Virus record (IMG/VR): IMGVR_UViG_3300035674_000001
Location: 1-64,000 of that record
Source: a virus
Length of the DNA: 64,000 nt
Reading direction: 5' to 3' (one strand)
This document shows positions 1-64,000 of this stretch, piece by piece; position 1 is the stretch's first letter, and the number at the start of each line of letters is the position of its first letter. The position numbers and the translations under genes are program-made. The notes under the pieces are model-generated. The model did no database searches. It saw only the letters and a program-made list of their open reading frames with translations, and was not told where the DNA came from.

Positions 1-526
1 ATTCTAATGAAATAGAATCGACTTGATTAGCATCTGGTTGACTAGCTAGCTGTTGATTTTCTCCTTCTCTGCCTGTTACTCTTTCTGTTGTTTCGCTTGC
101 GTCTTTGCCTCTGGCTTCTTGAAAGCTAGCTAGTTTTTCTTTTGCTTCATCGACCATTAGCTGGTTTCTAGCTTTTTGAGCCTCAGACACATCTTGAGCA
201 TCTTGCTCTTTGTCTCTTTTCTCAATTAATAACTCAAGCTGAATGTTTAGCCTAGCTTCGTAGATTTGTAGCAAGACTTCACTGATTTCATCTTCACTGA
301 TACACCAATAGTAAGTTCCTGTTATTGGATTGTATGAGATAATGCTCCCTCCAACTGAAGGGATAATAGCTGTTTTTACTGCTTCTGCGCATTCATTAAG
401 CATTTTGACGCTAACATCTCTGCCATAGTTGGCAATTACGGCTGTTACTTTATCAAAGTAAAAGTCTGATGCTGGTTTTACTTCAAACGGCTGATTAAGA
501 ATAGTGACAAACTGAGTGGATGGCAT
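1..526 (-). CDS. hypothetical protein, N-terminal part only (runs off left edge); possibly start of a tape-measure-like gene
   Basis: Hand translation: ATG at 526-524, frame open to nt 1 (MPSTQFVTILNQPFEVKPASDFYF...IYEARLNIQLELLIEKRDKEQDAQDVSEAQKARNQLMVDEAKEKLASFQEARGK...). It is absent from the ORF track only because no stop lies in the window. The charged helical sequence and its position after the tube-like gene plus one ORF suggest the function; this is context only. Confidence 0.55.
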   Translation of the reverse strand, partial: MPSTQFVTILNQPFEVKPASDFYFDKVTAVIANYGRDVSVKMLNECAEAVKTAIIPSVGGSIISYNPITGTYYWCISEDEISEVLLQIYEARLNIQLELLIEKRDKEQDAQDVSEAQKARNQLMVDEAKEKLASFQEARGKDASETTERVTGREGENQQLASQPDANQVDSISLE

Positions 527-577
527 ATAACCAACTTGCTAATTGTATTTAAGCGTTTTACTTATGATACAGCTAAA

Positions 578-1537
578 CTAGATATCTCCAGGCTGTATTT
601 CTCTAAATCCTTGACCTAACTCACCATCATCTGTTAAGCCGAAGTCTTCATCGTCTACCAAAGAGAAGAAATCACCAGAAGGTAAACCTAACGCTGCTTG
701 AGTAGCTTTGTTTTGAGCGTCAACAGCTATCTCTTTTTGCAACCCCTGCTTAATGATTTCATTATTGTCTTGGCTAGCGCTTTGATCATCAAAATCAAGT
801 AACTTGATGGGAGTGTTGTTATTGAACTGACCAAATTCTCTAGCTAATTTCTCATCGCTCTGCATTAACTCCTGAAATGCCTGTTTAACCTCTTTGGCTT
901 CCCGCTCTTCAGGAGTTGCTAAAGCCTCGGAGATTGTTTCGTTGCGGCTCAACATTGCTTCAGACAATTCGTTCCAGGGAAGAATGCGAGTTGCTTGGAT
1001 GGTATGGTCTAGATTTTTAGAGCTTAGCCATACACTAGCAAACATGTCATTCCAGTTTGCTTGCTTACTTTTCTTTCCCGGTTTACTAGGCAAGTGTTTC
1101 AATGTAGGACTTGTTGAACGAGGGAAGTTCAACTGCATTAGAATGCCGTCTACAAGTTCGCGTTTAACTTGAACTTCTCCTGATTCGTTAGCTTGCTTAT
1201 ATGAAAACTCGAAAGGAAAAAGTAAGCATATCAACATGTTCAAATCGACTTGTGAGCTAGATATACCACACAAACTAATTGCGTACTGAGATAAGTGTTT
1301 GAATAAACTTGACTTGTGGTAAACTTCATGCGGTGTAATATCTGGCTGCTGCAATGAAAATGAGTTTGCTTCTCGCCAGAGAATATCCATGATGGCTGAT
1401 AGTTGCTTGGCGTCATCTAGTGAGCAACCACGTACCATCAAGGGATTGCCTTGTAAGTCTTCTAAGCAAATACCTAGAGGTTTGAAGACAATGTACTGAA
1501 GTCCTCCCTCTAGGTAGTTATGGTTATTGTTCTGCAA
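578..1537 (-). CDS. hypothetical virion-module protein
   Basis: 319-aa ORF (track start is TTG), co-oriented with and 61 nt downstream of 1598..2350. No recognisable motif. It sits where tail chaperone genes lie in siphovirus-type layouts (context only). Confidence 0.5.
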   Translation of the reverse strand: MQNNNHNYLEGGLQYIVFKPLGICLEDLQGNPLMVRGCSLDDAKQLSAIMDILWREANSFSLQQPDITPHEVYHKSSLFKHLSQYAISLCGISSSQVDLNMLICLLFPFEFSYKQANESGEVQVKRELVDGILMQLNFPRSTSPTLKHLPSKPGKKSKQANWNDMFASVWLSSKNLDHTIQATRILPWNELSEAMLSRNETISEALATPEEREAKEVKQAFQELMQSDEKLAREFGQFNNNTPIKLLDFDDQSASQDNNEIIKQGLQKEIAVDAQNKATQAALGLPSGDFFSLVDDEDFGLTDDGELGQGFREIQPGDI

Positions 1538-1597
1538 AACCTAATAGCAAGAATAGTATTGTTGATATTAAGTTTAGCTGATTGTAGACAGCAAGTA

Positions 1598-2350
1598 TTA
1601 TAGATCGTAGAAAATGACAGGCGATCTATAGGGTGGAGTAACCTGCAAGCGGAAAGTTAACTCGACGCTGGTTTTTTGACCACCGATAGACAAGTCCCAG
1701 TTACCCGTGCGAATCATACCTGGTACAAACACTTTCATTGGCTTGGGGAATCGGGGGCCACAGACAACACCCTTAAAGGCAACCTTACCCCAGTTAAGAT
1801 AGGTTGTCTCTAGTCCAATGCCTCGTGTTTCATCTATTAGCTTGTCATACATGATATTGACAGGCTGATTTGCTTGCGATGCATTAAACGCTACTGAGCC
1901 AGCAGCTACCGAATATTCTCCTGCTGTTGGTGCGCCTGGAACTTGCTTGAGCTGTCTAACTTGTTGTTTGCTATCTAAGATGGTGACACTAATGGCTTGG
2001 TTGGCTACTAGTCCCGGCACAGCAATTGCTAATCCTGCTGGAATAACACCATTCCACATTTCTGGCAGAACAACTGCTCGGCTGCTGGAAATCTGCTCAT
2101 CCATTAAATAAGATATGTCGTTACTATCGAAGCTCTCGATTGTCAGCGACATATTGTATTTGATTTGAGTAACTGCCGTATCGACAATTTGTAAGATATC
2201 GCAGTTCCCGTGTGGAAAAGCATTAGCATCTTCTTCGGTTTGTTCTCGACCGATCTTAAATGCTGCCGCTCTAGGTGAATACATGATCTTGCCAGCATCA
2301 GGGTTAGGAGAGATTGTTCTGATGCCGATGAGTCCGGCTCCGTTAAGCAT
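1598..2350 (-). CDS. virion structural protein, possibly major tail/tube protein
   Basis: 250-aa ORF with ATG start. Its beta-rich G/V/A/N/T composition is typical of tail tube proteins, and it lies in a minus-strand neck/tail block. Assignment rests on composition and context only. Confidence 0.35.
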   Translation of the reverse strand: MLNGAGLIGIRTISPNPDAGKIMYSPRAAAFKIGREQTEEDANAFPHGNCDILQIVDTAVTQIKYNMSLTIESFDSNDISYLMDEQISSSRAVVLPEMWNGVIPAGLAIAVPGLVANQAISVTILDSKQQVRQLKQVPGAPTAGEYSVAAGSVAFNASQANQPVNIMYDKLIDETRGIGLETTYLNWGKVAFKGVVCGPRFPKPMKVFVPGMIRTGNWDLSIGGQKTSVELTFRLQVTPPYRSPVIFYDL

Positions 2351-2470
2351 GTTGCAAGAATAAAAGGTTTCCTTTTACTGTAGAATCACGTTTAACGTTT
2401 AACTGCTATTATTAGCTTTTTGTCAAATTATCAAGTTATTACGATAGAGCAATTTGAATTAATACTTACC

Positions 2471-2499
2471 TTGACTTTTTCTAAAAGCAGGTTTAGATT
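2471..2499 (+). promoter_or_regulatory. sigma70-like promoter TTGACT-17-TAGATT (CTTGACTTT box) for the 2535..3283 cassette
   Basis: TTGACT at 2471-2476, 17-nt spacer, TAGATT at 2494-2499. It lies in the divergent spacer 2351-2534. A second box on the other strand (AAAGTCAAG, 2514-2522) faces 1598..2350. Confidence 0.45.
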
Positions 2500-2534
2500 A
2501 AAAGAGTCAAATAAAAGTCAAGTTGAGGTTAAAC

Positions 2535-2765
2535 ATGAATCTTTCTTCTGAAGTAGAAATGCAGACCTTGATAGAGCGCATTGAGTCCAGTGCTACTACA
2601 TCAGCAAAGCAAGAAGTTGCAGCAAAGATGAAAGAACTGCATGAGGCTTTTTTAAAGAAAGACAAAGCTGCAATAGCTAAAATATTGCTTGAGATTACAA
2701 CTTGCGAGTATGTTTCTTCTGATCCTCTTTTGAAGAAAATCATAGAGTCAATCCAGGTTTTCTAG
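2535..2765 (+). CDS. small acidic helical protein (unknown function)
   Basis: ATG 2535 is preceded by GAGG (2524-2527); the track start 2523 is TTG. 76 aa. The opposite-strand ORF 2507..2743 is judged a shadow. Confidence 0.55.
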   Translation: MNLSSEVEMQTLIERIESSATTSAKQEVAAKMKELHEAFLKKDKAAIAKILLEITTCEYVSSDPLLKKIIESIQVF

Positions 2766-2830
2766 AGCTAGGCTTGACTTTCATTGAGTTTTTCATTGTG
2801 TTGTTTAGTTAGTTGATTGGAGAGTACATC

Positions 2831-3028
2831 ATGAATTTAGGTAAATTGCTGCTTGGCGAAGTTTATGATGATATTACTGGAGGTGAAGAGCGACAAGAAT
2901 TGTTGAGTGAGCTTAAGCGCTTAGAGGGTGAACTAGAAAACTGGCAAAAAGCTGGTAATACTACTCAGATCACCAGAGTGTCAGGTAACATTAACCTAAT
3001 CAAGCAAAAGTTAGGAATGGAAGACTAG
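2831..3028 (+). CDS. small coiled-coil protein (unknown function)
   Basis: ATG 2831 has GGAGAG 7 nt upstream; the track start 2813 is TTG. Contains ERQELLSELKRLEGELENWQKAG. Confidence 0.6.
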   Translation: MNLGKLLLGEVYDDITGGEERQELLSELKRLEGELENWQKAGNTTQITRVSGNINLIKQKLGMED

Positions 3029-3031
3029 TTT

Positions 3032-3283
3032 GTGTGTAATCAACTAAATCAGCCGGATTACTCAGAACTAATCAAGTTATTTGAAAGGTGTGTTAAAGGA
3101 ATTGAAGAAGCTTTAACAGTACCTAATCTAGACGATGAGCTAAAAGCTTATCTTGAGAATGTAAAAGAACTGGCAACTGAACTGATTGACGCTTTGCTAG
3201 CAGATCCTAGCGTTCCTTCTGATTTTAAAGAAAAGCTGCAAAAGTCTAACGATGAAATAAAGAGGGAGCTAGATCAACAATAG
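3032..3283 (+). CDS. small acidic helical protein (unknown function)
   Basis: GTG start 4 nt after the previous stop. 83 aa, rich in D/E/K/L. Confidence 0.55.
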   Translation: MCNQLNQPDYSELIKLFERCVKGIEEALTVPNLDDELKAYLENVKELATELIDALLADPSVPSDFKEKLQKSNDEIKRELDQQ

Positions 3284-3313
3284 CGCAACTTGACTTTTGC
3301 TAGTTGTTTGTTT

Positions 3314-3350
3314 AATACTCCTCTTGCTACCAAAAAACAGGAGGAGTATT
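3314..3350. terminator. hairpin between convergent genes (putative bidirectional terminator)
   Basis: AATACTCCTC(TTG)...(CAG)GAGGAGTATT inverted repeat. The right arm overlaps the last codons and stop (3327-3329) of the minus-strand gene. T-rich sequence follows about 10 nt later on the plus strand. Confidence 0.5.
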
Positions 3351-3974
3351 ATTGTGTATGTCTTTTTCGTAGGGAACAACATATTCTCCAAAGAATATCC
3401 CAGTATACTGCTTGCTGCCACTACCTTGCGCTCCGGGTGTTTCATCTGAAGCAAAAGTATTACCACGAGGAGAGTTTTGTATTCCCATTAATGCGCTGTG
3501 CAGTTCGACATCTCTGTAAACACCTGTGATGCCAACTGGCTTAAGTAAATCTATTACGTTATCTATGTATTCTTCCCAGTCACATAATAAGCACTCAAGC
3601 TCTAGTGGTTGAGTGTCTGCAACTAGTATTCTTATTTGAACTGTAATTAACTTTTCGCGCCAGTTTAAATTGTTTAACTCTTTATCGAAATCTAATCCAT
3701 TAGTTTTAAGTATCCTTACTCCTCCTTTGGCACCCATATTAGGAGTAATTCGAGAATCATAGTATTTCCAATCAATAGCACCAAGCCTAATAGAATTAGC
3801 TTCGCTTGCTGTAATGTCAGTCCATGTTACCGGGGTATTTGTTTCTAAGTAGTTAATCAATCCACACAAAACCGCAGCAAGCCATGAGCGAGGGGGTTTG
3901 CCAGATTTACCATTGCCATTGCCGCTTGGCGTGCGTTGACGTGGTTGAATAGCAACCTGAGATGAAGTAATCAT
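3327..3974 (-). CDS. virion-module protein (unknown function)
   Basis: 215-aa ORF. Its ATG overlaps the stop of 3971..4510 (ATGA), suggesting translational coupling. Confidence 0.55.
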   Translation of the reverse strand: MITSSQVAIQPRQRTPSGNGNGKSGKPPRSWLAAVLCGLINYLETNTPVTWTDITASEANSIRLGAIDWKYYDSRITPNMGAKGGVRILKTNGLDFDKELNNLNWREKLITVQIRILVADTQPLELECLLCDWEEYIDNVIDLLKPVGITGVYRDVELHSALMGIQNSPRGNTFASDETPGAQGSGSKQYTGIFFGEYVVPYEKDIHNNTPPVFW

Positions 3975-4510
3975 TGTAATCTCAGCTCGTTAAGTTCTTT
4001 GATAATGTTTTGCTCCATTTCAGCAATGGGACTTGTGCTTTTAACGGTCAAGTCTTTATTTAATCCTAGTGGGTTATCATCATTGCGCCATCTGTTTGTG
4101 CCATGCAATCCAATGTGTCGCCTGATTGCATAGGTAGTACGTTTAAGCTCACCTTTTGTTACTTGCTTGTTTGCAAATAACTTGCTTTTAACCCAGCGCT
4201 CTAGTGGATCTTCGGGTGGCATCCCTCCGGCTGGTCTACCAAAGATTTTAGCGTAGGCATTGTCTGATTTGTTCTTGATACTAACAGCAACATCACTAGA
4301 GATTAATTGTCGTCTTGCTTGCTGAAGTACCCAATTTTCAGCTAGTGAATCCTGTGGATCGCTAACACCTCTTGGCGATAAAGCCTTCATCTTATCAATG
4401 GCTTCTTGAGCATTGCTGTTAAATATATTATTTATCTGGGTACGCATCCGCTTATCAAAATCGTACCAAGTAGTTTCTCTGTAGGTTAACTTGAGTTCAG
4501 TTTTTGTCAT
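3971..4510 (-). CDS. possible head-tail joining / tail-completion protein (HK97 gp10-like?)
   Basis: 179-aa ORF with ATG start. Size and the N-terminal pattern (...AQEAIDKMKALSPRGVSDPQDSLAENW...) are reminiscent of gp10-type neck proteins. Weak, by eye only. Confidence 0.3.
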   Translation of the reverse strand: MTKTELKLTYRETTWYDFDKRMRTQINNIFNSNAQEAIDKMKALSPRGVSDPQDSLAENWVLQQARRQLISSDVAVSIKNKSDNAYAKIFGRPAGGMPPEDPLERWVKSKLFANKQVTKGELKRTTYAIRRHIGLHGTNRWRNDDNPLGLNKDLTVKSTSPIAEMEQNIIKELNELRLQ

Positions 4511-4541
4511 ATCATTTAAGGGTGAGTTAAGTTACTTGAAG

Positions 4542-6083
4542 ATGAATTATTACTGCGGAAAGACTGGAAAAGTACCAGTATCGGGTGTTGATTTAATTAA
4601 GTCTACTGAAGGCTTTAGGCACTATGCTTATCCCGATCCTATAACAGGAAGAGAGCCAATAACAATTGGATGGGGTTTTACTAAACGGAGAGATGGTTCT
4701 AACTGGAGAATGGGAGATTATATTTCCAAGGAGGATGCCAATGAATTATTGATAGAGTTAATTGAGCGTGATTATTTACCATCATTACAAAAAATTCCAG
4801 TTTGGAATCAGCTCAACCCTAATCAACAAGGAGCATTGTTGTCATTTGCTTGGAACTTAGGAGCGGACTTTTATGGCAATTTTAATAACTTTGCTACTAT
4901 TACAAGATTGCTTGACGAAAAAGATTGGAGCAGAAATAGAGTAATTAGTACGTTTATTTTGTATCGAAACAAGGGAAGTGCTGTTGAAGAAGGTTTAAAA
5001 GCACGACGCATTGCTGAAGCTGAATTATTCTTGACTCCTTTTGTTGAACATCTAACTAACTTGCACAACTCACAGCAGCTTTCGTTAATTAGTGGTAGTG
5101 CAACTGCTAGGTTTGTTATACGAGTAACCGCCAAGCAAACATGGTTGAAATACAAGGTAGGTAGTGCTGACAGTTTGCCTGCAAGTGAAAAAGTATTGCT
5201 GTTAGAGGGTGATGAGATTGTTTGTACTACATACCAAGACGATGACAATCATATAAGAGTAATGATTGACTTGGAGGCAACTAGGCTACCTCCAAATACT
5301 GCGAGCCAAATTAACAAGCGGTTAGGCTGGTGGAGGCTGTTCAAAGAGCATGTTTTAGTTGAATCTTTATCACCCATATCACTCACAGGTTCAACATCTC
5401 TTCTGGCAGAACAAAGCAACATTAAGGTAACATCTTCAACTCGTTTATCTGGTTTATCTTTAGGTAATGGTTGGGTAAGTCAAATTGTTAAAGCTTGCTT
5501 AGAAAGAGGCGATTTACTTGACGTAGGTAAAGGCTTTTGCAATATCATCTATGTTGAAGGTGCTGACGAATATGGCAACTTAATTGCTAAAACACCAGAT
5601 GCTTGGTTTTCTCGAAGATTGATTGTAGAGATAATTGACGGAAAGCCTTTTATTAGATTGAATGCTCGTGCTAATACCTGTCCTGGTGTGTATTATGTTA
5701 AGAATCCACTAAACAGATTGGGTGGTGCTTATATTAAATTGATTCAACAGCGAGATGCTTGGGTGCTAGGAAGTCATGGAACAACGAAACGCCATCCAGC
5801 GCTTCAGCAAGTTGGAAAAATTATCATTACAAGAGACTTGAATAAAGATTTTAGTAGAATAGGAGATAAAGAATACGTAGGCAGTGAGTTTGCTATTAAT
5901 CATCATTGGGGATATGGGTTAGTTAAAGTTGGTAAAGCTAGTGCTGGGTGTCCAACTGCTCCAGATTGGAACGGACATATGAAGTTTATCAACTTACTTA
6001 AATCAGACAAGCGCATTTCAGGTTCACCCAACAGAAGATGGACTGCAACGTTTATTGATGCTAGTGAGGTCAAGAAAAAGTAG
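4542..6083 (+). CDS. endolysin: N-terminal GH24 (T4/lambda-type) lysozyme plus long C-terminal extension
   Basis: GH24 signature: LIKSTEGFRHYAYPDPITGREPITIGWGFT...NPNQQGALLSFAWNLG. ATG 4542 is preferred over the upstream TTG at 4491. About 350 further residues end in ...FAINHHWGYGLVKVGKASAGCPT. Confidence 0.8.
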   Translation: MNYYCGKTGKVPVSGVDLIKSTEGFRHYAYPDPITGREPITIGWGFTKRRDGSNWRMGDYISKEDANELLIELIERDYLPSLQKIPVWNQLNPNQQGALLSFAWNLGADFYGNFNNFATITRLLDEKDWSRNRVISTFILYRNKGSAVEEGLKARRIAEAELFLTPFVEHLTNLHNSQQLSLISGSATARFVIRVTAKQTWLKYKVGSADSLPASEKVLLLEGDEIVCTTYQDDDNHIRVMIDLEATRLPPNTASQINKRLGWWRLFKEHVLVESLSPISLTGSTSLLAEQSNIKVTSSTRLSGLSLGNGWVSQIVKACLERGDLLDVGKGFCNIIYVEGADEYGNLIAKTPDAWFSRRLIVEIIDGKPFIRLNARANTCPGVYYVKNPLNRLGGAYIKLIQQRDAWVLGSHGTTKRHPALQQVGKIIITRDLNKDFSRIGDKEYVGSEFAINHHWGYGLVKVGKASAGCPTAPDWNGHMKFINLLKSDKRISGSPNRRWTATFIDASEVKKK

Positions 6084-6652
6084 TGCTGTTATTAACAGTT
6101 ATAGACAAAGCTTTATTTTGTGCTGACATTGATCAAGATGGACAGATTGAGTATTCTGAATGTGTAGAAGTATCTGGTCAAATGCTTCTACACGATTACT
6201 GTGAAGCGTCGCCAGGGTGGTATCAGGTAAGTCTGTTTAGACCTATAGGTGATAAAAACTTGTGGCTTGTTCGCTCTTCTGAAGTGAGTATTAAAGAATT
6301 TATAGGTTCTACTGAAATGGAAAATAATCCCTTAGAATCAGCAATTGCTAACTGTAGGCAATTAATGGAATTTGCAATTAAATCTGGTTTTGATTTGCCT
6401 ATTCGTAGAAAGATTTTAGAATATGAAGAGTTTCTAACCCGACTTACTCAAGGTGTTGATCGGCAAGATCGGGAAGTTACTAGTTTTAATTCAATTACTA
6501 ATTTACCAAGCGCTACTGTAAATCCTATTGATTTAGGTAATTTACCGGGTGCTTTTGATCGCTGGAAACAAGAACATGAAGCAGCAGAGATTTTGGATAC
6601 TTTAAGCAAGAGAAAACAGTTTCAGTCTAGCGACAAAAATGATGAGGCGTGA
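6083..6652 (+). CDS. hypothetical protein in lysis cassette
   Basis: GTG start overlapping the endolysin stop (TAGTG). 189 aa, soluble. Confidence 0.5.
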   Translation: MLLLTVIDKALFCADIDQDGQIEYSECVEVSGQMLLHDYCEASPGWYQVSLFRPIGDKNLWLVRSSEVSIKEFIGSTEMENNPLESAIANCRQLMEFAIKSGFDLPIRRKILEYEEFLTRLTQGVDRQDREVTSFNSITNLPSATVNPIDLGNLPGAFDRWKQEHEAAEILDTLSKRKQFQSSDKNDEA

Positions 6653-7046
6653 GCGCAATAAACAACCTACTAGATTAATACGGCTTAACACGGCGAATGT
6701 TGCTGTTGTTGCTTTAATACTGCTTGAGATATTTGGTTTGATCCTTACGTTATTTGTAGGTTGGTGGGTTAGGCATGAACCTAACTTGCTAATCGATGTA
6801 TTTCAAACCTATATGTCTACTTTGCTGCTTACTGCTATTGGCGGCTTATTAGGCTGGCTTAGAGGTGAAGACTCATTACCTCAGATTAACGCTCAACGCA
6901 TATCAACTTTAGAGCAGAGTCAATCTGGAAATACTCCGGATATGGCGGTAACCCATACAATACAGAAGACTATTACTGTGGATAATGTTGATAGTAGTAT
7001 TAACAGTGATACCGCACCCGACATTGAATTGAATGATCCCGAATAA
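6639..7046 (+). CDS. two-TM membrane protein, holin candidate
   Basis: Two hydrophobic helices (VAVVALILLEIFGLILTLFVGWWV and MSTLLLTAIGGLLGWL) followed by a polar tail. It is adjacent to the endolysin. Function is inferred from context. Confidence 0.35.
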   Translation: MMRRERNKQPTRLIRLNTANVAVVALILLEIFGLILTLFVGWWVRHEPNLLIDVFQTYMSTLLLTAIGGLLGWLRGEDSLPQINAQRISTLEQSQSGNTPDMAVTHTIQKTITVDNVDSSINSDTAPDIELNDPE

Positions 7047-7051
7047 AAAAC

Positions 7052-7357
7052 ATGAGTGGAATTGCGGAAGATAACATTAAGTGTCTACTGCTTACAACTA
7101 AAAACATTAAAAGTGAGAGTAGTTTGAAAGAAGGACAAAGGTTGGGTATACAAACTATGATTCAAAAACAAGAATGCAAGCAAGAAGAAAAAGCTGGCAA
7201 CAAAATTCATTTTGTAGGTTATCCGTGCAAAGTTGATACTCGCTTGCCTTTTAAGAGCGTTATGCTTACAAGTAACACTGATCCAAATAGTGTTACTTGT
7301 AAAGCATGTATATCTGTTTGTACAAAAATAGCTACCGCATGGCAATGCAAAATTTAA
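7052..7357 (+). CDS. hypothetical Cys-containing small protein
   Basis: 101-aa ORF with ATG start. The antisense ORF 7085..7345 has implausible composition. Confidence 0.45.
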   Translation: MSGIAEDNIKCLLLTTKNIKSESSLKEGQRLGIQTMIQKQECKQEEKAGNKIHFVGYPCKVDTRLPFKSVMLTSNTDPNSVTCKACISVCTKIATAWQCKI

Positions 7358-7381
7358 TCTTAGCTATTGCAGCCATCCAGC

Positions 7382-7624
7382 ATGAAAAATAGAGAGAGTG
7401 AAGAAAGCAATGTCAAGATACCTACTGCTTACAACCAAAAAACACTAGAGGTGCTTTGGGGTATTTCAATAATATTAAAATACGATCCCTTTGTAAAAAT
7501 AAGAGTGGCTCAGAATATTATTTATTTTGGAGCCTATAACACAAAAGAGCTAATGTCTGAGAATGAACAAATTAGCATGGAATCGTGGGGATGGCAAAAG
7601 AAAGACAAAAAACTGGGTATATAG
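7382..7624 (+). CDS. hypothetical small protein
   Basis: ATG 7382 (the track start 7367 is TTG). 80 aa. Confidence 0.45.
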   Translation: MKNRESEESNVKIPTAYNQKTLEVLWGISIILKYDPFVKIRVAQNIIYFGAYNTKELMSENEQISMESWGWQKKDKKLGI

Positions 7625-7688
7625 GCTATAAAAACTAAAAAGCGGTCATTTCTTGCAGATCTTGTAAAACATTTGCATAATTAACACC

Positions 7689-7718
7689 TAACATACTTAA
7701 TTGACAAACTAAGTATGT
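7689..7718 (+). terminator. hairpin after the plus-strand lysis cassette
   Basis: AACATACTTA-10 nt-TAAGTATGTT, 65 nt after the stop at 7624. Confidence 0.5.
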
Positions 7719-7756
7719 TAAATATTTTGATAAAAGTCAAGCTGTTGATTTAAAGC

Positions 7757-7779
7757 ACTTAAGCAAGCAAGTTGCTTAA
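7757..7779 (-). terminator. hairpin after the minus-strand tail block
   Basis: CTTAAGCAA-GCAAG-TTGCTTAAG, immediately downstream (minus sense) of the stop at 7784. Confidence 0.5.
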
Positions 7780-7783
7780 GCCT

Positions 7784-8197
7784 TCAGTTGCCTAATATAA
7801 CAATCCACGAGAAGTCTTCCATTGGACTAGTTTGGATTTTCATGACTTCAAATGGATAAAAAGTTTCACCGTCATCAAAAGACAGCTCCCAGTCGCGTTG
7901 AGGATCAATAAGCTTGTTGTAATTCTCGTGTTGAATAATTCTTACCTTGTAAAGAGTGGTTTTATCTTGAAAGTTAGGAAATTCTCTGAGGCTGTCATCA
8001 ATAGAGAGTTGCTGAATCTTAGGATTGCTATATCTTAGTTGACCTTTTGAGTCAGTCATTTGTTGTCCATTGATATCAAGCACTGGCTGAATGATTAGCT
8101 CGCCATCTATATGAAGTTGATAGTGACGATTCCAGCCAATACCATCAACAAAGCTAATAATGCTTCGAGCTAGATTTCCGGGAACGATATGACTCAT
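7784..8197 (-). CDS. virion-module protein (unknown function)
   Basis: 137-aa ORF. ATGA overlap with 8194..8460. Last gene of the operon 12080-7784. Confidence 0.55.
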   Translation of the reverse strand: MSHIVPGNLARSIISFVDGIGWNRHYQLHIDGELIIQPVLDINGQQMTDSKGQLRYSNPKIQQLSIDDSLREFPNFQDKTTLYKVRIIQHENYNKLIDPQRDWELSFDDGETFYPFEVMKIQTSPMEDFSWIVILGN

Positions 8198-8460
8198 TTG
8201 TTTTTAGACTCTGTGTATACAGATCCTCCGCAGTTAGTCGCTGATGGTAGTGTTGCACCATACGGCACGCCTCCGGCATTACTTAAGTTAATAACTTGTC
8301 CACTGCCACCATTAGAAAAAACACTAAATTCTTTGCCTGTTGCTGGATCTCTTTTTCCTTGCATTGTAGGCTGACAACTTGTTTTCTTTTGGGTTAACTT
8401 CATGTAACTACCCAAATTCTGAAGCTGGGATATTTGATTAAGTTCTCTCGCTGTTGCCAT
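8194..8460 (-). CDS. small virion-module protein
   Basis: 88 aa, G/S/T-rich. Start and stop abut neighbouring genes. Confidence 0.5.
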   Translation of the reverse strand: MATARELNQISQLQNLGSYMKLTQKKTSCQPTMQGKRDPATGKEFSVFSNGGSGQVINLSNAGGVPYGATLPSATNCGGSVYTESKNK

Positions 8461-9170
8461 TAAAATGTATACCTGATTCTAACTTGATAGCTTCCGTCTA
8501 ATGTGTTGCGCCTGAATATTTGAGGTGTAACTAGATCTATAAAGCTATCTATACTTCCTGCTACATTTTTAGCTATAGCATTTCCATTTTTAATAAAAGC
8601 TAAATACCTTATGTTGTTTAGATCTGCATTCGTTGGATACCAGCTTACAATTCTAGGTACACTAGCAGTAAAGTTTTCGATTGCATTATAAGAGCTAGCG
8701 CCGAATGTTACTGGTTGTCTACTTGATCCTTGGTAGTTTGCTAGTTCATGTCGAATCCAAACCCCCATGTCTCCATCATCTTTACCAAGTGGTTGTTCTG
8801 TTACAACAACTCCTCCAGTGCCTTGAGTAGTAATATCTATAGCCGATCCTGCTGCCGATGGCGTAGTTTTAGTTAGACTCAAAGAAAACTGAGTGGTTGA
8901 TGGCGAAAATACAAAATAAATTGTATCTGCTGGATTACTATTGAATGGCTCTGGTAAAACTCCACCAGCGGCAGCAGATAGTCTAACCCGCATATTAGCA
9001 GGAAAATCATTAGCTATAACAAATGTATTAGCAGAAACGTTAACACTTGCTTGAGGTACTGTTATTTGACTTAGTGCTGCATCTATCAGAGCAACATTAA
9101 ATATGTTTGTTCCATAAAGCAAGTCTAGATTACGAGTTTGCGCATCAACGGGATAAAGTAAATCTGGCAT
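8460..9170 (-). CDS. tail fibre/tip-like structural protein
   Basis: 236 aa. Beta-rich, low-charge N/S/T/V/A composition. Lies in the tail operon. Context only. Confidence 0.4.
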   Translation of the reverse strand: MPDLLYPVDAQTRNLDLLYGTNIFNVALIDAALSQITVPQASVNVSANTFVIANDFPANMRVRLSAAAGGVLPEPFNSNPADTIYFVFSPSTTQFSLSLTKTTPSAAGSAIDITTQGTGGVVVTEQPLGKDDGDMGVWIRHELANYQGSSRQPVTFGASSYNAIENFTASVPRIVSWYPTNADLNNIRYLAFIKNGNAIAKNVAGSIDSFIDLVTPQIFRRNTLDGSYQVRIRYTF

Positions 9171-9232
9171 TGTTTTAATTAACTAGCTGAGCTGAAGTTT
9201 TTGTATTTTAACTTGTTGCAAGCTGATATGAA

Positions 9233-10030
9233 TTATCTATTCAAATTTACGGTACTGCCATTGCGTGTTTTAGTTTCTATTAATTGTAACGGGAAGAGAT
9301 TTGCCGTTGACTGATTTAGTACTTTAGATTGGGTTATTTCTCCCATTGCTCGGAATACTGCATCTGATCTGTTACGAGTATTGCTACTGATTATTTCTTT
9401 TAAGTTGGTTGATGTAATAGCAAAAGATTGATTCTGAACCTGAGTAGAAATAAGAGACTGAGAAGATGCTAGAACTGTGCCTGATGAAGCAGATAGCGTA
9501 TTTGTTTCATACAGCTTTAGCGAGTTTATTGCATTGCCAAATGAACTGCTTTTAGCAATAGTCGAAATAATTGGCGATGAACTAGGGACAGTATTCCAAT
9601 TATCGGCAACTCGAATAGTTCCAATTACATCTGTTACTAATTGCAGATCTACAGTGCCACTAACTCTAACTAGTGGCACTTGTACAATAATAGCTGCTTC
9701 ATGATTAATTTTAATTGTTCCGTTTATAGGTGTTAAATCTAAATCTTCAACATAAGTTAGTGATCTAATAACTCCTTCAATGCCTTGATAAAAAACAACA
9801 TCTTGGCTAACGGTACGTGTAATCTTTTCAGTGACAACAACAGTAAATGTTGTTTGTAATACTGGATATTTCAAGTTAGATGGAAAAGCCGTTAATGTTA
9901 CAATCCATTCTCCTGGTGTGCTGACTTTGCCAGTTATCAAGTTACTTTCAATTTTTAACTCTGGCGGTAAGTTTAAAGCGCTAAACATGTATTTGCATTT
10001 AGCGCCAATCACAAACAAGGGAATTGGCAT
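9233..10030 (-). CDS. tail-associated structural protein
   Basis: 265 aa, S/T/N/V-rich with repetitive beta-strand character. The start lies 5 nt after the stop of 10035..12080. Confidence 0.4.
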   Translation of the reverse strand: MPIPLFVIGAKCKYMFSALNLPPELKIESNLITGKVSTPGEWIVTLTAFPSNLKYPVLQTTFTVVVTEKITRTVSQDVVFYQGIEGVIRSLTYVEDLDLTPINGTIKINHEAAIIVQVPLVRVSGTVDLQLVTDVIGTIRVADNWNTVPSSSPIISTIAKSSSFGNAINSLKLYETNTLSASSGTVLASSQSLISTQVQNQSFAITSTNLKEIISSNTRNRSDAVFRAMGEITQSKVLNQSTANLFPLQLIETKTRNGSTVNLNR

Positions 10031-10034
10031 TAAT

Positions 10035-12080
10035 TTATACCTCTTGGTTTAGTATAAATTCAAAGCTTGGCATCGATGCAATTACTGGCTCAAGACCAGC
10101 CTCTCTGGTTTCTTGAGATTTTTCATCAGTAAGATCAGAATAATAGGTGATAGCCTGATAGTCGCGCATTTGTATTTCTTGCTGTAACCCGCCAGCATTA
10201 TTGCCAATGAACATCATTTCAATACCATCTTCACCCAGGCTAATACTCTCAGAGTCAATAACATAAATTCTCTTACCAATCCCCACTAGTCTAAATGGCA
10301 ATGGGTTGCTTGTATATTCGATTGGCAAAGGCAGAGCTATTTGCATAGATCTGTATCGTTGATGTTGTAGTACTCCCACAAAAGCTAGATAGGCTTGAAG
10401 TTCACCTCTACTTTGTAATGTACTAGCTGATACCGTATCTTCTCTTTTGTAGTTACCAGAAATAGCATCAGAGTTGAAATATATTTCTTCAGAAAAACTG
10501 GTATTGCAAGTTGGACATTCTGCTTGTTTAGTTGTAAAAGCAGGTGGGGTATCATTGTCTTTGCTATCAGACTGAGGAATCTTTAAATTTAACCCTGTAA
10601 CTTGCCAGTAAGCTACATCTTCAGTGAATCCTTTTTGTGTTGCTGACACAGAGTAATTCTCTCGCTGCCTAACTTCTTTCTTGTAAGAATATTCGCTACA
10701 GTTACAAGTATCACTACCTCGTGTTGTGTCTGTTCCAGAATTAACTCCAGGCTGATCCCACGTTTCAATAATTCGCTCTTTAGTTGCCAAAATATATCTT
10801 ATTCCAGGGAAAGCAACACGAGGATTGCCAGCACCTTTAAGTTTTTCTGCGTTTGTACCTAATGCAAATAATGCGGTTATTGTTTTGGCATGATATCTCA
10901 TCACTCCATCTGGTCTACCCGTAAATCCACTGGCAGGATTAAATTCTTTCCATTCTTCTTTTATTTTTTCAGCATTATTGAATAAAGTGAAATCACCAGC
11001 AAACTGTTCTGGTAGTGCAACACACAGCACTTTATCTGTTGCTATTACTTGTTCAATTAATCTACCTTGATCGTCATAATAATCTATCTTAGTCATAACC
11101 TGCGTTGTAACAACACTGCTTTCTCCTTTGTTTTTTTCGGGTGAGACAACTCCTTTGGCTTGCTTGATCTCGGTTTTTTGCGTAGTTTTGTTTAAGTCAT
11201 GTTGAGCCGGATATGTAGTTGTCCTGTTGTGCAAAACCCAGACCTTAGCACCGCTCTCGGCATCAATATAATCCCATTCTTCTTGTACAGTTGGCTTGCT
11301 GTCTTGTTTAGCGCATTTCTGATACTTCTCAACTGAGGCTGTACCAGTGAGCTTGCGCTTGGGTATATCGGCGCTAGATACTTTCTGGGGTTCGTAGTCA
11401 GTAACTTCGCCAGTCGCTAGCCTTAGAATCAAGTTGGTTTCTGATGGGTTGTCTGGATACTCAACGTCTATAATTTTGCCATCTGGCAATTCGCACAACC
11501 ATCGCTTGCGTTCACCATAATATGGTTGCAATTGACTAATGGCATTACCTTGAAAATTAGGAGGTACAGCTATGGCTGAGCCTAATCCGCCTGATACATC
11601 TAAGCTCATGCCTTGCTGATTAGCATAGCCGACAAATCGACTTGTTATTTCAGGAATAGAAGTGCTGGTACAGGGTCTAAACCCCAATGTTTTGTAATCT
11701 TTCTGTGGTAGAGAATAGCTCCAGTAACCAATGCTTCCTTCAAAAGAAAGCTCACCTTTTCCTTCTTTGCGGTTATAGAAATACTCTGTTAAATAACAAG
11801 TTGCAAATAGCCGATCATAAAAATAAAGCTTGACAATATTTCCTATTTTCCACGGATCAGGTTCATCATAGTTATTCAAGCTAGCAGGTTTGAATGTTTG
11901 GGTTAATGGTTCCCCTAAGGTTGCAGAACCAGACCACCCCATAGGTTGATTTGGCTCTGCACGAGGTCGCTTAATTGTTAGCGCCTCTGTAATACAATCA
12001 GTAAAATCATAAGCTTTGCCAGAGTCTATGCCATGAATAACAAACTTAAAGCCATAGACTACATTGAAGTTGATTGGCAT
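10035..12080 (-). CDS. large tail-tip/baseplate-hub-like virion protein
   Basis: 681-aa ORF with ATG start, first gene of the operon. Its size and position ahead of fibre-like genes suggest the role; no catalytic motif recognised. Confidence 0.4.
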   Translation of the reverse strand: MPINFNVVYGFKFVIHGIDSGKAYDFTDCITEALTIKRPRAEPNQPMGWSGSATLGEPLTQTFKPASLNNYDEPDPWKIGNIVKLYFYDRLFATCYLTEYFYNRKEGKGELSFEGSIGYWSYSLPQKDYKTLGFRPCTSTSIPEITSRFVGYANQQGMSLDVSGGLGSAIAVPPNFQGNAISQLQPYYGERKRWLCELPDGKIIDVEYPDNPSETNLILRLATGEVTDYEPQKVSSADIPKRKLTGTASVEKYQKCAKQDSKPTVQEEWDYIDAESGAKVWVLHNRTTTYPAQHDLNKTTQKTEIKQAKGVVSPEKNKGESSVVTTQVMTKIDYYDDQGRLIEQVIATDKVLCVALPEQFAGDFTLFNNAEKIKEEWKEFNPASGFTGRPDGVMRYHAKTITALFALGTNAEKLKGAGNPRVAFPGIRYILATKERIIETWDQPGVNSGTDTTRGSDTCNCSEYSYKKEVRQRENYSVSATQKGFTEDVAYWQVTGLNLKIPQSDSKDNDTPPAFTTKQAECPTCNTSFSEEIYFNSDAISGNYKREDTVSASTLQSRGELQAYLAFVGVLQHQRYRSMQIALPLPIEYTSNPLPFRLVGIGKRIYVIDSESISLGEDGIEMMFIGNNAGGLQQEIQMRDYQAITYYSDLTDEKSQETREAGLEPVIASMPSFEFILNQEV

Positions 12081-12112
12081 TAGCTGACTCTAGGGTAAGA
12101 CAATTAGCACCA

Positions 12113-12832
12113 TCATAGATCGATTGGCACCAATTGATAGACATCATTAACTTTTTGCAGTGCAATGACTTCCTTTTGTCTGATTCGCTCTCTGCTAACT
12201 TCATACTCTTCTCCTATTTCTCTAAGGCTTTTTTTAGGCTTGACAGCAAAGCGATGGCGAAGTATATACTCTTCATCTGAACTCAGCGCTACACATTTAA
12301 CTACATCATTAAACTCGCTTGATTCAAGTAACTTGATAAATGCTCTTACCAAGGGAGCTGATCTAGCATTAAATGCTCTGCCTCCCACAGAAAGCACCAA
12401 TGCTTCAGATAAAGGTAATTGCAACTCTTCAACCCGATAACGCAATGTAGCTGGATTTATCTTTGTAATAGATGCTATATCTTTTAGTTCTAGATCTTTT
12501 AATTCACCATCTACTCTAACCTTATACTTTTTTCCTTCCGTTCTACCTTTAGTAAGCTTATTTTTACCGCCATTAAGGCTGCTGGTGCTGGTTTGAGTTA
12601 TTTGCTTAAATATAGGCTTTCTCCAACCCGCTTCGGTAAAGTAGTCAATAAAAGCCTGGAATTTTGCTTGCTCTTTACTGCTCTCAACAGCCAATTGCTG
12701 AATGTGAGATAGATTGTCTCTAACCCATGTTTTAAATCCAGATTTATTTTTACTTGTATCAATACACAGTAAGGCATTTTTTTGTTTTAATGCTCCAATA
12801 GGGATTAAGTTATCATTGACTAGACTTTTCAT
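12113..12832 (-). CDS. DNA-binding protein with C-terminal sigma-70 region-4-like HTH
   Basis: The C-terminus (SSDEEYILRHRFAVKPKKSLREIGEEYEVSRERIRQKEVIALQKV) matches the region 4.2 pattern (...LxEIGxxxxVSRERIRQIExxAL.KL). A second HTH-like segment is LKDIASITKINPATLRYRVE. No region 2 recognised. Confidence 0.5.
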   Translation of the reverse strand: MKSLVNDNLIPIGALKQKNALLCIDTSKNKSGFKTWVRDNLSHIQQLAVESSKEQAKFQAFIDYFTEAGWRKPIFKQITQTSTSSLNGGKNKLTKGRTEGKKYKVRVDGELKDLELKDIASITKINPATLRYRVEELQLPLSEALVLSVGGRAFNARSAPLVRAFIKLLESSEFNDVVKCVALSSDEEYILRHRFAVKPKKSLREIGEEYEVSRERIRQKEVIALQKVNDVYQLVPIDL

Positions 12833-12840
12833 TGTTTAGT

Positions 12841-12891
12841 AACCCAAAAAACAATAAACTAGACTACAAGGTAATAGTCTAGTTTATTGTT
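12841..12891 (-). terminator. strong rho-independent terminator after the ERF gene
   Basis: 17-bp perfect stem (AACAATAAACTAGACTA / TAGTCTAGTTTATTGTT). On the minus strand it is followed by TTTTTTGGG. Confidence 0.85.
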
Positions 12892-12909
12892 CAACTTGTT
12901 TAATGTCAA
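12881..12909 (-). promoter_or_regulatory. sigma70-like promoter TTGACA-17-TAAACT nested in the terminator, serving 12113..12832
   Basis: On the minus strand: TTGACA (12909-12904), 17-nt spacer, TAAACT (12886-12881). The -10 lies inside the first arm of the hairpin. Confidence 0.5.
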
Positions 12910-12929
12910 GAGAGTATTGCTAACTGAAG

Positions 12930-13967
12930 CTAGAAGACATCGCTTGGCATTGTGCTTTCAGTATTTGTTTGCCAGTCTTGAAATATTTTCACAAAAGTAT
13001 CTAAATCGGGATCACTACCTGAAGCTTCTTTTACATAATCCCAAAACTCATTAGCGTTAAACTCTAATGAGTCATTGTATTTGTTAGTAAACCACAATCG
13101 AGCCAATTGCTCAATTTCATCCGAAAAATTGCCGGGGTCACTTTCAATCTTTTGCCTTGCTTCTGAGTTTTCGGCTGCATTGATATTGCACAGCGAGGCA
13201 ATCTTTAAATAACCTGAGTAAAGTGGGTTTATTTCTTGCTGCCTTTCCTTGTATTCTTGCATCGATGTAGCTGTTGCAGGCTTTTTGTTAACTTGATTGA
13301 CAGGTTGACTTTGAGTTAGCTTTTGAGGAGATTTAGCTCTGGTAGCAGTTTCACGGGGTTTTTGCTGGGTCGTTGATAATCCCGATTGAGAAGAGCTGTT
13401 ACTTTCGTGGCGTCGATTACTTGCTGCATTGCCGTCATCATCTTCATTAGCGGCTGTAATATTGAGTAATGTCATATACGCATTTCGGCGTGCATATGTG
13501 TTGGCGCTAGCAAGTTCTTGGGGTTCACTTTCAATAGGAACAGTTTCTTGACTAACAACGTAGTCAACCAGTATTTCTTTTTCTTCTCCATAGTCATTTA
13601 CTATTTTTTCTCTTCGCTTGTCCTTGATTTTATGTGTATGTGTAGTTGGCAATGGATAATATGATGAGATAAATTCTCCTGATTTATGGAATAACGTAGT
13701 AACTAAGTAGAGTTTATTGTTAATTACGTGAACCAACGGGATTACTACCAACCCTTCATCCAACAACGCTTCTTCAGTGGCTTTTAACACTTCATCAAGC
13801 GGCGCATACTCGCTTTTAAAGAACGGATTCTTTTTAGTTTTTTTGACTGGCTTAAACTGTTTCTTTGCCTTGATTAGTGCAGACAATAGTGAAGTCAAGG
13901 TTTCTGAGGTAACTATCTTGTATTCTGTGTTTACTGGGTTCATTGGTGCCATATGTTCGTTGTTCAT
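12930..13967 (-). CDS. erf: ERF-family single-strand annealing recombinase
   Basis: The N-terminal pattern ALIKAKKQFKPVKKTKKNPFFKSEYAPLDEVLKATEEALLDEGLVV matches the ERF core (K..N.FF.S.YA.L..V). The C-terminal half is low-complexity and acidic. Confidence 0.6.
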   Translation of the reverse strand: MNNEHMAPMNPVNTEYKIVTSETLTSLLSALIKAKKQFKPVKKTKKNPFFKSEYAPLDEVLKATEEALLDEGLVVIPLVHVINNKLYLVTTLFHKSGEFISSYYPLPTTHTHKIKDKRREKIVNDYGEEKEILVDYVVSQETVPIESEPQELASANTYARRNAYMTLLNITAANEDDDGNAASNRRHESNSSSQSGLSTTQQKPRETATRAKSPQKLTQSQPVNQVNKKPATATSMQEYKERQQEINPLYSGYLKIASLCNINAAENSEARQKIESDPGNFSDEIEQLARLWFTNKYNDSLEFNANEFWDYVKEASGSDPDLDTFVKIFQDWQTNTESTMPSDVF

Positions 13968-14000
13968 GATTTTACGCTTGGTTGAATTAATTACAACTTA

Positions 14001-14028
14001 ATTCTATGTCTGTTTTGATAAAAGTCAA
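14001..14028 (-). promoter_or_regulatory. sigma70-like promoter TTGACT-16-TAGAAT (CTTGACTTT box) for the ERF gene
   Basis: On the minus strand: TTGACT (14028-14023), 16-nt spacer, TAGAAT (14006-14001). ATG at 13967. Confidence 0.55.
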
Positions 14029-14056
14029 GTCACGAACAAGTTAGTAGCAAATAAAT

Positions 14057-14899
14057 ATGAGTGAAAGTATTTCGATACAATCAAGTAATCTTTCCTTCAG
14101 TTTTAACAATATACGCAAGATAGTTCAGGCTGATGTAGAGGCAGCCAAAAAAGAATGGATTCAGTCTGCGGGAAGGTTTGCAAGGTTGCTTTCTAGTTAC
14201 ATGCAAATTAATCAGGATGATTATTCTACTTACTTGACTGATGCCAATACTAGTCCTGAGTTTTACTTTGACCCAAAAAGTAACTCTTATCGTTATGTAG
14301 ATACAGGTGGGAAGGTAGCTAACTCTGTTGTTAAAGCGTTACTTGATAGCAGAATTAAGCTAGCAAGGCTAGAACTAGCGGGATATGAGAGTGCTTTGCT
14401 TAATAACAGGATTACTCTTGAGACATTTCAGGAGGCTACTGGAAGAGCCTTAAAGAGCTTGTACATCCAAAACTATGCTTTGGGTAATGGTGGATTTGAT
14501 AACATCTCTGGAGCCGATTTAGCCGCCATTGAGGGTGTTTTAACACAAGAGACAGACAGAATTAGGCGTGCCAGCGAAGCGATTAGACAGGGTCAATTAA
14601 CTATGCCTCAATTGTCAAGTGTCTTAGATAATACTGCTGGTGCTGGAAATACTATTTATCAACAAGGTAAAAAAGATATAGCCAGAGAGTCAGGGAGAAC
14701 TTTGGCTCAAAGGTTTCTGGGAAATACTATCAATGATCGGCACTGCCAAGATTGCATCGAGATAGTAGCTCAAGGTATTCAGCCTATTGAGCAAATACCT
14801 ATGCCGGGTGATAGATGTAGATGTGGCAGAAGATGTAAGTGTGAGATTGTGTTTTATATCTCACTGGAAGAGGCTGTTGCAAGCGGAATAAATAACTAG
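14057..14899 (+). CDS. Mu F / SPP1 gp7-like head-morphogenesis domain protein (tentative)
   Basis: The C-terminus (NDRHCQDCIEIVAQGIQPIEQIPMPGDRCRCGRRCKCEI) resembles the D.R.C..C...G....P..H..CRC ending of Mu F-like minor head proteins. Confidence 0.4.
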   Translation: MSESISIQSSNLSFSFNNIRKIVQADVEAAKKEWIQSAGRFARLLSSYMQINQDDYSTYLTDANTSPEFYFDPKSNSYRYVDTGGKVANSVVKALLDSRIKLARLELAGYESALLNNRITLETFQEATGRALKSLYIQNYALGNGGFDNISGADLAAIEGVLTQETDRIRRASEAIRQGQLTMPQLSSVLDNTAGAGNTIYQQGKKDIARESGRTLAQRFLGNTINDRHCQDCIEIVAQGIQPIEQIPMPGDRCRCGRRCKCEIVFYISLEEAVASGINN

Positions 14900-16308
14900 A
14901 AAGAATACTCTGTTTGCCTCAGCCTTGAAAACTGCGGATCAAAGAAAAACTTTACAGTACCTAGTTTGCCGCTTGCACGGATCTTTTTGACAATTACTTC
15001 TAGTATGCCTTTGTCTGGAGTGTCTTCATCATAAAGCTCATCTCGGTATAGGAACATTGCAACATCACTGTCTTGCATCAGGCTACCAGACCAAGAAACG
15101 TCACTTAAGTCTGGTCGCTTGTTTTTTCGTTGCTCAACATCGCGACGTACCTGAGATGCAACAATTACCGGGATATTAAACTCTTGTGCTATTTGTTTGA
15201 GTCTTCTACTAATATAAGTTAATTCACTGACTCTGTTAGCAGTAATCTTACCGAACTCTTCGCCAACATCTCTGCAACCCATTAACTGAAAGTAATCAAT
15301 AAACAAAGCACCTAGTTGACCATCTTGCTGTTGACTTCTAAATGTCTTCAACATTCCAGGAATTCTGTCTACATTGCCGGGTAACCAATCAATATAAAGT
15401 CGCTTGTGCGTTAAGTCACCCAAGGCACTACTTAGAAGCATCCAGTCATTATCATCAAGCTCTTCGCCACCGATAGTAATACGCTCACTAGTTACGCCTA
15501 CCTCTTTGTCATTTTTGCCGACTTTAATTCCAGCGGTAGTTCTTGATAGTAGTCGAGCCGCTATTTGCTTGCAGCTCATTTCTCCTGTAAGAAACATACA
15601 GGGTTGGTCATCAAGCACTGACAAATTATAAGCTAACTCACATAAGAAATGGGTTTTTCCTGTTCCGGTAAACCCTGGAATACTAATTAAGCCTCCACGA
15701 ATTAACCCATTAATTCGTTCGTCTAGATCAGTAAATCCGGTTGACGTTCCTTTTCCTTCGCCTGTAGTAGCGTCAACATAGACTTGTCCCGCCAACTCAT
15801 CTATATATCCACCTTCGGTTATTTGAGGTCGCTCATAATCTTGTCGAGTTTTAGAAACAAGTTTTTCTGCTAGCTCCAGGATTTCTTTAGCGCTTATATA
15901 GGGTAGCTTGCAACTGTCTATAATATTTAGCGCTGCATTTTCTAGTTCTCGTTTGATCCATTTGTCATGAACACTTTTGCACCATGACAAAATGTTTTCC
16001 TGGCTAAACGCAACGCCTGAATTGAGATAATCTGCGAGCTTTCTTCCATTTCGTTCAATGTTTTCTAGCAGTCCCACACCTTCAAGATGCATTCTTATCG
16101 TGATAAGATTAACTTGCTGCTTGTTCGTGTACAAGTAAATAAGCGCTTTGTAAATTTCCCGATTGCTTAATTTGGTGAAAGCATCAGGAGACAGAATCCA
16201 TTCCTGAATCTTCAGTAAGTTTTCTCCACTAACCAAAGAACAGGCAATAAGAGCATCTTCGTCATCTAACTCTTGGTTGAATTCTGCTACCGAAAGAAAA
16301 GATTGCAT
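14896..16308 (-). CDS. dnaB: replicative DNA helicase (DnaB family)
   Basis: 470 aa. Walker A: PGFTGTGKTHF. Walker B: ALFIDYFQLM. Also PVIVASQVRRDVEQRKNKRPDLSDVSWSGSLMQDSDVAMFLYRDELY. The N-terminal DnaB domain is present and there is no intein-sized insertion. Confidence 0.9.
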   Translation of the reverse strand: MQSFLSVAEFNQELDDEDALIACSLVSGENLLKIQEWILSPDAFTKLSNREIYKALIYLYTNKQQVNLITIRMHLEGVGLLENIERNGRKLADYLNSGVAFSQENILSWCKSVHDKWIKRELENAALNIIDSCKLPYISAKEILELAEKLVSKTRQDYERPQITEGGYIDELAGQVYVDATTGEGKGTSTGFTDLDERINGLIRGGLISIPGFTGTGKTHFLCELAYNLSVLDDQPCMFLTGEMSCKQIAARLLSRTTAGIKVGKNDKEVGVTSERITIGGEELDDNDWMLLSSALGDLTHKRLYIDWLPGNVDRIPGMLKTFRSQQQDGQLGALFIDYFQLMGCRDVGEEFGKITANRVSELTYISRRLKQIAQEFNIPVIVASQVRRDVEQRKNKRPDLSDVSWSGSLMQDSDVAMFLYRDELYDEDTPDKGILEVIVKKIRASGKLGTVKFFFDPQFSRLRQTEYSF

Positions 16309-16344
16309 GGCTTGGCAACTTGGTTGATTATTATAGTTAGCTAG

Positions 16345-17151
16345 TTAGTTGATTGAGCTAGACTTATCTTGATTTACTTCTAAAACCCAACCATCTTCTG
16401 TTTCGCACAATTGCACGGTGAAAGTCAAGTTGAATTCATTAAATCGCTTAATGTAAAGTTTAGCCTGGTCAATGGCTTTAAGAGAAATCATTTCTCTTAT
16501 TTTTGTGAGCTGAGATTCAGTATCTAGTACCGTCATTGTTGGTTTGCCATTAGGCAAGATAGCTAATTCTGCACAGGGATAAAACCCTTGTATCTTAATT
16601 GCCATAAGCTCAGGAATTTTTTGCCACATAGATGGCGGCATTTTATTCAAGCTACTAATAAATAAATTTAGTTTAGATCTAAGACCGGGTGCTTGAAGGG
16701 ATATGGCACGTCTAGCTATATCTTGATTATCACTCAAGTATCTAGCATGATTTACTGTTTTAGCGATTTCTTGTTCTACTTGTTTTCGGTGTTGCTCTTT
16801 ATCTTCAAGCTCTTTACATTTTAGATAAATCTCATGCGTCAGTTCCCAGTTTGACTGTTGTAAGATGCGAATAGCATGAATTCTGGGACTTTTAGGGTCA
16901 AGCTCTTTGCCAAACCATTTAATATAGAGCTTGATAAACCAGTCTTGAACTATTGGGTAGTTTTCACTGCCATTTTTTGTTCGCCACTGTCTAACCCAAG
17001 GCATTTCTTTTCTTGCCATAGACAGCCGAAGCTTTTCATCTGCCACCCTTGCAGAGCTAGTAGAATGAGCTAATTCTGCATAAATGTCTTCAGGAGAAAC
17101 AGTAGTGCTATCTAGTTTTGCTCTTAACTCAGATGTTTTTTCTTCTTGCAT
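16345..17151 (-). CDS. hypothetical replication-module protein
   Basis: ATG 17151 is preferred over the TTG at 17166. 268 aa. Lies directly upstream of dnaB; a helicase-loader role is only a positional guess. Confidence 0.45.
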   Translation of the reverse strand: MQEEKTSELRAKLDSTTVSPEDIYAELAHSTSSARVADEKLRLSMARKEMPWVRQWRTKNGSENYPIVQDWFIKLYIKWFGKELDPKSPRIHAIRILQQSNWELTHEIYLKCKELEDKEQHRKQVEQEIAKTVNHARYLSDNQDIARRAISLQAPGLRSKLNLFISSLNKMPPSMWQKIPELMAIKIQGFYPCAELAILPNGKPTMTVLDTESQLTKIREMISLKAIDQAKLYIKRFNEFNLTFTVQLCETEDGWVLEVNQDKSSSIN

Positions 17152-17223
17152 GATCAACTTTCCCAATAACCGCTAAAATTAGATCGCACATCAATACTAG
17201 CTGATAAGCAATAGAGAAGCAAA

Positions 17224-17829
17224 ATGACTGAGGTTGAAATGATTGATGCAGTAAATCAGTCTGTAGATTTATCTAATGGCAACACTCCTGGGTTGGCTGT
17301 TTTTAATGCACCGCTGCAAGAACTAGAACTGGAGACACAGCAAGAAAGCCAAGAAGACAGTGAATCTGGGTCGGATGATGGCACAAGCTCAAGGCTAAAG
17401 CTTGCAGATAAGCTGCGTGAAGCCAACGCAAGTCCATCTGTATTTCGGTCAGCATTTGCAAAATTGCGTACCAAGCTTGGGAAAGAAAAGGAACTTGAAG
17501 AATTGGTCATCAACGATCAAGCGTTCGAGAAGGCAGCATCTGAGATCTTGGAAATCTTGAAAGCCGATAAGTTGTCACTTTATCAAGAGATAGGAAAATT
17601 CTTCAAACTTACAGATTTGTCGCCTGACGAATTTGAATTGAAAGTCAAAGATTATTTTTCAGCGCTTAAGTCTGGAGAGATAACTCGACGGACAAGAGGT
17701 AAGCAAGTGCCTCAAGTTAGTGATGTCAGTTCCTTGAAAGCTCAAATCGCGCATTTAACTCCAGAAGATTTAGTTGCAATAGCCGATGAAATCAATGCTC
17801 GACGTGCAGAGCTTAACGGCGAAAGGTAG
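17224..17829 (+). CDS. hypothetical acidic protein
   Basis: 201-aa ORF with ATG start. The N-terminus is rich in E/D/S. Confidence 0.5.
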   Translation: MTEVEMIDAVNQSVDLSNGNTPGLAVFNAPLQELELETQQESQEDSESGSDDGTSSRLKLADKLREANASPSVFRSAFAKLRTKLGKEKELEELVINDQAFEKAASEILEILKADKLSLYQEIGKFFKLTDLSPDEFELKVKDYFSALKSGEITRRTRGKQVPQVSDVSSLKAQIAHLTPEDLVAIADEINARRAELNGER

Positions 17830-17855
17830 TCAGAAAATAGCCACAGGATTAATTC

Positions 17856-17894
17856 TTATCCCTTGTTTCTATTCTGGCAGTAGACAAGGGATAA
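17856..17894 (+). terminator. hairpin terminator after 17224..17829
   Basis: TTATCCCTTGT-17 nt-ACAAGGGATAA followed by TCTTT. Confidence 0.5.
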
Positions 17895-17926
17895 TCTTTA
17901 ACTAACTTAATTTCATCAGAAATACC

Positions 17927-19111
17927 ATGTTGCAAATTGAAAGTCAGGTTGTAGACAATAATCCATTAGCGCTAACAAGTTTGTTGACACAAGTTCCCCA
18001 AGACAGCATTACCACATCTATACAAAAAGAGCTTCAGGGTGTATCAGGATCAGCAATTGGTGAGCTTCAAGAACAGCTTAAAGCTGAATTAGGTGTTGAC
18101 GATGGCACCATAAGAAGACTGATGGCGTGGGAAGCTACGCTAGACAAAGACTTAGTTGTTTCTTTGATGCTAGGAACAACTAAAGCAGTCCTTGATTTTC
18201 AAATTGGTAAAATACTGACATTAATTGAAGAATCATTACCAGAAGGCTATTTTGACGTTTGGGTAAGTAAGAAAGTACCCAAAGACCGTTTGAAAGAATG
18301 GCAACAGCGGTTTGCACACTGGAAACAGATGCAGTTCGCTATAGCCTTGGGTGCAGGTTCAGAGAAAATTCCCCCAGAAGAATTTATACTAAAGTATCCA
18401 CAAGTATCTTCACAGGTTTGGATGTGGCTGGGTGGCAAGCGATGCTTGCCGGAGATCGCAGATGTTGCTTACGCTCTAATACGCAAAGGATTTGAGGTTC
18501 AAGAATTTCAGCTAAGAACGGCTCACCGTGCGCTACTTGATCAAGATGCAGGTTTGTCAAAAGAACAAAGATTGTCTTTAGCGGAAGACATCATCAAAAA
18601 CAACAATCGTTCTGAGCAAGAAAAGGGAATGGCTCCTTCTTCATCGCCAGAACTAGAAGTATTAGACGTTGACTACATTCAAGTTACGTCTGTATCTGAA
18701 ATTCCAAGCGAACTCAATGAGCATCAGATTCAAGTTCAGGAAAATCAGCTTGAAACCCAAAGCGATGGACTGGTTGAAGAAAACAGGCGATTACGCCATC
18801 TACTTCAGATAGAGAGAGAAGAGAATCAAAAGTTAAGACTAGAAATAACTAGCCTTAAATCGCAGCTTGAGTCTTTGAGGCAAAATGGGTCTGAATCTGC
18901 TGCGCTAGATTCTAAGCTAGTCGAATTACAAGAGTTGCCTTTGACTGAGATTAGGAGAAGAGCGCAGGAAGCTGGTAGCATTATTGACTTAATGGAAATT
19001 GCTGCTGCTTTTAATATTACTGTGACCAACAGGCGCGACAAGGCAAAAACACGGCAAGAAATCTTAGATGGCTTACCTGAAGTGTTTGATGAGCAATTTG
19101 CCGAGGCTTGA
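17927..19111 (+). CDS. hypothetical protein with C-terminal coiled coil
   Basis: 394 aa with ATG start. Contains ENRRLRHLLQIEREENQKLRLEITSLKSQLESLRQ. Confidence 0.55.
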   Translation: MLQIESQVVDNNPLALTSLLTQVPQDSITTSIQKELQGVSGSAIGELQEQLKAELGVDDGTIRRLMAWEATLDKDLVVSLMLGTTKAVLDFQIGKILTLIEESLPEGYFDVWVSKKVPKDRLKEWQQRFAHWKQMQFAIALGAGSEKIPPEEFILKYPQVSSQVWMWLGGKRCLPEIADVAYALIRKGFEVQEFQLRTAHRALLDQDAGLSKEQRLSLAEDIIKNNNRSEQEKGMAPSSSPELEVLDVDYIQVTSVSEIPSELNEHQIQVQENQLETQSDGLVEENRRLRHLLQIEREENQKLRLEITSLKSQLESLRQNGSESAALDSKLVELQELPLTEIRRRAQEAGSIIDLMEIAAAFNITVTNRRDKAKTRQEILDGLPEVFDEQFAEA

Positions 19112-19141
19112 TAACTAACTTGCAATTTGTGCAAGTTGAGC

Positions 19142-19183
19142 AGATTCCCTTTGAAAGTTTGAAGTCAAAGGGAATCTTTTTTG
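19142..19183 (+). terminator. rho-independent terminator
   Basis: AGATTCCCTTTGA-10 nt-TCAAAGGGAATCT followed by TTTTTTGG. Confidence 0.9.
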
Positions 19184-19229
19184 GTAAGATTAACAAACAA
19201 CAAAAACTTGACTTTCGTTAAATTGAATT

Positions 19230-19676
19230 ATGGACATTAAGATACAAGAGCTTACTTTTATCCTTCCGCCAACTTTAAATGAGCAAATTGATGCAGCTCG
19301 TGGAAGTAAGTGGCAGAGTGCGTCTCTTAAGAAGAAATGGACAAAATATGTGATGAATGAATGCAGTAAACAAAACTCTATTGCGTTTGAAGGTAGAGTG
19401 TGGGTTTATTTTACTTTTTCGGTTAAGACTTTTGCTTTTGATCCATGTGAGAACTTACCAGCTAGCTTGAAATACGTTTTAGATGGTATGGTATTGGCTG
19501 GAGTTCTTAAGAACGACAATCTAGGAATAATTCAGGACACTGTTCAATTTTGGTACGAAAAGACTAAGAGTCAGAATATGGTTAAGGCAACGATAAGCAA
19601 TCATCCTGGCATTTTGTTTGATAGGATGATTGCTTATCGAGAGAAACTATTAAAAGACTATCAAAGCTTCAGCTAG
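19230..19676 (+). CDS. RusA-like Holliday-junction resolvase (tentative)
   Basis: 148 aa. LPPTLNEQ...KKKW at the N-terminus, then FDPCENLPASLKYVLDGMVLAGVLKNDN, which resembles the D.DN...K..lDal..aGv..DD core of RusA. Confidence 0.5.
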   Translation: MDIKIQELTFILPPTLNEQIDAARGSKWQSASLKKKWTKYVMNECSKQNSIAFEGRVWVYFTFSVKTFAFDPCENLPASLKYVLDGMVLAGVLKNDNLGIIQDTVQFWYEKTKSQNMVKATISNHPGILFDRMIAYREKLLKDYQSFS

Positions 19677-19682
19677 TTAAAA

Positions 19683-21380
19683 TTAGGCGGGAAATACACG
19701 AATCCAGTCAAGATAGACTGGCGTCTCTCGACCTTCGGGATTCTCTACGCCAATTTCAAAGGTACCATTTTGGTATGTAACTGTAAACTGATACTCTCTC
19801 CACTCTGTGGAATCAATTACAGCTTGCTGTCTTGCGCCACCAAAGTCATTGACATAAACAATGTGGTTTGATGGCAGAGCTGAAGATCGTACACGTAAAC
19901 GAGCTATATACGTGTTACCAGCAACAGGAGCAGGAGTGGCATTAGCAGCTCGAATGAATATGCTAGAGTAGCCTCCATTGATTTCGTAAGCATAACCATT
20001 GCTAGCATCCGCTAACGGAATGACACGCCTGTTGTTACCACCACCAAACCAATTATCATTGGTGCGTAGCTCTAAGTCACTATTAGGGTAAGCAAGTGGA
20101 GTTCCACTACCACCAGTAGGAGTAGCTGCGGCTGGTGCAGGAGGTGGTGTTGCGACAGATCCTCCGGCAAACACACGAGCATCTTGCATTCTGTGGAGCA
20201 GAATTGTACCAGCGTCAGCACGAGGAGAAAATTCTAGATATCCTGTGCGTCCATCTGCTGAAATAATCAAACCGTTGGCGGGTTCAATTTGACGCACTCC
20301 ACCACCCGTATTGGCAACATACACAAACGAGTTGAGTATATCCAGGGTTAACCCTAATTGCTGGAACCAACGAGCTTTGGTTAGGTCAATGGTAACCAGC
20401 GTAGTCTCGGCATCTGACTGTGTTGCACCAGCGGCATCACCTGGGAATGGCACTGTCCAATCTAGTAGCTCTAAGGTGCGAATATCACCTTCTGCTGTAG
20501 TTAGCCTGCCTTCAGCGTCAGTTAATCGACCTTCAGCAGCCGCCATGCGCTGCCGTAGTTGAGCAACTTCACTGGTCAAGCCAGCGATTTGAGTTGTGTG
20601 TTGCTGAGTGAGATTTTCAAGCGCATCAAGACGTGTTATCAATGGTGCGACCGCAGCATTGATGCGATCGATCATGTCATTGGTGTATTGTGCGCTTATG
20701 TGTACACCATCAGGGTCAATCGTAACCGAACCATCATCATTCCTGATGTAGTAACTGTTGGTTGTTGCGTCATAGCCAATGCCAGCACCAGCATTGGTCA
20801 AAATGGGAATAGCCTCAGGTTGCCAATTAAGCACATCTCCTGGCGCAGGCGCAGTGTTATTTTCTAAGATGAACATTCTTTCAGCAAAGTCACCTTCTTG
20901 AATCCGAACCGAAGAAGATGGCTCAAGATTAGGAATAGTGCTGTCAGGAGCTATTACGGCTGCACCTGCTGCTTGTACCTCATAGATAAAACTATCTCCT
21001 GCACCTGTAGCCAATAACACTCGGCTACCTGGAACTAGCGCAAAGCCTTGAAATGTAGCACCTGCAACTAATTGCGCTGGAGTTACGGCAGCATCGCGGA
21101 TTGCAATATCGGCACTTGGCTTATACTGTAAGCCTCGAAACCGCCGATTCATTTCGTCCATTAGCTGGTTTCGTAAATCAACATCCTGACTGTCGATGTA
21201 CGAATAAAAGATATCGCCAGCAACTTCCAAATCAATGGGTCGCAGAATTCCCCGCATGTCATATGCTTTAGAGAGATTTGTTCCCTGCTTACCATTGAAG
21301 TTGGTATTGTAGTGAATCGGCTTAATTGCTCTTGTAGTATCAGCCGGAGTTCTTGCTGTAAATGGCGCTTGTCCTGGCAT
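19683..21380 (-). CDS. tail fibre / receptor-binding protein
   Basis: 565 aa. Central coiled coil with repeats (AAAEGRLTDAEGRLTTAEGDIRTLE). The C-terminal roughly 140 aa are jelly-roll/CBM-like (...YIARLRVRSSALPSNHIVYVNDFGG...YLDWIRVFPA). Last gene of the head-tail operon. Confidence 0.6.
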   Translation of the reverse strand: MPGQAPFTARTPADTTRAIKPIHYNTNFNGKQGTNLSKAYDMRGILRPIDLEVAGDIFYSYIDSQDVDLRNQLMDEMNRRFRGLQYKPSADIAIRDAAVTPAQLVAGATFQGFALVPGSRVLLATGAGDSFIYEVQAAGAAVIAPDSTIPNLEPSSSVRIQEGDFAERMFILENNTAPAPGDVLNWQPEAIPILTNAGAGIGYDATTNSYYIRNDDGSVTIDPDGVHISAQYTNDMIDRINAAVAPLITRLDALENLTQQHTTQIAGLTSEVAQLRQRMAAAEGRLTDAEGRLTTAEGDIRTLELLDWTVPFPGDAAGATQSDAETTLVTIDLTKARWFQQLGLTLDILNSFVYVANTGGGVRQIEPANGLIISADGRTGYLEFSPRADAGTILLHRMQDARVFAGGSVATPPPAPAAATPTGGSGTPLAYPNSDLELRTNDNWFGGGNNRRVIPLADASNGYAYEINGGYSSIFIRAANATPAPVAGNTYIARLRVRSSALPSNHIVYVNDFGGARQQAVIDSTEWREYQFTVTYQNGTFEIGVENPEGRETPVYLDWIRVFPA

Positions 21381-21472
21381 TCTTTTTTCCTTTTACTAAT
21401 CAGCAACAAACAACTTAATTAAAGGCAGCATAAAGTATCAAGTACGCGCCACTTGACTTTGCAATAATCAAC

Positions 21473-22543
21473 TTAGTTGATTATCAAGCTGCCGCTCTCT
21501 AACGGAAAAACCTGGGGAGGAAAAAGCTGCGACTTGAAAGACACTTGCAATTGTTTACCTTGCTCAGCTAGTGTTTTGGGATAATTTAATCTGGCTCTAG
21601 ACGATCCCTCGATGATTAAATCAACATAGAGCATTGCACCTGATGCATTGGCAATTGCTTCTACCTGAATCCACAAGTCGTTTGTGGGAATCATTACATC
21701 AGCAGATACTTGAGAACCTGAAACTCTGGGGTCTTCTGCGTGGGTGCCATCAATAAACCGCAAGATAGCATTAGGTGAAAATTGCGTTGCGTGGGGTGGG
21801 GTTGGTGGCACTGGAGCTGGATTTTCTGGTGGTAGTGGCAGTGATGGTGGTGGTTGCTCCGGTGGCTCTTCAGGGGGGAATTGAGGTTCTGGTTTTGGCA
21901 AAGTGGGTGGAGAAGGTTCAAGGGGTTCAGTTGGAGCTTCTGGTATTGGTGCTGGAGTTTCGCTTTTAGATTCAGTATTTTCTATTGGAACCTCATCTTC
22001 ATCAGTTAAGTCGCCAGATAAGTTAGTTGTACTAGATGCCATAGTTTGAGGAATTTGGTAATTTAGTGTGTTACCCTGCGTGTCTTGTTGAATGTCTTGA
22101 CTACTGTATTGAGTCAAAAAAAAACTATTTACTTCTAACAACCCAAAGAATCGGTCAGGTGGTGACATATGAATTATTATTTTTCCTTGCCTTTGACCTA
22201 CATCATGCCATCCCCATTCATAGACTAATTCAATAGGCACTTGTTGATAGTTCTCAAAGCTAACTCTAATTAGCTTGGGATCTATGAGCTGAATGCTTCC
22301 AAATGGATGCCAGAATTCAAATGTTTCTGTTTCCGGATTAGGTATAGATTGATGTATTTTGTGTACTGGATAAGAAAAATTCAGTACAAACTGCTCTTGG
22401 ATTGTTTGTTGTAAAAGAACAAGTCCTTCTATTTGTTTAGCTAGTTCGCCAGCAACTTGAGCCAACTGCTCTTGAGTAGACTGAGTGCTTCCTTGAGCAA
22501 TTTGCTGAATTTTATAGCTGGCTACATAGCTAGTTCCAGACAC
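21473..22543 (-). CDS. virion protein with proline-rich linker
   Basis: GTG start, 356 aa. Residues about 196-251 read TPAPIPEAPTEPLEPSPPTLPKPEPQFPPEEPPEQPPPSLPLPPENPAPVPPTPP. Confidence 0.5.
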   Translation of the reverse strand: MSGTSYVASYKIQQIAQGSTQSTQEQLAQVAGELAKQIEGLVLLQQTIQEQFVLNFSYPVHKIHQSIPNPETETFEFWHPFGSIQLIDPKLIRVSFENYQQVPIELVYEWGWHDVGQRQGKIIIHMSPPDRFFGLLEVNSFFLTQYSSQDIQQDTQGNTLNYQIPQTMASSTTNLSGDLTDEDEVPIENTESKSETPAPIPEAPTEPLEPSPPTLPKPEPQFPPEEPPEQPPPSLPLPPENPAPVPPTPPHATQFSPNAILRFIDGTHAEDPRVSGSQVSADVMIPTNDLWIQVEAIANASGAMLYVDLIIEGSSRARLNYPKTLAEQGKQLQVSFKSQLFPPQVFPLESGSLIIN

Positions 22544-22560
22544 ATTACTTTACCAAACTG

Positions 22561-23091
22561 TTAAACAAGCCTGAAAATATTTGATGGTACGAAATAACAC
22601 CACCAATTACAAAAGGAATACCTGTCATCAGCGGGTATCCATTGCCTGGAGCTTTTAGAATAACCAAACCACCATCCCCCTTTTTTGCTAGGCAAAATAC
22701 TAGAGTCACCTAACAACTGAGTCATGTTTCCAAACAATGGAAACGTAACCGTTGGTTTAGCATTTAATGCAGGCTCATTCTTTTGATCAAACCCAAGCAA
22801 ATAGATATCGTCTGTAAATATTTGCGATGCAGACGGGTTGGCTTGATCGGGATAAAACTCATGCCAAGAATACATGAGTGTAATAATAGAGTTATTTACT
22901 TCCGTTGGCGCCATTCCTGGTTGAGGCGAAATAGCAACTGACCATAATACTTTTTCGCCATAGTTTTGCAAGTCTAAATAATCATAGGGTGATGGTTTTA
23001 TGTCCCATCCGTTTAACGGTTGACTTGGTGTTGAACCTGGCAAGCTAGCTGGAGGTCGCCATATTCTATTTAACATCCCTTGTCCACTCAT
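22561..23091 (-). CDS. virion-module protein (unknown function)
   Basis: 176 aa. The ATG overlaps the upstream stop (TAATG). Confidence 0.5.
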   Translation of the reverse strand: MSGQGMLNRIWRPPASLPGSTPSQPLNGWDIKPSPYDYLDLQNYGEKVLWSVAISPQPGMAPTEVNNSIITLMYSWHEFYPDQANPSASQIFTDDIYLLGFDQKNEPALNAKPTVTFPLFGNMTQLLGDSSILPSKKGGWWFGYSKSSRQWIPADDRYSFCNWWCYFVPSNIFRLV

Positions 23092-23504
23092 TAGTCTTTA
23101 AATGAAATAAAATTACTAAATGTTTTATCATTAACTAAAATTCTGTAAAGTCCAGCTCCCCCTCCCGCAAAAACAGGGTTTGAGAAAGTATCTGCACTAA
23201 ATGGAATTTCTAAAATAGTAGAATTATCTGATACTTTGCTTGTTCCCGTAACAGTAGTTTTTGTTTCACCCTTAAACCAAACCCAGTTGATAGTCGTTCC
23301 TGACTTAGCTTGAACTCGCATCAAAAAAGAAGTTTTCTGGCTAATGCTGCCTTCGTATCTATCAGCTAGAGATTCATCTCTAGCTATTAACAAAGCAAAT
23401 ACATCAATTCCTACTTTATCTAATGGCTCTGGCAACCAGCCAAATCCAGTTAATAGAGCTTCTCCACCTGGCTGTTTTACTCGTTGTCCACCCAATGTAT
23501 ACAT
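23091..23504 (-). CDS. virion-module protein (unknown function)
   Basis: 137 aa, beta-rich. Lies between the connector genes and the fibre. Confidence 0.5.
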   Translation of the reverse strand: MYTLGGQRVKQPGGEALLTGFGWLPEPLDKVGIDVFALLIARDESLADRYEGSISQKTSFLMRVQAKSGTTINWVWFKGETKTTVTGTSKVSDNSTILEIPFSADTFSNPVFAGGGAGLYRILVNDKTFSNFISFKD

Positions 23505-23508
23505 GTTG

Positions 23509-24012
23509 CTATTCTCCAGAATATAACGGTGAGCCTATGACTAGGCTTCTAAGCTCTTTGTATTGTTGACAATAAAAGTTACTAGATTCTGGCGAAGTCG
23601 TTCCTGGACTAGTAACAGTTTTCATAATTTCGCTAATAGCAGTTTCACCCAGTGCTTCTTGCTTAGTAAACGTAATTGTCATTTCATCGTTAATTGCAAT
23701 TGAAGAAATTGGTAGGTTATGCCAATTTTCCAGGTTGTTTATCTTGGAAGTGTCTTGAGATGAAGCCTGTTGTTGCTTAAGTAATTGTGCAGCAGAATTT
23801 GCCATTGATGCTTTTGCTTCTTCTATGGCACCACAAGATAACTTACAAGCAATTAAGTAAAGCAACCCCGCTTTAGCTGTTTGACCCCAAGCATAATCAT
23901 CTATCTCGTATGACGCTAGTTCACATACCAAGTTAATAGCAGATTGCTCTAATTCGTCTTCTGTTCGGAATTGTTTAAAAACTTGTGCTATGTCTTGGTA
24001 TGTCAACAACAT
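23509..24012 (-). CDS. head-tail connector/adaptor candidate
   Basis: 167 aa. The helical N-terminus and position two genes after the major capsid gene suggest the role. Context only. Confidence 0.35.
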   Translation of the reverse strand: MLLTYQDIAQVFKQFRTEDELEQSAINLVCELASYEIDDYAWGQTAKAGLLYLIACKLSCGAIEEAKASMANSAAQLLKQQQASSQDTSKINNLENWHNLPISSIAINDEMTITFTKQEALGETAISEIMKTVTSPGTTSPESSNFYCQQYKELRSLVIGSPLYSGE

Positions 24013-24017
24013 AATAC

Positions 24018-24575
24018 TTATTCTCCTCTAGCTAAATCAACATTAAGATGAGCATTACCACCCGCTGTTTCAACGTCGTTAAACTTTGCTTGAGCTGCTT
24101 TTGTCATAGCCAATTGCTCAAGTTGAGAGCTGTTAAATAAGTTAACTGGGGTATGTGGATGTGCGGTAGGCTTCCACATATTTGTATTGCTGTTGATATT
24201 TGTAGTGTTGAGGTATTTTGCTGGCATTATAGGTTGTGGTTCATACAAACCACGCACTAAATCACCACCTACAATATCTTTGTCAAGTTGATGAAGTCTA
24301 TCCATATCTGGAGTAGGTATTTCATATAACAACCCCATCAGATACAATTCTTCAGCCAGCGGATGTTGTTTGATAACATCCCAGACATCAGTGTCTATTT
24401 GAGTAGTTCCTCCACCAATTAAACGTATCCAGCTTGTAGGTCTGTTGAGAATATTGCGCCTTCGTTCGTCTTCTGACAACCCTTCTGGTTCCTCGTGGGG
24501 AAGCTGATAGGGAATAGAGAGAGGTCGGTACTGATTGAGAAAAACTGTAATTATTTTAGACGGGTTTTTTGCCAT
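24018..24575 (-). CDS. head-completion protein candidate
   Basis: 185 aa. Lies immediately downstream of the major capsid gene. Confidence 0.35.
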   Translation of the reverse strand: MAKNPSKIITVFLNQYRPLSIPYQLPHEEPEGLSEDERRRNILNRPTSWIRLIGGGTTQIDTDVWDVIKQHPLAEELYLMGLLYEIPTPDMDRLHQLDKDIVGGDLVRGLYEPQPIMPAKYLNTTNINSNTNMWKPTAHPHTPVNLFNSSQLEQLAMTKAAQAKFNDVETAGGNAHLNVDLARGE

Positions 24576-24616
24576 TTATTATTTAAGTATTATTCAATCG
24601 ATTTTTAACCAACTTG

Positions 24617-25546
24617 CTAAATACCAACAAATATCCGAGCGGACATAGGGAAAGTTAACTCGACTCCACCCGTTGTTAACCGACAAGGTACACGCCAACC
24701 AAACCCAGCCTCTTGAGGCGCTTTAGCGTAAAAAGGAATTGGTACATGAAGTTTAATCTTGTCTTCACGTCTTTTGTAAACAATGGCTACGTCTTGACCA
24801 TTGAATGCGCCTTCAAGCCAGGGAACTTGCTGAATGTTCTGAATACCATCAGCACCTTGAGTTTTGAAGAAGGCTTCTTTGAGTGTAGTCTGAGGGTTTG
24901 TGGGTGATGTAAACGTCTGGCCTAAATAGAAATCCTGAATAGGGGGAATTAGTAGCGTATCAGCACTTTCCCTCATTTGAGATTCAATAGCAACAGCAGC
25001 GCTCATGTCTCGCAAGTCACGCAGAACTTGATAAGGCGTCTTATCTCGCCAACGAGTTGAGCCATTGACACCATCGTTTAGCAAGCTTGCAATTGGAATA
25101 TTTTCGTGATTGAGCAATCCTCTTAAGTTGTAAGCAGAGTCCCCCAAATACCCAACTTTCTCAAGCTTGACAAATGCTGCCTCTTTAGCGGCTAGACCTT
25201 TGGCGGCTGTCAAATCTACTCCAGCGAATTGAGCATGTTCTAAATCTTTATCGGAGTAACGGTAGCTATCTCCAATGTCATGCACAATGCCTGTCATGGG
25301 AAACGTGTAGAGATCTACTGTCGGTAGGTCGTCTGCTGGATTGGCGATGATTTTAGCTTCACCGACAAATGTTCGCAAATAATACAAGTAGCTGGACGCG
25401 CCTCTGGGAATTGCATTACCACCCGTAGCATATGGAATAATTAATCCGTTTGCCAGAGGAAATTCAGGTAAAGGGTAAGAGATTACATTTCTACGAACCG
25501 CTCTTAATTGCTCACTTACATAAACAGAGTAACTATTGTCCGGCAT
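24617..25546 (-). CDS. major capsid protein (DUF2184 / HK97-fold type)
   Basis: 309 aa. Follows the portal - DUF2213-like - small protein - capsid gene order. The sequence style (…DLYTFPMTGIVHDIGDSYRYSDKDL…VPWLEGAFNGQDVAIVYKR…) resembles DUF2184 capsid proteins as I recall them. Confidence 0.7.
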   Translation of the reverse strand: MPDNSYSVYVSEQLRAVRRNVISYPLPEFPLANGLIIPYATGGNAIPRGASSYLYYLRTFVGEAKIIANPADDLPTVDLYTFPMTGIVHDIGDSYRYSDKDLEHAQFAGVDLTAAKGLAAKEAAFVKLEKVGYLGDSAYNLRGLLNHENIPIASLLNDGVNGSTRWRDKTPYQVLRDLRDMSAAVAIESQMRESADTLLIPPIQDFYLGQTFTSPTNPQTTLKEAFFKTQGADGIQNIQQVPWLEGAFNGQDVAIVYKRREDKIKLHVPIPFYAKAPQEAGFGWRVPCRLTTGGVELTFPMSARIFVGI

Positions 25547-25573
25547 TTCTTTTCAAAAGAATTCAAAACAAAA

Positions 25574-26299
25574 CTATGGAAGCGAAATAGACAATTCAGC
25601 TAATCGACCAGGAATGATCCTACCTGTCCATCTAGCGCCAATTAGCCACTGAACCGATCCATCTCGATTATCAAGTCGGCATTGTCCCCGCTTCTCGATG
25701 CCATTAGCAGCATCAGTAACACGCACAAATACTGGAGCTGTTGGCGTAACTCCTCTCATGTCGCTGTCAATTTGTACAGCAATTCGTCCTTCTTTCAATA
25801 AAGGAACAGGATATTTTGCAGGGAACCCAACTTGCCAGGGGTCAATGATAATGCCAGCGTTTGGTGGTGGCTGAACAGCTCCGGGTTGCCATACTGGAGG
25901 AGGAGTTACAGGCGGATTTGGCGCACCTGGAGGTAGGGGAGTAGGAACCGCTGAAGTGCGAGGAGGGTTAATTCGCACTCCTCCTAGCGCTGGATCAATA
26001 TGTTCGTGTCGAGTGACTCCAGCAAATCGGGTGTTGGTAGGTGAAGGTAGCTCTATCCTGAATGCTGTGCCGTAATTATTGCTGTTAACTCCTAAGCCGC
26101 CAACTCCTGCATTAGCATCAACAACAACCAAGCCAAAGCCTAGCGCATCATCGCATGTAGCTGTATCTGTTGTGCCTTTCTCGAAATCAGAAACTTGACC
26201 AGCAATAAATGGACTACGTAAAGCGCCGTCGTAATAATTCCATCCTAGGGGATGGTTGTTTAACCGACCTTCGTTTTGATATGTGAATAGTCTAGGCAT
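25574..26299 (-). CDS. capsid-associated (decoration/cement-like) protein with Pro-rich insert
   Basis: 241 aa, between the scaffold and capsid genes. Residues about 110-150 read INPPRTSAVPTPLPPGAPNPPVTPPPVWQPGAVQPPP. Confidence 0.35.
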   Translation of the reverse strand: MPRLFTYQNEGRLNNHPLGWNYYDGALRSPFIAGQVSDFEKGTTDTATCDDALGFGLVVVDANAGVGGLGVNSNNYGTAFRIELPSPTNTRFAGVTRHEHIDPALGGVRINPPRTSAVPTPLPPGAPNPPVTPPPVWQPGAVQPPPNAGIIIDPWQVGFPAKYPVPLLKEGRIAVQIDSDMRGVTPTAPVFVRVTDAANGIEKRGQCRLDNRDGSVQWLIGARWTGRIIPGRLAELSISLP

Positions 26300-26316
26300 T
26301 GTTCAACTTGCTTGTA

Positions 26317-27870
26317 TTAATGATTTAATCGACTTGAACCCAGAGGAGCTTTAGCGTTTGCCTGAAATTGTTCAACTTGCTTTTTATAAAGCTCTTCGTC
26401 ATCATCTTCGATATAACCAACCTTGATAAACTTGTCTGTTGGTCGTGACACATTGAAGTTGTCTTGGGTTATTTGTCTTGCCGCTGAAGAGTTGTTGCTT
26501 GAAGAATTGCTAGAAGGTGCAGAATCTTTAGTTTCAGTAACCTGAGGCTGATTTTTATGGGATTGAACTACTTCGGGTTTCCAGCTAGCAACGGCTAATT
26601 GAAATGCATAATCAACCCCAGCATCAGGGGTTGATTCAGTTGGCTTAAGTTCATTGCCGTGTATCTTAGCGATAACCAGTTCTTGTATTTGCCTATCTGA
26701 TAAGCCAGCAAACTTGGTGTTTTCTCCTAATATTTTAGATGCGCTAACTTGCAGATTAACTCGCTTGTCTACAGCAAGTTGAAAAGCTACTGGATCGGGA
26801 TTTAGCGCTGCATCAAGCTTGACCTGTACGCCTGAAATTTGTTGCTTGAGAGAAGTGTTTTCTGTCTCAAGCTCGGTTATACGCTGCGCTTTTTGCTGTA
26901 ACTCTGATTCCCACTTACTCTTGTCAGCTTTTAGCTGCTTATTCTCTGATTCCAAAGAACTAATCAGACTTTCATCTTTCTGAAACTTGTTATTAACAGC
27001 TAGCGCAACAGTTTCGCTGGCTTCTAGCGGCACTCCATTAACAGTCAACTTAGTTGATTTTTCTTGATGTGTAGAGGTAGTCATAGTTGTTAGTGGAATA
27101 GTTGAATTATCTAAGTTAGTTGATTGAGAATCTTGCCTATAAAGTTGAATAGCAATGGGGTACTTAGAGTTTCCTACTTGAATAGCGCCATCATCATCAA
27201 TAGAATCAAAAGCATGGATCTTAGCAAAATTGCCTGCTCTCCCTTTTTTAACTAAACCTATTGAGTTTCCCCGAATATCTCGCTGCTGTCGATTGAATGG
27301 CTCGCCAAACCAGTCGCCTTGAACTTTATATACTTTGGCGATATAGGCAGCAGACAATTGCTTGTAATCTTTGTTAATTGCGTCAATTGCTTCTTTATCA
27401 ATCAACGTGATTCTAATTCTGCCAATACCCCGGTGATAGTCTACATCTTCATGAGTTAATCCTCTCGCTAATTTATCTTTTATCGCATTTTCAGGAAAAA
27501 CTAAACCAGGATGACCTATGGTAACAGGTTTGTTTCTAAACGAGTTCAGGCTCTTAATTACTTCATCTTCGGGTCTATTTTGAATACATACTGAGCCGTC
27601 CCGATCTAGATAAACCTGATTTCCTACACGGCAAAAGCTTCCCCAGAAGGTAGGAAACTTTTCTAGTTCACTGTACTCTGTTTTGCCATTGGGTAAAGGA
27701 AAAAGCTCTTTTGCCGAATCTTGACTCAAAGAATTCCCCAAAGTATCTATTAACCCTTGTCGTGAAACTTCTCCGGTGTACTCCAGATCAATGTCACAGT
27801 AATCAAGCAAGAATTTTGTTTGGTAGCTTTCTTCTGTCGTCACTAGCTTGGCTTTAACCTTCTTAAACAA
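26317..27870 (-). CDS. scaffolding / prohead-core protein (DUF2213-like N-terminus plus coiled coil)
   Basis: 517 aa with a TTG start. N-terminal region contains ...RNKPVTIGHPG...QQRDIRGNSIGLVKKGRAGNFAKIH. A central coiled coil follows (ESENKQLKADKSKWESELQQKAQRITELETENTSLKQQ). Confidence 0.55.
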   Translation of the reverse strand: MFKKVKAKLVTTEESYQTKFLLDYCDIDLEYTGEVSRQGLIDTLGNSLSQDSAKELFPLPNGKTEYSELEKFPTFWGSFCRVGNQVYLDRDGSVCIQNRPEDEVIKSLNSFRNKPVTIGHPGLVFPENAIKDKLARGLTHEDVDYHRGIGRIRITLIDKEAIDAINKDYKQLSAAYIAKVYKVQGDWFGEPFNRQQRDIRGNSIGLVKKGRAGNFAKIHAFDSIDDDGAIQVGNSKYPIAIQLYRQDSQSTNLDNSTIPLTTMTTSTHQEKSTKLTVNGVPLEASETVALAVNNKFQKDESLISSLESENKQLKADKSKWESELQQKAQRITELETENTSLKQQISGVQVKLDAALNPDPVAFQLAVDKRVNLQVSASKILGENTKFAGLSDRQIQELVIAKIHGNELKPTESTPDAGVDYAFQLAVASWKPEVVQSHKNQPQVTETKDSAPSSNSSSNNSSAARQITQDNFNVSRPTDKFIKVGYIEDDDEELYKKQVEQFQANAKAPLGSSRLNH

Positions 27871-27970
27871 ATAGGCTGAAAAAGTTTCTGGTGAAAAGAG
27901 TTAGCACAAGTACTTAAGACTATTTGATAAAAATATCTTAAAACTATTTGGTTTAATAAATAATAGATCC

Positions 27971-27988
27971 CTTTGTGATATTACAAAG
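27971..27988. promoter_or_regulatory. operator-like inverted repeat CTTTGT-N6-ACAAAG
   Basis: Lies in the divergent spacer between the late operon (start 27870) and the XRE gene (28035). A direct repeat ACTATTTG also occurs at 27919 and 27943. Confidence 0.35.
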
Positions 27989-28034
27989 AAAAGTATTTGT
28001 TTTACGAAAGTCAAGGCTATTAGGCTAGTAGCAG

Positions 28035-28388
28035 ATGTCATCAGATAATCAGAAAAAAAGCTCGAACTTTAGCTACTGGCAGCTAAGGCGTCAAGCAATC
28101 ATCGAGATTGGCAAAACAATTAAAGTTAAACGAGAAAACTGTGGCTTGACGCAAAAGCAGCTGGGTGAGATTGCTAACGTTAGCCAGAGCTTGCTATCTA
28201 ACTTGGAATCAGGAAAGATTTACAAAGAAATTAAGCTTTTTATGTTAGTTGACATTGCTAAAATAGTAGGAGCAGAAAAAGAGATTCATTGGTTTATAGA
28301 CAAATTACTAGGTATTCAAAGACCTTCGGCAGAAGACTCAGAACCTTCTAGTTACTCATGGCAGAAAAAGAATGACAACACGGTTTAA
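28035..28388 (+). CDS. XRE-family HTH transcriptional regulator
   Basis: LTQKQLGEIANVSQSLLSNLESGK is a classic Cro/CI-type HTH. Confidence 0.8.
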   Translation: MSSDNQKKSSNFSYWQLRRQAIIEIGKTIKVKRENCGLTQKQLGEIANVSQSLLSNLESGKIYKEIKLFMLVDIAKIVGAEKEIHWFIDKLLGIQRPSAEDSEPSSYSWQKKNDNTV

Positions 28389-29298
28389 TATTCAAAGGCA
28401 CAAAATCGGTGCTGTTAAGATACCAGTATCTCCTATTAAAGATGGAGATGTTACTGTTTTAAGGTTAAGCGCCGTTGATATTGATTTGCCAGATATAGGA
28501 TCTAAGGCAATTGAAGAGTTAAAACAGCAAGCTACAACAGCTAAAAAAATTAGCGCCAATCAATTGCAGTATGCACAAGAGCGCTTTAAGATTGAGCAAG
28601 TTATTAAAGAGACAACAAGAAATTTAGAGTTAATTGAAAATGAAACTCGTTACAGAAAAGGAAGAGTAAGGCGTAATTTATTATGGCTAGAAGAAAGATT
28701 AAGCAAATATCCTGAAGAATTTCAAAAAGATGATTTACCAGCACCAAAAAGCTTTTCAGAATTAATTGAAACACGAATCAACTATAAATACAGCTCTGTA
28801 GACGCAGAATTCCGAGCAGCTCGTGTAGAGCGTGATTTAGGAGTAGCTCTTGGAACGTTTTCTTACTATACGCTTAAGCCGTTATTTTTTGCCAATGTCT
28901 ATAAGTCTAAATCTGGAGCAAGTAGCAGCAAAGATAGCAGCGGTTTTAAAAAACTATATGGCACATACAAGAACGAACAAGCTTTTCAGCTTCAATTAAA
29001 AGCATTTCTTTTAGCTTGTGAATTGGCTGGGGTAAGTGCAATACCTAGTCAAGGATGGCGCAAGGATGCCAAGAAGTACAAACCAACTGAATTTTCTAAA
29101 ATAGAACCTTCGCATATACAGCTAGCAGTAAAGACTATTAAGGCAGAGCTAAATATTACTGGTGAAAAGAAGCCTAGAGTTAAAGAATTTACTATCAAAG
29201 AACAAGAATTAGATGCTCGATGCACTCAACTTGAAATGCAACTAGCAGAATGGAAAGAATTTGCTTTGATGCTGCTAACCAACCTAAATCACACTTGA
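28372..29298 (+). CDS. hypothetical protein
   Basis: 308 aa. The ATG overlaps the end of the XRE gene. The 3' end overlaps the portal 3' end by 10 nt. Confidence 0.5.
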   Translation: MTTRFNIQRHKIGAVKIPVSPIKDGDVTVLRLSAVDIDLPDIGSKAIEELKQQATTAKKISANQLQYAQERFKIEQVIKETTRNLELIENETRYRKGRVRRNLLWLEERLSKYPEEFQKDDLPAPKSFSELIETRINYKYSSVDAEFRAARVERDLGVALGTFSYYTLKPLFFANVYKSKSGASSSKDSSGFKKLYGTYKNEQAFQLQLKAFLLACELAGVSAIPSQGWRKDAKKYKPTEFSKIEPSHIQLAVKTIKAELNITGEKKPRVKEFTIKEQELDARCTQLEMQLAEWKEFALMLLTNLNHT

Positions 29299-31160
29299 TT
29301 TTGCGGTGATGATTTACCCGCACCTTGCTCTCCTTGTTGAGCAGAAGATTGCTGTTGAGACTGATATTCTCTAGTGCTTTGGTTCTGTGAATTAGATAAA
29401 GATAACGTTTCGTTGATACGATTTGCTACAACATTTTCATTTACTTCATTGGATAAAGATGCTGCGATGCGCTGATCTTGCAGCATTTTTGTTAGGTCAA
29501 TAGTACTAAAAATATCAACCCCGGTAGCCAAGGCATTGGCTACTCCAAACTGAGTTAAAACTCCTCTGTCTAATAAATACGCAATAGCACGAGACAATAT
29601 TTCTTTTGTCTTTGCTTGCTGTTCTGGCGATTCAACAAAAATTGGCTCTCGTGTAACTTGCCATTTAGTTGGTTCGTTACCGTTTAGCGGGTTAGACTTA
29701 CATGCGTGCAAAATAGGGATTAATTCATCTTCAATTTGTGGCAACATATCTGAGCCTTGGCGAGTGAAAACATAATCACTCCAATCTTGCCGAGACTGAT
29801 TTCCTCCACCAGTATTGTTAGAAACCAGCGCAGAATTTAGCGCATCGCTAGAAGTTCTATTAAGTAGCAAACTTAATGGCAAGTCGCACGAACCCGCTGC
29901 CATTTGCGCTAAATGCTCTAATACTTTTTCTATGTTGGCGTAATTCCTAGAAAGTATTTCATATTTCTCATGCTCTCCATCTAGCGCTAATATGCCTAAT
30001 GCATGGCGCAAAAAAGCGATAGTACGCACATGCTCTTTAACTTGTTCTTTTTTTCCCGCAGCTATTTTTTTGGCGAGATCATGAATAAATAATACAGTCT
30101 GGCTAAAACTTTGCAAGCTAGATGCAATACAGTTTGAGCCTTGAATGAAATTAGTAATAGGGATAAACGCTCTGTCCATTACAGAATATCCCCATCCATT
30201 ATTGATTCGTCGGAGCTTCTTGTTTACTCTTCTACCGTGAAATGCTATTACCCGACTGGCATGAATAATATTATTTCCAGTTCGGCTTGTATTGTCAGCA
30301 CTATTAAAATTAACTTGATAAGTTTCTACCTTGCCATAATCTTTACTTGATGCATCTTGGTTGTAAGAACTAGCAATTAAATCTTCACTGGATAAGACAT
30401 TATAACCGTCTATGTCCCAGAGGCTATCTAAATCAAGCGGCTTGTCTATACCTGTACTGCCATCGTTAGCAAATAGCACAATTCCTGCTCCGCCTTGTTC
30501 TCTAGATTCTTCAAGCGCTTCTTGAATAAATGGCTTGATAGCTTTAAGTTTTTTCTGCATCCAGAGTGTCATTTTTAAGCCAGATTCACCCTGGACTAGC
30601 ATTTCTTCAATGATGCTTTGTAGCTGAACTGAAACAGCATGAAGGTTTGATGTAGGTAGATCTGAAGCTTGACTATTAAAAGTTTGTTCTAGATTAACTG
30701 GATCGCTTAGGCTAAATTCAGATACCCTGCCTTCGACTGAATGAACAGCTTGATTAATTGAACGTTCGATTAATGGTCTGATTTTTTCTAGCCTTGCTTG
30801 AGTTTCCGCGGATAAAATATTAGAATTTGAAGTATTGCATGAATAAGTAATAAACTTACTGCACATTGCAGCAGGCAGTATTTCAACTAAGTTGCCAAAA
30901 ATAAAGCTGTTGTGTCGCCATAGTGTACGCTGCCAGGGTGTTAAATTAACAGGTGAGATTCGCAAAGAGCTAGGGTTAAGCAAGTCTTTCCCAGCTTCTC
31001 CTAGACCAGAATGAAGGTTTACTAGTGCGTTATCGTGTTGAACCTGTTCAATAAAATCAGTGAGTGCATCTTGATGAAACGAAAACTGCTCATCTAATTG
31101 ATCTTGTAGACTAATATCTTTAGGCTCAAATGGATTAGCAAAAGGATTAGATTTAGGCAT
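29289..31160 (-). CDS. portal protein (DUF1073 type)
   Basis: 623 aa. Its size, its pairing with DUF2213/DUF2184-type genes, the core ...NNGWGYSVMDRAFIPITNF... and the Q/S-rich C-terminal tail support the call. Confidence 0.75.
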   Translation of the reverse strand: MPKSNPFANPFEPKDISLQDQLDEQFSFHQDALTDFIEQVQHDNALVNLHSGLGEAGKDLLNPSSLRISPVNLTPWQRTLWRHNSFIFGNLVEILPAAMCSKFITYSCNTSNSNILSAETQARLEKIRPLIERSINQAVHSVEGRVSEFSLSDPVNLEQTFNSQASDLPTSNLHAVSVQLQSIIEEMLVQGESGLKMTLWMQKKLKAIKPFIQEALEESREQGGAGIVLFANDGSTGIDKPLDLDSLWDIDGYNVLSSEDLIASSYNQDASSKDYGKVETYQVNFNSADNTSRTGNNIIHASRVIAFHGRRVNKKLRRINNGWGYSVMDRAFIPITNFIQGSNCIASSLQSFSQTVLFIHDLAKKIAAGKKEQVKEHVRTIAFLRHALGILALDGEHEKYEILSRNYANIEKVLEHLAQMAAGSCDLPLSLLLNRTSSDALNSALVSNNTGGGNQSRQDWSDYVFTRQGSDMLPQIEDELIPILHACKSNPLNGNEPTKWQVTREPIFVESPEQQAKTKEILSRAIAYLLDRGVLTQFGVANALATGVDIFSTIDLTKMLQDQRIAASLSNEVNENVVANRINETLSLSNSQNQSTREYQSQQQSSAQQGEQGAGKSSPQNQV

Positions 31161-31171
31161 TTTAGTTGATT

Positions 31172-31528
31172 ATGGATAATCAATATAAAGGTAATGAAAG
31201 AGATTCAAGCACTCCTGATAGCCTAGGTGGTTCAGAAGAGTTTACTTGTGTTGAAACATGTCCTGTGCGAATAGCGCTAGAGCAAAACATAATTCGCCAC
31301 CAAGAAAATACCAAAGCGCAAAAACTTTATTATGCAGAAAAAGGCTTTAGTTATATTAACGCATTTATTTGTCTAGGATTCTATTTGCTCATTAGCTATG
31401 ATTACCATAAAACTAATGAAACCGTCCCAGTCTATATCACTGTGATTGTGTTTTTAAGCATAGCCGCAGCAATAGGAGTTAAGACAGACAAAGTGGCTGA
31501 AACGCTGGGAAAGCTGCTGTCTAAATAA
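31172..31528 (+). CDS. two-TM membrane protein (accessory)
   Basis: ATG 31172. Hydrophobic helices: FSYINAFICLGFYLLISY and VYITVIVFLSIAAAIGV. Confidence 0.5.
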   Translation: MDNQYKGNERDSSTPDSLGGSEEFTCVETCPVRIALEQNIIRHQENTKAQKLYYAEKGFSYINAFICLGFYLLISYDYHKTNETVPVYITVIVFLSIAAAIGVKTDKVAETLGKLLSK

Positions 31529-31545
31529 GTTACTTACTTGGTGGG

Positions 31546-32301
31546 TCAAGGTCGTGGGTCAAAGTCGCTTTTGCCAGCACCACACATAGAACAAAAGTTT
31601 CCTTCTAATCCACCTGAGCCACAGGCGCAGCAATGCCAATATTCGTTTAAGTGTTTTTGCGTTCTAGCGCTATAGATACTATTCAGCAAAGGCAGCGTAT
31701 TTAATATGATGGAAACTAACTGAGGTGAAATTCCAAATCTATCTTTGTTGATTTCAACACTACGATAAATATTGCCATCATTATGCCTTTTGCATGCAGC
31801 CAGCCAATCGCATATCATCTCAACAATATCAACAAGATTCATTCCGTTAATATTACTTTCTAGAGCTTGCTTGTGTGCTTCAATAATATCAATTGCGTAA
31901 CCAAAAACATATTCGTCTTTAGGATATGAAACTTGTATCTGTTTTAACCCAGCAAGTACATTTTCACATCTTTCAATTGCACTTGTATCTTTTGCACAGT
32001 CTTCAAAATACTCTGGGTGATGTCGGTTGTTTTTATAATGATGACCTAGTGCTAACTTTTTCATTTGCTCTAAGCATCTTTTATATTCATCACTTCCATA
32101 TGTTAAACCTGCTAATTCGTTTGTAAACTGTTCAAACATCTGCAATTCTGGCGATTCAAGCTTTGAGCGATCATGAGAAAACATTCGTCTTGAAATCTCA
32201 TGCTTTACTGTTTCTAGCAATTGCATAACCAACTCGATATGTTTGAGAGTTTCCCAGTTTGTAGCTTTTTGCTTTTCAGACAATGGCTCTGTGTTGTTCA
32301 T
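31546..32301 (-). CDS. DUF5662-like (HD-type) protein with C-terminal zinc ribbon
   Basis: The motifs SHDRSKLESPE ... YGSDEYKRCL ... GHHYKNNRHHPEYF match my recollection of the DUF5662 family. The C-terminus reads CCACGSGG...CSMCGAGK. ATG 32301 is preferred over the TTG at 32325. Confidence 0.5.
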   Translation of the reverse strand: MNNTEPLSEKQKATNWETLKHIELVMQLLETVKHEISRRMFSHDRSKLESPELQMFEQFTNELAGLTYGSDEYKRCLEQMKKLALGHHYKNNRHHPEYFEDCAKDTSAIERCENVLAGLKQIQVSYPKDEYVFGYAIDIIEAHKQALESNINGMNLVDIVEMICDWLAACKRHNDGNIYRSVEINKDRFGISPQLVSIILNTLPLLNSIYSARTQKHLNEYWHCCACGSGGLEGNFCSMCGAGKSDFDPRP

Positions 32302-32383
32302 TTGCAAGATAAATAGTTTTGTCAATAAAGATATTTTATACTAAATACATGGATGTGCTAAGTAGCTTATAAGATTAGCTGAC

Positions 32384-33103
32384 ATGAGCTTTATAGAAAA
32401 ATTTATTCACTGGCTTAAACGAGTTATCTCCGGAGAAAGCCAGCCAAATCAAGCTGCATCAGTGTTTGGTAAAGATACTACCTCTGCTGTGTCTTGGCGT
32501 GAGGGTGAAGGTATTTTTATTTGTGAAGGCGTATTACCAAACAATACTCAACTAGGTTGCTTTTATCGCCTAGAGTGTAAGGCTGTAAGAGCATCAAGAA
32601 CTCGCACATCTTATGAGGTTAGATGTGCTAACGAAAATGCGCTAAGTAAAACACCTACTCATAAATTCACATTGACATATCAAAAGCCAGTTATTTTAAA
32701 TGGTAGCGTTAGCCTAAGCGCACCCATCTTTGTGTTTAATATAGAAGTTAGTTGCTTTATTCCTGTAAAATCTGCCAGTCAAGGCGATAGCTGGACAGCA
32801 TCTCAAGACTGGATTGCTGTTATGAATATTGCTCCCGCCATTCGAGATGAGATTATTGCAATTTGCTGGGAAGGTAGCTCAGAAGAAAAGATAAGAATTA
32901 AAGGCACGGTTTTAAAAGAAGGTCAAAAATTTAGCGATTTAGCACCTGAAAAACGTAAGAGCAAGGCTGAACGAATAGAACAATACAATACTCGAAAGCT
33001 TTGGCTGACTCCCTATCCTAGTCTCATTGACAACCAAAGCGAAAAAAAGTGGAGAGAGTTTATCCTAGAGAAATTAGCGCAAATAGAAAACCCCTCTTTG
33101 TAA
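32384..33103 (+). CDS. hypothetical protein (accessory)
   Basis: 239 aa with ATG start and its own terminator. No motif recognised. Confidence 0.5.
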   Translation: MSFIEKFIHWLKRVISGESQPNQAASVFGKDTTSAVSWREGEGIFICEGVLPNNTQLGCFYRLECKAVRASRTRTSYEVRCANENALSKTPTHKFTLTYQKPVILNGSVSLSAPIFVFNIEVSCFIPVKSASQGDSWTASQDWIAVMNIAPAIRDEIIAICWEGSSEEKIRIKGTVLKEGQKFSDLAPEKRKSKAERIEQYNTRKLWLTPYPSLIDNQSEKKWREFILEKLAQIENPSL

Positions 33104-33111
33104 GAGGGGTT
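33089..33111. terminator. hairpin terminator overlapping stop of 32384..33103
   Basis: AACCCCTCTT-TGT-AAGAGGGGTT. It could also end the minus-strand unit 33333..34055. Confidence 0.6.
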
Positions 33112-33332
33112 GCTAGCTATTTGTTAGCTATATTGTTTAAACTAATCTTACTTGATTGGGTGCTTGATTAGTAATCAGTCAACTAATGCTTCCTCTTGAA
33201 AACACATACAAGTCAATTCCGTCCGGATCGGACTTTACCACTTTATTGGCAATTGCCTAAATGTTTTCCTGTCCTTCTTCCTATCGTGATTTCCCCATAG
33301 TTGTACTGGAACGCTTCATGCTGCCACTTTTA

Positions 33333-34055
33333 TCAAGAATAATTGTGTAGTCGCATTGGCTTCAAGACATAATTATTATGTCTTTTCTTGTGGCTATTAT
33401 TTTGACTGGTAGCTTTATCAAAAGCTTCCCTTTTTTGATTAAAGGCAAAAAACTCTTCTAGTAATCCTCTATCTCCTCCCAGCTCAGCCAAAGCAGACTC
33501 AACAGTATCAACAATGATTTTCTTGCTGTACTTTGGGTAAAGCGACTCAGATATATAAAGCTTGTCTTTATGAGCATTGTGACAAGGCACAAGGAAAAAT
33601 GTAGCATATAAATGCTGAGTGATAGGATTATACGCAATGCCTAACGGATTGAAATACTTGGCTCTTTGCGAAATAAAGTTAGTTGAATAAAAGCTATCGC
33701 TTTCTACTTGTTGCAAAGAAACATAGGTTTTAATGACAAGTTGATCTACAAGTATTTGAAGTACTGAATCAGGATGAGTATATGATTCAGGATTAGGGTC
33801 AATGATTCCTTGTTGCAATCTAAATAAATCTTTTTCACCCTCTTTGATGGCGTCATACATTTGCAACAAGTTTTCATAGCGATTTGTTTGCAAGCAAACT
33901 TTATCGCCGGGTTTTAGTTGATTTCCCCATTGAATATATCCATCCCATCCGCCAAGCGTAGCTGCTTGCACATGCGCTTTAGTTAGAGAGTTAGATCCAC
34001 CTAACACCAAGTCATAAGAAGTAGGCTTAGCTTCGTCTTTGTTGTTGTTAGTCAT
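33333..34055 (-). CDS. hypothetical protein (accessory)
   Basis: ATG 34055 (track TTG at 34061). 240 aa. No motif recognised. Confidence 0.5.
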   Translation of the reverse strand: MTNNNKDEAKPTSYDLVLGGSNSLTKAHVQAATLGGWDGYIQWGNQLKPGDKVCLQTNRYENLLQMYDAIKEGEKDLFRLQQGIIDPNPESYTHPDSVLQILVDQLVIKTYVSLQQVESDSFYSTNFISQRAKYFNPLGIAYNPITQHLYATFFLVPCHNAHKDKLYISESLYPKYSKKIIVDTVESALAELGGDRGLLEEFFAFNQKREAFDKATSQNNSHKKRHNNYVLKPMRLHNYS

Positions 34056-34111
34056 TTGCAACTTATATGTAAACTACTTGACTTTAGTTTAACTTGACTC
34101 TCTGCGCTAAA

Positions 34112-34147
34112 TCAAAGAAAAAGCCGCCTTGATGTGGAGTGGCGGCT
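34112..34147 (-). terminator. rho-independent terminator after the terminase gene
   Basis: On the minus strand: AGCCGCC-12 nt-GGCGGCT followed by TTTTTCTTTG. Confidence 0.85.
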
Positions 34148-34183
34148 CAGTAGATAGCTGCTTGTCAGATTCTATCCTACTCG

Positions 34184-36139
34184 CTAGCTTTTTATTGCAT
34201 CAAGCCTCTTAATCTCAGACAATGTAAACATCCAGCGAGTACTATCTTGGCTATCAGCATAAGATGCTGCGATGTGAAGCAAGATATCTCGAATTACTGG
34301 ATAATCATTTGGATCTACACGAATAGAATGACCCAGATGAATTGATTCGCTGATACTAGCCTTAAGGAACTCTAGTTTGTTAATTGGAACGCCGCCATGC
34401 AACTGAGCTAGCTGTATTAGATCAGTGTTGCCTACTAGTGCATCTAAATAATCAAATCCTAGCTCATCGGCAGTGAATAGCATCATACACATGTCAAAGA
34501 AATCGGGTGACTTTATCCCACGTCGCAGCATTTCTTTTTTGCTTTCAACTCGAATCTGACCCCTGTCTGTGTAGAAAAACTTCGGTGAGCTTAATTGACC
34601 TCTTAGTTCGGAATGGTAAGGCACTGCTATTAGCTCTTTTAGTGGATGCTGCTTACCTTTGGCAATAAACTCATATGTCTTCTCAAATCTTAGCCGTAGT
34701 CGCCAAGCGCACTCAGCTCTAAGATTCTTGAATATCTCTTTGCTTTCTCTGCCGCCGAACTCATCCCATATCTCGTTGGTGCATTCATAGTTTCCATTGA
34801 AGCCAGCATGTTCAAAGCGATAGTCTGCCGACTCTAGTACACCTGCGATACCAGCACCAACGCCAACATTGTCATAAATGAAGTTGGTTACACTAAATGC
34901 TTGGCAAAGCTCGATTGCTCTCCAAGCTGTCTCAGTTGTACCAGAATCACGCCAAGACTCAATGAGAATCAGGCAGATTCCCTCTCGAACACCAAACACG
35001 TTTTTGCTATTTCCTGAATAAGCTACGTCGAGCGCTCCAATACGAGAAGAACCAGTTACATCGAAAAAGGTCATTCTATTAACTAAGTTAGATCCAACTT
35101 TGGCGTGATAACTATCTTGGTATTCTTCGTGATTGTATTTATCAAGTCCAAGCAATTTACCTAATTGAATAGCAGCATCCACATGAATGGCTGGAATTAA
35201 TAAGTTTTCAGTACCGCCAGAATAATCAAGATTAATTTCTCTAGCAAAGACTACTGGATCAAGCGTCTCTCTATCTTTCTCGTAGTCTTTTTGAGAGTAA
35301 CTCAGATTGTCTTGATAAGTGAAAGTAAAAACAGAATACTTACCAGAGTTTCGTTTAGTAACAAAACTGTTACCTGTTGGATCTTTCGGAGGTGTACTGA
35401 CATAAATGACTGTGTTGGTGTTTTTGACTAATGCAGCATCAACTATATCAGCTCGTGCAATATAAGCGGCTTCATCAACGAAGTAGACTGTATTACGTCC
35501 ACCTCGACCCATTGAGTCGCCACCTTCGCCAGTGATCACGCTGTCATTAGCAGGATTCACAAGGCGCATAAACTTATTGTGCTTTGTCCACTTGAACCCA
35601 CTAGGTAGCATCCACCCCGGCAAGTGCCTTAGAATAATTCTCAGTTTCTCAAAGATGCAATCAGGGTCATCTGAGCGATCTACTAAATCTTCTACCCTAG
35701 AGCCAAATGCAGCCTTAAACCCCGGTTCAAACAACCAAGAATGAAGTGCATACGCACAGGACAAGTAAGTTAATCCTGCTCCTCTAGTTTTTTCAGCTAT
35801 CCCGGATTCTTTGTTAGCTCGACGTTCATCAATCCAGTTTAAATAATCTTTTTGGCGTGGATATAAAACTACAGGAATTAAAGCAGGTTTACTGGGTAAG
35901 TTTCTTGGCTCGTAGAAATAAACCCAGTTGTCGATCCAGTAAGCCTTGTTACGCCTGCACATCTCCATTTCGTAGGCTCTGAGGGTAGGCTTGTCGTTTA
36001 AGTTTTGCCATCGCTCACGTCGCCTAATGAGTAGGTCATTTAACAGGGAAACATTGTTAAAATTAGAACTAGATCGACTCTGATTAGTAGTATCTTGGGT
36101 ATTAGAATTAAATGGCTGATTGGAATATGGCAACGACAT
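34184..36139 (-). CDS. terL: terminase large subunit
   Basis: 651 aa. Walker A-like: EKTRGAGLTYLS. Walker B: NTVYFVDEAAYI. A C-terminal nuclease-type half is present, and the portal gene follows downstream on the same strand. Confidence 0.85.
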   Translation of the reverse strand: MSLPYSNQPFNSNTQDTTNQSRSSSNFNNVSLLNDLLIRRRERWQNLNDKPTLRAYEMEMCRRNKAYWIDNWVYFYEPRNLPSKPALIPVVLYPRQKDYLNWIDERRANKESGIAEKTRGAGLTYLSCAYALHSWLFEPGFKAAFGSRVEDLVDRSDDPDCIFEKLRIILRHLPGWMLPSGFKWTKHNKFMRLVNPANDSVITGEGGDSMGRGGRNTVYFVDEAAYIARADIVDAALVKNTNTVIYVSTPPKDPTGNSFVTKRNSGKYSVFTFTYQDNLSYSQKDYEKDRETLDPVVFAREINLDYSGGTENLLIPAIHVDAAIQLGKLLGLDKYNHEEYQDSYHAKVGSNLVNRMTFFDVTGSSRIGALDVAYSGNSKNVFGVREGICLILIESWRDSGTTETAWRAIELCQAFSVTNFIYDNVGVGAGIAGVLESADYRFEHAGFNGNYECTNEIWDEFGGRESKEIFKNLRAECAWRLRLRFEKTYEFIAKGKQHPLKELIAVPYHSELRGQLSSPKFFYTDRGQIRVESKKEMLRRGIKSPDFFDMCMMLFTADELGFDYLDALVGNTDLIQLAQLHGGVPINKLEFLKASISESIHLGHSIRVDPNDYPVIRDILLHIAASYADSQDSTRWMFTLSEIKRLDAIKS

Positions 36140-36480
36140 TTGTTCCCTTGGTTGAATTGGCTGATGGTTTAAAGTTTAGATATCCCGTATATGCAAAAGT
36201 AGAGCAGCATGAAAATCTGTTCATTGCCTACTGTCCCACTGTCGGATGTTCTCGACACGGGGGAGATTACGAGGATACTCTAAATGACTTGAAGCGGCAA
36301 ATCATTAAAGAATACCGTGATTTGCTGAGTAGGTATCCAGATCTCAATGATGAGCAAACAGACCTAGTAAAAATCATGTGTGCATTGCTGGGTGAAGAGA
36401 TGCCTATCAAAGAAAGTATACGAAAGTTGGTGCAAGAAGGCATCAAAGAACATCTTTCGGGTAACAAAAACGAACAATGA
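36127..36480 (+). CDS. HicB-like (UPF0150 fold) small protein
   Basis: YPVYAKVEQHENLFIAYCPTVGCSRHGGDYEDTLNDLKRQIIKEY fits the HicB antitoxin-fold pattern (Y...e.d..y.a..P.l.GC...G.t.eEal....eai). Either ATG (36112 or 36127) overlaps the terL start codon region on the opposite strand. Confidence 0.35.
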   Translation: MATTFVPLVELADGLKFRYPVYAKVEQHENLFIAYCPTVGCSRHGGDYEDTLNDLKRQIIKEYRDLLSRYPDLNDEQTDLVKIMCALLGEEMPIKESIRKLVQEGIKEHLSGNKNEQ

Positions 36481-37007
36481 CTCTTAGAGGATTTAAGAGA
36501 GTAGTAATTTCAGATCCGCTGGGAGAGATTACTACTCCTTTAGAAATCATCCCCGGCACAGACGGCTACATGAGATCATCTGTTAATGTAGCGAAAACAA
36601 AAGGTCGCACTTATCGAGGTACGACTATTATTCAACAAAGTCTATATTCAGATTATCTTAATTGGACGCTGGTAGAAAACTTAGCAGAAGAAGAGAAGAA
36701 ACGTCTGCTAGAAACCTATATTGAGATACAGCAATACAGACGCGAAAATCCCATCTTATATCCTCAGCCACATTTCTTGCTAGCAGATGAGTTTAGGCTA
36801 ATTGAGGTAAGAAAAAGTTTACTAAGTACAAGTAACAGGATCACTTTAATTAGTGGCACAAGCATAGCCAATCCTTATACTGATTTGCTACTTAGCGGCT
36901 ATGGAGTATTTCGAGTTGAATTGAGCCTAGAAGATAAGGCTGAATATATTAAAGAGATTACCAACTGCAAATACAAGTTAAGTTTTAGCTGCACCGAAAT
37001 CAAATAA
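36477..37007 (+). CDS. hypothetical protein
   Basis: 176 aa. ATGA overlap with the preceding gene. Confidence 0.5.
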   Translation: MTLRGFKRVVISDPLGEITTPLEIIPGTDGYMRSSVNVAKTKGRTYRGTTIIQQSLYSDYLNWTLVENLAEEEKKRLLETYIEIQQYRRENPILYPQPHFLLADEFRLIEVRKSLLSTSNRITLISGTSIANPYTDLLLSGYGVFRVELSLEDKAEYIKEITNCKYKLSFSCTEIK

Positions 37008-37012
37008 GTTAA

Positions 37013-37480
37013 TTAAAATCCAACAGCGTGAATTGCGCTAGCTTCTCCTGCTTCTCTCATTCGTATTAGCATTTCCGCGTATTGCTTAGGAGTTAGAATA
37101 ACCCATTTTCCTGTAAAATCGGGAGTCAATCTCATTACTCTAAAGCTTTCAATGTCTCGCCAGCTCTCATCTTGCTTGTTAACTGGGTTAGGCTTGTCAG
37201 AAAGCTTGTACAGGCACAATAAAGCGGGTATACCAGCCATCTGAGCAAGATTCTGAGTTACCTGGTAGCCTTTGAAAGACTGACCAATATCTTGTGCTGT
37301 TTCAATTAACGCTATGGGTATTTTGCTGTATTTGTTGTATTCAATCCACATGCAGACATCAATGTCAATCATAGACAACTCATAAGCTCGTTTGTCTGAT
37401 ACGAATCGCTTAATTGAGTTCATGCGATGCCAAGCAGAATAAGATAAATCTATTTCGGTAAATTTTCTATTTTGAGGCAT
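37013..37480 (-). CDS. hypothetical protein (possible PD-(D/E)xK-like nuclease fold)
   Basis: 155 aa. The segment MIDIDVCMWIEYNKYSKIPIALIETAQD loosely fits D...E.K. Weak. Confidence 0.25.
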   Translation of the reverse strand: MPQNRKFTEIDLSYSAWHRMNSIKRFVSDKRAYELSMIDIDVCMWIEYNKYSKIPIALIETAQDIGQSFKGYQVTQNLAQMAGIPALLCLYKLSDKPNPVNKQDESWRDIESFRVMRLTPDFTGKWVILTPKQYAEMLIRMREAGEASAIHAVGF

Positions 37481-37522
37481 GGCTAATCAAGTTAGTTGTA
37501 AAAAGAATTAATAGACACAGAG

Positions 37523-37551
37523 AAGCCTGCGCTGTATTTGAGTGCAGGCTT
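37523..37551 (-). terminator. weak hairpin after 37564..38025
   Basis: AAGCCTGC-13 nt-GCAGGCTT. Confidence 0.4.
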
Positions 37552-37563
37552 AACGCATTTGAT

Positions 37564-38025
37564 TTATGTAGCGGATTGAATTGACTCTAAATCATATTCA
37601 AAGAGGTATCCATCAAATTGATCAAACAATTTAACTTCAGCTAATGATTGTTTTCCACCTCCAACTCGAATTAAAGCACCAGTATTGATGTACTTAACAA
37701 ACTCTTCACTTTCGTCACCCCAAGAATTTCCTATCAAGACTATCTTGTGATTAACTGGATACCAAATATCTTGCATTGATAGCGCCGTTTTGCAAGCAAA
37801 CCCAGTTGTTAAATATTTACGTTGACTTACCAACTCATAGGCCAAGCCAGGTATGCCAAGATTTGTTAAACCTGAGACAACTTCAATTTGCTGACCAGGA
37901 AAGCTGATTTGTGCAAAAATAATTTCAATCTCAGCAAAAGCTTCTATTAAACACCAAGTAGCAATTTGCCTATCAAATAACTGCTGACTGTATCCTACAA
38001 CTCCAACCTTAAATGTATCTAGCAT
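37564..38025 (-). CDS. Rossmann-like SLOG/LOG/DprA-superfamily protein (tentative)
   Basis: 153 aa. KVGVVGYS...IEVVSGLTNLGIPGLAYELV...IVLIGNSWGDESEEFV...GALIRVGGGKQS resembles LOG/DprA-type nucleotide-binding folds. Confidence 0.3.
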   Translation of the reverse strand: MLDTFKVGVVGYSQQLFDRQIATWCLIEAFAEIEIIFAQISFPGQQIEVVSGLTNLGIPGLAYELVSQRKYLTTGFACKTALSMQDIWYPVNHKIVLIGNSWGDESEEFVKYINTGALIRVGGGKQSLAEVKLFDQFDGYLFEYDLESIQSAT

Positions 38026-38054
38026 TGAACTAACTCGATATGTTTACATATTCA

Positions 38055-38082
38055 AGCTTAAAACATTATCAACAAAAGTCAA
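38055..38082 (-). promoter_or_regulatory. sigma70-like promoter TTGACT-16-TAAGCT (CTTGACTTT box) for 37564..38025
   Basis: On the minus strand: TTGACT (38082-38077), 16-nt spacer, TAAGCT (38060-38055). It lies just after the terminator at 38097-38123. Confidence 0.45.
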
Positions 38083-38096
38083 GCTGAGTACAGAAA

Positions 38097-38123
38097 AAAA
38101 CCCGCTAAAGTTTAGCGGGTTTT
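38097..38123. terminator. bidirectional rho-independent terminator
   Basis: AAAAAAACCCGCTAAAGTTTAGCGGGTTTT: a GC stem flanked by an A-run and a T-run. Confidence 0.9.
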
Positions 38124-38156
38124 GCTATATATCATTTGGCGACTAAACTAGATTGG

Positions 38157-38735
38157 TTACTTAAAATCTAGTCTGCTTAACTTTAAGTAACCAATTTGGC
38201 ATGCGGCATAGTCAAAGTCAGCAAGTGCTTTAAAAGGAATCCATTCGTTTTCGCTAACTGACTCAAAATAAGTGCCGTCTCCTTGTGGGTTTGATGGTTG
38301 CAGATTTGATACATCCGCACAATACAAATAAACAACTTCATTGGTTTGAGTACCAACAATGTAACTGCCAAAGTGACTCAATTGAGCTAGTGAGAGATCA
38401 TATCCTGCCTCTTCCATTGCTTCTCGCTTAGCTGCCATTCTGGTAGCCTCGTGGTTATCTATGCTGCCAGTGATAGGACAAACAAAAAGCGCTTGGTTGT
38501 CAGTGTTGTCTACTGGTAAAGGTTGAAGCCTAATTAGAACCTCGTACTTCTTCTCTACAGAAGTGTCTTTAGCTTGACGCAAAAGAAAAACGGCTACAGA
38601 ATCTTTTCCCTTGCGCTCTAAAAAGAAAAACCCCAGTTTGGTTTGTTTAACGGTAACCCAAGGTGGATTAGACTGGTAAACAATTCGCTCATTAAACTGG
38701 TCAAATTCTTGATTAATTGAATTAGCATCAGTCAT
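38157..38735 (-). CDS. Nudix hydrolase
   Basis: Complete Nudix box GSIDNHEATRMAAKREAMEEAGY (G-x5-E-x7-REUxEExGU). ATG 38735 is preferred over the GTG at 38741. Confidence 0.85.
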   Translation of the reverse strand: MTDANSINQEFDQFNERIVYQSNPPWVTVKQTKLGFFFLERKGKDSVAVFLLRQAKDTSVEKKYEVLIRLQPLPVDNTDNQALFVCPITGSIDNHEATRMAAKREAMEEAGYDLSLAQLSHFGSYIVGTQTNEVVYLYCADVSNLQPSNPQGDGTYFESVSENEWIPFKALADFDYAACQIGYLKLSRLDFK

Positions 38736-38756
38736 TTGCACTTTCCTTGTTGTTGC

Positions 38757-39158
38757 TTAGTTATTAGATTTATTCGGCTGTGGATCAGTATCAAACACTA
38801 TTTCTTCTGCAACCTCAGCTAACTCTTCGTGAAGTACAGCAACCCAGATAAGGGGGTCGAGTTGCGCTGGAAATGTGCGATTGAATTTCTTGTCTTGTTC
38901 ACAGCGTTCTAGCAAAATCTGAGCCAAGATATATTTCTCTGCTTCTTTTTGAGACAGATTTGGGTTCTGCGCCATACGAAAATCTGTTAGTGCTGCCACT
39001 GCAACAGCAGCAAGTTGAATCAACTCTTTCTGATAGTTTTCAGCATTTGGTATTTGACGTTTGCCATAAAGCTCAAGGGTTGGCGTATCTAGAAGATATC
39101 TAAACCTGCTGCCTAGCTCTTTAAGTTGATTGGTAAGTAGCAATAAAACTCGTTCCAT
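38757..39158 (-). CDS. MazG-like all-alpha NTP pyrophosphohydrolase (tentative)
   Basis: 133 aa, helical. VAVLHEELAEVAEEI resembles the EExxE metal-binding helix of MazG-type enzymes. Confidence 0.45.
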   Translation of the reverse strand: MERVLLLLTNQLKELGSRFRYLLDTPTLELYGKRQIPNAENYQKELIQLAAVAVAALTDFRMAQNPNLSQKEAEKYILAQILLERCEQDKKFNRTFPAQLDPLIWVAVLHEELAEVAEEIVFDTDPQPNKSNN

Positions 39159-39198
39159 TGTCTTTACTGATTGTGGATTTGAATCTGCAATAATTTAA

Positions 39199-40179
39199 TC
39201 AATCGGTACAATTGCAAGGCGCATTTTCTTGATCAACAGAAAACACATCTTTAAAAATGCGTTGACCAAGACTGGCATTTTTCTTGAATGTGTGTTTTGT
39301 TTTAGCCTCTAAATCCATCCAATTAGGCAAGCGTTCAGGGTAGATTTTTGTTTGCTCTTTTAGCTCTTCATTGGTCTTGTAAAAGCAGTAGACACAATTA
39401 GAAATTGAGGGAAAAGCATAATCCCAGTTCCGTTTTTCCCAGTAGCAATAAACATCGCTAGAAGTAATCCTCTTTGAATACAGAGGAAATGAGCGAATAC
39501 GCCACTCGGTATTTTTCCATCGATGGCAACCTGCAAACTGACCAATCAAGTCGCAGCAAAAAGAAAACTCAAAACTATCGCAGGAATTAGAGTCTTTTTC
39601 TAATCCTAATGCTCGATAAACTCTTCGAGGTTCGTCGTATCTAAATCCTATTTGAACTTCGATAGACAAAGGGTTCGGAACAAAAGAAAAGTCATTTTCA
39701 GGAATTGCTTTACTTAGGTTTAAGTAAGCATCCCAAAACATTGGTTCATACTTAAGGTATTGAGTGCAGATTCGTGCTTCTGAAGACGGCAGCCTACCCT
39801 TCTTTTCTATTAGCTGCTCAAAAGTTAACTCAGATGCTACCCACCTAATAGGTTGTTGCAACTCTTGTTCAAGTTGTAAAACAACTTTAAGAGAATCATC
39901 AACCTCGTGCGAAGCTTCAAACCAAGGTATGCGCTTTTGGCACTCCCGAAACAATCCTTTGTCTTTTGGCTTTGCGTTAGGATCGCTTGTCAAAACAACA
40001 GCAAATTGGTAGAAATATGGACGCTTATCATTAGGGTTTTTGTTAAGCGCCATATAAGTTGAAGTTTTTCCACTTGAAACAGAAACAACAACTTTATCAG
40101 CAATACCCTCAATTTCAGCTAAGTGACGATCTGCTTGAATCGTTCTTCTATCGTATTCACTTAAGTCGAATAGTGTCAT
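39199..40179 (-). CDS. PAPS-reductase / PP-loop ATP-pyrophosphatase superfamily protein
   Basis: Degenerate PP-loop VVVSVSSGKTSTYM (canonical SGGKDS). ARICTQYLKYEP matches the C...K..P motif of PAPS reductase and DndC. C-terminal Cys cluster: CVYCFYK...CNC. Confidence 0.6.
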   Translation of the reverse strand: MTLFDLSEYDRRTIQADRHLAEIEGIADKVVVSVSSGKTSTYMALNKNPNDKRPYFYQFAVVLTSDPNAKPKDKGLFRECQKRIPWFEASHEVDDSLKVVLQLEQELQQPIRWVASELTFEQLIEKKGRLPSSEARICTQYLKYEPMFWDAYLNLSKAIPENDFSFVPNPLSIEVQIGFRYDEPRRVYRALGLEKDSNSCDSFEFSFCCDLIGQFAGCHRWKNTEWRIRSFPLYSKRITSSDVYCYWEKRNWDYAFPSISNCVYCFYKTNEELKEQTKIYPERLPNWMDLEAKTKHTFKKNASLGQRIFKDVFSVDQENAPCNCTD

Positions 40180-40202
40180 GATAGTTGTGCAATCTGAATG
40201 TT

Positions 40203-42503
40203 TCAGACTTGCTTCAGGTTGGCTTCACCCCAAGCAAACAAATCACCTTGCGCCGATTCTTTTTCAGCACGTCCCATGTTTTTCAGTGCCTCATTGAAAT
40301 AGCTTTCTTTGAGTTCAATGCCAAGGTACTTTCTTGATTGCTTGATTGCTTGGTATCCTGTAGAACCAATACCGTTAAATGGATCAAGCACTAAGTCGCC
40401 AGGATTAGACCATAGCTGGATTGAGCGTTCAATTACCTGGAGCTGAAGAGGTGCAATATGCCTTTCATCACTATCTTCTTTGGCAAACCGACCAGTCAAC
40501 GTGTCCGATGGGTTAATATCCATCCACACAGGCGAAGCATAGCGCTGCCAAACTTCAACACTATTTCGCTGCACGTCACCAACTAACTTGATATCGTCGC
40601 TGCCAGCATAGTAGGTTAATTCACCAGTAATTGGCTCAGGATTGTTTCCTGGTTTACGAAAAACAACAAGGGTATCGGGTATCCCTTGGCGACTCATTGC
40701 ACTATCTTTAACTACTTGTTTATGCAACAGTCCTAGCGCTTTAGTTCGCTGCATAGCTTGCACTGGATTTTTCCAGATGCAAACTTCACTGTGATAAATC
40801 CAGTCTTTTGACTGAAACATACGAATCACGTCACCCCGAAAGTCTCGTAACCCAATGTAGCCATCTCGCGACTTAAGGGTAGGTAGATTCATGAGATGAA
40901 CAGCGCATAATCGACCGGGTATCGTAATGCGATAAAGTTGCTCTACTAAATAATCAAAATGAGCTGCAAACTGCTCATCACCTGTACAGTTACCTATGTC
41001 ACGAACTGAGCTTGAGTACACGTACAGATTAGCAAAGGGGATTGATGTCACTGTTAGATGTATACAGTTATCTGGCAACTTAGTTGTTATTTCAACACAG
41101 TCCCCTAGATAAAGAGTCCAGTCCTGTCCTTGTTTAACAGTTGTTTTGTATTCCATTTCACTTCTTTCTAGTGACATTTGCTGAACTTGAGTTGCCTTTG
41201 CCATTTCGTTTACCATTTGCTTTGCCATCTCATCTGCCTCTGTTTGCTTTCTTTGTAAGTTACGAGCAATAGCGCTTTCTAGCTTGTCGTAAACCAGATA
41301 AACAGTAACGTCACACTTTTGACCAAATCTGTAGCATCGTCCTACTGTCTGATGGAAGCTTTCCCATGAATGATTCAGACCCACAAATGCCATGTTGTGA
41401 CAATTTTGCAGGTTTAAACCAAAGCCAAACATACTTGGCTTACTGATAAGTACTCGCTTCTTACCTGATGTAAAGTCAAGAACTGCCTGCTCTTTATGTT
41501 CGTCAGAATCACTGCCTTTTACTTCTACAGCATCAGGAATCAATTGAGTTAGCAGCTTAGACTCATCATTGAGATCGCACCAAACTAACCATTGCTCGTT
41601 GCTTGGATTAACTAACTTAGCCGTCTCTTCGCATCGTTGCTTGAGTGTTTGTTTTTTGACATGACGCTGCTCACTTAAAGAAGATGCTTCATAGAAGAAT
41701 AATGCGCCATCAGGTGGTTCAATTTGAGTTTCAATGGTATGGTGAATTATTTCCAGATTAGGCAACACATACGCCTTGTCGGTTTCGGTAAAACCTAGGT
41801 CACCAGGACGCCGAAACATCAATGACCAAGATGCTACCCACTCCCAGAATCGAGCTTGAGCATGTTTCTTGAGTCTCCACTGCGATGTTTTCCCGCCATC
41901 GTGGGTAAAAAACATCGCCAGCATTTCTTCGCGCGTTAACGCACCCACCCATTCAGAATGGTTGCCTAGCTCCATGTAGTCGTTTGGTGCAGGGGTAGCC
42001 GTACAGGCTAGCTTATAAGGAGTAGATGCAAAGCTTTCAAGTAGCTCACTAGTTGTTTTGCTCTCAAAGTGTTTGATGCAAGATGACTCATCAAGCACAA
42101 CTCCCGCAAACTGACTAGCATCAAACCTGGCTAGTTTTTCGTAGTTCGTGATAAAGATGTTGCCATTATGATCTGCAATATCTTCTGGGTTAGCAACATA
42201 CTTGACTGAGATGCCAAACTTTTCACCCTCACGAACAGTTTGCTGCGTTACTGCTAGGGGTGCGAGTATTAGTACTTTGCCTCCCGTGTATTTTGCAACG
42301 TGAAAACTCCATTCAAGTTGCATAAGCGTCTTACCTAGTCCTACACCAGCAAATAAACAATACTTGCCTTTGGCTAGTGCAGTTTTAACAGCAAACTGCT
42401 GGAAATCAAACAAGGATGGGTTTAATTTATGTTCTTCAACAGTAAAGCCAGATGGTTTGACTACAATGCGTTTTTGCTCAAGAAAGTCTTGATAATTGCT
42501 CAT
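40203..42503 (-). CDS. SNF2-family helicase fused to a C-terminal beta-class N6A/N4C DNA methyltransferase
   Basis: Helicase motifs: GVGLGKT (I), VVLDESSCIKH (II), ACTATPAPNDYMELG (III), FGFGLNLQ (V), QTVGRCYRFGQ (VI). Methylase motifs: TSIPFA (IV) then LVLDPFNGIGSTG (I). Start ATG 42503 (MSNYQDFLEQK) is preferred; alternatives are 42533 and 42560. Confidence 0.85.
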   Translation of the reverse strand: MSNYQDFLEQKRIVVKPSGFTVEEHKLNPSLFDFQQFAVKTALAKGKYCLFAGVGLGKTLMQLEWSFHVAKYTGGKVLILAPLAVTQQTVREGEKFGISVKYVANPEDIADHNGNIFITNYEKLARFDASQFAGVVLDESSCIKHFESKTTSELLESFASTPYKLACTATPAPNDYMELGNHSEWVGALTREEMLAMFFTHDGGKTSQWRLKKHAQARFWEWVASWSLMFRRPGDLGFTETDKAYVLPNLEIIHHTIETQIEPPDGALFFYEASSLSEQRHVKKQTLKQRCEETAKLVNPSNEQWLVWCDLNDESKLLTQLIPDAVEVKGSDSDEHKEQAVLDFTSGKKRVLISKPSMFGFGLNLQNCHNMAFVGLNHSWESFHQTVGRCYRFGQKCDVTVYLVYDKLESAIARNLQRKQTEADEMAKQMVNEMAKATQVQQMSLERSEMEYKTTVKQGQDWTLYLGDCVEITTKLPDNCIHLTVTSIPFANLYVYSSSVRDIGNCTGDEQFAAHFDYLVEQLYRITIPGRLCAVHLMNLPTLKSRDGYIGLRDFRGDVIRMFQSKDWIYHSEVCIWKNPVQAMQRTKALGLLHKQVVKDSAMSRQGIPDTLVVFRKPGNNPEPITGELTYYAGSDDIKLVGDVQRNSVEVWQRYASPVWMDINPSDTLTGRFAKEDSDERHIAPLQLQVIERSIQLWSNPGDLVLDPFNGIGSTGYQAIKQSRKYLGIELKESYFNEALKNMGRAEKESAQGDLFAWGEANLKQV

Positions 42504-42586
42504 GATGTTTGCTTGCTCATTTGACTTTTTCATCTTAGTGCGATGTAAACTATAAAGCAAGTTGTTTCGTAGGCGGCTTAATTAAA

Positions 42587-43045
42587 ATGAGTAAAGTCTT
42601 ATCAGCAGATTTAATTTCACAAATAAATCAACTAAAGGAGCAAATTAAGCTCTTTTGTGAAGTACAGCCAGGAAAGCAGTGGTATATCAAGAATGAATGG
42701 TTGGGAGACACTTCATTTGTTCATCTTTACCTGAGACGTTCTCTGAGAATGATTGGCAACGCTGATATTATCGACGTGATGCAAGGCTCATCCAATGCAA
42801 TAATCGAGGCGCTAGATATAGCCGCAATATCTGTTCACCCAGATTATCAGCGAAAAGGAATTGGAAGCCAAATAATTAACTATTGCCACGAAATCAATCC
42901 CAAGTCAATGACCTATATTGAGATGGTCAATAATCCTCATTTACAGCAATGGCTACAAAGAAACAATTGGGAAAAGTACACAATTGGAACTACAGGAGGC
43001 GAGCTTACAATAACCAGCTACTTTAAACTCAAGCAGAAGCAATAG
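42587..43045 (+). CDS. GNAT-family N-acetyltransferase
   Basis: Motif A: ISVHPDYQRKGIGSQIINYC. 152 aa. Confidence 0.7.
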   Translation: MSKVLSADLISQINQLKEQIKLFCEVQPGKQWYIKNEWLGDTSFVHLYLRRSLRMIGNADIIDVMQGSSNAIIEALDIAAISVHPDYQRKGIGSQIINYCHEINPKSMTYIEMVNNPHLQQWLQRNNWEKYTIGTTGGELTITSYFKLKQKQ

Positions 43046-43061
43046 GCAATAACCTGCAATC

Positions 43062-43100
43062 AATAACCCCTGCTAGTTAAGTTATTTAGCAGGGGTTATT
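43062..43100. terminator. bidirectional hairpin terminator
   Basis: AATAACCCCTGCTA-11 nt-TAGCAGGGGTTATT followed by GATGTTTT. It lies between convergent genes. Confidence 0.85.
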
Positions 43101-43129
43101 GATGTTTTAGCTTGTTACTTGCCAATCAG

Positions 43130-43549
43130 TCAAACAATCATCAATCTTCCATCAAAAACCAGTCTATACAGATTCCCATAATCCTGCTTGCTTTCACCTG
43201 CATAGCCACAAAGTTGAAACACATGCAGGCTGGCGTCTTCACACCTGATAGTTTTTGCTGGTTCATTGACAGAATGCATGACATGCAGAACTGGATAAAT
43301 ATTCAAGCCAAATCTACTTGAGCGAAGAGAACGAAACAATTCACACTTCTCGGCTTTCATCCATACCATTAACTCAACAAAATATCCAGCATTTATTAGT
43401 AGATTAGCAGAACCTAGTGCAACTAAATCAAATGATATTGCTATTGGTGGATTGTTGTTTGATTTAGACCATAAAAACAAATGTGCTGAAACCCCCTGCT
43501 CTAGATTAACTGGTTTAAGATTTAATCCTGCAAAATTTAACTGTCCCAT
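43130..43549 (-). CDS. hypothetical protein
   Basis: 139 aa with ATG start. Overlaps the shadow ORF 43112..43321. Confidence 0.5.
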   Translation of the reverse strand: MGQLNFAGLNLKPVNLEQGVSAHLFLWSKSNNNPPIAISFDLVALGSANLLINAGYFVELMVWMKAEKCELFRSLRSSRFGLNIYPVLHVMHSVNEPAKTIRCEDASLHVFQLCGYAGESKQDYGNLYRLVFDGRLMIV

Positions 43550-43555
43550 TGCAAA

Positions 43556-44044
43556 TTACTCACCTTTGCCTAAACTTGACTTTTTCATATTACTGGACAT
43601 TTTAGCCAAATGAAAGCTTTTAAGTGTTGTTTCTGGATTAGTTAATAGCGCATCACCTCTATGGTAAACAACGGCACCTCCAGTATTAGTACCAGACAAC
43701 TTAGTTAAAGCCTCAAAAAGCTTCTTGCTTTGTTTGTCAGTTAAGTAGAGAGTGGCGGGTTTGCAGCCATAGGGACATTTCATTTTCGGCGCAACATTGC
43801 CAAACAATCGACAAATTAAAGGACGATGTTCGTAAATGGTACATCTACCTTCAACTAAAGCAGAACATGAGCCTTTCGCTTCGTTATAACTGGGAACCTC
43901 TAACCCAGCATCTCTAATAGCATTTGCTTCAGCAGGATAAAGAGGAATAAGTGTACAGCCTGAAGAGCAGTAGCCTTTGCAATTCAATGCTGGTACTTGA
44001 TCGTAAACATCCTTTAGGGTTCTAAGCTTAGGCGGTTTAGTCAT
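43556..44044 (-). CDS. YkgJ-type (UPF0153) cysteine-cluster protein
   Basis: CKGYCSSGC...CSALVEGRCTIYEHRPLICRLFG matches the CxxCxxCC / C.iY..RP..CR.f pattern. Confidence 0.6.
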   Translation of the reverse strand: MTKPPKLRTLKDVYDQVPALNCKGYCSSGCTLIPLYPAEANAIRDAGLEVPSYNEAKGSCSALVEGRCTIYEHRPLICRLFGNVAPKMKCPYGCKPATLYLTDKQSKKLFEALTKLSGTNTGGAVVYHRGDALLTNPETTLKSFHLAKMSSNMKKSSLGKGE

Positions 44045-44191
44045 AGTCCAATAACATAATTGACTTTAGTTGTTAATCCAGTCTAGCTGTTTCTGGCGAG
44101 CTAGTTAGGTTTAGTTATGCTAACAAGAGGTGGCAACATTAAAGACAAGGCTTTTAACTTGACTTTTACGGCATTGAATGTCAGTCTAATA

Positions 44192-44683
44192 ATGAGTAGT
44201 CAACAAAAACAACAAATGGACTCAGACAAAGCATTAGCATATTTACAATCAGAATTCCCAAATCTTACATGGACAAGTGTGTTTGCTAAAGATAAACAAC
44301 GAGGCAGATTGATTGCTAAATTTGCCAACTACTGGGAATTTGAAGTTGATTGTTCTCCTATAGGTTGTATGGCAACTATTACTGCTGGTCACCAAATTAT
44401 ATGTCGATCACCCAACGAAGTAGGCATATCGCTAGAAGATGTGATAAAGGACATTAAAAGTAAGTGGTCAAAGATTGAAAGATCTATGTCTAAACCCATG
44501 CATAGCTTACATGACTCAACATCAGAATCAATGAAATTTACTCATGATGAGCTATTTGCTATACACGATTCATTGGAACAAACAGCATTACTGCTGGATG
44601 GTGATGATTTACCAGAGGGTGAAGATCATCCTCTGGTAAGCGCTTTGAAGAAAACAGCTACTTACTTAAATTTGCAAAACTAG
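44192..44683 (+). CDS. hypothetical protein
   Basis: ATG 44192 (MSSQQKQQ...) is preferred because the upstream ATG 44117 would place a CTTGACTTT box (44158-44166) inside coding sequence. The start is uncertain. Confidence 0.45.
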   Translation: MSSQQKQQMDSDKALAYLQSEFPNLTWTSVFAKDKQRGRLIAKFANYWEFEVDCSPIGCMATITAGHQIICRSPNEVGISLEDVIKDIKSKWSKIERSMSKPMHSLHDSTSESMKFTHDELFAIHDSLEQTALLLDGDDLPEGEDHPLVSALKKTATYLNLQN

Positions 44684-44698
44684 CAACAGGAGAGTTAT

Positions 44699-44929
44699 AT
44701 GTCAGACTGTCGTCTCAAAGGAAAACCTTTAGAAGTTGAAGAAATCGATAACATCAATCATCTCTGGTTTAATCATGGAGTAGAAAAAAGGATAATAGCT
44801 ATTCGCAAAAACATGAGTCGGACAACTGTAGCTAAGCACATCAAAGCAAGCAAAGAAGAATGGTTTGAATGGAGAAGCATTCACTTGCCACAGAAAACTA
44901 CCGGAGGTAAATTTAATGAGCAAAAATGA
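44699..44929 (+). CDS. small HTH-like DNA-binding protein
   Basis: 76 aa. RKNMSRTTVAKHIKASKEE is a helix-turn-helix-like segment. Confidence 0.4.
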   Translation: MSDCRLKGKPLEVEEIDNINHLWFNHGVEKRIIAIRKNMSRTTVAKHIKASKEEWFEWRSIHLPQKTTGGKFNEQK

Positions 44930-45239
44930 ATTGCTATTTGAGTTTGAGGAGTCGGGTCAGCAAGTCATCAAATCAACCCATGATTTGCCAGGGGATATAA
45001 TTCTAAGCGTTGGCAAGGTAGTAGCTTATTTACAAACCAACGAACTAGATCAAGCCGTCATTACGGCTAAAGGACAAGTAGGATTCTTTGAAGAGAACTT
45101 TTTGTCTTTAGGACTTCAAATAACTCAAGAAGCGCTTAGATTGCAAAGACTGTTGTTTCTCTGGAAAACACTAAGTTTGCTTCTCGTGAGTGCATGGATT
45201 GGATATTTTAGTTACATGCTAGCAGTAACATCTAAATAA
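44916..45239 (+). CDS. small protein with C-terminal TM helix
   Basis: ATG 44916 with GGAGGT 7 nt upstream. The C-terminus reads LLFLWKTLSLLLVSAWIGYFSYMLAV. Confidence 0.5.
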   Translation: MSKNELLFEFEESGQQVIKSTHDLPGDIILSVGKVVAYLQTNELDQAVITAKGQVGFFEENFLSLGLQITQEALRLQRLLFLWKTLSLLLVSAWIGYFSYMLAVTSK

Positions 45240-45264
45240 GTTATAGTTAACTAGCTAGTACAAC

Positions 45265-45298
45265 AAATCCCTGCTTATACGTTTTTAAGCAGGGATTT
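45265..45298 (+). terminator. rho-independent terminator
   Basis: AAATCCCTGCTTA-8 nt-TAAGCAGGGATTT followed by CCTTTATT. Confidence 0.85.
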
Positions 45299-45392
45299 CC
45301 TTTATTCATCTAATAGCATAACACTTGCATTGATTTAGCTAATTTTTTCACTTAAAATACTACAAGCAATCTTGACTTTCTTTTTAAGAGTT

Positions 45393-47426
45393 ATGCAGCA
45401 ATTAAATCTTGACTTATCAATTCCCAAACAACCTGAAAAAGAGATTGTCTTACACAAATTCCAGGTACGTGCTAAAAAAGAAACTTATCAGCGCATCAAA
45501 GAAGGCTACAAACGTATCTTGGTAATCGCTTTAATGCGTTTTGGAAAAACGTATTTAGCTGGTTGGATGATTCGTGATGCCAACCGCAAAAACAAAAGAT
45601 GTTTGGTGTTGCTTGACCGAGAATGCTTGGTAAGTCAAACCCCTGATGACTACAGAGATTTAGGCTTAGATCCGCTAGTTTACCAGGGTAAGCAAAACAA
45701 AGAGAGTATAGAGCTAAAGACTGCGCCAGTAGTCATTGCCAGTATTCAAACTATCGAAACAAGAATCAGGTTAGCCAAGAAAAAAGGTATTGAGATTACA
45801 GCCAGAGATTTGCTGGGTGACTTTGATGTAATTCATGTAGATGAAGCACATCTTGTAGCTTTCAGGGATGGCTACAAACATATTCAAGATACTTATTTAG
45901 CCAATGGTGCTATCTTCATTGGCTATACGGGTACCATCTGGCGGGTAAATAAGAAAGAGTACATGGGAATGCACTTTGATATTGCCGTCATTGGAGCGCA
46001 ACCGCCGGAGTTAGTTGCAGATGGTCGAGTTGCATGGGGTCGGTTTTTCTGTCCTGGCAGCTATTTTGACTATACAAAGCTAGATGAACGAGAAGGAGAC
46101 TACACTGATAGCTCAGTTGAGAAGCAAGCTGTTACTGAAGAGAACTTAGAAACAGCACTATATAACTTTAAGAAATACTTTGTTGATGCAAATACCAATG
46201 AGGTAAAGCGCATTTCACTAGGATTTTGCGTAACTGTCAAGCACGCTAAAGCTATTTGTGATTATTTTACTCAGGCTGGATATCCTTGTGAATTCTTGAC
46301 TGGCATGACAAAGCGAGAAGAACGACAAGCAATGTACCAGCGACTAAAAGACAAAAAGACTAAGGTGCTTTTCAGTGTAAGTGCTTTGGGTATTGGACTT
46401 AACTTACCATTCGTAGATGGCATCCTGTATCTAAGACCCACTAAGTCACAATCATTATTCTTTCAGTCAGTCTGTCGAGCTGCTACCGCATACCCAGGTA
46501 AAAAGTTCTGGATGTGTCTAGACTTTGGCGATAACTTCGGCACTCGATTTCCGCATCCACTAGCACTACAAGATTATGACATATCTAAACCTAAAAACCG
46601 CAAACACGTAGAAATGTATAAAATATGTCCTGTTGATCGAGGTGGGTGTGGTGAGCAAGTAAGTAAGTTTGCTCGTGTTTGTCCCGAATGTGGATATGAG
46701 TTTGTTGTAGACAAAGAAGAAGAGGAAGAAGAGCTAGATTTAGATCCAGGAGTAATAGAATTAGTAGAAATTCTTTCAGTAGAAGATCAGGCAAGAATCA
46801 AGTGGTTTAGAAAGTTAAGGCGCAATGCCTACCTAGAAGAAACTTCACCGCATGAGCCAACTAAGTTGTTTTATCAAAAATACGGCTTTGAGCCGCCTGA
46901 AGACTGGTATTACAAAGCTTGCTTAGGTAAACGAAAGAATCATTCTGCACAAGCCATAGCAAAGCTACGAAAGTATTTTGCTCATTGGCAAACTACCGAT
47001 TACTGGAGCTGGACTAGTAACCAGATGGTGCTAGAGTTTGGAACGTTACAAAAGCAGCGAGAAGAGCAAGAACGCGAAGAAAGAGAAGCAGAAGCTAAAA
47101 AGCAGCGAGAAGAGAAGAGACGCCAACAAAAAGAGCAGCAAGAGCAATGGCGCAAGCAATACGAAGACTATGTAAACTCTTGGCATAATCAATTTAGAAG
47201 CAGCACTAACCAAGTTCATTGGTGGATGACTCTTTTGGGTATAGATAGGCAAAATACATTACAAGAAGCCAAAAAAGCCTATATGCAACTAGCCAAGAAG
47301 TATCACCCTGACACTAAAGCTTATTCAACAGATATTGCCGACTGGACTGATGAGCAGATTACTGAAAAGATGCAAGAAATTAATAATGCATGGGAAATAG
47401 CAAAAGCTTGCTTGAGCAAAAAGTAA
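45393..47426 (+). CDS. SF2 DEAH helicase with zinc ribbon and C-terminal J-domain (DnaJ-like)
   Basis: Walker A: LMRFGKTYLAG. DEAH box: IHVDEAHLV. Also YTGT and LGIGLNLP...QSVCRA. Zinc ribbon: CPVDRGGCGEQ...CPECGYEF. An E/R/K/Q linker leads to the J-domain LLGIDRQNTLQEAKKAYMQLAKKYHPDT...MQEINNAWEIAK, which carries the HPD tripeptide. ATG 45393. Confidence 0.8.
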   Translation: MQQLNLDLSIPKQPEKEIVLHKFQVRAKKETYQRIKEGYKRILVIALMRFGKTYLAGWMIRDANRKNKRCLVLLDRECLVSQTPDDYRDLGLDPLVYQGKQNKESIELKTAPVVIASIQTIETRIRLAKKKGIEITARDLLGDFDVIHVDEAHLVAFRDGYKHIQDTYLANGAIFIGYTGTIWRVNKKEYMGMHFDIAVIGAQPPELVADGRVAWGRFFCPGSYFDYTKLDEREGDYTDSSVEKQAVTEENLETALYNFKKYFVDANTNEVKRISLGFCVTVKHAKAICDYFTQAGYPCEFLTGMTKREERQAMYQRLKDKKTKVLFSVSALGIGLNLPFVDGILYLRPTKSQSLFFQSVCRAATAYPGKKFWMCLDFGDNFGTRFPHPLALQDYDISKPKNRKHVEMYKICPVDRGGCGEQVSKFARVCPECGYEFVVDKEEEEEELDLDPGVIELVEILSVEDQARIKWFRKLRRNAYLEETSPHEPTKLFYQKYGFEPPEDWYYKACLGKRKNHSAQAIAKLRKYFAHWQTTDYWSWTSNQMVLEFGTLQKQREEQEREEREAEAKKQREEKRRQQKEQQEQWRKQYEDYVNSWHNQFRSSTNQVHWWMTLLGIDRQNTLQEAKKAYMQLAKKYHPDTKAYSTDIADWTDEQITEKMQEINNAWEIAKACLSKK

Positions 47427-47450
47427 ATTAGTTGATTTTTAGAACAGTAA

Positions 47451-47491
47451 AACAATACTCCTCTAGCTATTAAGACTAGAGGAGTATTGTT
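47451..47491. terminator. bidirectional rho-independent terminator
   Basis: AACAATACTCCTCTAG-9 nt-CTAGAGGAGTATTGTT, flanked by AAAA and TTTT. Confidence 0.9.
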
Positions 47492-47520
47492 TTATGATGT
47501 TGACTAAGCTAGTTTAACGT

Positions 47521-48312
47521 CTATCTAAGTAATTCAACTCGCTCAACAGGATCAGATTCAACCTTTGCCTGACCGATAACTAAGTTAGTTCCTTCAACTC
47601 GCTCCCACGAGAATCTTATCAACACCCACCAACCCCAGCTCATCTTGATGCGTGCCACTTGCTCAAAGCACTTGCTGCCAACATAAAGAAATTGCTCTCG
47701 CTTGTACAGTAAGTCATCAGGGTGCCAGTCGTCAGATGTATCTCGCATAATGGCGGTTCTCATGTCTTCAACACTCTTTTCATTAAAGCCAAACATCTGC
47801 ACACTAGCTTTATTTATCCCAAGCTGTATTGTTTTTAATTCACCATTATTTAATTCACCATTATTAGTGGTATATGGTAAAACCAATCCCATTGGTTCTT
47901 CACTTTCTCGCATTCGGTCAATCTGATATTCAAGTGTTTCGGTTCGGTCAAACTGACCACCCAGCCATACAAAAGGTTTACTTGGTTGATTGCCTTCGTT
48001 GTTTTCCATCATTGTTTTTGTCCTATTCTCACGAGTAGCTACACTTTGCTGCAAAACATTGGCATTGCTGGCGTCTTGAGATAGTTCATCAAATCGAACT
48101 AACAACTCAAATGTTTCGTATTTTCCCTCAACAACGGCGGACTCTAGGTTCATTCTCTTAGCAATTCCAGTTAAGCGCCTATTGCAACTGGCAATAAACT
48201 CCCATGCAGAATCTCTATCTTCTAGTGCAGGAAATGGAAAGTAAATTTTACTTCCTTCTATTTTGAACTGGGTTTGCATTAGGCAAAAATCTAATGAGTC
48301 TAATCCCTGCAT
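47521..48312 (-). CDS. hypothetical protein
   Basis: 263 aa. The ATG overlaps the upstream gene's end. Confidence 0.5.
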   Translation of the reverse strand: MQGLDSLDFCLMQTQFKIEGSKIYFPFPALEDRDSAWEFIASCNRRLTGIAKRMNLESAVVEGKYETFELLVRFDELSQDASNANVLQQSVATRENRTKTMMENNEGNQPSKPFVWLGGQFDRTETLEYQIDRMRESEEPMGLVLPYTTNNGELNNGELKTIQLGINKASVQMFGFNEKSVEDMRTAIMRDTSDDWHPDDLLYKREQFLYVGSKCFEQVARIKMSWGWWVLIRFSWERVEGTNLVIGQAKVESDPVERVELLR

Positions 48313-48803
48313 TTATTTGCCTCCTTGTTTGAATGAATTAATTGAACAACTGAGCTAATTTGCTCTATCGGTATATCAAGAGCTTTGGACACTTTTAATG
48401 CCTCTAAGCTATCTAGCGGATCACCATTAAACAACTTAGTTATCAATTCGGGATATTCAACAGCAGATTTACTTGACCGAATAACCCTAGGCTTGTTCTT
48501 CACTAACCCTATTGCGCTAGCTGCAATTTCCAGCAAGCTCTCTACCGAAAACCAATGTAGCTCTCTAAGTACATCAGCGAAAGTCAACGGCTTAAGTCGA
48601 GCCGTTGACTCAACAGAAGAGCTGGGTAAAATGCCTCGTGACCATCGCTCTATGAGTTCAGTGATAGAACATCGATTTTGAGTTGCAAGCGCTTCAAGAT
48701 TTGATTTACACGTCTGGGTGACTTTTAGGTTTAACCGGGTATTTTTTGGTTCACCCCACTCTTCTCCTTGTCCTAGTGCTGATATTTTGGTCTTTTTCCC
48801 CAT
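48300..48803 (-). CDS. ribbon-helix-helix-like DNA-binding protein (tentative)
   Basis: N-terminal RLNLKVTQTCKSNLEALATQNRCSITELIERW fits a beta-strand - helix - helix (CopG/Arc) pattern. It faces a spacer containing an inverted repeat. Confidence 0.35.
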   Translation of the reverse strand: MGKKTKISALGQGEEWGEPKNTRLNLKVTQTCKSNLEALATQNRCSITELIERWSRGILPSSSVESTARLKPLTFADVLRELHWFSVESLLEIAASAIGLVKNKPRVIRSSKSAVEYPELITKLFNGDPLDSLEALKVSKALDIPIEQISSVVQLIHSNKEANKCRD

Positions 48804-48853
48804 GTTAAATTCCTGGATTTAGCTTAAGTATAGCAGGTTAGTGAAGAATACCG

Positions 48854-48883
48854 TTGACAAGGCTTGCTTCACTCGTCTAATCT
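48854..48883 (+). promoter_or_regulatory. sigma70-like promoter TTGACA-18-TAATCT for 48919..49512
   Basis: TTGACA at 48854-48859 and TAATCT at 48878-48883. Confidence 0.5.
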
Positions 48884-48901
48884 AAGGAAGTAAGCAAGCC
48901 T
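48860..48901. promoter_or_regulatory. 10-bp inverted repeat AGGCTTGCTT...AAGCAAGCCT spanning the -10 and start site (operator candidate)
   Basis: Arms at 48860-48869 and 48892-48901 in the divergent spacer next to the RHH-like gene. Confidence 0.4.
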
Positions 48902-48918
48902 AAAATCCGGTATTCGAT

Positions 48919-49275
48919 ATGTTGCTACTTTTCGAGCTAGAGTGTCTTTTTGATTTATTTGCTGAAGATAAGTTTATTGCAACTTTAGATACATCAGGCA
49001 AACTCAGTATTTATTGGTCAAATCAAGAATGGGAGAAGCCTGTAGGAGAAAGATATTTTTGTGCATGGAAAGAAGTCTTTTTGTTTGTCATACCTGATTC
49101 AGTATTTGCTGTTGACGACATTCTAAAGTTTCGTTTTAAATCAAGCACCGCAGTAAGACTTTATGACAACCCGCTGGTATCACGCCTCAACATCTTGGAA
49201 CAACACTATCCCAGTCGTGTTGTGCGAAGAGGAACATGGGGAGAGGCAATAATTCTTCCATATCAAAACGTATAA
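48919..49275 (+). CDS. hypothetical protein
   Basis: 118 aa with ATG start. Confidence 0.5.
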   Translation: MLLLFELECLFDLFAEDKFIATLDTSGKLSIYWSNQEWEKPVGERYFCAWKEVFLFVIPDSVFAVDDILKFRFKSSTAVRLYDNPLVSRLNILEQHYPSRVVRRGTWGEAIILPYQNV

Positions 49276-49329
49276 GGCAAGATCGCTCATTTTTCATTGC
49301 TACTATCCAACATATACCAGCCGTCAGCC

Positions 49330-49512
49330 ATGACTCACTTCACCACGCCTATATCTTTACTCAGTCAATTAATCGCATTAATCCAAGCAAAATTAGTTGA
49401 AGCGTTCAAAACAGTAACTTTCCAAAAACAAAACAAGCTTTATTTTTATCCTGATCCACCTGAAGTTACTGTTGATTTTGCTGACTTTTTGTGTTCTGGT
49501 GATAATAACTAG
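49330..49512 (+). CDS. hypothetical small protein
   Basis: ATG 49330 (track TTG at 49297). 60 aa. Confidence 0.4.
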   Translation: MTHFTTPISLLSQLIALIQAKLVEAFKTVTFQKQNKLYFYPDPPEVTVDFADFLCSGDNN

Positions 49513-49556
49513 CAAATAAACGCCAGTAAAACAAGTTTTTACAATTTATAGTCTTT

Positions 49557-49587
49557 GCTCTGATTGCAATCTTTAGCAGATCAGAGC
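49557..49587 (+). terminator. hairpin terminator
   Basis: GCTCTGAT-15 nt-ATCAGAGC followed by TATTTCTGTTT. Confidence 0.55.
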
Positions 49588-49644
49588 TATTTCTGTTTAT
49601 TGCTTACTTAAGCAAGAAAAAGTCAAATTTATTCCTAAAATCTA

Positions 49645-49673
49645 TTGACAATATTTTTAAGGATTCGTAGTAT
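49645..49673 (+). promoter_or_regulatory. strong sigma70-type promoter TTGACA-17-TAGTAT heading the 49751-57192 operon
   Basis: TTGACA at 49645-49650, exact 17-nt spacer, TAGTAT at 49668-49673. An AAAGTCAAG box lies at the predicted transcript 5' end (49678-49686). Confidence 0.7.
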
Positions 49674-49750
49674 GAGGAAAGTCAAGCAAGTTTTCGGAAA
49701 GTTTAAGGAAAGCTTAAAGAAAACATTGAGTTAAAGGAGAGTGAAAAGAG

Positions 49751-50116
49751 ATGACATGCGGGGTACTTAGAAAAATTCCAGAAACAAATACTGAGTTCTT
49801 AGCTCGTAGGTATGGTGTGAGGACTCGAACGATTACCAACTGGAAGAAATATCTAGGTTTATCCTGCTCTAGAAAACTTTATCCTGCTGATGCCGAAATT
49901 GAAGAACTAGATCGACTGTATGTAATGTGCGGAGTGTGGAGAGGAAGATCTTCTCATTGGAGAGGATTAAGAATGAGCGTCAAAGAATATCAAGACCTAA
50001 TAGTTGATCAGGGATTATCTCTTGACTACTGGCTACAATCAACTCATGGGATTACCTATGAAGAGTACATAGCGGGTCTTGAATCTCTCAATAGGCGCTC
50101 TTTGTTTGGCAACTAA
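49751..50116 (+). CDS. HTH DNA-binding protein
   Basis: AAAGGAGAG RBS. The segment EFLARRYGVRTRTITNWKKYLG is HTH-like. Confidence 0.55.
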   Translation: MTCGVLRKIPETNTEFLARRYGVRTRTITNWKKYLGLSCSRKLYPADAEIEELDRLYVMCGVWRGRSSHWRGLRMSVKEYQDLIVDQGLSLDYWLQSTHGITYEEYIAGLESLNRRSLFGN

Positions 50117-50137
50117 CTTACTTTTTAGGACACAAAA

Positions 50138-50728
50138 ATGAGCAACGAAAGAAAATCAATTCGCGAATGGTCAAGAGAGATGGTTGCTGAAGGCTTTAGT
50201 CAAGCTACTCCAGCTTTCTTGATGCAGAAGCTTGGCAAAAACTCTGCGAGTGATGTTGTTAGCAAAGACGAACTCAGAGCAGCATTGGGTTCAGGCAATA
50301 ATACTTCTAGCTCACCTAGTACCCAACAAACTCGGCAAAACACTGGCAGTGTTGGGATGGCTCAGCAAGTTATCCAAGATTTTGACAGCTTTTTAGACAA
50401 AGATGCCAAAGTTACCGCCTTGCAGGGACAGCAGCAGTATACACGCTATATTGCAAAATACTTCTCCATGCCAGCAGAACAAGTTAAAGCGTTACTAGAA
50501 GAAGAAAATATTCCTGAACAAGGAGTAGGTTTTGAAGATTTTTTTTCGACAAATCGAGGCAGCGATCTCTCTCAGCTACTAGGTCAACCGAGCCATGCTC
50601 CACAACTAGCAGCAGGCTCAAGCCAGTCATCGAGCCAATTGTTGACGGAGAGCTTACCCGAACCATTGACACAGCAGCCAAGCGAGAGGTTGGGAAACTC
50701 AAGCGATACACCTCTTACAGAGAATTAA
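50138..50728 (+). CDS. Q/S-rich protein, zero-frame product of a candidate frameshift gene
   Basis: 196-aa ORF with ATG start. Contains GAT TTT TTT TCG at 50537-50548. Confidence 0.55.
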   Translation: MSNERKSIREWSREMVAEGFSQATPAFLMQKLGKNSASDVVSKDELRAALGSGNNTSSSPSTQQTRQNTGSVGMAQQVIQDFDSFLDKDAKVTALQGQQQYTRYIAKYFSMPAEQVKALLEEENIPEQGVGFEDFFSTNRGSDLSQLLGQPSHAPQLAAGSSQSSSQLLTESLPEPLTQQPSERLGNSSDTPLTEN

Positions 50729-50982
50729 TAGTCGAGCGTCAGGGTGAGACAGAAGGATTAGCAATTTCTGCCTCTTCGGCGGGACTTACCGCGGCTTGTA
50801 CCATTTTATCAAGCTACTTATCTGCAAGTCCCGCATTACCTAGCTCATCTGACTCAAATCAAGCAAGTCAGATTTCAGTAAGTGCTTCAGGGATATTCAT
50901 GGGTGCATTTGCAGGAGTGATCATATCTACCGCAGTCACCCATGCCTATTACAGGTTCATCAAAAACCGGAAAGCAAAATAG
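50536..50982 (+). other. 149-codon open -1 frame without a start codon, ending in a TM anchor (putative frameshift extension)
   Basis: Hand translation: ...PVIEPIVDGELTRTIDTAAKREVGKLKRYTSYRELIVERQGETEGLAISASSAGLTAAC...GIFMGAFAGVIISTAVTHAYYRFIKNRKAK*. It fills the otherwise gene-free gap 50729-50941. There is no ATG/GTG/TTG until codon 123. Confidence 0.4.
50539..50546 (+). promoter_or_regulatory. T8 slippery run (T_TTT_TTT in zero frame), candidate -1 frameshift site
   Basis: The run starts 3 nt after the last -1-frame stop (TGA 50533-50535). The -1 frame is then open for 149 codons. Confidence 0.4.
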
Positions 50983-51403
50983 TCAACTAAGTAGTCAACC
51001 TAATCAGGGTTTAGAAGAGGAACTGGATAAAATGATTCACGAAATTCACGACATTATCAGAAGTGCATGTGCTGGTCAACTTTGTTCAGTTCCTCTTGCT
51101 TTTCTTGTAGGAAGCATTCAAGGAACTGGATTAGCAGGAGTAGCGGCTATTATTGCCAATCCAGCTACGGTCAGTATCTTTGCTCTATCTGGTATAGCAA
51201 TGCATCAAATACACAAATTGTTTAAAGCACTAGACAGGTGGGAAGCTGAGAGACAAGAAGAAATAGCAGTCGAGGCAGTTATTAATCAACTTTGGGAATC
51301 TAGCAATTGCCAAGAGTTAGCTAATTCTAAGAAAAAGAAATCAACTACACGCACAGCAGACAAAAAAGTTGTTGACTTGAATCAATACAGGAATCGGAGG
51401 TAA
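50942..51403 (+). CDS. membrane protein (2 TM)
   Basis: CSVPLAFLVGSIQGTGLAGVAAIIANPATVSIFALSGIAM, with a basic C-terminus. An alternative start is ATG 51031. Confidence 0.5.
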   Translation: MPITGSSKTGKQNSQLSSQPNQGLEEELDKMIHEIHDIIRSACAGQLCSVPLAFLVGSIQGTGLAGVAAIIANPATVSIFALSGIAMHQIHKLFKALDRWEAERQEEIAVEAVINQLWESSNCQELANSKKKKSTTRTADKKVVDLNQYRNRR

Positions 51404-51408
51404 GCTTT

Positions 51409-52470
51409 ATGTCTGCTACACAGTTTAATGATGAAAGCCACGATAGGGACTACTCACCTTACCTTGACCCAACTCGACCTGTTCAACGCAAGAAGAAGCC
51501 AAGTGTTGACCCATATGACAGTGACTATGAGGGAGATGATCCGTTTCTTGGCGATCAACTCTTTGCTAACTTGCAAAAAAATGCTGAAGATAGAAGAAAA
51601 TCTGTTAAGAATTGGCGATTCTTCGGGACGATAGGACTTGTTGTAACTAGTTCAACAATAGTTGGTGGGTTTGCATTATTAGTTAAGCTTGATCAAGCGC
51701 CTCCAGAACAAGGTGTACAACTTTCAGATGAGCTAGCTAATGAACTACAAGCACAAGCAGATTGGCTTCAATTTGACCAGAGAGTAGACACAACAGCTCA
51801 AATTGCACCTTTAAAAGCTGAGCCAGGATACCGTCAAACATTGGCAATGAGCTTAGGCGCTAAGCTACGAACTCGCATTCAATCTCGATTAATTCGCAAT
51901 GATGATGAATGTAATGTAGTTGGTGGAGATGTTGCTAGCTGTGCTTACATCATTGAACGAAAAGATGTTGATAAGATTCGTGATTTAGGCTTGGCTGGCA
52001 AGATGCCATTTCTGGTGCATATTGAAAATGGCAAGGTTGACATTATTCGACAGCTTAGCCAAGAAGAAGTACTTGACTGGAGCAACTTTAACAAGCAGGC
52101 ATTAGATGCTGCTATCAGTCAAGTTAACATCAACAAACCCATTGATCCGTTCAAGATTGACCAAAAGCGAGATCAACTCATTGAGGCGCGGATTAATAGA
52201 TTGGAAGCAGAGCAAAAAACTGATGCAGCACAACGCATTAGGCAGGCAGCTATAGGATTGAGTCGCATTCAGTCTTTACCCACACAACAGCAAGAAGTTG
52301 AAGCGGCTGAACAAGAAGCAAGAGAGCAATTAGAGTTTCAGCAAAAACAACGTGAATATTTGCTTAGAAAAGAGCAAATGATGAAGCAACAAGAATTGAC
52401 TAAGCAAAAAGCAGAACTGAAGCAGAAACAAAACAAATTGAAGAATCAAGGTAAAGCCAACAGCAAGTAA
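51409..52470 (+). CDS. bitopic membrane protein with long Q/E/K coiled-coil tail
   Basis: One TM helix (FFGTIGLVVTSSTIVGGFALLV). The C-terminus reads ...EAAEQEAREQLEFQQKQREYLLRKEQMMKQQELTKQKAELKQKQNKLKNQ. Confidence 0.55.
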   Translation: MSATQFNDESHDRDYSPYLDPTRPVQRKKKPSVDPYDSDYEGDDPFLGDQLFANLQKNAEDRRKSVKNWRFFGTIGLVVTSSTIVGGFALLVKLDQAPPEQGVQLSDELANELQAQADWLQFDQRVDTTAQIAPLKAEPGYRQTLAMSLGAKLRTRIQSRLIRNDDECNVVGGDVASCAYIIERKDVDKIRDLGLAGKMPFLVHIENGKVDIIRQLSQEEVLDWSNFNKQALDAAISQVNINKPIDPFKIDQKRDQLIEARINRLEAEQKTDAAQRIRQAAIGLSRIQSLPTQQQEVEAAEQEAREQLEFQQKQREYLLRKEQMMKQQELTKQKAELKQKQNKLKNQGKANSK

Positions 52471-52475
52471 AGATT

Positions 52476-54065
52476 ATGAAAACCAACAAAATTAAGCTTT
52501 ATTTGTTAATAGGGGGAGAGTTAGCTACGGGTATTTTACTTTTATGCTCAGCTATTCAAACTTACCCGGTAAAATATGCACAACAAGTACAGCTAGACAG
52601 GTTTAAAGGAAGTATTAGCAATCCAGCTAATGTGCCTAGTAGTTTCGCTCCCTTTTTGGCTTTACTTGGTATTGTAGCAACGGGAGATAGTGTAAGGCGA
52701 TTCTGGGGAAGTTTTGATAGCGAACTGGGAATCAACTCTAGTTCTAGTCAATTTAGCAATCAAGTTGAACCTTCAACTCATCAGCCAGTAACACAGCAAG
52801 TATCATCGGTAACACCAGTAAAGCCAGAACAAGTCATTCCTCAAGTAACTTACAAGCCTAGATTAATTACTCCACAAACAAGTAGTGTTGACAATCAATC
52901 GTTAGCTCAACCAAGATCAACTCCGACTGCTGCTCAGGTTTCTGCGCTGCCACCATTGCCAGTATCAGCACCAGTTGTTGCTCCAGTAAGACCTAGAAGA
53001 CAAACCCAAAGAGTTAAGTCTGTAGCCACGCTTGACATAAATGCATTTGCAAAGAACAAGCTTTCGTGTGTATTTGCAGGCGCACCCAGGACAGGGAAAA
53101 GCACAACTCATCTAACATGGATGGCAAAAAAGATAGAAGCTGATCCTGAAGTGTCATTTAGGGTTGTCACACAAAAAAAGAATAGTTTTTTAGGTCTTAA
53201 CCAAATTCCAGAAGTAGTGCAGATTGCGTCACGCAATAATAGTTATGCACCAGTATTCTGGCAAACGTTATACGTTTGGAATGAACTGCAAGCTCGGCTC
53301 GAACTAGAAGAGGATGAGCGAGACTCTTTAAGTGAATGCTGGCTGGTGTTAGATGACTGGTATAGTATTGTTGCCAACCTAGAAATCTACAAGCCTTCTA
53401 CTAAAGTAGGACAAGCTTGGAATATTTGCAAAGGACAGTTTAGTGACATTATCACTTTGGGTGCTGAATACGGAGTAGGCATCAGTGCCAACACTCATAC
53501 GCTAAACCTTGCTCACTTTGGATTAGCAGAAGACTCAAATATTAGAAGCGTTTTGAGCATTTGTGTAATGGGTAGAATTCATACGTCTGAGGGAAGAAAA
53601 GAAGGGGGATTTGATGCAATTACTAATGCACTTAGAAACCCCTACTTAATAGATGACTCATACGCTCAGTATATTCGAGAAAGATTTCCTGAGCTTAAAG
53701 CCTACTCGCTTGAAACAGGCTTACCTATTGTACTTTCCACAATGGGTGAACCTGAATTAAGCGTAATGCCGGACTTGAGCTGGATTAAAAATTACAGAGT
53801 TGCCATTGATCCAGAAGCCACGGTTGAATATCTCGAAACTTTAATTCAGCAAGACAACCAAATTAGTAGTGAGGATAAAAACAGTGAAGACTATTGGCAA
53901 GAAAAACAGCATCAGAATGAAGTTATCGCTAGTACTGGCATCAACTCTGACTGGTTGCTACCTCATGCTAGCAACCAAGCTACTAAAGAACTTGACTTTC
54001 AAGAAGAAAATGATGAGACTTACGAATTTGAAGATGAGGAATTAGAAGATGAATCCAATGGATAA
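52476..54065 (+). CDS. membrane-anchored P-loop NTPase, FtsK/SpoIIIE/TraB-like architecture
   Basis: Two N-terminal TM helices and a P/S/Q/V-rich linker. Walker A: VFAGAPRTGKST. Walker B: CWLVLDDW. Later segments LGAEYGVGISANTH and SVLSICVMGR lie in the positions expected for FtsK-type motors. The C-terminus is acidic. Confidence 0.5.
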   Translation: MKTNKIKLYLLIGGELATGILLLCSAIQTYPVKYAQQVQLDRFKGSISNPANVPSSFAPFLALLGIVATGDSVRRFWGSFDSELGINSSSSQFSNQVEPSTHQPVTQQVSSVTPVKPEQVIPQVTYKPRLITPQTSSVDNQSLAQPRSTPTAAQVSALPPLPVSAPVVAPVRPRRQTQRVKSVATLDINAFAKNKLSCVFAGAPRTGKSTTHLTWMAKKIEADPEVSFRVVTQKKNSFLGLNQIPEVVQIASRNNSYAPVFWQTLYVWNELQARLELEEDERDSLSECWLVLDDWYSIVANLEIYKPSTKVGQAWNICKGQFSDIITLGAEYGVGISANTHTLNLAHFGLAEDSNIRSVLSICVMGRIHTSEGRKEGGFDAITNALRNPYLIDDSYAQYIRERFPELKAYSLETGLPIVLSTMGEPELSVMPDLSWIKNYRVAIDPEATVEYLETLIQQDNQISSEDKNSEDYWQEKQHQNEVIASTGINSDWLLPHASNQATKELDFQEENDETYEFEDEELEDESNG

Positions 54066-54630
54066 ATATGGTTTCGACGATGAAGAAGAGAATCCTGATC
54101 AAGAAGAATGGGAAGACGGTGTTGCTACACAAATTCAACCAAGTATTAACACTAGAGCTATCCCCAAGATAGCAACTTCAACATCACCAACAAAAGTACA
54201 AGGCAAACCTAGAGGAAGCAGTAAACCAATGGCTAGACAACAATCACAGCTTGGCAACTTCAACATTGACCACGAAATCCGTGTAATGGCTAAGGTTAAA
54301 GACCTCAGTGAAGAGCATGTTGCAACTCTAAGCGCTTTTTGGCAAAGCTACTTCGAGCGGCGTCCAGAAGAGATGCAGCGGTTGTATCACTTACGGGACG
54401 AAAATCCTGAAGAGTTTAGAGCAATTTTGTTTACTCTTCCTGGAAGTGCAAATCGTCACAAACTCGAAACAGGCTATTTCCTAATGGCTTGCGTAGGCTT
54501 TGGTTGCGTAGGACTTTTTCTAATTACTTGGGTTTTCGGTGCGTTCAACCCAGATAAAGGGTGGAACTTTGCTAAAAACAAAAACGCTATTCCTAATATT
54601 GTTGAAGCACTCTATGAAGGAGGTCGATAA
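54049..54630 (+). CDS. tail-anchored membrane protein
   Basis: Acidic N-terminus. C-terminal TM: GYFLMACVGFGCVGLFLITWVFGAF. Overlaps the upstream gene by 17 nt. Confidence 0.5.
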   Translation: MNPMDKYGFDDEEENPDQEEWEDGVATQIQPSINTRAIPKIATSTSPTKVQGKPRGSSKPMARQQSQLGNFNIDHEIRVMAKVKDLSEEHVATLSAFWQSYFERRPEEMQRLYHLRDENPEEFRAILFTLPGSANRHKLETGYFLMACVGFGCVGLFLITWVFGAFNPDKGWNFAKNKNAIPNIVEALYEGGR

Positions 54631-54883
54631 AATACCATTTGGTGCAATCAATCCTAAAGGCGAACCACATCATCGAAGACTTGCAGCACTTGAGATAGGT
54701 CGCCACTTGATACAGCGAAGCGACAAAGATTCAAGCTACTTAATGGTTGCAGATCTAACACCTAAAGAGCTTGCCATCCTTTACAACAATGTCGAACAAT
54801 TGGGTCTTGATCTAAACACTCACGCTTATGTTGAATCTGAGCGAATTGTTGAATACGATAACGAACTTGATGGAAATTTATGA
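54614..54883 (+). CDS. small soluble protein
   Basis: ATG 54614, overlapping the upstream stop, is preferred over the track start 54539. Confidence 0.45.
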   Translation: MKEVDKIPFGAINPKGEPHHRRLAALEIGRHLIQRSDKDSSYLMVADLTPKELAILYNNVEQLGLDLNTHAYVESERIVEYDNELDGNL

Positions 54884-54884
54884 C

Positions 54885-55085
54885 ATGACTCATTCACCAG
54901 AGCCAGAAAGCAAAACTAAAACAATAGCAAAGACTATCGCTGCATTTGCTGGAACTGTAGTAGGTACAGCAACAGCAGAAATGATGCTAAAACAACTTGC
55001 TAAAGCACCTACAGGAGTGCAAGTTGTAATTGTAGCTGCTGCAACAGCTCTTGTTGCCAAGAATCAACTTGATAATAATAGTTGA
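54885..55085 (+). CDS. small hydrophobic protein (2 TM, A/V/T-rich)
   Basis: TIAKTIAAFAGTVVGTATAEMM...VQVVIVAAATALVA. An alternative start is at 54870. Confidence 0.45.
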   Translation: MTHSPEPESKTKTIAKTIAAFAGTVVGTATAEMMLKQLAKAPTGVQVVIVAAATALVAKNQLDNNS

Positions 55086-55184
55086 CTTTTACATTGCATC
55101 GCCTTTTGGAAGTTTTGCTTAAACTCCTCAAAAGGCGAATGGAGTGTTCAGGTTAATTAACTAGCAACACAATTGAGGTTTTCA

Positions 55185-55451
55185 GTGAACTACAAAAACT
55201 ACAGATACAGAGTTAAGTTTTCTCTAACTAGCAAAATATTTCTGACTGTTGCTATCTGGTCTTTCATCTTAAATTTATTGTCACCAGGTTTTTTGAAATA
55301 CCTGCTAGTACAAAACGCCTGGAATTTAGTTACAAGCACAACTAGTGATGCTGTCAAGCTTAGTCAGAAGCAGATTAATCGAGCAAAGCAGCAGAGCAAA
55401 CGCCAATCAGGCTGCAAGACGGTTTACTGTCAACTTACAAAAGAGAACTAG
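55185..55451 (+). CDS. small single-TM protein
   Basis: GTG 55185 with GAGG 6 nt upstream. TM: IFLTVAIWSFILNLLSPGF. Confidence 0.45.
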   Translation: MNYKNYRYRVKFSLTSKIFLTVAIWSFILNLLSPGFLKYLLVQNAWNLVTSTTSDAVKLSQKQINRAKQQSKRQSGCKTVYCQLTKEN

Positions 55452-55453
55452 CG

Positions 55454-56374
55454 ATGCGCAAGATCAGGCTTAGCCTTGAATACGACTCAAGCAAAGATCC
55501 GGTAGTACCACCTACCGTGATTCAGCATCCCATACAGCAGCAATCCATACCTACCACAACTGAGCAACCTATTCAACCTAGTTATTCAGCACCGCATTAT
55601 TCACATCATCAGCCTACTCACATTCAGCAAACAACCCATTATCAGCATCCTGCACCTGTAACTACTTCACTTGCTCCTACTGTCCTTGAAGTACCTCTTG
55701 AGCAGCAACTACAGAGAGGAGCTGTAATTACCAGCATTGTAGTGTGTGGACTTGCCGGCTTGCAGCTTTATCCTCCGGCTTGGAATTATCTTGAATCTCA
55801 AAAAGCTGTTCAAGAAATTCAGCGAGTATTTAACAGGTTGCCAGGTGCTTCACAGCCAGGTTCAAGTAAAAAAACAAAACTAAGCCTCAATAAACTTGAC
55901 ATTGCTACTCCCAAGAGAGGAGAGAGAATTGGCAATTTTATAGTCACATCTGGGTGGGGACGCCGACCATCTCCTGTGCCAGGTGCCAGTAGCTATCACA
56001 GAGGCATAGATGTTGGCGTCACTATAGGCACAGCAAAAGGTAAGCCATTATATGCAATAGGCTTGCCAGGAGAAGTTCTAAAAGTAAGTTACTTGAGAGA
56101 CGCAACGGGTGGAGGAGGAAATTTTGTTAGTTTTACTTCTCCTGGATTGAACAAAACTTTTCGCTATCTTCACCTAGATTCTGGTAAGTCCGGTTTATTT
56201 AAACCAGGCGATCTGATAGGTTATATCGGAGACTCTGGCATAGGATCAGGAGCGCACCTGCACTTTCAGCAGCGTAACTCTAGCTTTCAAATTGAGCCGC
56301 CTTATCGCATCTATGTAGAAGCTAGTTTGGATCAAAGTCTAGCAAGAAACTTACTAAGCAGAGGGGAAAACTAA
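55454..56374 (+). CDS. membrane-anchored M23 (LytM-type) peptidoglycan endopeptidase
   Basis: M23 motifs YHRGIDVG (HxxxD) and GSGAHLHFQ (HxH). The N-terminus is Q/H/P/T-rich and includes a TM helix (AVITSIVVCGLAGLQLY). Confidence 0.85.
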   Translation: MRKIRLSLEYDSSKDPVVPPTVIQHPIQQQSIPTTTEQPIQPSYSAPHYSHHQPTHIQQTTHYQHPAPVTTSLAPTVLEVPLEQQLQRGAVITSIVVCGLAGLQLYPPAWNYLESQKAVQEIQRVFNRLPGASQPGSSKKTKLSLNKLDIATPKRGERIGNFIVTSGWGRRPSPVPGASSYHRGIDVGVTIGTAKGKPLYAIGLPGEVLKVSYLRDATGGGGNFVSFTSPGLNKTFRYLHLDSGKSGLFKPGDLIGYIGDSGIGSGAHLHFQQRNSSFQIEPPYRIYVEASLDQSLARNLLSRGEN

Positions 56375-56928
56375 TGCCAGTACATCCTCATGTTATTAGT
56401 GTGTCGGCTATAGGCTTGCTAGTACTGGGTGCAACTACAGCTAAACCCGTTGTAAATAACGTTAAGCAAGCCATAGAAAAACACCAAAATATCAATGCAA
56501 GCTCTGCTCAAGTTACAGCTTTAAGGCGTGCCATCATTGGTCAAGAATCTAATCATCAATATAACCTAGTAAACCCTCATTCAGGTGCATTAGGCTACGC
56601 TCAGCTAATGCCAGCCAATGTCAGACCTTGGACAAAAGAAGCACTAGGATACGCAATGGATTCTAGAGAATTTCTCTCTAACCAAAAAGCGCAAATAAAA
56701 ACAATTGACTTTAAATTAAATGAATATCTCAGACGTGAATTAGCACAGGGTCATAACGAAGAGCTAACTATACGTCGAGTTGCATCAGCTTGGTATTCAG
56801 GACAACCAAGATTATGGAACAATACTAGACCCCAGTACTATGGTGGCGCAAGATATCCAAGCATTGAAAATTACACTCGGTCTGTTTGGCGAAAATACTT
56901 GAAAGAAAAAGCCAAATTAAACAAGTAA
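56374..56928 (+). CDS. anchored lytic transglycosylase (SLT domain)
   Basis: N-terminal signal anchor. IIGQESNHQYNLVNPHSGALGYAQLMPANV matches the E-S...GLMQ pattern of SLT domains. The start overlaps the upstream stop. Confidence 0.8.
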   Translation: MPVHPHVISVSAIGLLVLGATTAKPVVNNVKQAIEKHQNINASSAQVTALRRAIIGQESNHQYNLVNPHSGALGYAQLMPANVRPWTKEALGYAMDSREFLSNQKAQIKTIDFKLNEYLRRELAQGHNEELTIRRVASAWYSGQPRLWNNTRPQYYGGARYPSIENYTRSVWRKYLKEKAKLNK

Positions 56929-56955
56929 GTTGAATAAATAACAAGAGGACATAAA

Positions 56956-57192
56956 ATGCATTTTCAATTAAATACCTTATTAATGGAACGACTAGAAACA
57001 CTTGCAACTATCGTTCATTTTATTCTGCTAATCTTTTATGCGACATCAGCTCATTCCAAGCAAAGCAGGCTAGAGCTAGCCAACACTGCCTTTATATCTT
57101 GTTACTTACTACCGCAAATTGGTTTTCAGTGGAGTTCGTTCTATCTGGTAGTAGCCATCTGGGATGTTTCCAAGAAAGATGAGATGCTTTAA
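56956..57192 (+). CDS. small membrane protein (2 TM)
   Basis: AGAGGA RBS. Hydrophobic segments: LATIVHFILLIFYATSA and WSSFYLVVAIW. Confidence 0.5.
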   Translation: MHFQLNTLLMERLETLATIVHFILLIFYATSAHSKQSRLELANTAFISCYLLPQIGFQWSSFYLVVAIWDVSKKDEML

Positions 57193-57233
57193 ACTAATTG
57201 ATAGATAACAACTTAGTTGAAGGATTGCTGGTG

Positions 57234-57761
57234 ATGCACGAACAAGATTTTACTACCAATGCCGACAGCACCGAAAAGCAGTTTCAGGAGACAATCAGTG
57301 AAAAGATATACACGATGAGTGTTCGACAAGGAGTGAAACTAGGAGCAATTGCTAAAAAGTTTAATATTAGCATTAGCCAAGTGCAAAAACACATAGAAAG
57401 TTATATTGACAGAGAACTAATACCAAAAGTCAAGCTTGGCACTGAACGGTGTAGAGCAATGCAGCTCTACGAGCTAGAACAGATGGGAATCTTTCTGGGA
57501 GCTTGCATTCAGAATCAAATGAAAAGAGCAGCAGACGATCCAGACAACATCAAGATTGATGGCAGAATCATGGAGCTGTATCACAAAAATATCTTGCAGC
57601 GAGCTAAATTACTTGGTACAGAAATTGTTCAGTCTGCTCCGCTGAACCCGTCAGACAATGACTTTCCGGTTACTATTAACGAGTCAGACATGCAGACTCT
57701 TGCGGAGTTATCTGACGATGAACTGCAAAAGAGGTATCTTGAAACTTTGGCTCAAGGTTGA
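57234..57761 (+). CDS. HTH protein; possible small terminase subunit or regulator
   Basis: HTH: VKLGAIAKKFNISISQVQKHI, followed by helical segments. No small-terminase candidate lies next to terL. Weak. Confidence 0.3.
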   Translation: MHEQDFTTNADSTEKQFQETISEKIYTMSVRQGVKLGAIAKKFNISISQVQKHIESYIDRELIPKVKLGTERCRAMQLYELEQMGIFLGACIQNQMKRAADDPDNIKIDGRIMELYHKNILQRAKLLGTEIVQSAPLNPSDNDFPVTINESDMQTLAELSDDELQKRYLETLAQG

Positions 57762-57805
57762 GATAATGAGAAGTGAGAAAGTCAAATTAGTTACAGGTAA
57801 AGAGC

Positions 57806-58075
57806 ATGGAGAAAAGCGAATCTAGCAGCAAAAAATTGTTTGACTTCTACTTTTCAGCAGATCAGTTTAATAACGCAAGGAAAGATGAAAGAAAGTATTT
57901 AATGATAAACAACCAGCCTTTTACTGAAGTAGTATCGACAGGAAAGCAACCGAAAAGTAATTTCAATGATCTGGTACTAATAGCAGAAGCGCATGAGTAT
58001 AACTCAAATGTCACTTCTGGTAGATTTACATCAAGACTTGAGCCTGAGCTGCATCTAGGTAGATTAAAGAAATAG
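57806..58075 (+). CDS. hypothetical small protein
   Basis: 89 aa with ATG start. An AAAGTCAAA box lies 19 nt upstream. Confidence 0.5.
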   Translation: MEKSESSSKKLFDFYFSADQFNNARKDERKYLMINNQPFTEVVSTGKQPKSNFNDLVLIAEAHEYNSNVTSGRFTSRLEPELHLGRLKK

Positions 58076-58086
58076 ATTCAGCAGCT

Positions 58087-58107
58087 AATTTGCTGAACAG
58101 ATAGAAT
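58087..58107. terminator. short hairpin between convergent genes
   Basis: TTCAGCA-7 nt-TGCTGAA. Confidence 0.4.
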
Positions 58108-58110
58108 TAA

Positions 58111-58437
58111 CTACTTCAGCTTTGCCGAAGTAGTTTTCTTTTTACTGTATTTTTCCTTTAGCTCTTTTTCAAATTCACCAGAAAATATCTTTTTTAAGTC
58201 CATACAAACAACAGCAGGAGATACACCTAAGTGTTTTGCTATTTTCAGATTACTTCCATATTTAGGATAACCATACACCATTGCTAGCTCTAGTACTTTT
58301 ATTCTGCGCTCAATTGCCTGGAGATGCATAATGCGATGGTGATGTCGGCGTCCACCAGCGCGTCGATAGGCTTCAGAGTTACTAACTCTAGCACTCCAGT
58401 CTGGATGACAAGCCGCTTTGCGTAATGGTCGAGCCAT
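58111..58437 (-). CDS. basic HTH DNA-binding protein
   Basis: R/H-rich N-terminus (RRAGGRRHHHR). HTH: NLKIAKHLGVSPAVVCMDLKKI. Confidence 0.5.
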   Translation of the reverse strand: MARPLRKAACHPDWSARVSNSEAYRRAGGRRHHHRIMHLQAIERRIKVLELAMVYGYPKYGSNLKIAKHLGVSPAVVCMDLKKIFSGEFEKELKEKYSKKKTTSAKLK

Positions 58438-58498
58438 AGGTACAACTAAGATAAAATACTAAAGGATTATTAACTAGCTTACTTGAACTTAAACAAAA

Positions 58499-60010
58499 AT
58501 GTCAGAAAAATTAGAAGTAAAATACATTCCTCTTAGTCAGGCTGTGCTACTGGAGATAAATCCCAAAAAGCATGATATGGGTGGCTTAATAGAATTAATT
58601 AAGTTACATGGCTTTAAAGATCCGCCAAAGTGGGAACCGCAACTCAATAACGGCAACGGTGGCATCGTAGAAGGCAATGGCAGAATAGAGGCTTTGTCTG
58701 TCATGTATGGCATGAAAGAAGACAAGCCTAGGGGTATCTTGGTCAATTCTGAAACAAACGAATGGCTAGTACCTGTACTGTTTGGGGTAAATTCTGAGAG
58801 TGAACAAGCAGCGCTGGCTTATTCTATTAGCCATAACGTATCTACGATGGCTGGCGGAGATTTTGAGCTGAGTGATTACTTAAAGCTTTATGACCAAGAA
58901 GAATTTATTGATTTAGCTATTAACTTAGCCGAACAAGATTTCTATGCCTTGCCATTTGATGGTGATGACATAGACAGCTTGAAAGCCATTCGTGAGTCTT
59001 GGTTTAAAGACAACCAGCAGGTTACAGAAGAAGATGACTCTGAAGATCTAGATGAGCTTGAGAGTGACATTAGCGAGCTAGACAACACTCTAAGCGAATC
59101 AGAAATAAAATCACGGGTAAACAAAGGCGAGTTGTGGCAGGTTCGCGCAGCAGATTCAACTCACTTGATTATGTGTGGTGATTGTCGGGACTTTGCTGAT
59201 GTATACAAGCTCATAGGTCAAAGAGAAGTGAATCTTGTTTTTACTTCTCCTCCGTATGCATCGCAAAGAAAGTACGATGAGTCATCTGGATTTAAGCCAA
59301 TTAAGCCTAATGAATACTTAACTTGGTTTAAATCTGTTCAATTGAATTTGCACAAGTTCTTAGCAAAAGATGGCAGTTACTTTCTTAATATCAAATCTCA
59401 CGTAGAAGAAGGGAAAAGAAACCTTTATGTAAATAAGCTGGTAATTGCTCATGCAGAGGATTGGCACTGGCACTTTATTGATGAGTTTTGTTGGACTAAA
59501 TCAGGAATGCCAGGTAGTTGGAAAAATAGGTTTAAGAACGGTTGGGAACCTGTTTTTCACTTTGCATTAACTGACGATATTAAGTTTAGACCCGATAACG
59601 TCTTGCGTAAGCCAGAAGGAGGAAAAGCGAAAGTAAAATTTGATGCTGTCAAAGATAACGTCAACTCTGATTATTGGTTTCATTCTAATGATTCCAAAGA
59701 ACTAGAAGGCGCGTTACCCAGCAACGTGATCAGTGTCAACTCAATGGCACTAGACAATAAAGTACTGGGTAACAAAAAGTTAGGACACGCTGCACCGTTC
59801 CCAGTTGCTTTACCTGATTTCTTTATCAGAGCATTTAGTGATGTTAATGACTGGGTATTCGAGCCATTTGCTGGTTCAGGTACGGTCGCTATTGCATCGC
59901 ATCGTAACCGACGAAACTCACTTAATATGGAAATCTCGCCAGGATACTGCAACTATATCCTAACGAGATTAGAAAAAGAAACAGGCTCTAAAGCTGAGTT
60001 AGTTAATTAG
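58499..60010 (+). CDS. ParB-like N-terminal domain fused to an N6A/N4C DNA methyltransferase
   Basis: ParB/nuclease-like N-terminus (IPLSQAVLLEINPKKHD...IVEGNGRIEAL). Methylase motif IV: VFTSPPYASQ. Motif I: VFEPFAGSGTVAIA. Confidence 0.85.
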   Translation: MSEKLEVKYIPLSQAVLLEINPKKHDMGGLIELIKLHGFKDPPKWEPQLNNGNGGIVEGNGRIEALSVMYGMKEDKPRGILVNSETNEWLVPVLFGVNSESEQAALAYSISHNVSTMAGGDFELSDYLKLYDQEEFIDLAINLAEQDFYALPFDGDDIDSLKAIRESWFKDNQQVTEEDDSEDLDELESDISELDNTLSESEIKSRVNKGELWQVRAADSTHLIMCGDCRDFADVYKLIGQREVNLVFTSPPYASQRKYDESSGFKPIKPNEYLTWFKSVQLNLHKFLAKDGSYFLNIKSHVEEGKRNLYVNKLVIAHAEDWHWHFIDEFCWTKSGMPGSWKNRFKNGWEPVFHFALTDDIKFRPDNVLRKPEGGKAKVKFDAVKDNVNSDYWFHSNDSKELEGALPSNVISVNSMALDNKVLGNKKLGHAAPFPVALPDFFIRAFSDVNDWVFEPFAGSGTVAIASHRNRRNSLNMEISPGYCNYILTRLEKETGSKAELVN

Positions 60011-60096
60011 CTAGCTAACAATCAACTTTTCATCGCTCTCGTCAATTACTTTAATTGAAAGTTGCTGAAAGTCAAGTTAGTAATTAACTTGCTTGG

Positions 60097-60651
60097 TTAA
60101 ATAAAAACTTGGTCTGAACAAATAATACTCCTGTCAGATAAGCGTGGTATTGCTACAGCGTGAGCAAATCCTCGGTCAAGCCAAACGATGCGTTGCTGAA
60201 TTGTTTTGCTTATTACTGGCTCGTTAAAATCAACCGAAATACCATTATGAGCGTATTGAGAAAGGCTCATCAAAGGATGAAGTTTTATGGGTAAAAACAC
60301 AGCCATGACTTGCTTGTCTGGAGAATCATACCAACCAACAAAGTAATCCCATTCTAGTAATAGCTCATTAACGTAAGTTAGTCTTCTTTTAAATACAGGT
60401 ATCCATTCAAGTGTAGAATTTTCCATAAATGTAAAGTCAAGACATATACTAATAACATCTCGCAGCTCTTGAGTAGTGTAGCCATGAGCTTCAATTAGCT
60501 GGTTCTGTTCTATATATCGCAGGATGTAGTATTCAGTGTGATTAGCTTGATTAAAGGGTACAGTATGAATCTTTGCGGCGTCTCTAGCAATATCAAGCAG
60601 CGTATTATACAATCGCTCGTTAATTTGTTCTTTAGTTTGTGCTGTTGTCAT
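60097..60651 (-). CDS. hypothetical protein, paralogue of 60849..61430
   Basis: Shared blocks with the paralogue: ELIEAHGYTTQELRDVISICLDFTF vs ELLIERYTAQAIRDAIAACIDLVF; VGWYDSPDKQVMAVFLP vs VGWYEDKSNQLFAVDLP; RIVWLDRGFA vs RYRWLELGFA. Confidence 0.55.
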   Translation of the reverse strand: MTTAQTKEQINERLYNTLLDIARDAAKIHTVPFNQANHTEYYILRYIEQNQLIEAHGYTTQELRDVISICLDFTFMENSTLEWIPVFKRRLTYVNELLLEWDYFVGWYDSPDKQVMAVFLPIKLHPLMSLSQYAHNGISVDFNEPVISKTIQQRIVWLDRGFAHAVAIPRLSDRSIICSDQVFI

Positions 60652-60845
60652 AAACTATAAGCTCTTTTTGTTATTCGGTTGCAAGTAAAGCAAACTTTGC
60701 AGCCAGGACAGTAGTTATTAAAGTTAGTTAAGTTTTCACCAAAGCCACAATGTTTGCACGGTTTACGAGGAAAAGCTGGAGCTGATCCGTTAGTAATTCC
60801 ATGACTACCATTGAGAGGACAGTAGGGACGTAGTTGTCTTTTCAT
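60648..60845 (-). CDS. small zinc-ribbon protein
   Basis: 65 aa. CKHCGF...CPGCKVCFTC. ATGA overlap with the downstream gene. Confidence 0.5.
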   Translation of the reverse strand: MKRQLRPYCPLNGSHGITNGSAPAFPRKPCKHCGFGENLTNFNNYCPGCKVCFTCNRITKRAYSL

Positions 60846-60848
60846 AAC

Positions 60849-61430
60849 TTACCACCCATTAATATAAGACTTGTTATAGTGATCACAGCACATAATAGTT
60901 CCTCTAATTTGCCACATTGATACAGGCGGAGCAAATCCTAACTCTAGCCACCTATAGCGGTCAATATCTACTATTTTGCCTTCTCCTTTAACTGTACCTG
61001 AATTAATATATAACATTGGCAAGTCAACAGCGAATAGTTGATTGCTCTTATCTTCGTACCAGCCTACACAATGCCTTTGGTAATATCTGTCAGATTTACC
61101 AAAGGCTGTTTTATAAGTATCTATATCATTAACATCAAGTCTTAGCTTGAAGTCAGCTAGCCATTGAGCTGGAAACAGTATAAATACCAAATCTATACAA
61201 GCTGCAATAGCATCTCGAATTGCTTGAGCTGTGTATCTCTCAATCAAAAGTTCAGTTTTAATAAAAACATTCAAATCATGCTCTAAGAGAATCATCGGGG
61301 TATGATGAGCATCTACTTTTATGTATTTAGCCGCTTTTTCAACTAACTTGATAATTGCATCATAGTAATGTGATTCTAATTCTGATAACAGGTCTTCGAC
61401 TTCTGTCTTAAGCTGATCTTCGGCTGTCAT
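60849..61430 (-). CDS. hypothetical protein, paralogue of 60097..60651
   Basis: 193 aa. See the shared blocks listed under 60097..60651. Confidence 0.55.
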   Translation of the reverse strand: MTAEDQLKTEVEDLLSELESHYYDAIIKLVEKAAKYIKVDAHHTPMILLEHDLNVFIKTELLIERYTAQAIRDAIAACIDLVFILFPAQWLADFKLRLDVNDIDTYKTAFGKSDRYYQRHCVGWYEDKSNQLFAVDLPMLYINSGTVKGEGKIVDIDRYRWLELGFAPPVSMWQIRGTIMCCDHYNKSYINGW

Positions 61431-61452
61431 TATTTATCCTGCTTTTACTAAG

Positions 61453-62033
61453 TTACTTATTTTTATTGATCCAGTTAGTGGCTAACTCAAAATCATCTAG
61501 GTTTGCTAAGTTATATACTTTCACTCCATACTTACTTGCAACTCGAGTTGCTTGACCAGTACCGCCAGTTTTTACACTGGTTTCATTTGCTGACTTAGTG
61601 CTATTGAGAGTCCAGCAGATTACAAATCCTGAATGAGCAGTAAGAGTCGAGCCTAGTATTTGGAAAACATTGCGAGTGTGAAGTCTGCGGCTATAGTCAT
61701 TTAGGTTTTGCCAATTAGGGTGTGCATCGCTAGCTATTTCTATCACTTGTGACAATAAACTTTCTTGGTAGTTGTATTCTCAGTATTCACCCTTGTTGGT
61801 CACTTGATACCAGTAGTCAGCTTTGAATATTTGCTTTGTGCCTTCTACTTGATTGCATCCCTGCTCAAATGACAAATCAGCTCCCTTGGCTCCACCGCTG
61901 CGCAGTACACAACCCCGCAGTGCTAGCTGCTTGCCTAATTGAAACATTACATCACATATTTGACTAGAGTTTCACGACTGCCAATACCTGCATAAAAGAT
62001 AATGGGTTTGGGGATAACTGGATTAATAGCCAT
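61453..62033 (-). pseudogene. disrupted DprA/SLOG-like Rossmann gene (one frameshift plus one in-frame TGA)
   Basis: Hand translation gives three pieces. MAINPVIPKPIIFYAGIGSRET then shifts frame near 61966. SQICDVMFQLGKQLALRGCVLRSGGAKGADLSFEQGC...NKGEY ends at TGA (61782-61780), in frame with the track ORF 61453..61755 (...HPNWQNL...FVICWTLNS...TGGTGQATRVA...VKVYNL). The track shows no long ORF here. Confidence 0.6.
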
Positions 62034-62063
62034 ACGGCAAGGTTTAAATATTACGCTACTGTT

Positions 62064-62091
62064 ATCTTATGAGTATTTTAGCAAAAGTCAA
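62064..62091 (-). promoter_or_regulatory. sigma70-like promoter TTGACT-16-TAAGAT (CTTGACTTT box) upstream of the decayed gene
   Basis: On the minus strand: TTGACT (62091-62086), 16-nt spacer, TAAGAT (62069-62064). Confidence 0.45.
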
Positions 62092-62114
62092 GCTTGCTAT
62101 AATCATGAGTCTTA

Positions 62115-62154
62115 GCAATAAAAATACTTGAGTGGTTACATTCACTCAAGTATT
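62115..62154 (-). terminator. rho-independent terminator on the minus strand with no gene upstream of it
   Basis: 12-bp stem AATACTTGAGTG / CACTCAAGTATT, followed on the minus strand by TTTTATTG. Confidence 0.65.
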
Positions 62155-62159
62155 AAATA

Positions 62160-62451
62160 CCTATTCGCCTCTATTAGATTAACTCAACTTCATCTAGTCC
62201 TAAAATTAGCTCTAGACCAGTTTCACCGTTTTGATCCGGCTCTCCCTCGCAAATAACGGAAGGAAAATGAAGAACAGCGAGAGAGAGTTAAGAGAGAATG
62301 AGTGGGAAGGTGAAAAATAGGCGAAATAGAGAAAGTCAGGTTAGTTGAAAAGCTGTAGTAAATGCGTTGTGGATAGGGGGTGGTAGAGTGAAACAAAAAG
62401 AGACAAACAGGGGTGTGATGAGACGAGATGGTGAACATGATGAAAGTCAAG
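62160..62451 (-). ncRNA. candidate pyrimidine-rich non-coding transcript
   Basis: Bounded by a CTTGACTTT box (minus orientation, 62451-62443) and the terminator at 62115-62154. The minus strand is strongly C/T-rich. The only ORF (62223..62450) starts on the TTG of the box and has an implausible S/T/F/L/H/P composition. Confidence 0.25.
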
Positions 62452-62606
62452 TTGGTTGAATAGTGTGGTTCTGTTGTTTGTAGCTTGTTTAGCCGTTACC
62501 ACATTCATGTACATTTTGCAAGTTTTCCCGTTCCCCCTACAAAAATCCTTCGGCGGAATCTTTATAGCATCTCCTTCAAAATTTCACAGAAAACCTCTAT
62601 CAAAAC

Positions 62607-62635
62607 TTGACTTTCACTGAGTAGTTCCCGATAAT
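62607..62635 (+). promoter_or_regulatory. sigma70-type promoter TTGACT-17-GATAAT (CTTGACTTT box) for the 62692 gene
   Basis: TTGACT at 62607-62612, exact 17-nt spacer, GATAAT at 62630-62635. ATG lies 57 nt downstream. Confidence 0.65.
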
Positions 62636-62691
62636 CAAGTAAGTTGGTAATTCAACTAAAACAAAACGTACACACAAAAGGTAGATCACGC

Positions 62692-64000
62692 ATGTCTAAC
62701 AACACTGGCACAGGTTCATCGACTACTGGCAACACCATCAACAATAGTGCAGCAACACTTGATGCTTGTATGGTGCATGACATTTGCAGCCGGATTATTA
62801 AGAACAACTACATTCCGACAGCACCACAAAAAGCACTAGTCAAGCTTTGGTCATATACCACTCTCAAGCTAGTTGACAAAAACGTCATTGATACTGGCAA
62901 TTACCCTTTGATGGTTAAGTGTCTAGAAGGTTGGTTACGCACACAAGGCAAGCCAGTATTAGACACCCCTAATGAGTACCAGCCTAAGACCACGGGTTCC
63001 ATCATTGAAGTAGCTGCTAGCGTACCAGCAGCTACAGCAACACCCATGAGCGACAAGCCTAAGCCAATCAAGAAGAGTGATGCTGTCAGCAAGCCTAGCG
63101 AAATAGCAACATTTGACCACACCAGAATTCATGCCATTATGAACCAAATGGTTGCAACCAAAAATCTAGTCAATAAGCAAAAGGCTGAGAAAAAAGGCAA
63201 AGCTTACACCAATCAGCGCAAGCCTGTTATCACCCTGTCATATAAAGACGCTGTAACGGGTAGCCTTGAAGAAGTTGTGTTGAAGCAAACGCTTGATGCT
63301 GGTACAGGCAAAGATCCCGGCTGCACCTACATCAACGTCAACGGCGAATGGCTGTATCGACTTGGCACCAAAGGCAATCTAGACAAGAACCATAACACAT
63401 CATCTAAGTATGATTGGCTCGATAAATTTCTTGCTGAGTTCGCGGCTAATCCCGCTGAGGTTGCGGCTAAATCCGGTCACATATCATCTAAGTGTTGTGT
63501 TTGCAACCTTAAACTGACTGATAAGCGCAGCATCATTGTAGGGTATGGCAAGACATGCGCTGCCAACATGGGGTGGTCATGGGGTGAGGGTGTTACACCT
63601 AACTTACTCAGTGAAGAGTCACTTAACCCAAGTGCTGAGTCTGGCAAGCCTGAGGTCGTAGCTCCCACCCTAACAGAGGTTGAGCAAGCACTATCAGAGT
63701 ACAACAGCGTCAAGCTGCTAGGTGCTAGTAGTGGCACTAAAAAGCTTAAGGTATACAGCAAGATTGCAGCCTTGGCTAAGCAACTGCTACCTGACATTGA
63801 ACTAGGCAAGACAGCTCATTATTACGCCGATGCGCTAATCGCATGGTGCAAGAACCAACAACCCGCCATCAAGCCTGAATCAGCCAATAAGGTTAAACAG
63901 CCTAGCGCTTCTGTTGTAGAACCGCCATCTGTAACACTGCCTAAGCCTGCTAACGTAGCACCCGATGCACCCGTGCTTGATACCATTAACCCTCAAGTTG
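62692..64000 (+). CDS. large hypothetical protein, N-terminal 436 codons (runs off right edge), with internal Cys motif resembling DUF6011
   Basis: Hand translation from ATG 62692 is open to nt 64000 (MSNNTGTGSSTTGNTINNSAATLDACMVHDICSRIIKNNYIPTAPQK...). It contains SSKCCVCNLKLTDKRSIIVGYGKTCAANMGW. It is not in the ORF track because no stop lies in the window. The minus-strand ORFs 62901..63122, 62959..63147 and 63477..63809 are shadows. Confidence 0.65.
   Translation, partial: MSNNTGTGSSTTGNTINNSAATLDACMVHDICSRIIKNNYIPTAPQKALVKLWSYTTLKLVDKNVIDTGNYPLMVKCLEGWLRTQGKPVLDTPNEYQPKTTGSIIEVAASVPAATATPMSDKPKPIKKSDAVSKPSEIATFDHTRIHAIMNQMVATKNLVNKQKAEKKGKAYTNQRKPVITLSYKDAVTGSLEEVVLKQTLDAGTGKDPGCTYINVNGEWLYRLGTKGNLDKNHNTSSKYDWLDKFLAEFAANPAEVAAKSGHISSKCCVCNLKLTDKRSIIVGYGKTCAANMGWSWGEGVTPNLLSEESLNPSAESGKPEVVAPTLTEVEQALSEYNSVKLLGASSGTKKLKVYSKIAALAKQLLPDIELGKTAHYYADALIAWCKNQQPAIKPESANKVKQPSASVVEPPSVTLPKPANVAPDAPVLDTINPQV

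Follow-up and report, generated by a model that had tools for sequence, protein, structure and literature searches.

We found that the window, a 64,000-nt stretch of DNA from a little-sampled cyanobacterial phage, contains 24 exact copies of the 9-mer CTTGACTTT on its two strands. Our preferred, though tentative, explanation is that this 9-mer serves as a dual-use promoter/operator box, and that its most likely reader would be the sigma region 4 protein encoded at 12113-12832. This explanation draws directly on the enrichment of the box, its placement, the statistics of the -10 hexamers downstream of it, one conserved promoter, and the sigma region 4 domain.

In dinucleotide shuffles of the window, CTTGACTTT is expected 1.42 times, with 5 as the largest value among the shuffles, and a Markov-3 model gives an expectation of 2.2. 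The enrichment of the exact box is 17-fold, that of its one-off variants as a class (43 observed vs ~30 expected) 1.4-fold. The enrichment claimed by the first-pass annotation is borne out by this comparison, and so is its suggestion that conservation extends past the hexamer, the extended box, the 12-mer AACTTGACTTTC, being found 6 times vs 0.05 expected. All 22 exact copies that had been listed are present, but two coding copies, 57426(-) and 60433(-), had been overlooked, and three coordinates were off by one, the correct ones being 7733 (not 7732), 34077 (not 34078), and 43575 (not 43576). The one-mismatch copies are likewise present (34093, 42520, 44059, 49619, 55081, and 57778), and the previously missed 12902(-), which reads CTTGACATT, has to be added to them.

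Judged by greedy ORF calls made for this analysis, strict non-coding DNA amounts to 4351 nt, or 6.8% of the window. Fourteen copies lie wholly within it vs 0.12 expected (binomial p = 5e-11), and the density of the box per kb is 24 times that in coding DNA, which agrees with the intergenic bias noticed earlier. Because four further copies (44158, 45371, 62443, and 62606) overlap solely doubtful N-terminal extensions or tiny ORFs, the earlier figure of 18 non-coding copies is a reasonable one, and about 18 is also what we obtain after discounting doubtful ORF starts. It was an overstatement that the box marks almost every intergenic spacer: just 14 of the 38 gaps of at least 30 nt hold an exact copy, and about 19 of the 38 hold one with at most one mismatch. 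Exact copies are equally frequent in convergent (3/7) and divergent (3/8) gaps, and with respect to transcription their orientation is weakly biased (12:5, p = 0.07).

The core of the box, TTGAC, is the -35 hexamer that sigma region 4 reads. About 9-11 boxes face a gene and are followed, at 16-18 nt, by a -10 hexamer resembling TAnnnT. At spacers of 15-19, the best -10 score averages 1.26 at boxes vs -0.21 at control intergenic positions (p = 0.003), and a strict TAnnnT at spacer 16-18 follows 5 of the 24 copies vs a background of 5.6%. The presence of a -10 is associated with a T directly after the box (Fisher p = 0.015); we refer to boxes followed by T as class I and to those followed by C as class II. 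Among class I, box 2470..2478 (+), in a divergent gap, has TAGATT at 2494-2499 (spacer 17) and a plus-strand gene ahead that starts at ~2523/2535. Box 14021..14029 (-), which reads TTGACT-16-TAGAAT (14001-14006), is the putative promoter of the ERF recombinase gene 12930-13967, and box 38075..38083 (-), TTGACT-16-TAAGCT, lies 49 nt upstream of gene 37564-38025, with a terminator hairpin and T-run 10 nt before it. Box 62084..62092 (-), TTGACT-16-TAAGAT (62064-62069), faces the minus-strand operon starting at 61947 and adjoins an extended -10, TGCTATAAT, on the plus strand (62096-62104). Box 2514..2522 (-), also of class I, has a weak -10, TAATCT, at spacer 15, and the gene ahead, 1598-2350 (-), is 163 nt off. 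Box 62606..62614 (+) reads TTGACT-17-GATAAT (62630-62635), with a plus-strand gene starting after 62644 ahead. The first-pass annotation was thus right that several copies are -35-like, and the -10 elements it had pointed out at 2470, 14021, 38075, 62084, and 62606 are all found at proper spacing.

The sigma region 4 gene itself has a putative promoter of this kind, TTGACA-17-TAAACT, built on the variant box CTTGACATT at 12902..12910 (-). The same architecture, CTTGACATT with TTGACA-17-TAGATT, is kept upstream of the homologue in L004, the sole relative found, a 1.2-kb contig with 51% protein identity. In unrelated IMG/VR phages, the same 9-mer is separated from a downstream TATAAT or TACAAT by exactly 17 nt, and 36% of the boxes at the fetched IMG/VR loci have TAnnnT at 16-18 nt. 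The copies with a spaced -10, the promoter conserved in L004, and the 9-mer before TATAAT in unrelated phages make CTTGACTTT a good -35 context that is shared beyond this phage. To call it a phage-specific box rather than a generic host promoter was therefore too strong: lambda PR' has TTGACT as its -35, too (PMC4604602), and no fewer than nine of the copies here resemble ordinary sigma70-type promoters.

Eight of the 18 non-coding copies are excluded as the -35 of an annotated gene: two near starts, three against transcription, and three in convergent gaps. Box 19207..19215 (+), of class II, lies 25 nt past a 16-bp terminator-like hairpin and is not the -35 of the RusA-like gene because it ends just 14 nt before the ATG at 19230; for the same reason box 45371..45379 (+), also of class II, which ends 13 nt before the ATG at 45393, is not the -35 of the helicase gene. 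Both starts are fixed by domain matches (a PHROG match from residue 12 and a ResIII match from residue 25, respectively), and the earlier remark that these copies are too close to serve as a -35 stands. Of those against transcription, box 21452..21460 (+) lies between two minus-strand genes, lacks a -10, and is followed after 2 nt by a 9-bp hairpin. Box 34077..34085 (+), between minus-strand genes and anti-oriented, comes immediately after the -10 of a separate promoter on the gene strand, TTGATT(34110-34115)-18-TAAACT(34086-34091), and has the near-copy CTTGACTCT beside it (34093-34101). Similarly, box 49678..49686 (-), anti-oriented between plus-strand genes, is 4 nt past the -10 of a canonical promoter on the gene strand, TTGACA(49645-49650)-17-TAGTAT(49668-49673), with the near-copy TTTGACTTT at 49619-49627(-). 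In the convergent gaps, box 3289..3297 (+) is 5 nt past the stop of the plus-strand gene 3032-3283, its -10 (TAATAC/AATACT) overlaps the 5' arm of a 15-bp hairpin, and a promoter there would fire antisense to gene 3327-3974. Box 7733..7741 (-) is 42 nt past the stop of the minus-strand gene 7784-8197, and its -10, CATACT at spacer 17, falls within the 5' arm of a long hairpin. Box 60068..60076 (-), 20 nt past the stop of the minus-strand gene 60097-60651, reads TTGACT-16-TAAAGT (60048-60053) and as a promoter would fire antisense to the methylase gene.

The other non-coding copies include three of class II. Box 2773..2781 (+) lies between plus-strand genes and is without a convincing -10, and box 62443..62451 (-), without a -10, falls in a ~700-nt region (61948-62643) lacking a convincing ORF. 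Box 28007..28015 (-), for which no -10 is seen at 15-19 nt, is in a divergent gap: the head operon (26317-27870) lies 136 nt downstream of it, and on the opposite strand the ATG of an XRE-type HTH gene (28035-28388) follows after 19 nt. Box 44158..44166 (+) sits in the doubtful N-terminal extension of ORF 44117-44683, near the near-copy ATTGACTTT (44059-44067). Two coding copies, both co-oriented with their gene, have the 12-mer form AACTTGACTTTC: 16421..16429 (-), in the 3' part of gene 16345-17166 and 112 nt upstream of the DnaB gene, and 53991..53999 (+), in the final 75 nt of gene 52476-54065, with gene 54049-54630 starting 49 nt further on. Box 43575..43583 (+) is anti-oriented within the final 28 nt of the minus-strand gene 43556-44044. 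The remaining ones are mid-gene, 41472..41480 (-), in a helicase-methylase gene, and 60433..60441 (-) being co-oriented and 57426..57434 (-) anti-oriented.

Sigma region 4 makes its base contacts mainly with TTGAC, as seen in the structure of region 4 on -35 DNA, and one of the DNA-binding proteins listed by the first-pass annotation proved to carry this TTGAC-reading domain. ORF 12113..12832 (-) encodes 239 aa with a C-terminal sigma-70 region 4 domain (residues ~167-229, helix VSRERIRQKEVIALQKV; match to Sigma70_r4, E = 2.9e-9), and its N-terminal 165 aa are almost orphan. Among solved structures it matches region 4 of RpoD/SigA best, with an identical RERIRQ, and its predicted fold matches 1KU7 (sigma region 4 on -35 DNA), the AlphaFold model being poor (pLDDT 58). 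This protein is a candidate box reader because its region 4 is primary-sigma-like. No phage RNA polymerase, sigma region 2, or MotA/AsiA was seen in the window. Region 4 alone does not account for the invariant flanks, a C before the core and TTT behind it.

According to the explanation we prefer, CTTGACTTT would be the phage's fixed version of the -35, a TTGAC core with invariant flanks. Roughly half of the copies would act as the -35 of two-hexamer promoters for host RNA polymerase with a primary-type sigma; most of these have a T after the box and face a gene, with a TAnnnT-like hexamer at a distance of 16-18 bp. The others, mostly with a C after the box and without a -10, would be those placed 13-14 nt before starts, inverted beside the -10 of another promoter, or between stop and terminator hairpin in convergent gaps. 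Since about half of the copies are promoter-like and the rest stand where a promoter would make no sense, a DNA-binding protein probably also reads the box, which may then double as a protein-binding site, operator or roadblock. We infer that this reader would be the 12113-12832 protein, whose copy of primary-sigma region 4 has the -35-contacting residues intact; it may bind the box, and its binding may regulate transcription.

A simpler possibility, which we consider somewhat doubtful, is that (nearly) every intergenic copy is a host-sigma -35, that the box is kept exact by selection for very strong promoters, as with those of T5 or the T4 early genes, and that the convergent and antisense copies drive antisense or small RNAs. 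The TTGAC core, the spacing of 17 nt between the 9-mer and TATAAT in unrelated phages, and the enriched -10 scores at boxes are all in keeping with this. Antisense RNAs are known from phages, lambda OOP being one, and the wrong-way copies could be promoters of such RNAs, as those at 3289, 7733, and 60068 have an acceptable -10. A consensus that reaches past the canonical elements is also seen in T4 early promoters (PMC2988021). However, 7-9 non-coding copies lack a usable -10 within the spacer range 15-19, and boxes 19207 and 45371 end too near verified start codons. Furthermore, of the two elements, sigma70-type promoter sets normally conserve the -10 better, whereas here the -35 is invariant over 9-12 bp and the -10 loose, and one-off variants are barely enriched.

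It seems unlikely that the box is instead an operator or stoperator for a different phage regulator, for example the XRE-family HTH protein 28035-28388, used as in L5-like mycobacteriophages to silence transcription or set its timing, with the -35 resemblance relevant only where a site overlaps a promoter. About 24 asymmetric sites in promoters and short intergenic spaces would resemble the L5 repressor sites (PMC9283540), the XRE-type repressor-like gene lies close to box 28007, and boxes 34077 and 49678 are at the start region of other promoters. Yet the box is asymmetric and mostly solitary, whereas HTH proteins of the XRE type usually bind as dimers to sites with dyad symmetry. Its orientation is not uniform, its -35 consensus core is left unexplained, and the window yielded neither an L5-type repressor homologue nor an integrase. 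Very improbable is a non-transcriptional role, whether as a site for a phage DNA methyltransferase or a restriction system, as a signal for replication or priming, or as a site bound by a packaging or nucleoid protein: although the box is asymmetric and exact, and two N6/N4 methyltransferases, a DnaB-type helicase, and an ERF recombinase are encoded in the window, methylation, restriction or priming motifs would not be expected to be 24 times denser outside coding DNA, nor to come with -10 hexamers at promoter spacing or to be conserved as a promoter ahead of a relative's gene.

The T4 proteins gp55 and gp33 carry only part of a sigma factor, and ORF 12113-12832 likewise encodes a partial one. 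In T4, DNA is read by the region-2-like gp55 and not by gp33, whereas the protein here has region 4 alone, with no region-2 partner found in the window. The promoter-type copies resemble the sigma70-type promoters of T4 early genes and lambda PR' in their TTGAC(T) -35, 16-18 bp spacer, TAnnnT-like -10, extra conserved bases around the hexamer, and reliance on host polymerase with no phage polymerase (PMC2988021, PMC4604602). The set of boxes here differs in that about half of its members have a loose -10 or none while the -35 region is invariant over 9-12 bp, and in that several copies cannot serve any annotated gene. T4 also has a 9-bp box set by the phage, the MotA box, in the -35 region of many of its promoters; a phage protein reads it and host sigma still reads the -10 (PMC2988021), and the phage reader here is a candidate. 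The MotA box (TTTGCTTTA type), however, takes the place of the -35, with its centre at -30 and a distance of 12 +/- 1 bp to the -10, and MotA promoters require an excellent -10; the box here is a canonical -35 at 16-17 bp, and the window has no MotA/AsiA homologues. In cluster A mycobacteriophages, the L5 gp71-type operators and stoperators are read by a monomeric phage protein (PMC9283540). Those sites are 13-mers rather than a 9-mer, and here orientation is weakly tied to transcription and the candidate reader is a sigma region 4 domain rather than an L5-type repressor. In copy number per genome the two are similar: more than 20 short asymmetric sites are spread genome-wide over promoter regions and short intergenic spaces in the L5 system (PMC9283540), and 24 copies are found here in 64 kb.

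The 9-mer box CTTGACTTT, a TTGAC core with C before it and TTT after it, occurs in 24 copies on the two strands of the window, compared with an expectation of 1.42 in dinucleotide-shuffled sequence (at most 5 in any shuffle) and of 2.2 under a third-order Markov model. A greedy ORF map with 84 ORFs covers 93% of the window and leaves 4351 nt (6.8%) as strict non-coding DNA, which holds 14 copies versus 0.12 expected, a density 24 times that of coding DNA. Chance or base composition as the source of the enrichment is ruled out by the shuffle count and this non-coding bias. Four more copies lie only inside doubtful ORF extensions, giving 18 non-coding copies in all; of the six copies that are truly coding, three are within 80 nt of a gene 3' end. 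The first-pass annotation, which had proposed both the enrichment and the intergenic bias, had located 22 of the 24 copies, missing 57426(-) and 60433(-) and giving three coordinates off by one. Its statement that the box marks almost every intergenic spacer was overstated, as an exact copy is present in only 14 of the 38 gaps of at least 30 nt (3 of 8 divergent, 8 of 23 tandem and 3 of 7 convergent gaps). The conservation it noticed beyond the hexamer is borne out by the 12-mer AACTTGACTTTC, with 6 copies versus 0.05 expected. Furthermore, the exact box is ~17-fold enriched, whereas its 27 one-off variants pooled are only ~1.4-fold enriched (43 versus ~30). A literature search with the 9-mer returned primers only.

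TTGAC is the core of the -35 consensus, and in all 24 copies TTGACT equals TTGACA at five of six positions. Among the 18 non-coding copies, the best -10 score at spacers 15-19 has a mean of 1.26, versus -0.21 at other intergenic positions (p = 0.003), and a strict TAnnnT lies 16-18 bp downstream of 5 of the 24 copies versus a background of 5.6%. Good two-hexamer promoters are seen at boxes 2470 (spacer 17, -10 TAGATT), 14021 (spacer 16, TAGAAT), 38075 (spacer 16, TAAGCT), 60068 (spacer 16, TAAAGT), 62084 (spacer 16, TAAGAT) and 62606 (spacer 17, GATAAT), and weaker candidates at 2514, 3289, 7733 and 44158; the -10 elements reported earlier were recovered at 2470, 14021, 38075, 62084 and 62606. 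TTGACT is also the -35 of lambda PR' (PMC4604602). Foreign boxes were gathered by an IMG/VR scan for inverted pairs of the 9-mer, and in unrelated phages it stands exactly 17 nt upstream of TATAAT or TACAAT, in 6 of 6 copies at the locus L121 and in further examples at L109, L041 and L019; of all fetched boxes, 36% have TAnnnT at 16-18 nt versus a background of ~6%. Because unrelated phages pair the 9-mer with a -10 at promoter spacing, the box is a generally good -35 context and not, as the first-pass annotation had suggested, one phage's private invention. Generic sigma70-like sites show no excess in positions 1-20000 (35 versus 49 in shuffles), and therefore a generic consensus scan would not single out the boxes. 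One unrelated IMG/VR contig (L029, 3300028591_003663) carries 10 copies at 13409-13595 and 26-124, mostly as tandem 11-13 bp repeats (ATCTTGACTTT) grouped at both contig ends, which look more like iterons or terminal repeats than promoters.

The main rival to a dual use of the box is that every copy is a plain promoter, with antisense or small RNAs as the product of some. Since three of the "wrong-way" copies have acceptable -10 hexamers, we regard this as only somewhat unlikely. Of the 18 non-coding copies, about 9-11 are accompanied by an acceptable -10 and 7-9 have none at spacers 15-19, and ~10 face a gene at a distance that accommodates a start site and leader. The position-wise information content around the boxes revealed no fixed -10 and no second shared motif: apart from a T near +23, only a weak YRYTAAAA follows the box. 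Sigma70-type promoter sets normally show the reverse of this combination of a loose or missing -10 and a -35 region invariant over 9-12 bp. A -10 is present in 7 of 8 non-coding copies with T after the box (class I), versus 2 of 10 with another base (Fisher p = 0.015), and the foreign IMG/VR promoters with the box are mostly of the T type.

Several copies are placed where a promoter for the neighbouring gene does not fit. The end of box 19207 is separated by 14 nt from ATG 19230, a start fixed by a RusA-like match from residue 12, and that of box 45371 by 13 nt from ATG 45393, with a ResIII domain from residue 25. About 27 nt are needed from a -35 to the start site, and thus these two boxes cannot serve the downstream genes, in agreement with the first-pass annotation. 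Leaderless mRNAs at 19207 and 45371 were considered and rejected, the box-to-hexamer spacing of 5 nt being unfit and 45371 being without TAnnnT, as was an RNA-level role of the box, its distances to start codons being irregular (13 to 163 nt). Boxes 21452, 34077 and 49678 are anti-oriented to their flanking genes. On the gene strand, another promoter, TTGATT-18-TAAACT, has its -10 directly ahead of box 34077, and box 49678 lies 4 nt after TTGACA-17-TAGTAT; the placement of both is operator-like. Boxes 3289, 7733 and 60068 occupy convergent gaps, closely flanked upstream by the stop codon of the co-oriented gene and downstream by a hairpin. In the gaps 3289-3350 and 7689-7741, a long hairpin follows 15 nt after the box with the putative -10 within its 5' arm, a promoter-inside-terminator layout shared with the region upstream of the gene described below, ORF 12113-12832 (-). 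Three boxes lie in 61948-62643, ~700 nt with no convincing ORF and no Rfam match, where an extended -10 TGCTATAAT at 62096-62104 (+) adjoins box 62084. A purine-rich tract (~62230-62430) and, at 62122-62154, a perfect 12-bp hairpin are found there too, and the stretch may serve as a control region, as an origin or as a locus for non-coding RNA.

The window is phage DNA, encoding a portal (PF06381), major capsid protein (PF09950), cement protein, DUF2213 head protein, lysozyme, DnaB-type helicase, ERF recombinase, RusA-like resolvase and two N6/N4 DNA methyltransferases. A large terminase-like protein without a Pfam match of its own has 46.5% identity to a 596-aa gene directly upstream of the portal in L001, a more distant relative (19 kb, 44% portal identity, 0 boxes). 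No phage RNA polymerase, full sigma factor, tRNA or Rfam family was found in the 64-kb window. Megablast found no close relatives in phage and plasmid collections, and there was no match for the portal in IMG/VR, for a portal profile in GTDB representative genomes and JGI metagenomes, or for the back-translated N-terminal peptide of ORF 1598-2350 in metagenomes. The nearest proteins are in a Phormidium sp. metagenome-assembled genome (GCA_036567165.1; portal 67% identity, ORF 1598-2350 86%), and L001 is rich in the cyanobacterial HIP1 repeat GCGATCGC (13 copies, plus 18 of the overlapping CGCGATCG), so that the host is very probably a filamentous cyanobacterium, as judged from these sequence affinities. 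Unlike the 19-kb L001, the 64-kb window lacks GCGATCGC. A helicase-methyltransferase fusion (40203-42560 (-)) is 54.8% identical to a Synechococcus phage S-CBS3 gene, its type being widespread with 474 matching phage records from many hosts, and a superfamily-2 helicase (45372-47426 (+); ResIII and Helicase_C) has a C-terminal DnaJ (J-domain) match, an unusual fusion. The palindrome CAACTNAGTTG is over-represented as well: allowing one mismatch, there are 18 sites versus 3.4 expected, nearly all intragenic (for example 21469, 27046, 30884, 41076, 46858 and 57209). It may be a target of methylation or restriction, or else signal recombination.

A candidate reader of the box is encoded by ORF 12113-12832 (-), a 239-aa protein, here called sigma4 protein, with a C-terminal Sigma70_r4 domain (PF04545, E = 2.9e-9, residues 183-228). 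A PDB sequence search returned sigma factors only, the best being RpoD/SigA region 4 with an identical RERIRQ, and the recognition helix reads VSRERIRQKEVIALQKV against VTRERIRQIE(V/A)KALRKL in primary sigmas. The residues reported to touch the -35 bases in the structure of region 4 on DNA (R584, E585, R586, R588 and Q589 in E. coli numbering) are without exception identical. Foldseek gave region 4 matches only, including 1KU7, region 4 on -35 DNA (rmsd 2.3 A over 62 aligned columns), albeit with a poor AlphaFold model (pLDDT 58) whose N-terminal domain had no structural match. Neither sigma region 2 nor a full-length sigma match is present; because the NCBIfam sigma models cover only the last ~50 residues and score far under their cut-offs (16-33 bits versus 43-800), the protein is not a sigma factor. 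A sigma4 profile had no match in genomes and IMG/VR, and the N-terminal 165 aa gave five distant hits among 1.8 billion representative proteins, none full length outside its own family; two of the five, of 1213 and 1008 aa, are long proteins in which partial matches recur 6-8 times.

The relatives' fragments (L001, L002, L004 and L124) end before the homologous gaps or are too divergent, and comparison was possible for the sigma4 gene promoter only. Upstream of this gene, TTGACA-17-TAAACT is provided by the variant CTTGACATT at 12902(-). In L004, its sole relative (51% protein identity), CTTGACATT is kept at the same place as TTGACA-17-TAGATT and the remainder of the spacer has diverged, one comparative datum which supports a real promoter here. 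Between the ERF and sigma4 genes, a 19-bp terminator-like hairpin with a T-run (12849-12892) includes the promoter -10 (TAAACT) in its 5' arm; therefore, read-through RNA would fold the terminator and promoter-started RNA would not. L004 has a different hairpin at this position.

As a free protein that carries an unaltered -35-reading domain, and with 24 invariant boxes of -35 type in the same genome, sigma4 protein is an obvious candidate binder of the boxes, although region 4 alone would not account for the invariant flanking C and TTT. The mechanism we consider most likely is a dual use of the box, in which class I copies would serve as -35 elements of promoters read by host polymerase, and the remaining copies, possibly the promoter copies too, would be bound by a phage protein, with sigma4 protein as the best candidate; the bound protein would time or silence transcription in the manner of an operator or roadblock. 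Promoter boxes conserved across a phage are already a known type of feature, met here in an unsampled lineage; what is unusual is the exactness of the box, the misplacement of some copies and an orphan protein with a sigma region 4. On account of these three features, we tentatively propose, as a rather doubtful possibility, that the phage captured a primary-sigma region 4, now joined to an orphan N-terminal domain, and that this free "sigma4" reads its own invariant boxes, competing with or replacing host sigma region 4 at promoters and acting as roadblock or operator elsewhere, a sigma-mimic regulator with genome-wide stoperator-like sites. If sigma4 protein does bind the non-promoter copies, this would be a new mode of phage transcription control, with a detached copy of the host's -35 reader serving as a site-specific regulator. 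If the box is only a promoter element, the gain would be useful but ordinary: for a cyanobacterial phage lineage that has hardly been sampled, a ready promoter map plus a -35 module both strong and portable.

Among known systems, sigma70-type promoters share with the box a -35 hexamer close to TTGACA, and an acceptable -10 goes with about 9-11 of its 18 non-coding copies. The T4 MotA box is the closest analogue as a phage-defined box in the -35 region (PMC2988021). However, it is centred at -30, 12 +/- 1 bp from an excellent -10, whereas here, where a -10 is present, the TTGACT spacer of 16-17 bp is true -35 geometry, and Pfam scans of all 84 ORF calls and PHROG scans of 20, over 64 kb of genome, found no MotA or AsiA homologues. 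The L5-type repressor recognizes more than 20 asymmetric 13-mers, in promoters as operators and in short intergenic spaces as stoperators (PMC9283540). The monomeric gp71-type repressor (HTH and stoperator domain) of this temperate-phage system is absent from the Pfam and PHROG hits in the window, where no integrase was found either. In L5 the orientation of the sites is strictly tied to transcription; the bias here is weak, with 12 co-oriented versus 5 anti-oriented copies among the informative ones (p = 0.07). In layout, the L5 system is the closest analogue of the 24 exact copies described here, of which 14-18 lie in gaps and some overlap promoters.

Follow-up and report, generated by a model that had tools for sequence, protein, structure and literature searches.

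A tailed-phage accessory locus, probably mosaic, pairing an SNF2-methyltransferase fusion gene with a predicted NinC-type PAPS-reductase-fold gene

In a podophage of Vibrio crassostreae, the gene p0018, which joins a PAPS-reductase domain to a Dam methylase, was swapped together with the adjacent p0019, resulting in escape from Dnd (Piel et al., bioRxiv 10.1101/2021.05.05.442762); the PAPS-Dam escape of Vibrio phage from Dnd is also cited in PMC13551039. Phage Nudix and SLOG genes co-occur as well, sometimes by terminase or portal genes, and have been put forward as a phage counter to ADP-ribose-derived immune signals, which they would process (Iyer, Burroughs, Aravind and colleagues 2022, PMC9503650). 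Both pairings are found among six neighboring genes, g1 to g6, of IMGVR_UViG_3300035674_000001:1-64000, a stretch of 64,000 nucleotides hereafter called the window. The initial annotation did not recognize the six-gene combination as a described system, which holds for the exact set but not for the PAPS-methylase and Nudix-SLOG pairings, both of which are in the literature (bioRxiv 10.1101/2021.05.05.442762 and PMC9503650, respectively). The g1 and g2 genes, an SNF2-methylase and a separate NinC-type gene, are a variant of the already known phage PAPS and methylase pair.

The window derives from a tailed phage, as PHROG and family scans found a large terminase, portal, major head protein, DnaB, and Erf, and the nearest homologues only suggest a cyanobacterial host. 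The interval from 37013 to 42503 sits between the gene for the large terminase and those for replication, and on balance we favor reading it as a mosaic accessory island of independently acquired genes for anti-defense and nucleotide handling. Its six co-oriented ORFs (Table 1) are tightly spaced, as first described, with intergenic gaps from g1 to g6 of 23, 40, 15-21, 131, and 83 nt. A terminator and a promoter had been placed after the Nudix gene; the terminator is strong (12-bp stem with 5 G-C pairs, 3-nt loop, and T-run), and a consensus scan found no promoter following it. Because of this terminator, g1 to g4 are predicted to form one transcription unit with g5 and g6 outside it, so that the single operon of the initial annotation is replaced by two or three predicted transcription units.

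Table 1. Features of the accessory interval, with predicted products and the evidence for each.
Feature	Coordinates	Strand	Predicted identity	Evidence
g1	40203..42503	-	SNF2-type SF2 ATPase + beta-class N6/N4 DNA methyltransferase	Pfam, PHROG, motifs
g2	39199..40179	-	PAPS-reductase-fold protein, DndC/SspD-related, divergent NinC family	phrog_424, SspD, own profile
g3	38757..39158	-	MazG-like all-alpha nucleotide pyrophosphohydrolase, circularly permuted	relatives' Pfam matches, split HMM alignments
g4	38157..38741	-	Nudix hydrolase	Pfam NUDIX, PDB matches, Nudix box
intrinsic terminator	38097..38123	-	closes the g1-g4 transcription unit	stem-loop + T-run
g5	37564..38025	-	standalone SLOG-superfamily protein, LDcluster4 type	PF18306 in homologues, alignment
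g6	37013..37480	-	small protein, family common to Pelagibacter podophage early-region proteins	tblastn, alignment

The g1 product (766 aa; TTG at 42560 is an alternative start) matches phrog_16 (E 1e-77) and contains DEAD, ResIII, SNF2-rel, and Helicase_C domains together with N6_N4_Mtase (Pfam E 2e-18). The motor is N-terminal (approximately residues 1-460) with the motifs GVGLGKT-53, DESS-138, TATP-168, and GRCYRFGQ-388, and the methylase is C-terminal (approximately 460-766). Motif IV of the methylase (SIPF-487) lies ahead of motif I (FNGIGST-709), as in beta-class enzymes, and Pfam, phrog_16, and motif order all agree with the fusion of an SNF2 motor to a beta-class amino-methyltransferase that had been proposed. 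Relatives of g1 occur in 310 phage records, and to our knowledge no member of the phrog_16 fusion family has been functionally characterized. In our proposed mechanism, the SNF2 motor would move along the phage DNA, with methylation of adenine-N6 or cytosine-N4 masking restriction sites.

The PP-loop/PAPS-reductase fold proposed for g2 is borne out by matches to phrog_424 ("PAPS reductase", E 2e-17) and PADLOC SspD (2.7e-9) and by the g2 profile, which scores P22-type NinC at 36 bits with a motif set common to both. By these matches g2 is a divergent member of the lambda/P22 NinC family (phrog_424). Its motifs are SVSSGKTS-33, RICTQYLKYEP-136, IGFRYDEP-177, SNCVYCF-260, and a C-terminal PCNCTD, and six cysteines are conserved (alignments A1/A3). 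The PP-loop is SSGKTS in g2 and SGG(K/R)(T/S)S in its relatives and NinC, keeping the serine and glycine of the canonical SGGxDS with the aspartate replaced; since g2 also has no Pfam match, its ATP pyrophosphatase chemistry is uncertain. IMG/VR holds 485 relatives of g2, and shared words retrieved only 11 homologues among 5.8 billion proteins because g2 is strongly divergent. A DndB-family gene is present in one phage with a close g2 homologue.

The methylase end of g1 lies immediately upstream of g2 on the same strand. Across 118 g2-type loci the commonest neighbors are DNA methyltransferases (N6/N4 at 34 loci and C5 at 19), and the nin-region genes RusA, VRR-NUC, NinG, a DnaA-C HTH protein, Erf, and DnaB also recur. 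With the loci de-replicated to 57 groups, methylases number 0.11 per flank-kb in the first kb vs 0.018 at 4-8 kb, a roughly sixfold difference (Poisson P 3e-6, Fisher P 4e-4), which may come partly from a common position in nin-like early regions and not from function. All 11 methylases within 1 kb of a g2-type gene are co-directional with it. The closest g2 homologues (63-69% identity) are directly followed by a gene with a DarB-like methylase domain (E 4e-39), a partner of another type than g1, and g1-like SNF2-methylase fusions and g2 relatives are 1.6-4.4 kb apart at loci L060, L086/087, L105, and L113; usually no PAPS-like gene was found beside g1 relatives. Thus g1 and g2 represent a recurrent phage pair, a DNA methyltransferase adjoining a NinC-type PAPS-reductase-fold protein, and they are plausibly a DNA-modification or anti-restriction module. 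The g2 protein would then neutralize or bypass restriction that reads phosphorothioation (Dnd, Ssp, or BREX type 4), as in the Vibrio PAPS-Dam region.

The remaining genes were assigned with varying ease. The g3 protein has no direct family match, falling below every Pfam model, and a profile search returned 1353 relatives; a sample of 60 contained 6 with a Pfam MazG match (best E 2.4e-4) and 1 with a PRA-PH match. Its acidic helix HEELAEVAEE is intact, and split HMM alignments indicate a circularly permuted helix order, so the MazG-like label is kept in permuted form. For g4, which has an in-frame ATG at 38735, Pfam NUDIX (PF00293) scores 32.2 bits vs a cut-off of 21.1, and the canonical Nudix box first reported is perfect (GX5EX7REUXEEXGU; GSIDNHEATRMAAKREAMEEAGY, residues 92-114). 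The best solved relatives of g4 are in the NudK/NudF/ADP-ribose pyrophosphatase group (PDB, E 0.002-0.02). The ADP-ribose pyrophosphatase subgroup has a conserved proline approximately 15-16 residues past the Nudix box, and by this motif g4 does not fit the subgroup: the downstream segment DLSLAQLSHFGSYIVGTQTN has glycine where NudK has this proline. The g3 and g4 products, co-transcribed with g1 and g2 but not evolutionarily linked to them, would most likely hydrolyze free nucleotides, which would either keep the dNTP pool clean or eliminate host signals derived from nucleotides, for example ADP-ribose derivatives.

The LOG/DprA-like Rossmann protein reported at g5 is placed more precisely as SLOG LDcluster4: PF18306 is found in 5 of 21 homologues at 38-45% identity, with g5 itself below threshold. 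Of its motifs VGVVGYS, VSGLTNLGIP, GDES, and VGGGKQSLAE, the elements VGVVGYS, SGLTNxG, GDES, and GGGKQS are invariant or near-invariant (alignment A2), and relatives include Bacillus phage G gp345 and Sinorhizobium phage Phosso. It may act as a separately transcribed enzyme or sensor of nucleotides or ADP-ribose derivatives. No match to g6 was found in Pfam, PHROG, or PDB, and its AF2 model (pLDDT 37) is unusable; tblastn (E 1e-3 to 7e-2) links it to early-region proteins of Pelagibacter podophages. The 19 invariant columns of its seven-sequence alignment (A6) include D39, D41, E47, E60, and K70, and these acidic and lysine residues are suggestive, but not proof, of a PD-(D/E)xK nuclease motif, so that the nuclease fold first noted for g6 is only a possible one. 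The initial fold assignments of the other five genes hold.

Co-occurrence was surveyed at the 118 g2-type loci, 23 g5-type loci, and loci of g1 and g3 relatives. Relatives of g3, g4, g5, and g6 are all absent from the 5 kb around every g2-type locus, an ORF with a Nudix box is likewise found within 5 kb at 0/118, and none of the other five families is present at the 23 g5-type loci. The six-gene combination is repeated at none of the surveyed loci, and relatives of g1, g3, and g5 occur in unrelated contexts. The six genes are therefore not one system, contrary to the initial proposal, and the exact combination would be unique because the island is mosaic. The proposal of a DNA-modification system survives as plausible for g1 and g2, given the methylase linkage, the DarB-like partner, and the Vibrio precedent, and fails for the six genes together. 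The tight spacing and co-transcription of g1 to g4 would also fit a functional link so recent or so infrequent that co-occurrence does not reveal it.

If the genes formed one nucleotide-level hypermodification pathway, the system reading of the initial annotation, the MazG-like and Nudix proteins would convert (d)NTP to (d)NMP, with g2 adenylating or thiolating a base, g5 exchanging or trimming it, and g1 carrying out the last step on DNA. Pyrophosphohydrolases do feed known phage base-replacement pathways, and g1 to g4 are tightly spaced with a common terminator, but the families do not co-occur in the 118, 23, and other loci, g5 and g6 are outside the g1-g4 transcription unit, and no nucleotide kinase, thymidylate-synthase-like enzyme, transglycosylase, or dedicated polymerase was recognized among the scanned window ORFs; we regard this pathway as highly improbable. 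We are also very doubtful that these are ordinary housekeeping or auxiliary metabolic genes lacking a defense role, with g2 a sulfate-assimilation PAPS reductase, g3 and g4 sanitizing dNTPs, and g1 an orphan methylase controlling replication or packaging. Phage PAPS reductases are often taken as sulfur auxiliary metabolic genes and lambda ninC is non-essential, as this would have it, yet g2-type genes recurrently neighbor DNA enzymes and methylases instead of genes of sulfur pathways. An assimilatory PAPS/APS reductase (CysH) was rejected for g2, since neither g2 nor its 9 relatives match PAPS_reduct (PF01507) even at E <= 1 and g2 ends in PCNCTD, vs the redox ECGLH tail of CysH.

Alternatively, the phage could mark its own DNA with phosphorothioate or with another sulfur- or adenylate-dependent modification, with g2 as a DndC/SspD analogue, the g1 SNF2 ATPase replacing DndD/SspC, a host cysteine desulfurase giving the sulfur, and g3 and g4 clearing nucleotide by-products. 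Phosphorothioate synthesis requires a PAPS-domain protein and an NTPase (PMC12914056), and here the g1 ATPase is encoded 23 nt upstream of the SspD-related g2, with its PP-loop-like motif, six conserved cysteines, and C-terminal CxC tail; several Bacteroidota phages also have an SNF2-methylase fusion within a few kb of a g2 relative. Such writing is nevertheless unlikely, as g2 lacks the PP-loop aspartate, an SNF2 partner is missing beside most g2 relatives and a PAPS partner beside most g1 relatives, g3 and g4 never accompany g2 relatives, and no cysteine desulfurase/DndA, DndD/SspC/BrxC NTPase, DndE/SspB, or BrxZ/L gene was recognized among the scanned window ORFs (Pfam, PHROGs, NCBIfam, PADLOC), several of which have no match at all and may include a very divergent Dnd, Ssp, or BREX partner. 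That g1 and g2 constitute a minimal system by which the phage writes a non-methyl mark on DNA, backbone phosphorothioation being the most plausible, with the SNF2 motor standing in for DndD/SspC, sulfur from the host, and the MazG-like and Nudix proteins supporting the chemistry, is distinctly improbable; if true, the phage could present a counterfeit of the host "self" mark to Dnd, Ssp, or BREX type 4.

The mosaic island that we favor can be compared gene by gene with known systems. The acidic EExxE helix of g3, and the matches of its relatives to MazG and PRA-PH, resemble MazG-like pyrophosphohydrolases such as cyanophage MazG, from which g3 differs in its permuted helices and an extra N-terminal segment of approximately 40 aa. 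Like the described Nudix and SLOG (with Macro or NADAR) sets, g4 and g5 are standalone and adjacent, at 1-2 kb from the gene for the large terminase, and g4 finds its best solved relatives among ADP-ribose/NDP-sugar pyrophosphatases; in contrast, g5 is of LDcluster4 and not of the YpsA-like clade emphasized in PMC9503650, its relatives lack a Nudix neighbor (23 g5-type loci), and no Macro or NADAR domain was recognized among the ORFs scanned.

For g1, the phrog_16 fusion gp40 of Synechococcus phage S-CBS3 is a full-length homologue (55% identity over 97% of the protein). P1 DarB likewise carries a helicase-type ATPase and a DNA methylase on a single polypeptide but is approximately three times larger, has another domain order, and is virion-packaged; a DarB-type assignment of g1 was rejected on size and on its N-terminal motor and C-terminal methylase. 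The g2 protein shares SxSGG(K/R)TS, CT..(L/M)K..P, G(F/I)R.DE, and NC(V)(Y/F)C with lambda/P22 NinC, and both types of gene are found among replication, recombination, and nin-type genes, although NinC is approximately 280 aa vs 326 aa for g2, which is extended at its N-terminus, contains internal insertions, and has a conserved CxCTD at its C-terminus. The g2 protein resembles DndC, SspD, and BrxP in its PP-loop-like motif, in several conserved cysteines, and, for SspD, in local sequence similarity, and differs in the replaced aspartate and in being encoded by a phage, not in a defense island. For the pair, p0018 is one fused protein vs two separate genes 23 nt apart, and its methylase is Dam-class vs the beta-class N6_N4 domain fused to an SNF2 motor in g1; it resembles g2 by domain content and was tested jointly with p0019. 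In both phages a PAPS-reductase-fold module is physically coupled to a DNA methyltransferase, and p0018 is the sole such pairing with genetic evidence.

The window is a tailed-phage genome or prophage in which no tRNA genes or Rfam elements were found, so an RNA-element reading was rejected. DNA-level comparison revealed no isolated phage close to it, its terminase is only ~33% identical to the nearest relatives, and after clustering at 90% identity all six proteins of the interval 37013-42503 (g1 to g6, listed in the table) are singletons. Because the closest g1 and g2 homologues come from Synechococcus phages, Nodularia phages, and one Microcoleus MAG, a cyanobacterial host is likely, judging by sequence kinship.

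Coordinates of the six genes (g1 to g6) and of other features in the window
Feature	Coordinates	Strand	Remark
g1, SNF2-methylase fusion	40203-42503	-	
g2, PAPS-reductase fold, NinC-type	39199-40179	-	
g3, MazG-like	38757-39158	-	
g4, Nudix	38157-38741	-	
Terminator, 12-bp stem	38123-38097		end of the g1-g4 transcription unit, which excludes g5 and g6
g5, SLOG	37564-38025	-	
g6, small protein	37013-37480	-	
GNAT acetyltransferase	42587-43045	+	divergent from g1
Inverted repeat, 22-nt, 91% complementary	43059-43103		after the GNAT gene; probably a bidirectional terminator
CxxCxxCC (PF03692) metal-binding protein	43556-44044	-	beyond the inverted repeat
Helicase, 684 aa	45372-47426	+	
Second DNA methylase, 503 aa	58499-60010	+	
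Large terminase	34184-36139		
Portal	29289-31160		
Major head protein	24617-25546		
DnaB	14896-16308		
Erf	12930-13967		
Endolysin	4491-6083		

All six minus-strand open reading frames are present exactly where the initial annotation had placed them. Its reading of g1 as an SF2/SNF2-type ATPase fused to a beta-class N6_N4 methylase is borne out by domain matches and motif order, with motif IV (SIPF) ahead of motif I (FNGIGST) as in the beta class. The catalytic motif IV, at residue 487, reads SIPF rather than the usual (D/N/S)PP(Y/F), and the leading serine presumably may indicate N4-cytosine specificity. The PAPS-reductase fold called for g2 is supported by phrog_424 ("PAPS reductase", the family holding lambda and P22 NinC; E 2e-17) and PADLOC SspD (2.7e-9), and no Pfam or NCBIfam model matched. 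As annotated, g4 is a textbook Nudix protein, with NudK, NudF, and ADP-ribose pyrophosphatases as its best, weak, solved relatives. The LOG-like call for g5, which itself has no direct family match, agrees with PF18306 (SLOG LDcluster4) in 5 of 21 homologues and with invariant glycine-rich loops. PDB sequence and profile searches with g2, g3, g5, and g6 gave no significant match, and AF2 reached a pLDDT of 43 for g2 (10-sequence alignment) and 37 for g6 (single sequence). The nuclease fold suggested for g6 stays putative; family and PDB searches reached no assignment. Of the terminator and promoter annotated after g4, the terminator stands, and a consensus scan found no promoter. Terminator hairpins excepted, repeats in the region are chance-like matches.

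Only three word-sharing homologues of g3 were found, and its profile retrieved 1353 relatives among 1.84 billion representatives. Sampled relatives (n=60) match Pfam MazG (6/60) and PRA-PH (1/60), so "MazG-like" is right by a transitive argument. An hhalign comparison with one annotated dATP/dGTP diphosphohydrolase was uninformative. Split HMM alignments of g3 and its relatives P0062, P0075, P0068, and P0074 reveal two circularly permuted forms of the family: most relatives (~100 aa) have the order [ER.RQD.KFG]-[W..L.EE.GEV]-[Y..ELIQVAAVA], and in g3 and some relatives the ELIQ.AAVA helix comes first. Close relatives of g3, g4, and g6 were sought in IMG/VR, and g3 and g4 were run by tblastn on 50,697 phage records; neither search returned a match.

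The six genes had been proposed to form one DNA-modification or nucleotide-pool system, and a test of their co-occurrence in other genomes came out against this. The closest g2 homologues (63-69% identity) occur in five other phage contexts with no g1, g3, g4, g5, or g6; a g3 homologue (55% identity) belongs to another phage, which lacks the other five genes; and S-CBS3 gp40, 55% identical to g1, is flanked by small hypotheticals only. Relatives of g2 identified by a degenerate-pattern scan numbered 485 in IMG/VR and 27 among GTDB genomes. Within 5 kb of 118 g2-type loci, searched with phmmer and hmmsearch, there was no relative of g3, g4, g5, g6, or the window's GNAT and CxxCxxCC genes, no Nudix-box ORF, and a single, marginal MazG-like match. 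At 23 g5-relative loci, many from jumbo phages, no Nudix box, MazG-like gene, or PAPS-like gene was found. The six-gene combination is unique to the window phage.

In only one other place, Pelagibacter phage HTVC034P (gp12-gp10; locus L148, 496-1851), did relatives of two of the six turn up side by side: 220 bp upstream of the g6 homologue is a PAPS-reductase gene of NinC type. In the five other pelagiphages the g6-like gene has no PAPS gene with it. A phrog_34986 protein is encoded immediately upstream of a g2 relative (locus L005, 9165-9992, E 1.5e-70), and a weak match to this family (locus L011, 9125-9988, E 3.5e-6) immediately upstream of a g3 relative in another phage.

The most consistent partner of NinC-type genes in the census is a DNA methyltransferase of any class, adjacent and co-directional. 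De novo clustering of neighbors ranked DNA methylases first (51/118 loci; N6_N4 in 34, C5 in 19), followed by the typical nin-region genes RusA, VRR-NUC, NinG, a DnaA-C HTH protein, a DnaD-like loader, Erf, DnaB, and terminase. To control for shared position, loci were de-replicated to 57 groups and methylases counted per available flank-kilobase, giving rates of 0.11 for the first kb, ~0.05 between 1 and 4 kb, and 0.018 between 4 and 8 kb (Poisson P 3e-6, Fisher P 4e-4); within 1 kb, 11/11 were co-directional. Several Bacteroidota phages and prophages have a SNF2-methylase fusion like g1 at a distance of 1.6-4.4 kb from a g2 relative. The gene directly after the closest g2 homologues encodes a DarB-like methylase-domain protein of 264 aa (phrog_10089, E 4e-39), and the methylase partner is therefore kept though its type changes. 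Four sampled g1-homologue loci have no PAPS-like gene; dependence runs from the PAPS-like gene to a methylase and not the reverse.

On the contig of a metagenomic phage that carries the closest g2 homologue (L001, entry covering 7336-8349 and 11143-11943), that homologue has a gene of the DndB family (PF14072) 1.6 kb upstream and the DarB-like gene directly downstream, which hints that this clade is tied to phosphorothioate-system conflicts. Two other contigs with g2 homologues carry an IS605 OrfB/Cas12f-like TnpB gene (L002, 18257-19471; L003, 16206-17420). In Caudoviricetes sp. vir525, an archaeal-enrichment phage (L154, 4992-7546), a nucleoside 2-deoxyribosyltransferase gene (TIR/DrHyd/SLOG clade) directly follows a g1 homologue, another motor-methylase adjoining a nucleotide-processing Rossmannoid gene. 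The window's own ResIII/Helicase_C helicase carries a zinc ribbon internally and a DnaJ (J) domain at the C-terminus, an unusual fusion. It is homologous to the "helicase" adjoining the g2 homologue in Nodularia phages, which was considered as a g1 homologue and rejected on this match, and to a gene in the vicinity of a Microcoleus MAG's g2 homologue. The second methylase matches N6_N4_Mtase (E 1.5e-34) over residues 244-487, with no assigned domain in its N-terminal ~240 aa.

The interval 37013-42503 is best supported as a mosaic island; the activities given for its products are inferred. The g1-g2 pair represents a novel architecture for the phage pairing of a methylase with a NinC/PAPS-fold protein, and most likely serves restriction evasion, phosphorothioate-dependent restriction included. 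The co-transcribed g3 and g4 are predicted nucleotide pyrophosphohydrolases. Nudix, SLOG, Macro, and NADAR domains are reported together in phage genomes, at times beside terminase or portal genes, and are proposed to degrade ADP-ribose-derived immune signals (Iyer et al., PMC9503650); g5, as a separately transcribed SLOG protein, fits this counter-signaling idea. A single hypermodification pathway, as the tidy row of genes suggested, is weakened by the missing co-occurrence. The annotated gene content is confirmed; of its interpretation, the methylase/PAPS-type half is plausibly supported and the six-gene system is not. Dnd, Ssp, and BREX type 4 phosphorothioate writers each require a PAPS-domain protein and a P-loop NTPase (PMC12914056), and a phage-encoded writer could draw on the SNF2 ATPase of g1; this reading is weakened in turn, since no partner gene was recognized among the window ORFs scanned. 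Other authors regard phage PAPS reductases as sulfur auxiliary genes, the usual annotation, and some state outright that they need study. Plain metabolism is likewise weakened, as the motifs and neighborhood of g2 speak against it, and the methylase partnership points to work on DNA or to countering restriction, and away from sulfur assimilation.

Taken as a system, the finding is nothing unusual; its moderate interest lies in exemplifying cleanly a gene pair that is widespread and poorly understood. The window offers a two-gene version with a motor-fused methylase, probably from a cyanobacterial phage, suited to testing a DNA or anti-restriction role, and cautions that a tidy-looking nucleotide-enzyme operon in the accessory region of a phage may be a mosaic and not a pathway. 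There is precedent for the pair: a PAPS-reductase-domain/Dam-methylase fusion gene and its adjacent gene, swapped into a Vibrio podophage, enabled plating on a Dnd host and were named an anti-Dnd system (Piel et al., bioRxiv 10.1101/2021.05.05.442762), work cited in a 2026 report of PAPS reductases in anti-CRISPR-associated operons (PMC13551039). The non-essential gene ninC of lambda carries the annotation PAPS reductase family protein. Searching with an intermediate member of the g2 family brings up "NinC" genes of Salmonella and Escherichia as well as genes of Vibrio crassostreae phages, and the g2 profile scores 36 bits against P22-type NinC, with four motifs in common. By these sequence criteria g2, with six conserved cysteines and a conserved C-terminal CxCTD, is a NinC-type protein, divergent from and larger than its lambdoid counterparts.

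Follow-up and report, generated by a model that had tools for sequence, protein, structure and literature searches.

A RadD-like SF2 helicase with a C-terminal J-domain in a cyanobacterial phage

DnaK and DnaJ (with GrpE) remodel the lambda O-P-DnaB and P1 RepA complexes (PMC8215388), and the J-domain of the SV40/polyomavirus large T antigen brings in Hsp70 of the host and favors replication of the viral DNA (PMC13254874). J-domains are also encoded by phages themselves, as in Rki of the T4-related phages RB16, RB42 and RB43, which carries an HPD motif and whose presumed target is host DnaK (PMC3486835), and in the phage class C J-proteins surveyed by Barriot et al. (2020), here taken as that survey is summarized in a 2026 review (PMC13254874). 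A separate line of work concerns E. coli RadD, which has a zinc ribbon behind its motor domains, a pocket for the SSB C-terminal tail (R21, R49 and R145) and an SSB-stimulated ATPase, and for which helicase activity is not known (PMC10238739).

Here we describe a gene that joins these two themes, found in a window of 64,000 nucleotides (the whole stretch of DNA analyzed) from a tailed phage or prophage that encodes a terminase, a portal and a head protease. The phage is a cyanobacterial phage. Like the large T antigen, the gene product is viral and combines a J-domain with a DNA helicase; however, the T antigen has an N-terminal J-domain, an origin-binding domain and a hexameric SF3/AAA+ replicative helicase, whereas the phage protein has a C-terminal J-domain and an SF2 core. 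Searches against Pfam and, with phmmer, against the PDB returned no T antigen family in the window protein, and the likeness is an analogy and not homology. Lambda and P1 replication needs Hsp70 to remodel a DNA-bound complex, whereas for the window phage the link to DnaK is predicted; in those systems host DnaJ acts in trans, while here the J-domain of the phage itself sits on the DNA enzyme. An initial annotation of this DNA had invoked both lambda and large T: the precedents for remodeling by DnaK and DnaJ stand, but the helicase is of a different kind and the phage has a DnaB-like helicase. Like Rki, the protein carries a phage-encoded J-domain with HPD, but unlike Rki and other phage class C J-proteins it is a 677-residue multidomain DNA enzyme.

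The closest match in INPHARED is g36 of the Cylindrospermopsis phage Cr-LKS4 (OQ625504; 28% identity over aa 12-550), which shares the core, the zinc ribbon, the middle domain and a WWxIL...AY C-terminal J-like segment, but lacks both the HPD and the long charged linker, and its annotation goes no further than "DNA/RNA helicase superfamily II". Full-text literature searches retrieved no description of a phage or cyanobacterial SF2 helicase-J protein, and helicases are absent from the main text of Malinverni et al. (2023). The impression that such a fusion had not been described held for the literature searched, but some members were already present in public genomes as DEAD/DEAH helicases.

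Domain organization of the helicase-J protein

The ORF list gives the helicase-J gene as 677 codons plus a stop, with an ATG start (Table 1). A TTG start is possible at 45372, but the ATG is favored because P0002, a 65% identical homologue, begins with MQQL....

Table 1. Features of the helicase-J gene, in nucleotide positions of the window.
Feature	Residues	Position	Strand	Evidence
Complete helicase-J gene		45393..47426	+	ORF list; P0002 start; PHROG phrog_16 "DNA helicase", E 7e-70
RecA-like domain 1	18-182	45444..45938	+	Pfam ResIII, E 9e-16
RecA-like domain 2	274-364	46212..46484	+	Pfam Helicase_C, E 1e-11
Four-cysteine zinc ribbon	C412, C419, C430, C433	46626..46691	+	Sub-threshold Pfam zinc-ribbon models; cysteine conservation
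Acidic segment with EEEEEEE, predicted disordered	439-461	46707..46775	+	pLDDT <50 in both models
Family-specific helical middle domain, conserved LEFG motif at its end	463-549	46779..47039	+	Five predicted helices
E/R/K/Q-rich linker	552-603	47046..47201	+	AlphaFold, a single unbroken helix of about 78 A
J-domain	609-676	47217..47420	+	Pfam DnaJ, PDB phmmer, Foldseek

The SF2 DEAH helicase core proposed in the initial annotation was borne out by the ResIII and Helicase_C matches, together with a Walker A GKT (aa 51-53, nt 45543-45551) and a DEAH box (aa 150-153, nt 45840-45851), beside which a TGT motif completes a set comprising motifs I, II, III and VI. Two RecA-like domains with these motifs, motif VI being divergent, place the protein among the SF2 helicases/translocases. 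Residues G51, K52, D150, E151 and H153 show at least 90% conservation among 150 relatives. Motif VI of the window protein reads QSVCRAAT (nt 46464-46487) against a family consensus of QxxGRGxR, with G361 replaced by C and R365 by T at two positions that are otherwise at least 90% conserved; since motif VI lacks this glycine and this arginine, the ATPase of the window protein may be weakened.

E. coli RadD (YejH; PDB 6jde, 7r7j and 8h5y) is the best solved-structure match both by sequence (phmmer E 1e-12) and by fold (Foldseek E 4e-18, 440-507 aligned columns). Both proteins consist of two RecA-like domains, then a zinc ribbon, at a corresponding position in the RadD structure (PMC10238739), then a helical C-terminal region. 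The RadD model NF053632 is also the best NCBIfam match, yet it reaches 74.7 bits against an equivalog cut-off of 720 and covers aa 225-381 only. Moreover, the two proteins are about 20% identical, RadD has no J-domain, motif VI is altered in the phage protein, and the phmmer alignment begins at RadD residue 35 and is gapped near R49. By sequence and by predicted structure alike the core is RadD-like, yet the protein is no orthologue of RadD.

Behind the core, the ribbon had been proposed to have a CxxC...CxxC form. Four cysteines are indeed present, with conservation of at least 90% for each among 150 family members, and the second pair is a CxxC (C430-PE-C433), but the first pair is spaced as C412-x6-C419 (CPVDRGGC). 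The helices of the middle domain have pLDDT values mostly of 70-93 in the AlphaFold C-terminal model, and its residues P486, W505, E548 and F549 are invariant in A1; a Foldseek search of this model against the PDB returned no solved-structure match for aa 463-549. The linker is highly charged, as previously noted (74% E/D/K/R/Q over aa 554-603), and both AlphaFold models give it as one helix of 52 residues (residues 552-603 in the full model, 112-163 in the C-terminal model). This single predicted helix invites comparison with ER/K single alpha-helices, although a coiled coil or dimerization would also be compatible with it. A long charged linker occurs only in the window protein and its 65% homologues, and linkers are shorter elsewhere in the family.

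The J-domain and its distribution in the family

A J-domain had been placed at about nt 47205-47426, and it was recovered within these bounds with its HPD intact. The Pfam DnaJ profile (PF00226), the check originally suggested for it, matches aa 614-669 with 36.2 bits (gathering cut-off 27.8; E 6.6e-9), and the NCBIfam DnaJ, DjlA and TopJ models match the region locally. A phmmer search against the PDB retrieved 32 solved J-domains at E values up to 0.01 (best 7e-7), DNAJA3, DNAJC24 and DnaJ among them. In the AlphaFold C-terminal model the region has a pLDDT of 79-93, and all of the 41 top Foldseek matches of this model in the PDB are J-domain-containing entries; the best TM score for the predicted J fold is 0.75, to E. 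coli DnaJ bound to DnaK (5nro_B). Helices are predicted at residues 610-615 (I), 623-636 (II) and 653-674 (III), with the HPD (aa 638-640, nt 47304-47312) directly after helix II and a long loop between it and helix III; a helix IV is lacking, since the chain ends here. An HMM built from the C-terminus of the family in turn scores canonical J-domains at 54-60 bits (57 bits for E. coli DnaJ). A chance or low-complexity match can be ruled out, as the region lies outside the charged linker, exceeds the Pfam cut-off and belongs to a family profile that recognizes canonical J-domains at these scores. By profile, HPD motif and predicted fold, the C-terminal J-domain is genuine.

Genevaux and colleagues are said to have found in 2002 that Y25, K26, H33, P34, D35 and F47 are essential residues of E. 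coli DnaJ. In an alignment to DnaJ made by eye, the HPD is conserved and Tyr630 falls at Tyr25, whereas Met631 takes the Lys26 position and M660 the F47 position. Helix II retains other lysines (K627, K628, K635 and K636).

To the question of whether other helicase-J architectures exist in the databases, the answer was clearly positive: among the 75 closest 50%-identity clusters, which are those scanned out of 150 representatives, 30 carry a Pfam J-domain. The C-terminal fusion is kept at 65%, 36% and 27% identity in independent assemblies, and it is present in the isolate genomes of Calothrix PCC 7103 (DnaJ 50.5 bits) and Lyngbya PCC 8106, where the proteins are annotated only as DEAD/DEAH helicases. 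All named genome matches that reach into the J-domain come from filamentous cyanobacteria. The fusion is not unique to this phage, and a sizeable family exists in cyanobacteria, cyanophages and other mobile elements. Because it is conserved across independent assemblies, isolate genomes and 30 of the 75 clusters, an assembly or frameshift artefact is ruled out and, judging from this sequence conservation, the fusion is under selection.

Within the family, the J-domain takes several forms. The HPD together with a KxAYxxLAxxYHPD signature is found in 36 of 157 sequences, at approximately 27-65% overall identity, while a J-like C-terminus lacking HPD is seen in 17 clusters and altered triads, such as QPD or HPE, in four. 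In a rough tree, the HPD-less and altered forms share one clade with HPD forms and are scattered among them. Many other relatives lack the C-terminal J segment altogether. One apparent "HPD" hit of the J-HMM screen, in P0101, is a false positive that falls in the middle domain. Taking into account the many HPD-less or J-less relatives, including that of the cultured phage Cr-LKS4, the family can work without activating DnaK.

A sister clade, separate in the rough tree, has a J-domain with HPD inserted in RecA-like domain 1, between motifs II and III. It is possible to ask whether these internal J-domains were relocated from the C-terminus of the family, but this is unsupported, since the inserts score 21-38 bits on the C-terminal J HMM and are less like it than the E. 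coli and human J-domains (54-60 bits). The internal J-domain suggests a second, separate acquisition, which would point to a tie of function joining these helicases and Hsp70.

Genomic context and proposed function

Relatives of the gene often lie near genes for a primase-helicase, DnaB or a polymerase, which is a context of DNA replication. Of 18 loci, 10 have a large gene for a Prim-Pol or DUF3987 primase-helicase adjoining the helicase gene. Upstream of it in Calothrix, an HTH_36 protein, DnaB and PrimPol are encoded. The Lyngbya locus contains PolA and an HTH_36 protein, and a further locus (L172) contains ThyX, a beta clamp and a UL9-like helicase. Neither DnaB nor a primase adjoins the gene in the window, where the adjacent ORFs (44117-44683, 44699-44929, 47521-48312 and 48300-48803) match no Pfam or PHROG family and where no homologue of the recurrent Prim-Pol, DUF3987 and HTH_36 neighbors was found. 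A synteny comparison of the window with 14 related loci matched only the helicase itself, DnaB (in L012) and one small ORF; in the comparison of neighbors, a helicase-methylase fusion of the window pairs with one in L172. The window phage encodes a DnaB-like helicase of its own, along with an Erf-like annealing protein. Given this DnaB-like helicase, the helicase-J protein is probably an accessory enzyme and not the replicative helicase.

We consider it fairly probable, on the basis of motifs and predicted fold, that the protein is a class C J-protein in which a RadD-like SF2 ATPase/translocase serves as the targeting module that brings host DnaK to DNA-bound complexes. From what J-domains do, the helicase body would place the protein on phage DNA intermediates or on replication/recombination complexes, where the tethered J-domain would dock ATP-bound host DnaK and trigger ATP hydrolysis. 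DnaK would then clamp a nearby protein segment, so that the DNA-bound complex would be remodeled, released or activated. Candidate clients include the helicase's own assembly, a primase-helicase or DnaB partner, an initiator or a roadblock protein, and the protein would act as an accessory replication or recombination factor. Against this reading stand the relatives that lack HPD, the methionine at the Lys26 position and the missing helix IV, the divergent motif VI, the absence of DnaB or a primase beside the gene in the window, and the fact that for RadD no helicase activity is known. A bolder version, which we hold to be rather doubtful, makes it the bacterial-virus counterpart of the chaperone function of large T: its own J-domain would fire DnaK where replication is initiated or restarted, at a complex of an initiator with a primase-helicase or DnaB, and replace a lambda-style dependence on host DnaJ, the J-domain having been captured twice and the HPD-less forms reflecting later rewiring. 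If this were true, the two captures, at the C-terminus and in RecA-like domain 1, would speak for strong selection to couple Hsp70 to the motor.

Other explanations place the role of the J-domain elsewhere. It could recruit DnaK in cis, with the helicase as sole client, which DnaK would help to fold, to assemble or to change state, as in release from autoinhibition or from an oligomer. Late additions of J-domains "to provide chaperone power" have been discussed (PMC8215388), and the long disordered or extended segments near the J-domain (aa 439-461 and the linker at 552-603) are possible DnaK substrates. However, J-less or HPD-less relatives that share the core and the middle domain evidently fold and persist, and DnaK prefers hydrophobic residues, in which the linker and acidic segments are poor; we regard this cis role as unlikely. 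Even less likely, in our view, is a C-terminus that is mainly a structural or protein-binding J-like fold, with a vestigial Hsp70 function and an HPD that has simply not yet decayed in this phage. HPD-less J-like proteins are a recognized class, type IV (PMC13254874), and such a history would fit the interspersion of 17 HPD-less and four altered-triad clusters with HPD forms, as well as the viability of Cr-LKS4, a cultured phage with an HPD-less form. Decay is harder to reconcile with an HPD and signature retained in 36 of 157 sequences, with a nearly canonical family J consensus, and with independent internal J inserts that keep the HPD too.

The lowest probability goes to host takeover, that is, to a J-domain that engages or titrates DnaK so as to shift the stress response or free chaperones for phage folding, with the helicase fusion serving only for early co-expression. 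Its precedent is Rki, the one characterized phage J-protein, which acts on DnaK to stabilize sigma32 (PMC3486835; PMC13254874). The lack of replication annotation among the immediate neighbors of the window gene agrees with such a role. Nevertheless, cyanobacteria control their heat-shock response otherwise than through a sigma32-DnaK circuit, and a single helicase family retains the J-domain at two different insertion points, which argues that the physical link matters. The reading we prefer remains that of a helicase body that would target host DnaK to complexes on DNA.

Implications for phage replication and J-protein biology

J-domain proteins determine where Hsp70 acts, and a J-domain built into a DNA motor that phages and mobile elements carry would represent a new class of targeting. 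Going by the survey as summarized in the 2026 review, in which the phage J-proteins consist of a J-domain only, this would be the first one with several domains, and it would offer a prokaryotic parallel to the polyomavirus large T antigen. The analysis also brings to notice a large, unannotated family of RadD-like helicases tied to primase-helicase genes. Natural variants are available within it for comparison, including HPD, HPD-less (the culturable Cr-LKS4), J-less and internal-J forms, and through the family one can ask if cyanophages need the DnaK of their host to replicate or recombine, and on which complex it would act. As far as the sequences indicate, the occurrence of the fusion in dozens of related elements suggests that they and this phage have made the recruitment of a chaperone part of the machinery that replicates or repairs their DNA.

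Domain composition of the helicase-J protein

The fusion of an SF2 helicase to a C-terminal J-domain, proposed in the initial annotation, is real. A TTG start is possible 7 codons upstream of the ATG, but the ATG is favoured because the homologue P0002 (65% identity) begins MQQL..., like the ATG form. The SF2 DEAH core was borne out by the Pfam domains and by the GKT and DEAH motifs. The best solved-structure match of this core is E. coli RadD (sequence, 1e-12; predicted fold, Foldseek E 4e-18), in which a zinc ribbon likewise follows RecA domain 2. Among NCBIfam models RadD again ranks first, matched partially and far below its cut-off (74.7 vs equivalog cut-off 720), and the protein is therefore a distant relative: its core is RadD-like, but it is not a RadD orthologue. 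E. coli RadD itself is not known to unwind DNA (PMC10238739), so that unwinding should not be taken for granted in the phage protein.

The ribbon had been described as CxxC...CxxC. A four-cysteine ribbon is indeed present, with 90% or more of 150 relatives keeping each of its 4 cysteines, and its second pair is CPEC, but the first pair (CPVDRGGC) is C-x6-C. Between ribbon and linker lies a conserved five-helix domain ending in LEFG, for which a Foldseek search of the C-terminal model against the PDB found no counterpart among solved structures. The linker is as highly charged as claimed, and is predicted to be a single unbroken helix by the AlphaFold models of the whole protein and of the C-terminus alike. 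Motif VI of the family is QxxGRGxR; in the window protein G361 is replaced by C and R365 by T, both at positions where conservation among family members reaches 90% or more, R365 being retained in the 65%-identity homologues. Judging from these substitutions, the phage ATPase may be weakened, and the altered motif is a point against full motor activity.

The C-terminus proved a bona fide J-domain by its Pfam match above the gathering score, its HPD triad and its predicted fold. A phmmer search of this region against the PDB retrieved 32 solved J-domains (best DNAJA3, 7e-7, then DNAJC24, then E. coli DnaJ and others), and the top 41 Foldseek matches of the C-terminal model (mean pLDDT 82) against the PDB were all J-domain-containing entries; 5nro_B, the DnaK-bound J-domain of E. 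coli DnaJ, matched with TM 0.75 and rmsd 2.6 Å. An HMM built from family C-termini scored E. coli DnaJ, CbpA and DjlA and human DNAJB1 at 54-60 bits. The match lies downstream of the charged region, which rules out that it is a product of the latter. The loop of the predicted domain is unusually long, as in DNAJC24, helix IV is absent, and Met631 occupies what we take to be the position of Lys26 in DnaJ; the last two features argue against full J activity.

J-proteins are modular, and both a phage J-protein (Rki) and a viral J-helicase (large T antigen, but SF3) are already known, so the kind is known. In keeping with the initial annotation, the literature searched yielded no account of a J-domain fused to an SF2 or RadD-like helicase, though published architecture surveys may contain a bare listing for cyanobacterial genomes.

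Coordinates of the features in the window, the helicase-J protein and the loci of relatives
Feature	Position	Strand	Detail
Protein with sigma-factor-like C-terminus	12113-12832	-	
Erf-like single-strand annealing protein	12930-13967	-	
DnaB-like replicative helicase	14896-16308	-	
Head protease	26317-27870	-	
Portal	29289-31160	-	
Large terminase	34184-36139	-	
PAPS-reductase-like protein	39199-40179	-	phrog_424
SF2/SNF2-type helicase fused to N6/N4 DNA methyltransferase	40203-42560	-	785 aa
Small GNAT acetyltransferase	42587-43045	+	
CxxCxxCC zinc- or iron-chelating domain protein	43556-44044	-	PF03692
Helicase-J ORF	45393-47426	+	677 aa from ATG
ResIII	aa 18-182		Pfam, E 9e-16
Walker A	aa 51-53		GKT
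DEAH	aa 150-153		
Helicase_C	aa 274-364		Pfam, E 1e-11
Motif VI	46464-46487 (aa 358-365)		QSVCRAAT
Zinc ribbon	C412, C419; C430, C433		
Five-helix domain	aa 463-549		
Unbroken helix	aa 552-603		AlphaFold
Charged linker	aa 554-603		E/D/K/R/Q 74%
Helix I	aa 610-615		predicted
DnaJ (PF00226)	aa 614-669		Pfam, 36.2 bits vs gathering score 27.8, E 6.6e-9
Helix II	aa 623-636		predicted
HPD	aa 638-640		followed by long loop
Helix III	aa 653-674		predicted
ParB-like N-terminus fused to N6/N4 DNA methyltransferase	58499-60010	+	
g36, Cylindrospermopsis phage Cr-LKS4 (OQ625504)	L011 6022-7755		INWWDILEVPKL...LLNFAIDEA
Family helicase, Lyngbya sp. PCC 8106	L019 7959-10130		
Intein-bearing ribonucleotide reductase beside family helicase	L001 19-4305		
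Helicase-methylase fusion directly upstream of internal-J helicase	L172 7536-9833		
Prim-Pol-adjacent loci	L012, L014, L020, L009, L017, L023, L172		
DUF3987-adjacent loci	L007, L013, L173		

Helicase-J fusions among relatives

The fusion is a family trait. Among the closest homologues, at 65% identity, is a protein from a Phormidium MAG that bears the annotation 'DEAD/DEAH box helicase family protein'. A profile from 8 relatives, searched against 1.84 billion cluster representatives, gave many end-to-end matches, J region included, and the search for other helicase-J architectures suggested in the initial annotation was fruitful: of the top 75 clusters, 30 have a Pfam DnaJ match, the best at E 6e-15. 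The family J HMM sorted 157 sequences into 36 that have HPD, 4 whose triad is altered, 17 that are J-like and lack HPD, and 100 that have no J-domain.

In the collection of species-representative genomes, the named matches reaching the J-domain were all from filamentous cyanobacteria, among them Calothrix PCC 7103, Lyngbya PCC 8106, Crinalium and Microcoleaceae; one more such match, L023, bears just the label 'uncultured bacterium'. Planctomycete and other relatives aligned to the core only. The DnaJ match reaches 50.5 bits in the Calothrix protein and 30.3 bits in that of Lyngbya, which has HPE in place of HPD. This latter protein continues for ~120 residues past the J-domain, and the next gene encodes a 1125-aa TPR-CHAT protein. 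Within the phage collection searched, the Cr-LKS4 helicase came closest; it has a clear J-like end (WWDILEV...) with no HPD, and so offers a naturally 'J-dead' form for comparison in a phage that can be cultured. A rough neighbour-joining tree built on the core has HPD, degenerate and no-J forms intermixed in one clade, which suggests an ancestral C-terminal J-domain that decayed repeatedly. Inteins also occur in several family helicases: the Walker A site of P0009 holds a Hint domain, P0241 has homing-endonuclease domains, and P0137 carries one too.

Six clusters of another clade (P0142, P0145, P0149, P0161, P0170 and P0234) lack the C-terminal J-domain and carry a ~100-residue insert in RecA1, between motif II (DExH) and motif III. 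A J-domain lies within this insert, as in LGVEPPCTLVDVKKAYKEKAIAAHPD...MQQINASWDFI; P0180 and P0201 share the insert but have no HPD in it. Searching with these internal-J sequences revealed a large subfamily in cyanobacteria (Okeania, Coleofasciculus, Trichocoleus, Aerosakkonema), and for some of its members DnaJ matches are already on record. Against the C-terminal J HMM the internal domains reach only 21-38 bits, below E. coli and human J-domains, and thus give no sign of relocation inside the family; independent capture would be the simpler reading.

Genomic neighbourhoods

The family is part of replication and nucleotide-metabolism modules in cyanophages and other mobile elements, as indicated by neighbouring genes. 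Of 18 loci compared, 10 place the gene for the RadD-like helicase directly beside a very large gene, which contains Prim-Pol in 7 of them and encodes a DUF3987 primase-helicase in 3; the association is seen whether or not the helicase has a J-domain. The Calothrix order is HTH_36 protein, DnaB, PrimPol, unknown gene and helicase-J, and PolA and an HTH_36 protein lie upstream in Lyngbya. The P0004 locus encodes ribonucleotide reductase with an intein, KilA-N, MazG, cytosine methylase and RNase HII. Internal-J loci include L173 and L172, the latter an unrelated metagenomic phage contig with MazG, ThyX, beta clamp, cytosine methylase and a UL9-like helicase.

The window belongs to a tailed phage or prophage, which also encodes lysozyme and M23 peptidase domains. 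No family was recognised in the direct neighbours of its J-helicase within the window, from which the Prim-Pol, DUF3987 and HTH_36 neighbours typical of relatives are absent. The Erf-like, DnaB-like and sigma-like genes form a replication/recombination cluster ~30 kb away. A DnaB-type helicase is already encoded by the phage, which makes an accessory role the most likely one for the J-helicase. Genes for DNA modification seem plentiful in this phage. Its helicase-methylase fusion lies ~2.8 kb upstream of the J-helicase on the opposite strand, and is homologous to the one in L172; helicase-methylase and J-helicase genes may thus recur together. The PF03692 and GNAT genes stand between them.

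A proposed link to Hsp70

Class C J-proteins in general dock DnaK, trigger its hydrolysis through HPD and have it clamp a client. What the analysis shows is the domain make-up of the protein, its conservation, its predicted folds and its gene surroundings. Its mode of action we infer from J-proteins at large: probably, though we hold this with some reserve, the J-domain brings DnaK, in an HPD-dependent way, to the place where the helicase acts. The helicase body would place the protein on DNA or on replication/recombination complexes, and the J-domain, on a spacer of up to ~8 nm, would dock ATP-bound host DnaK. HPD would then set off hydrolysis, and DnaK would clamp a nearby polypeptide, so that the complex is remodelled or released. 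Host DnaJ and DnaK do the same remodelling on lambda O-P-DnaB and P1 RepA (PMC8215388), and the T antigen J-domain plays an equivalent part in SV40 replication (PMC13254874).

Chaperoning in cis, confined to the helicase itself, is an unlikely alternative to this recruitment. Slightly less likely, we consider, is that the J-like module serves mainly as structure and keeps only a vestige of its Hsp70 function; the many HPD-less relatives speak for it. Host takeover in the manner of Rki appears the least probable, by a small margin. The same pairing of helicase and J-domain would have been reached by two routes, and this is the strongest argument that the link between these helicases and Hsp70 is functional.
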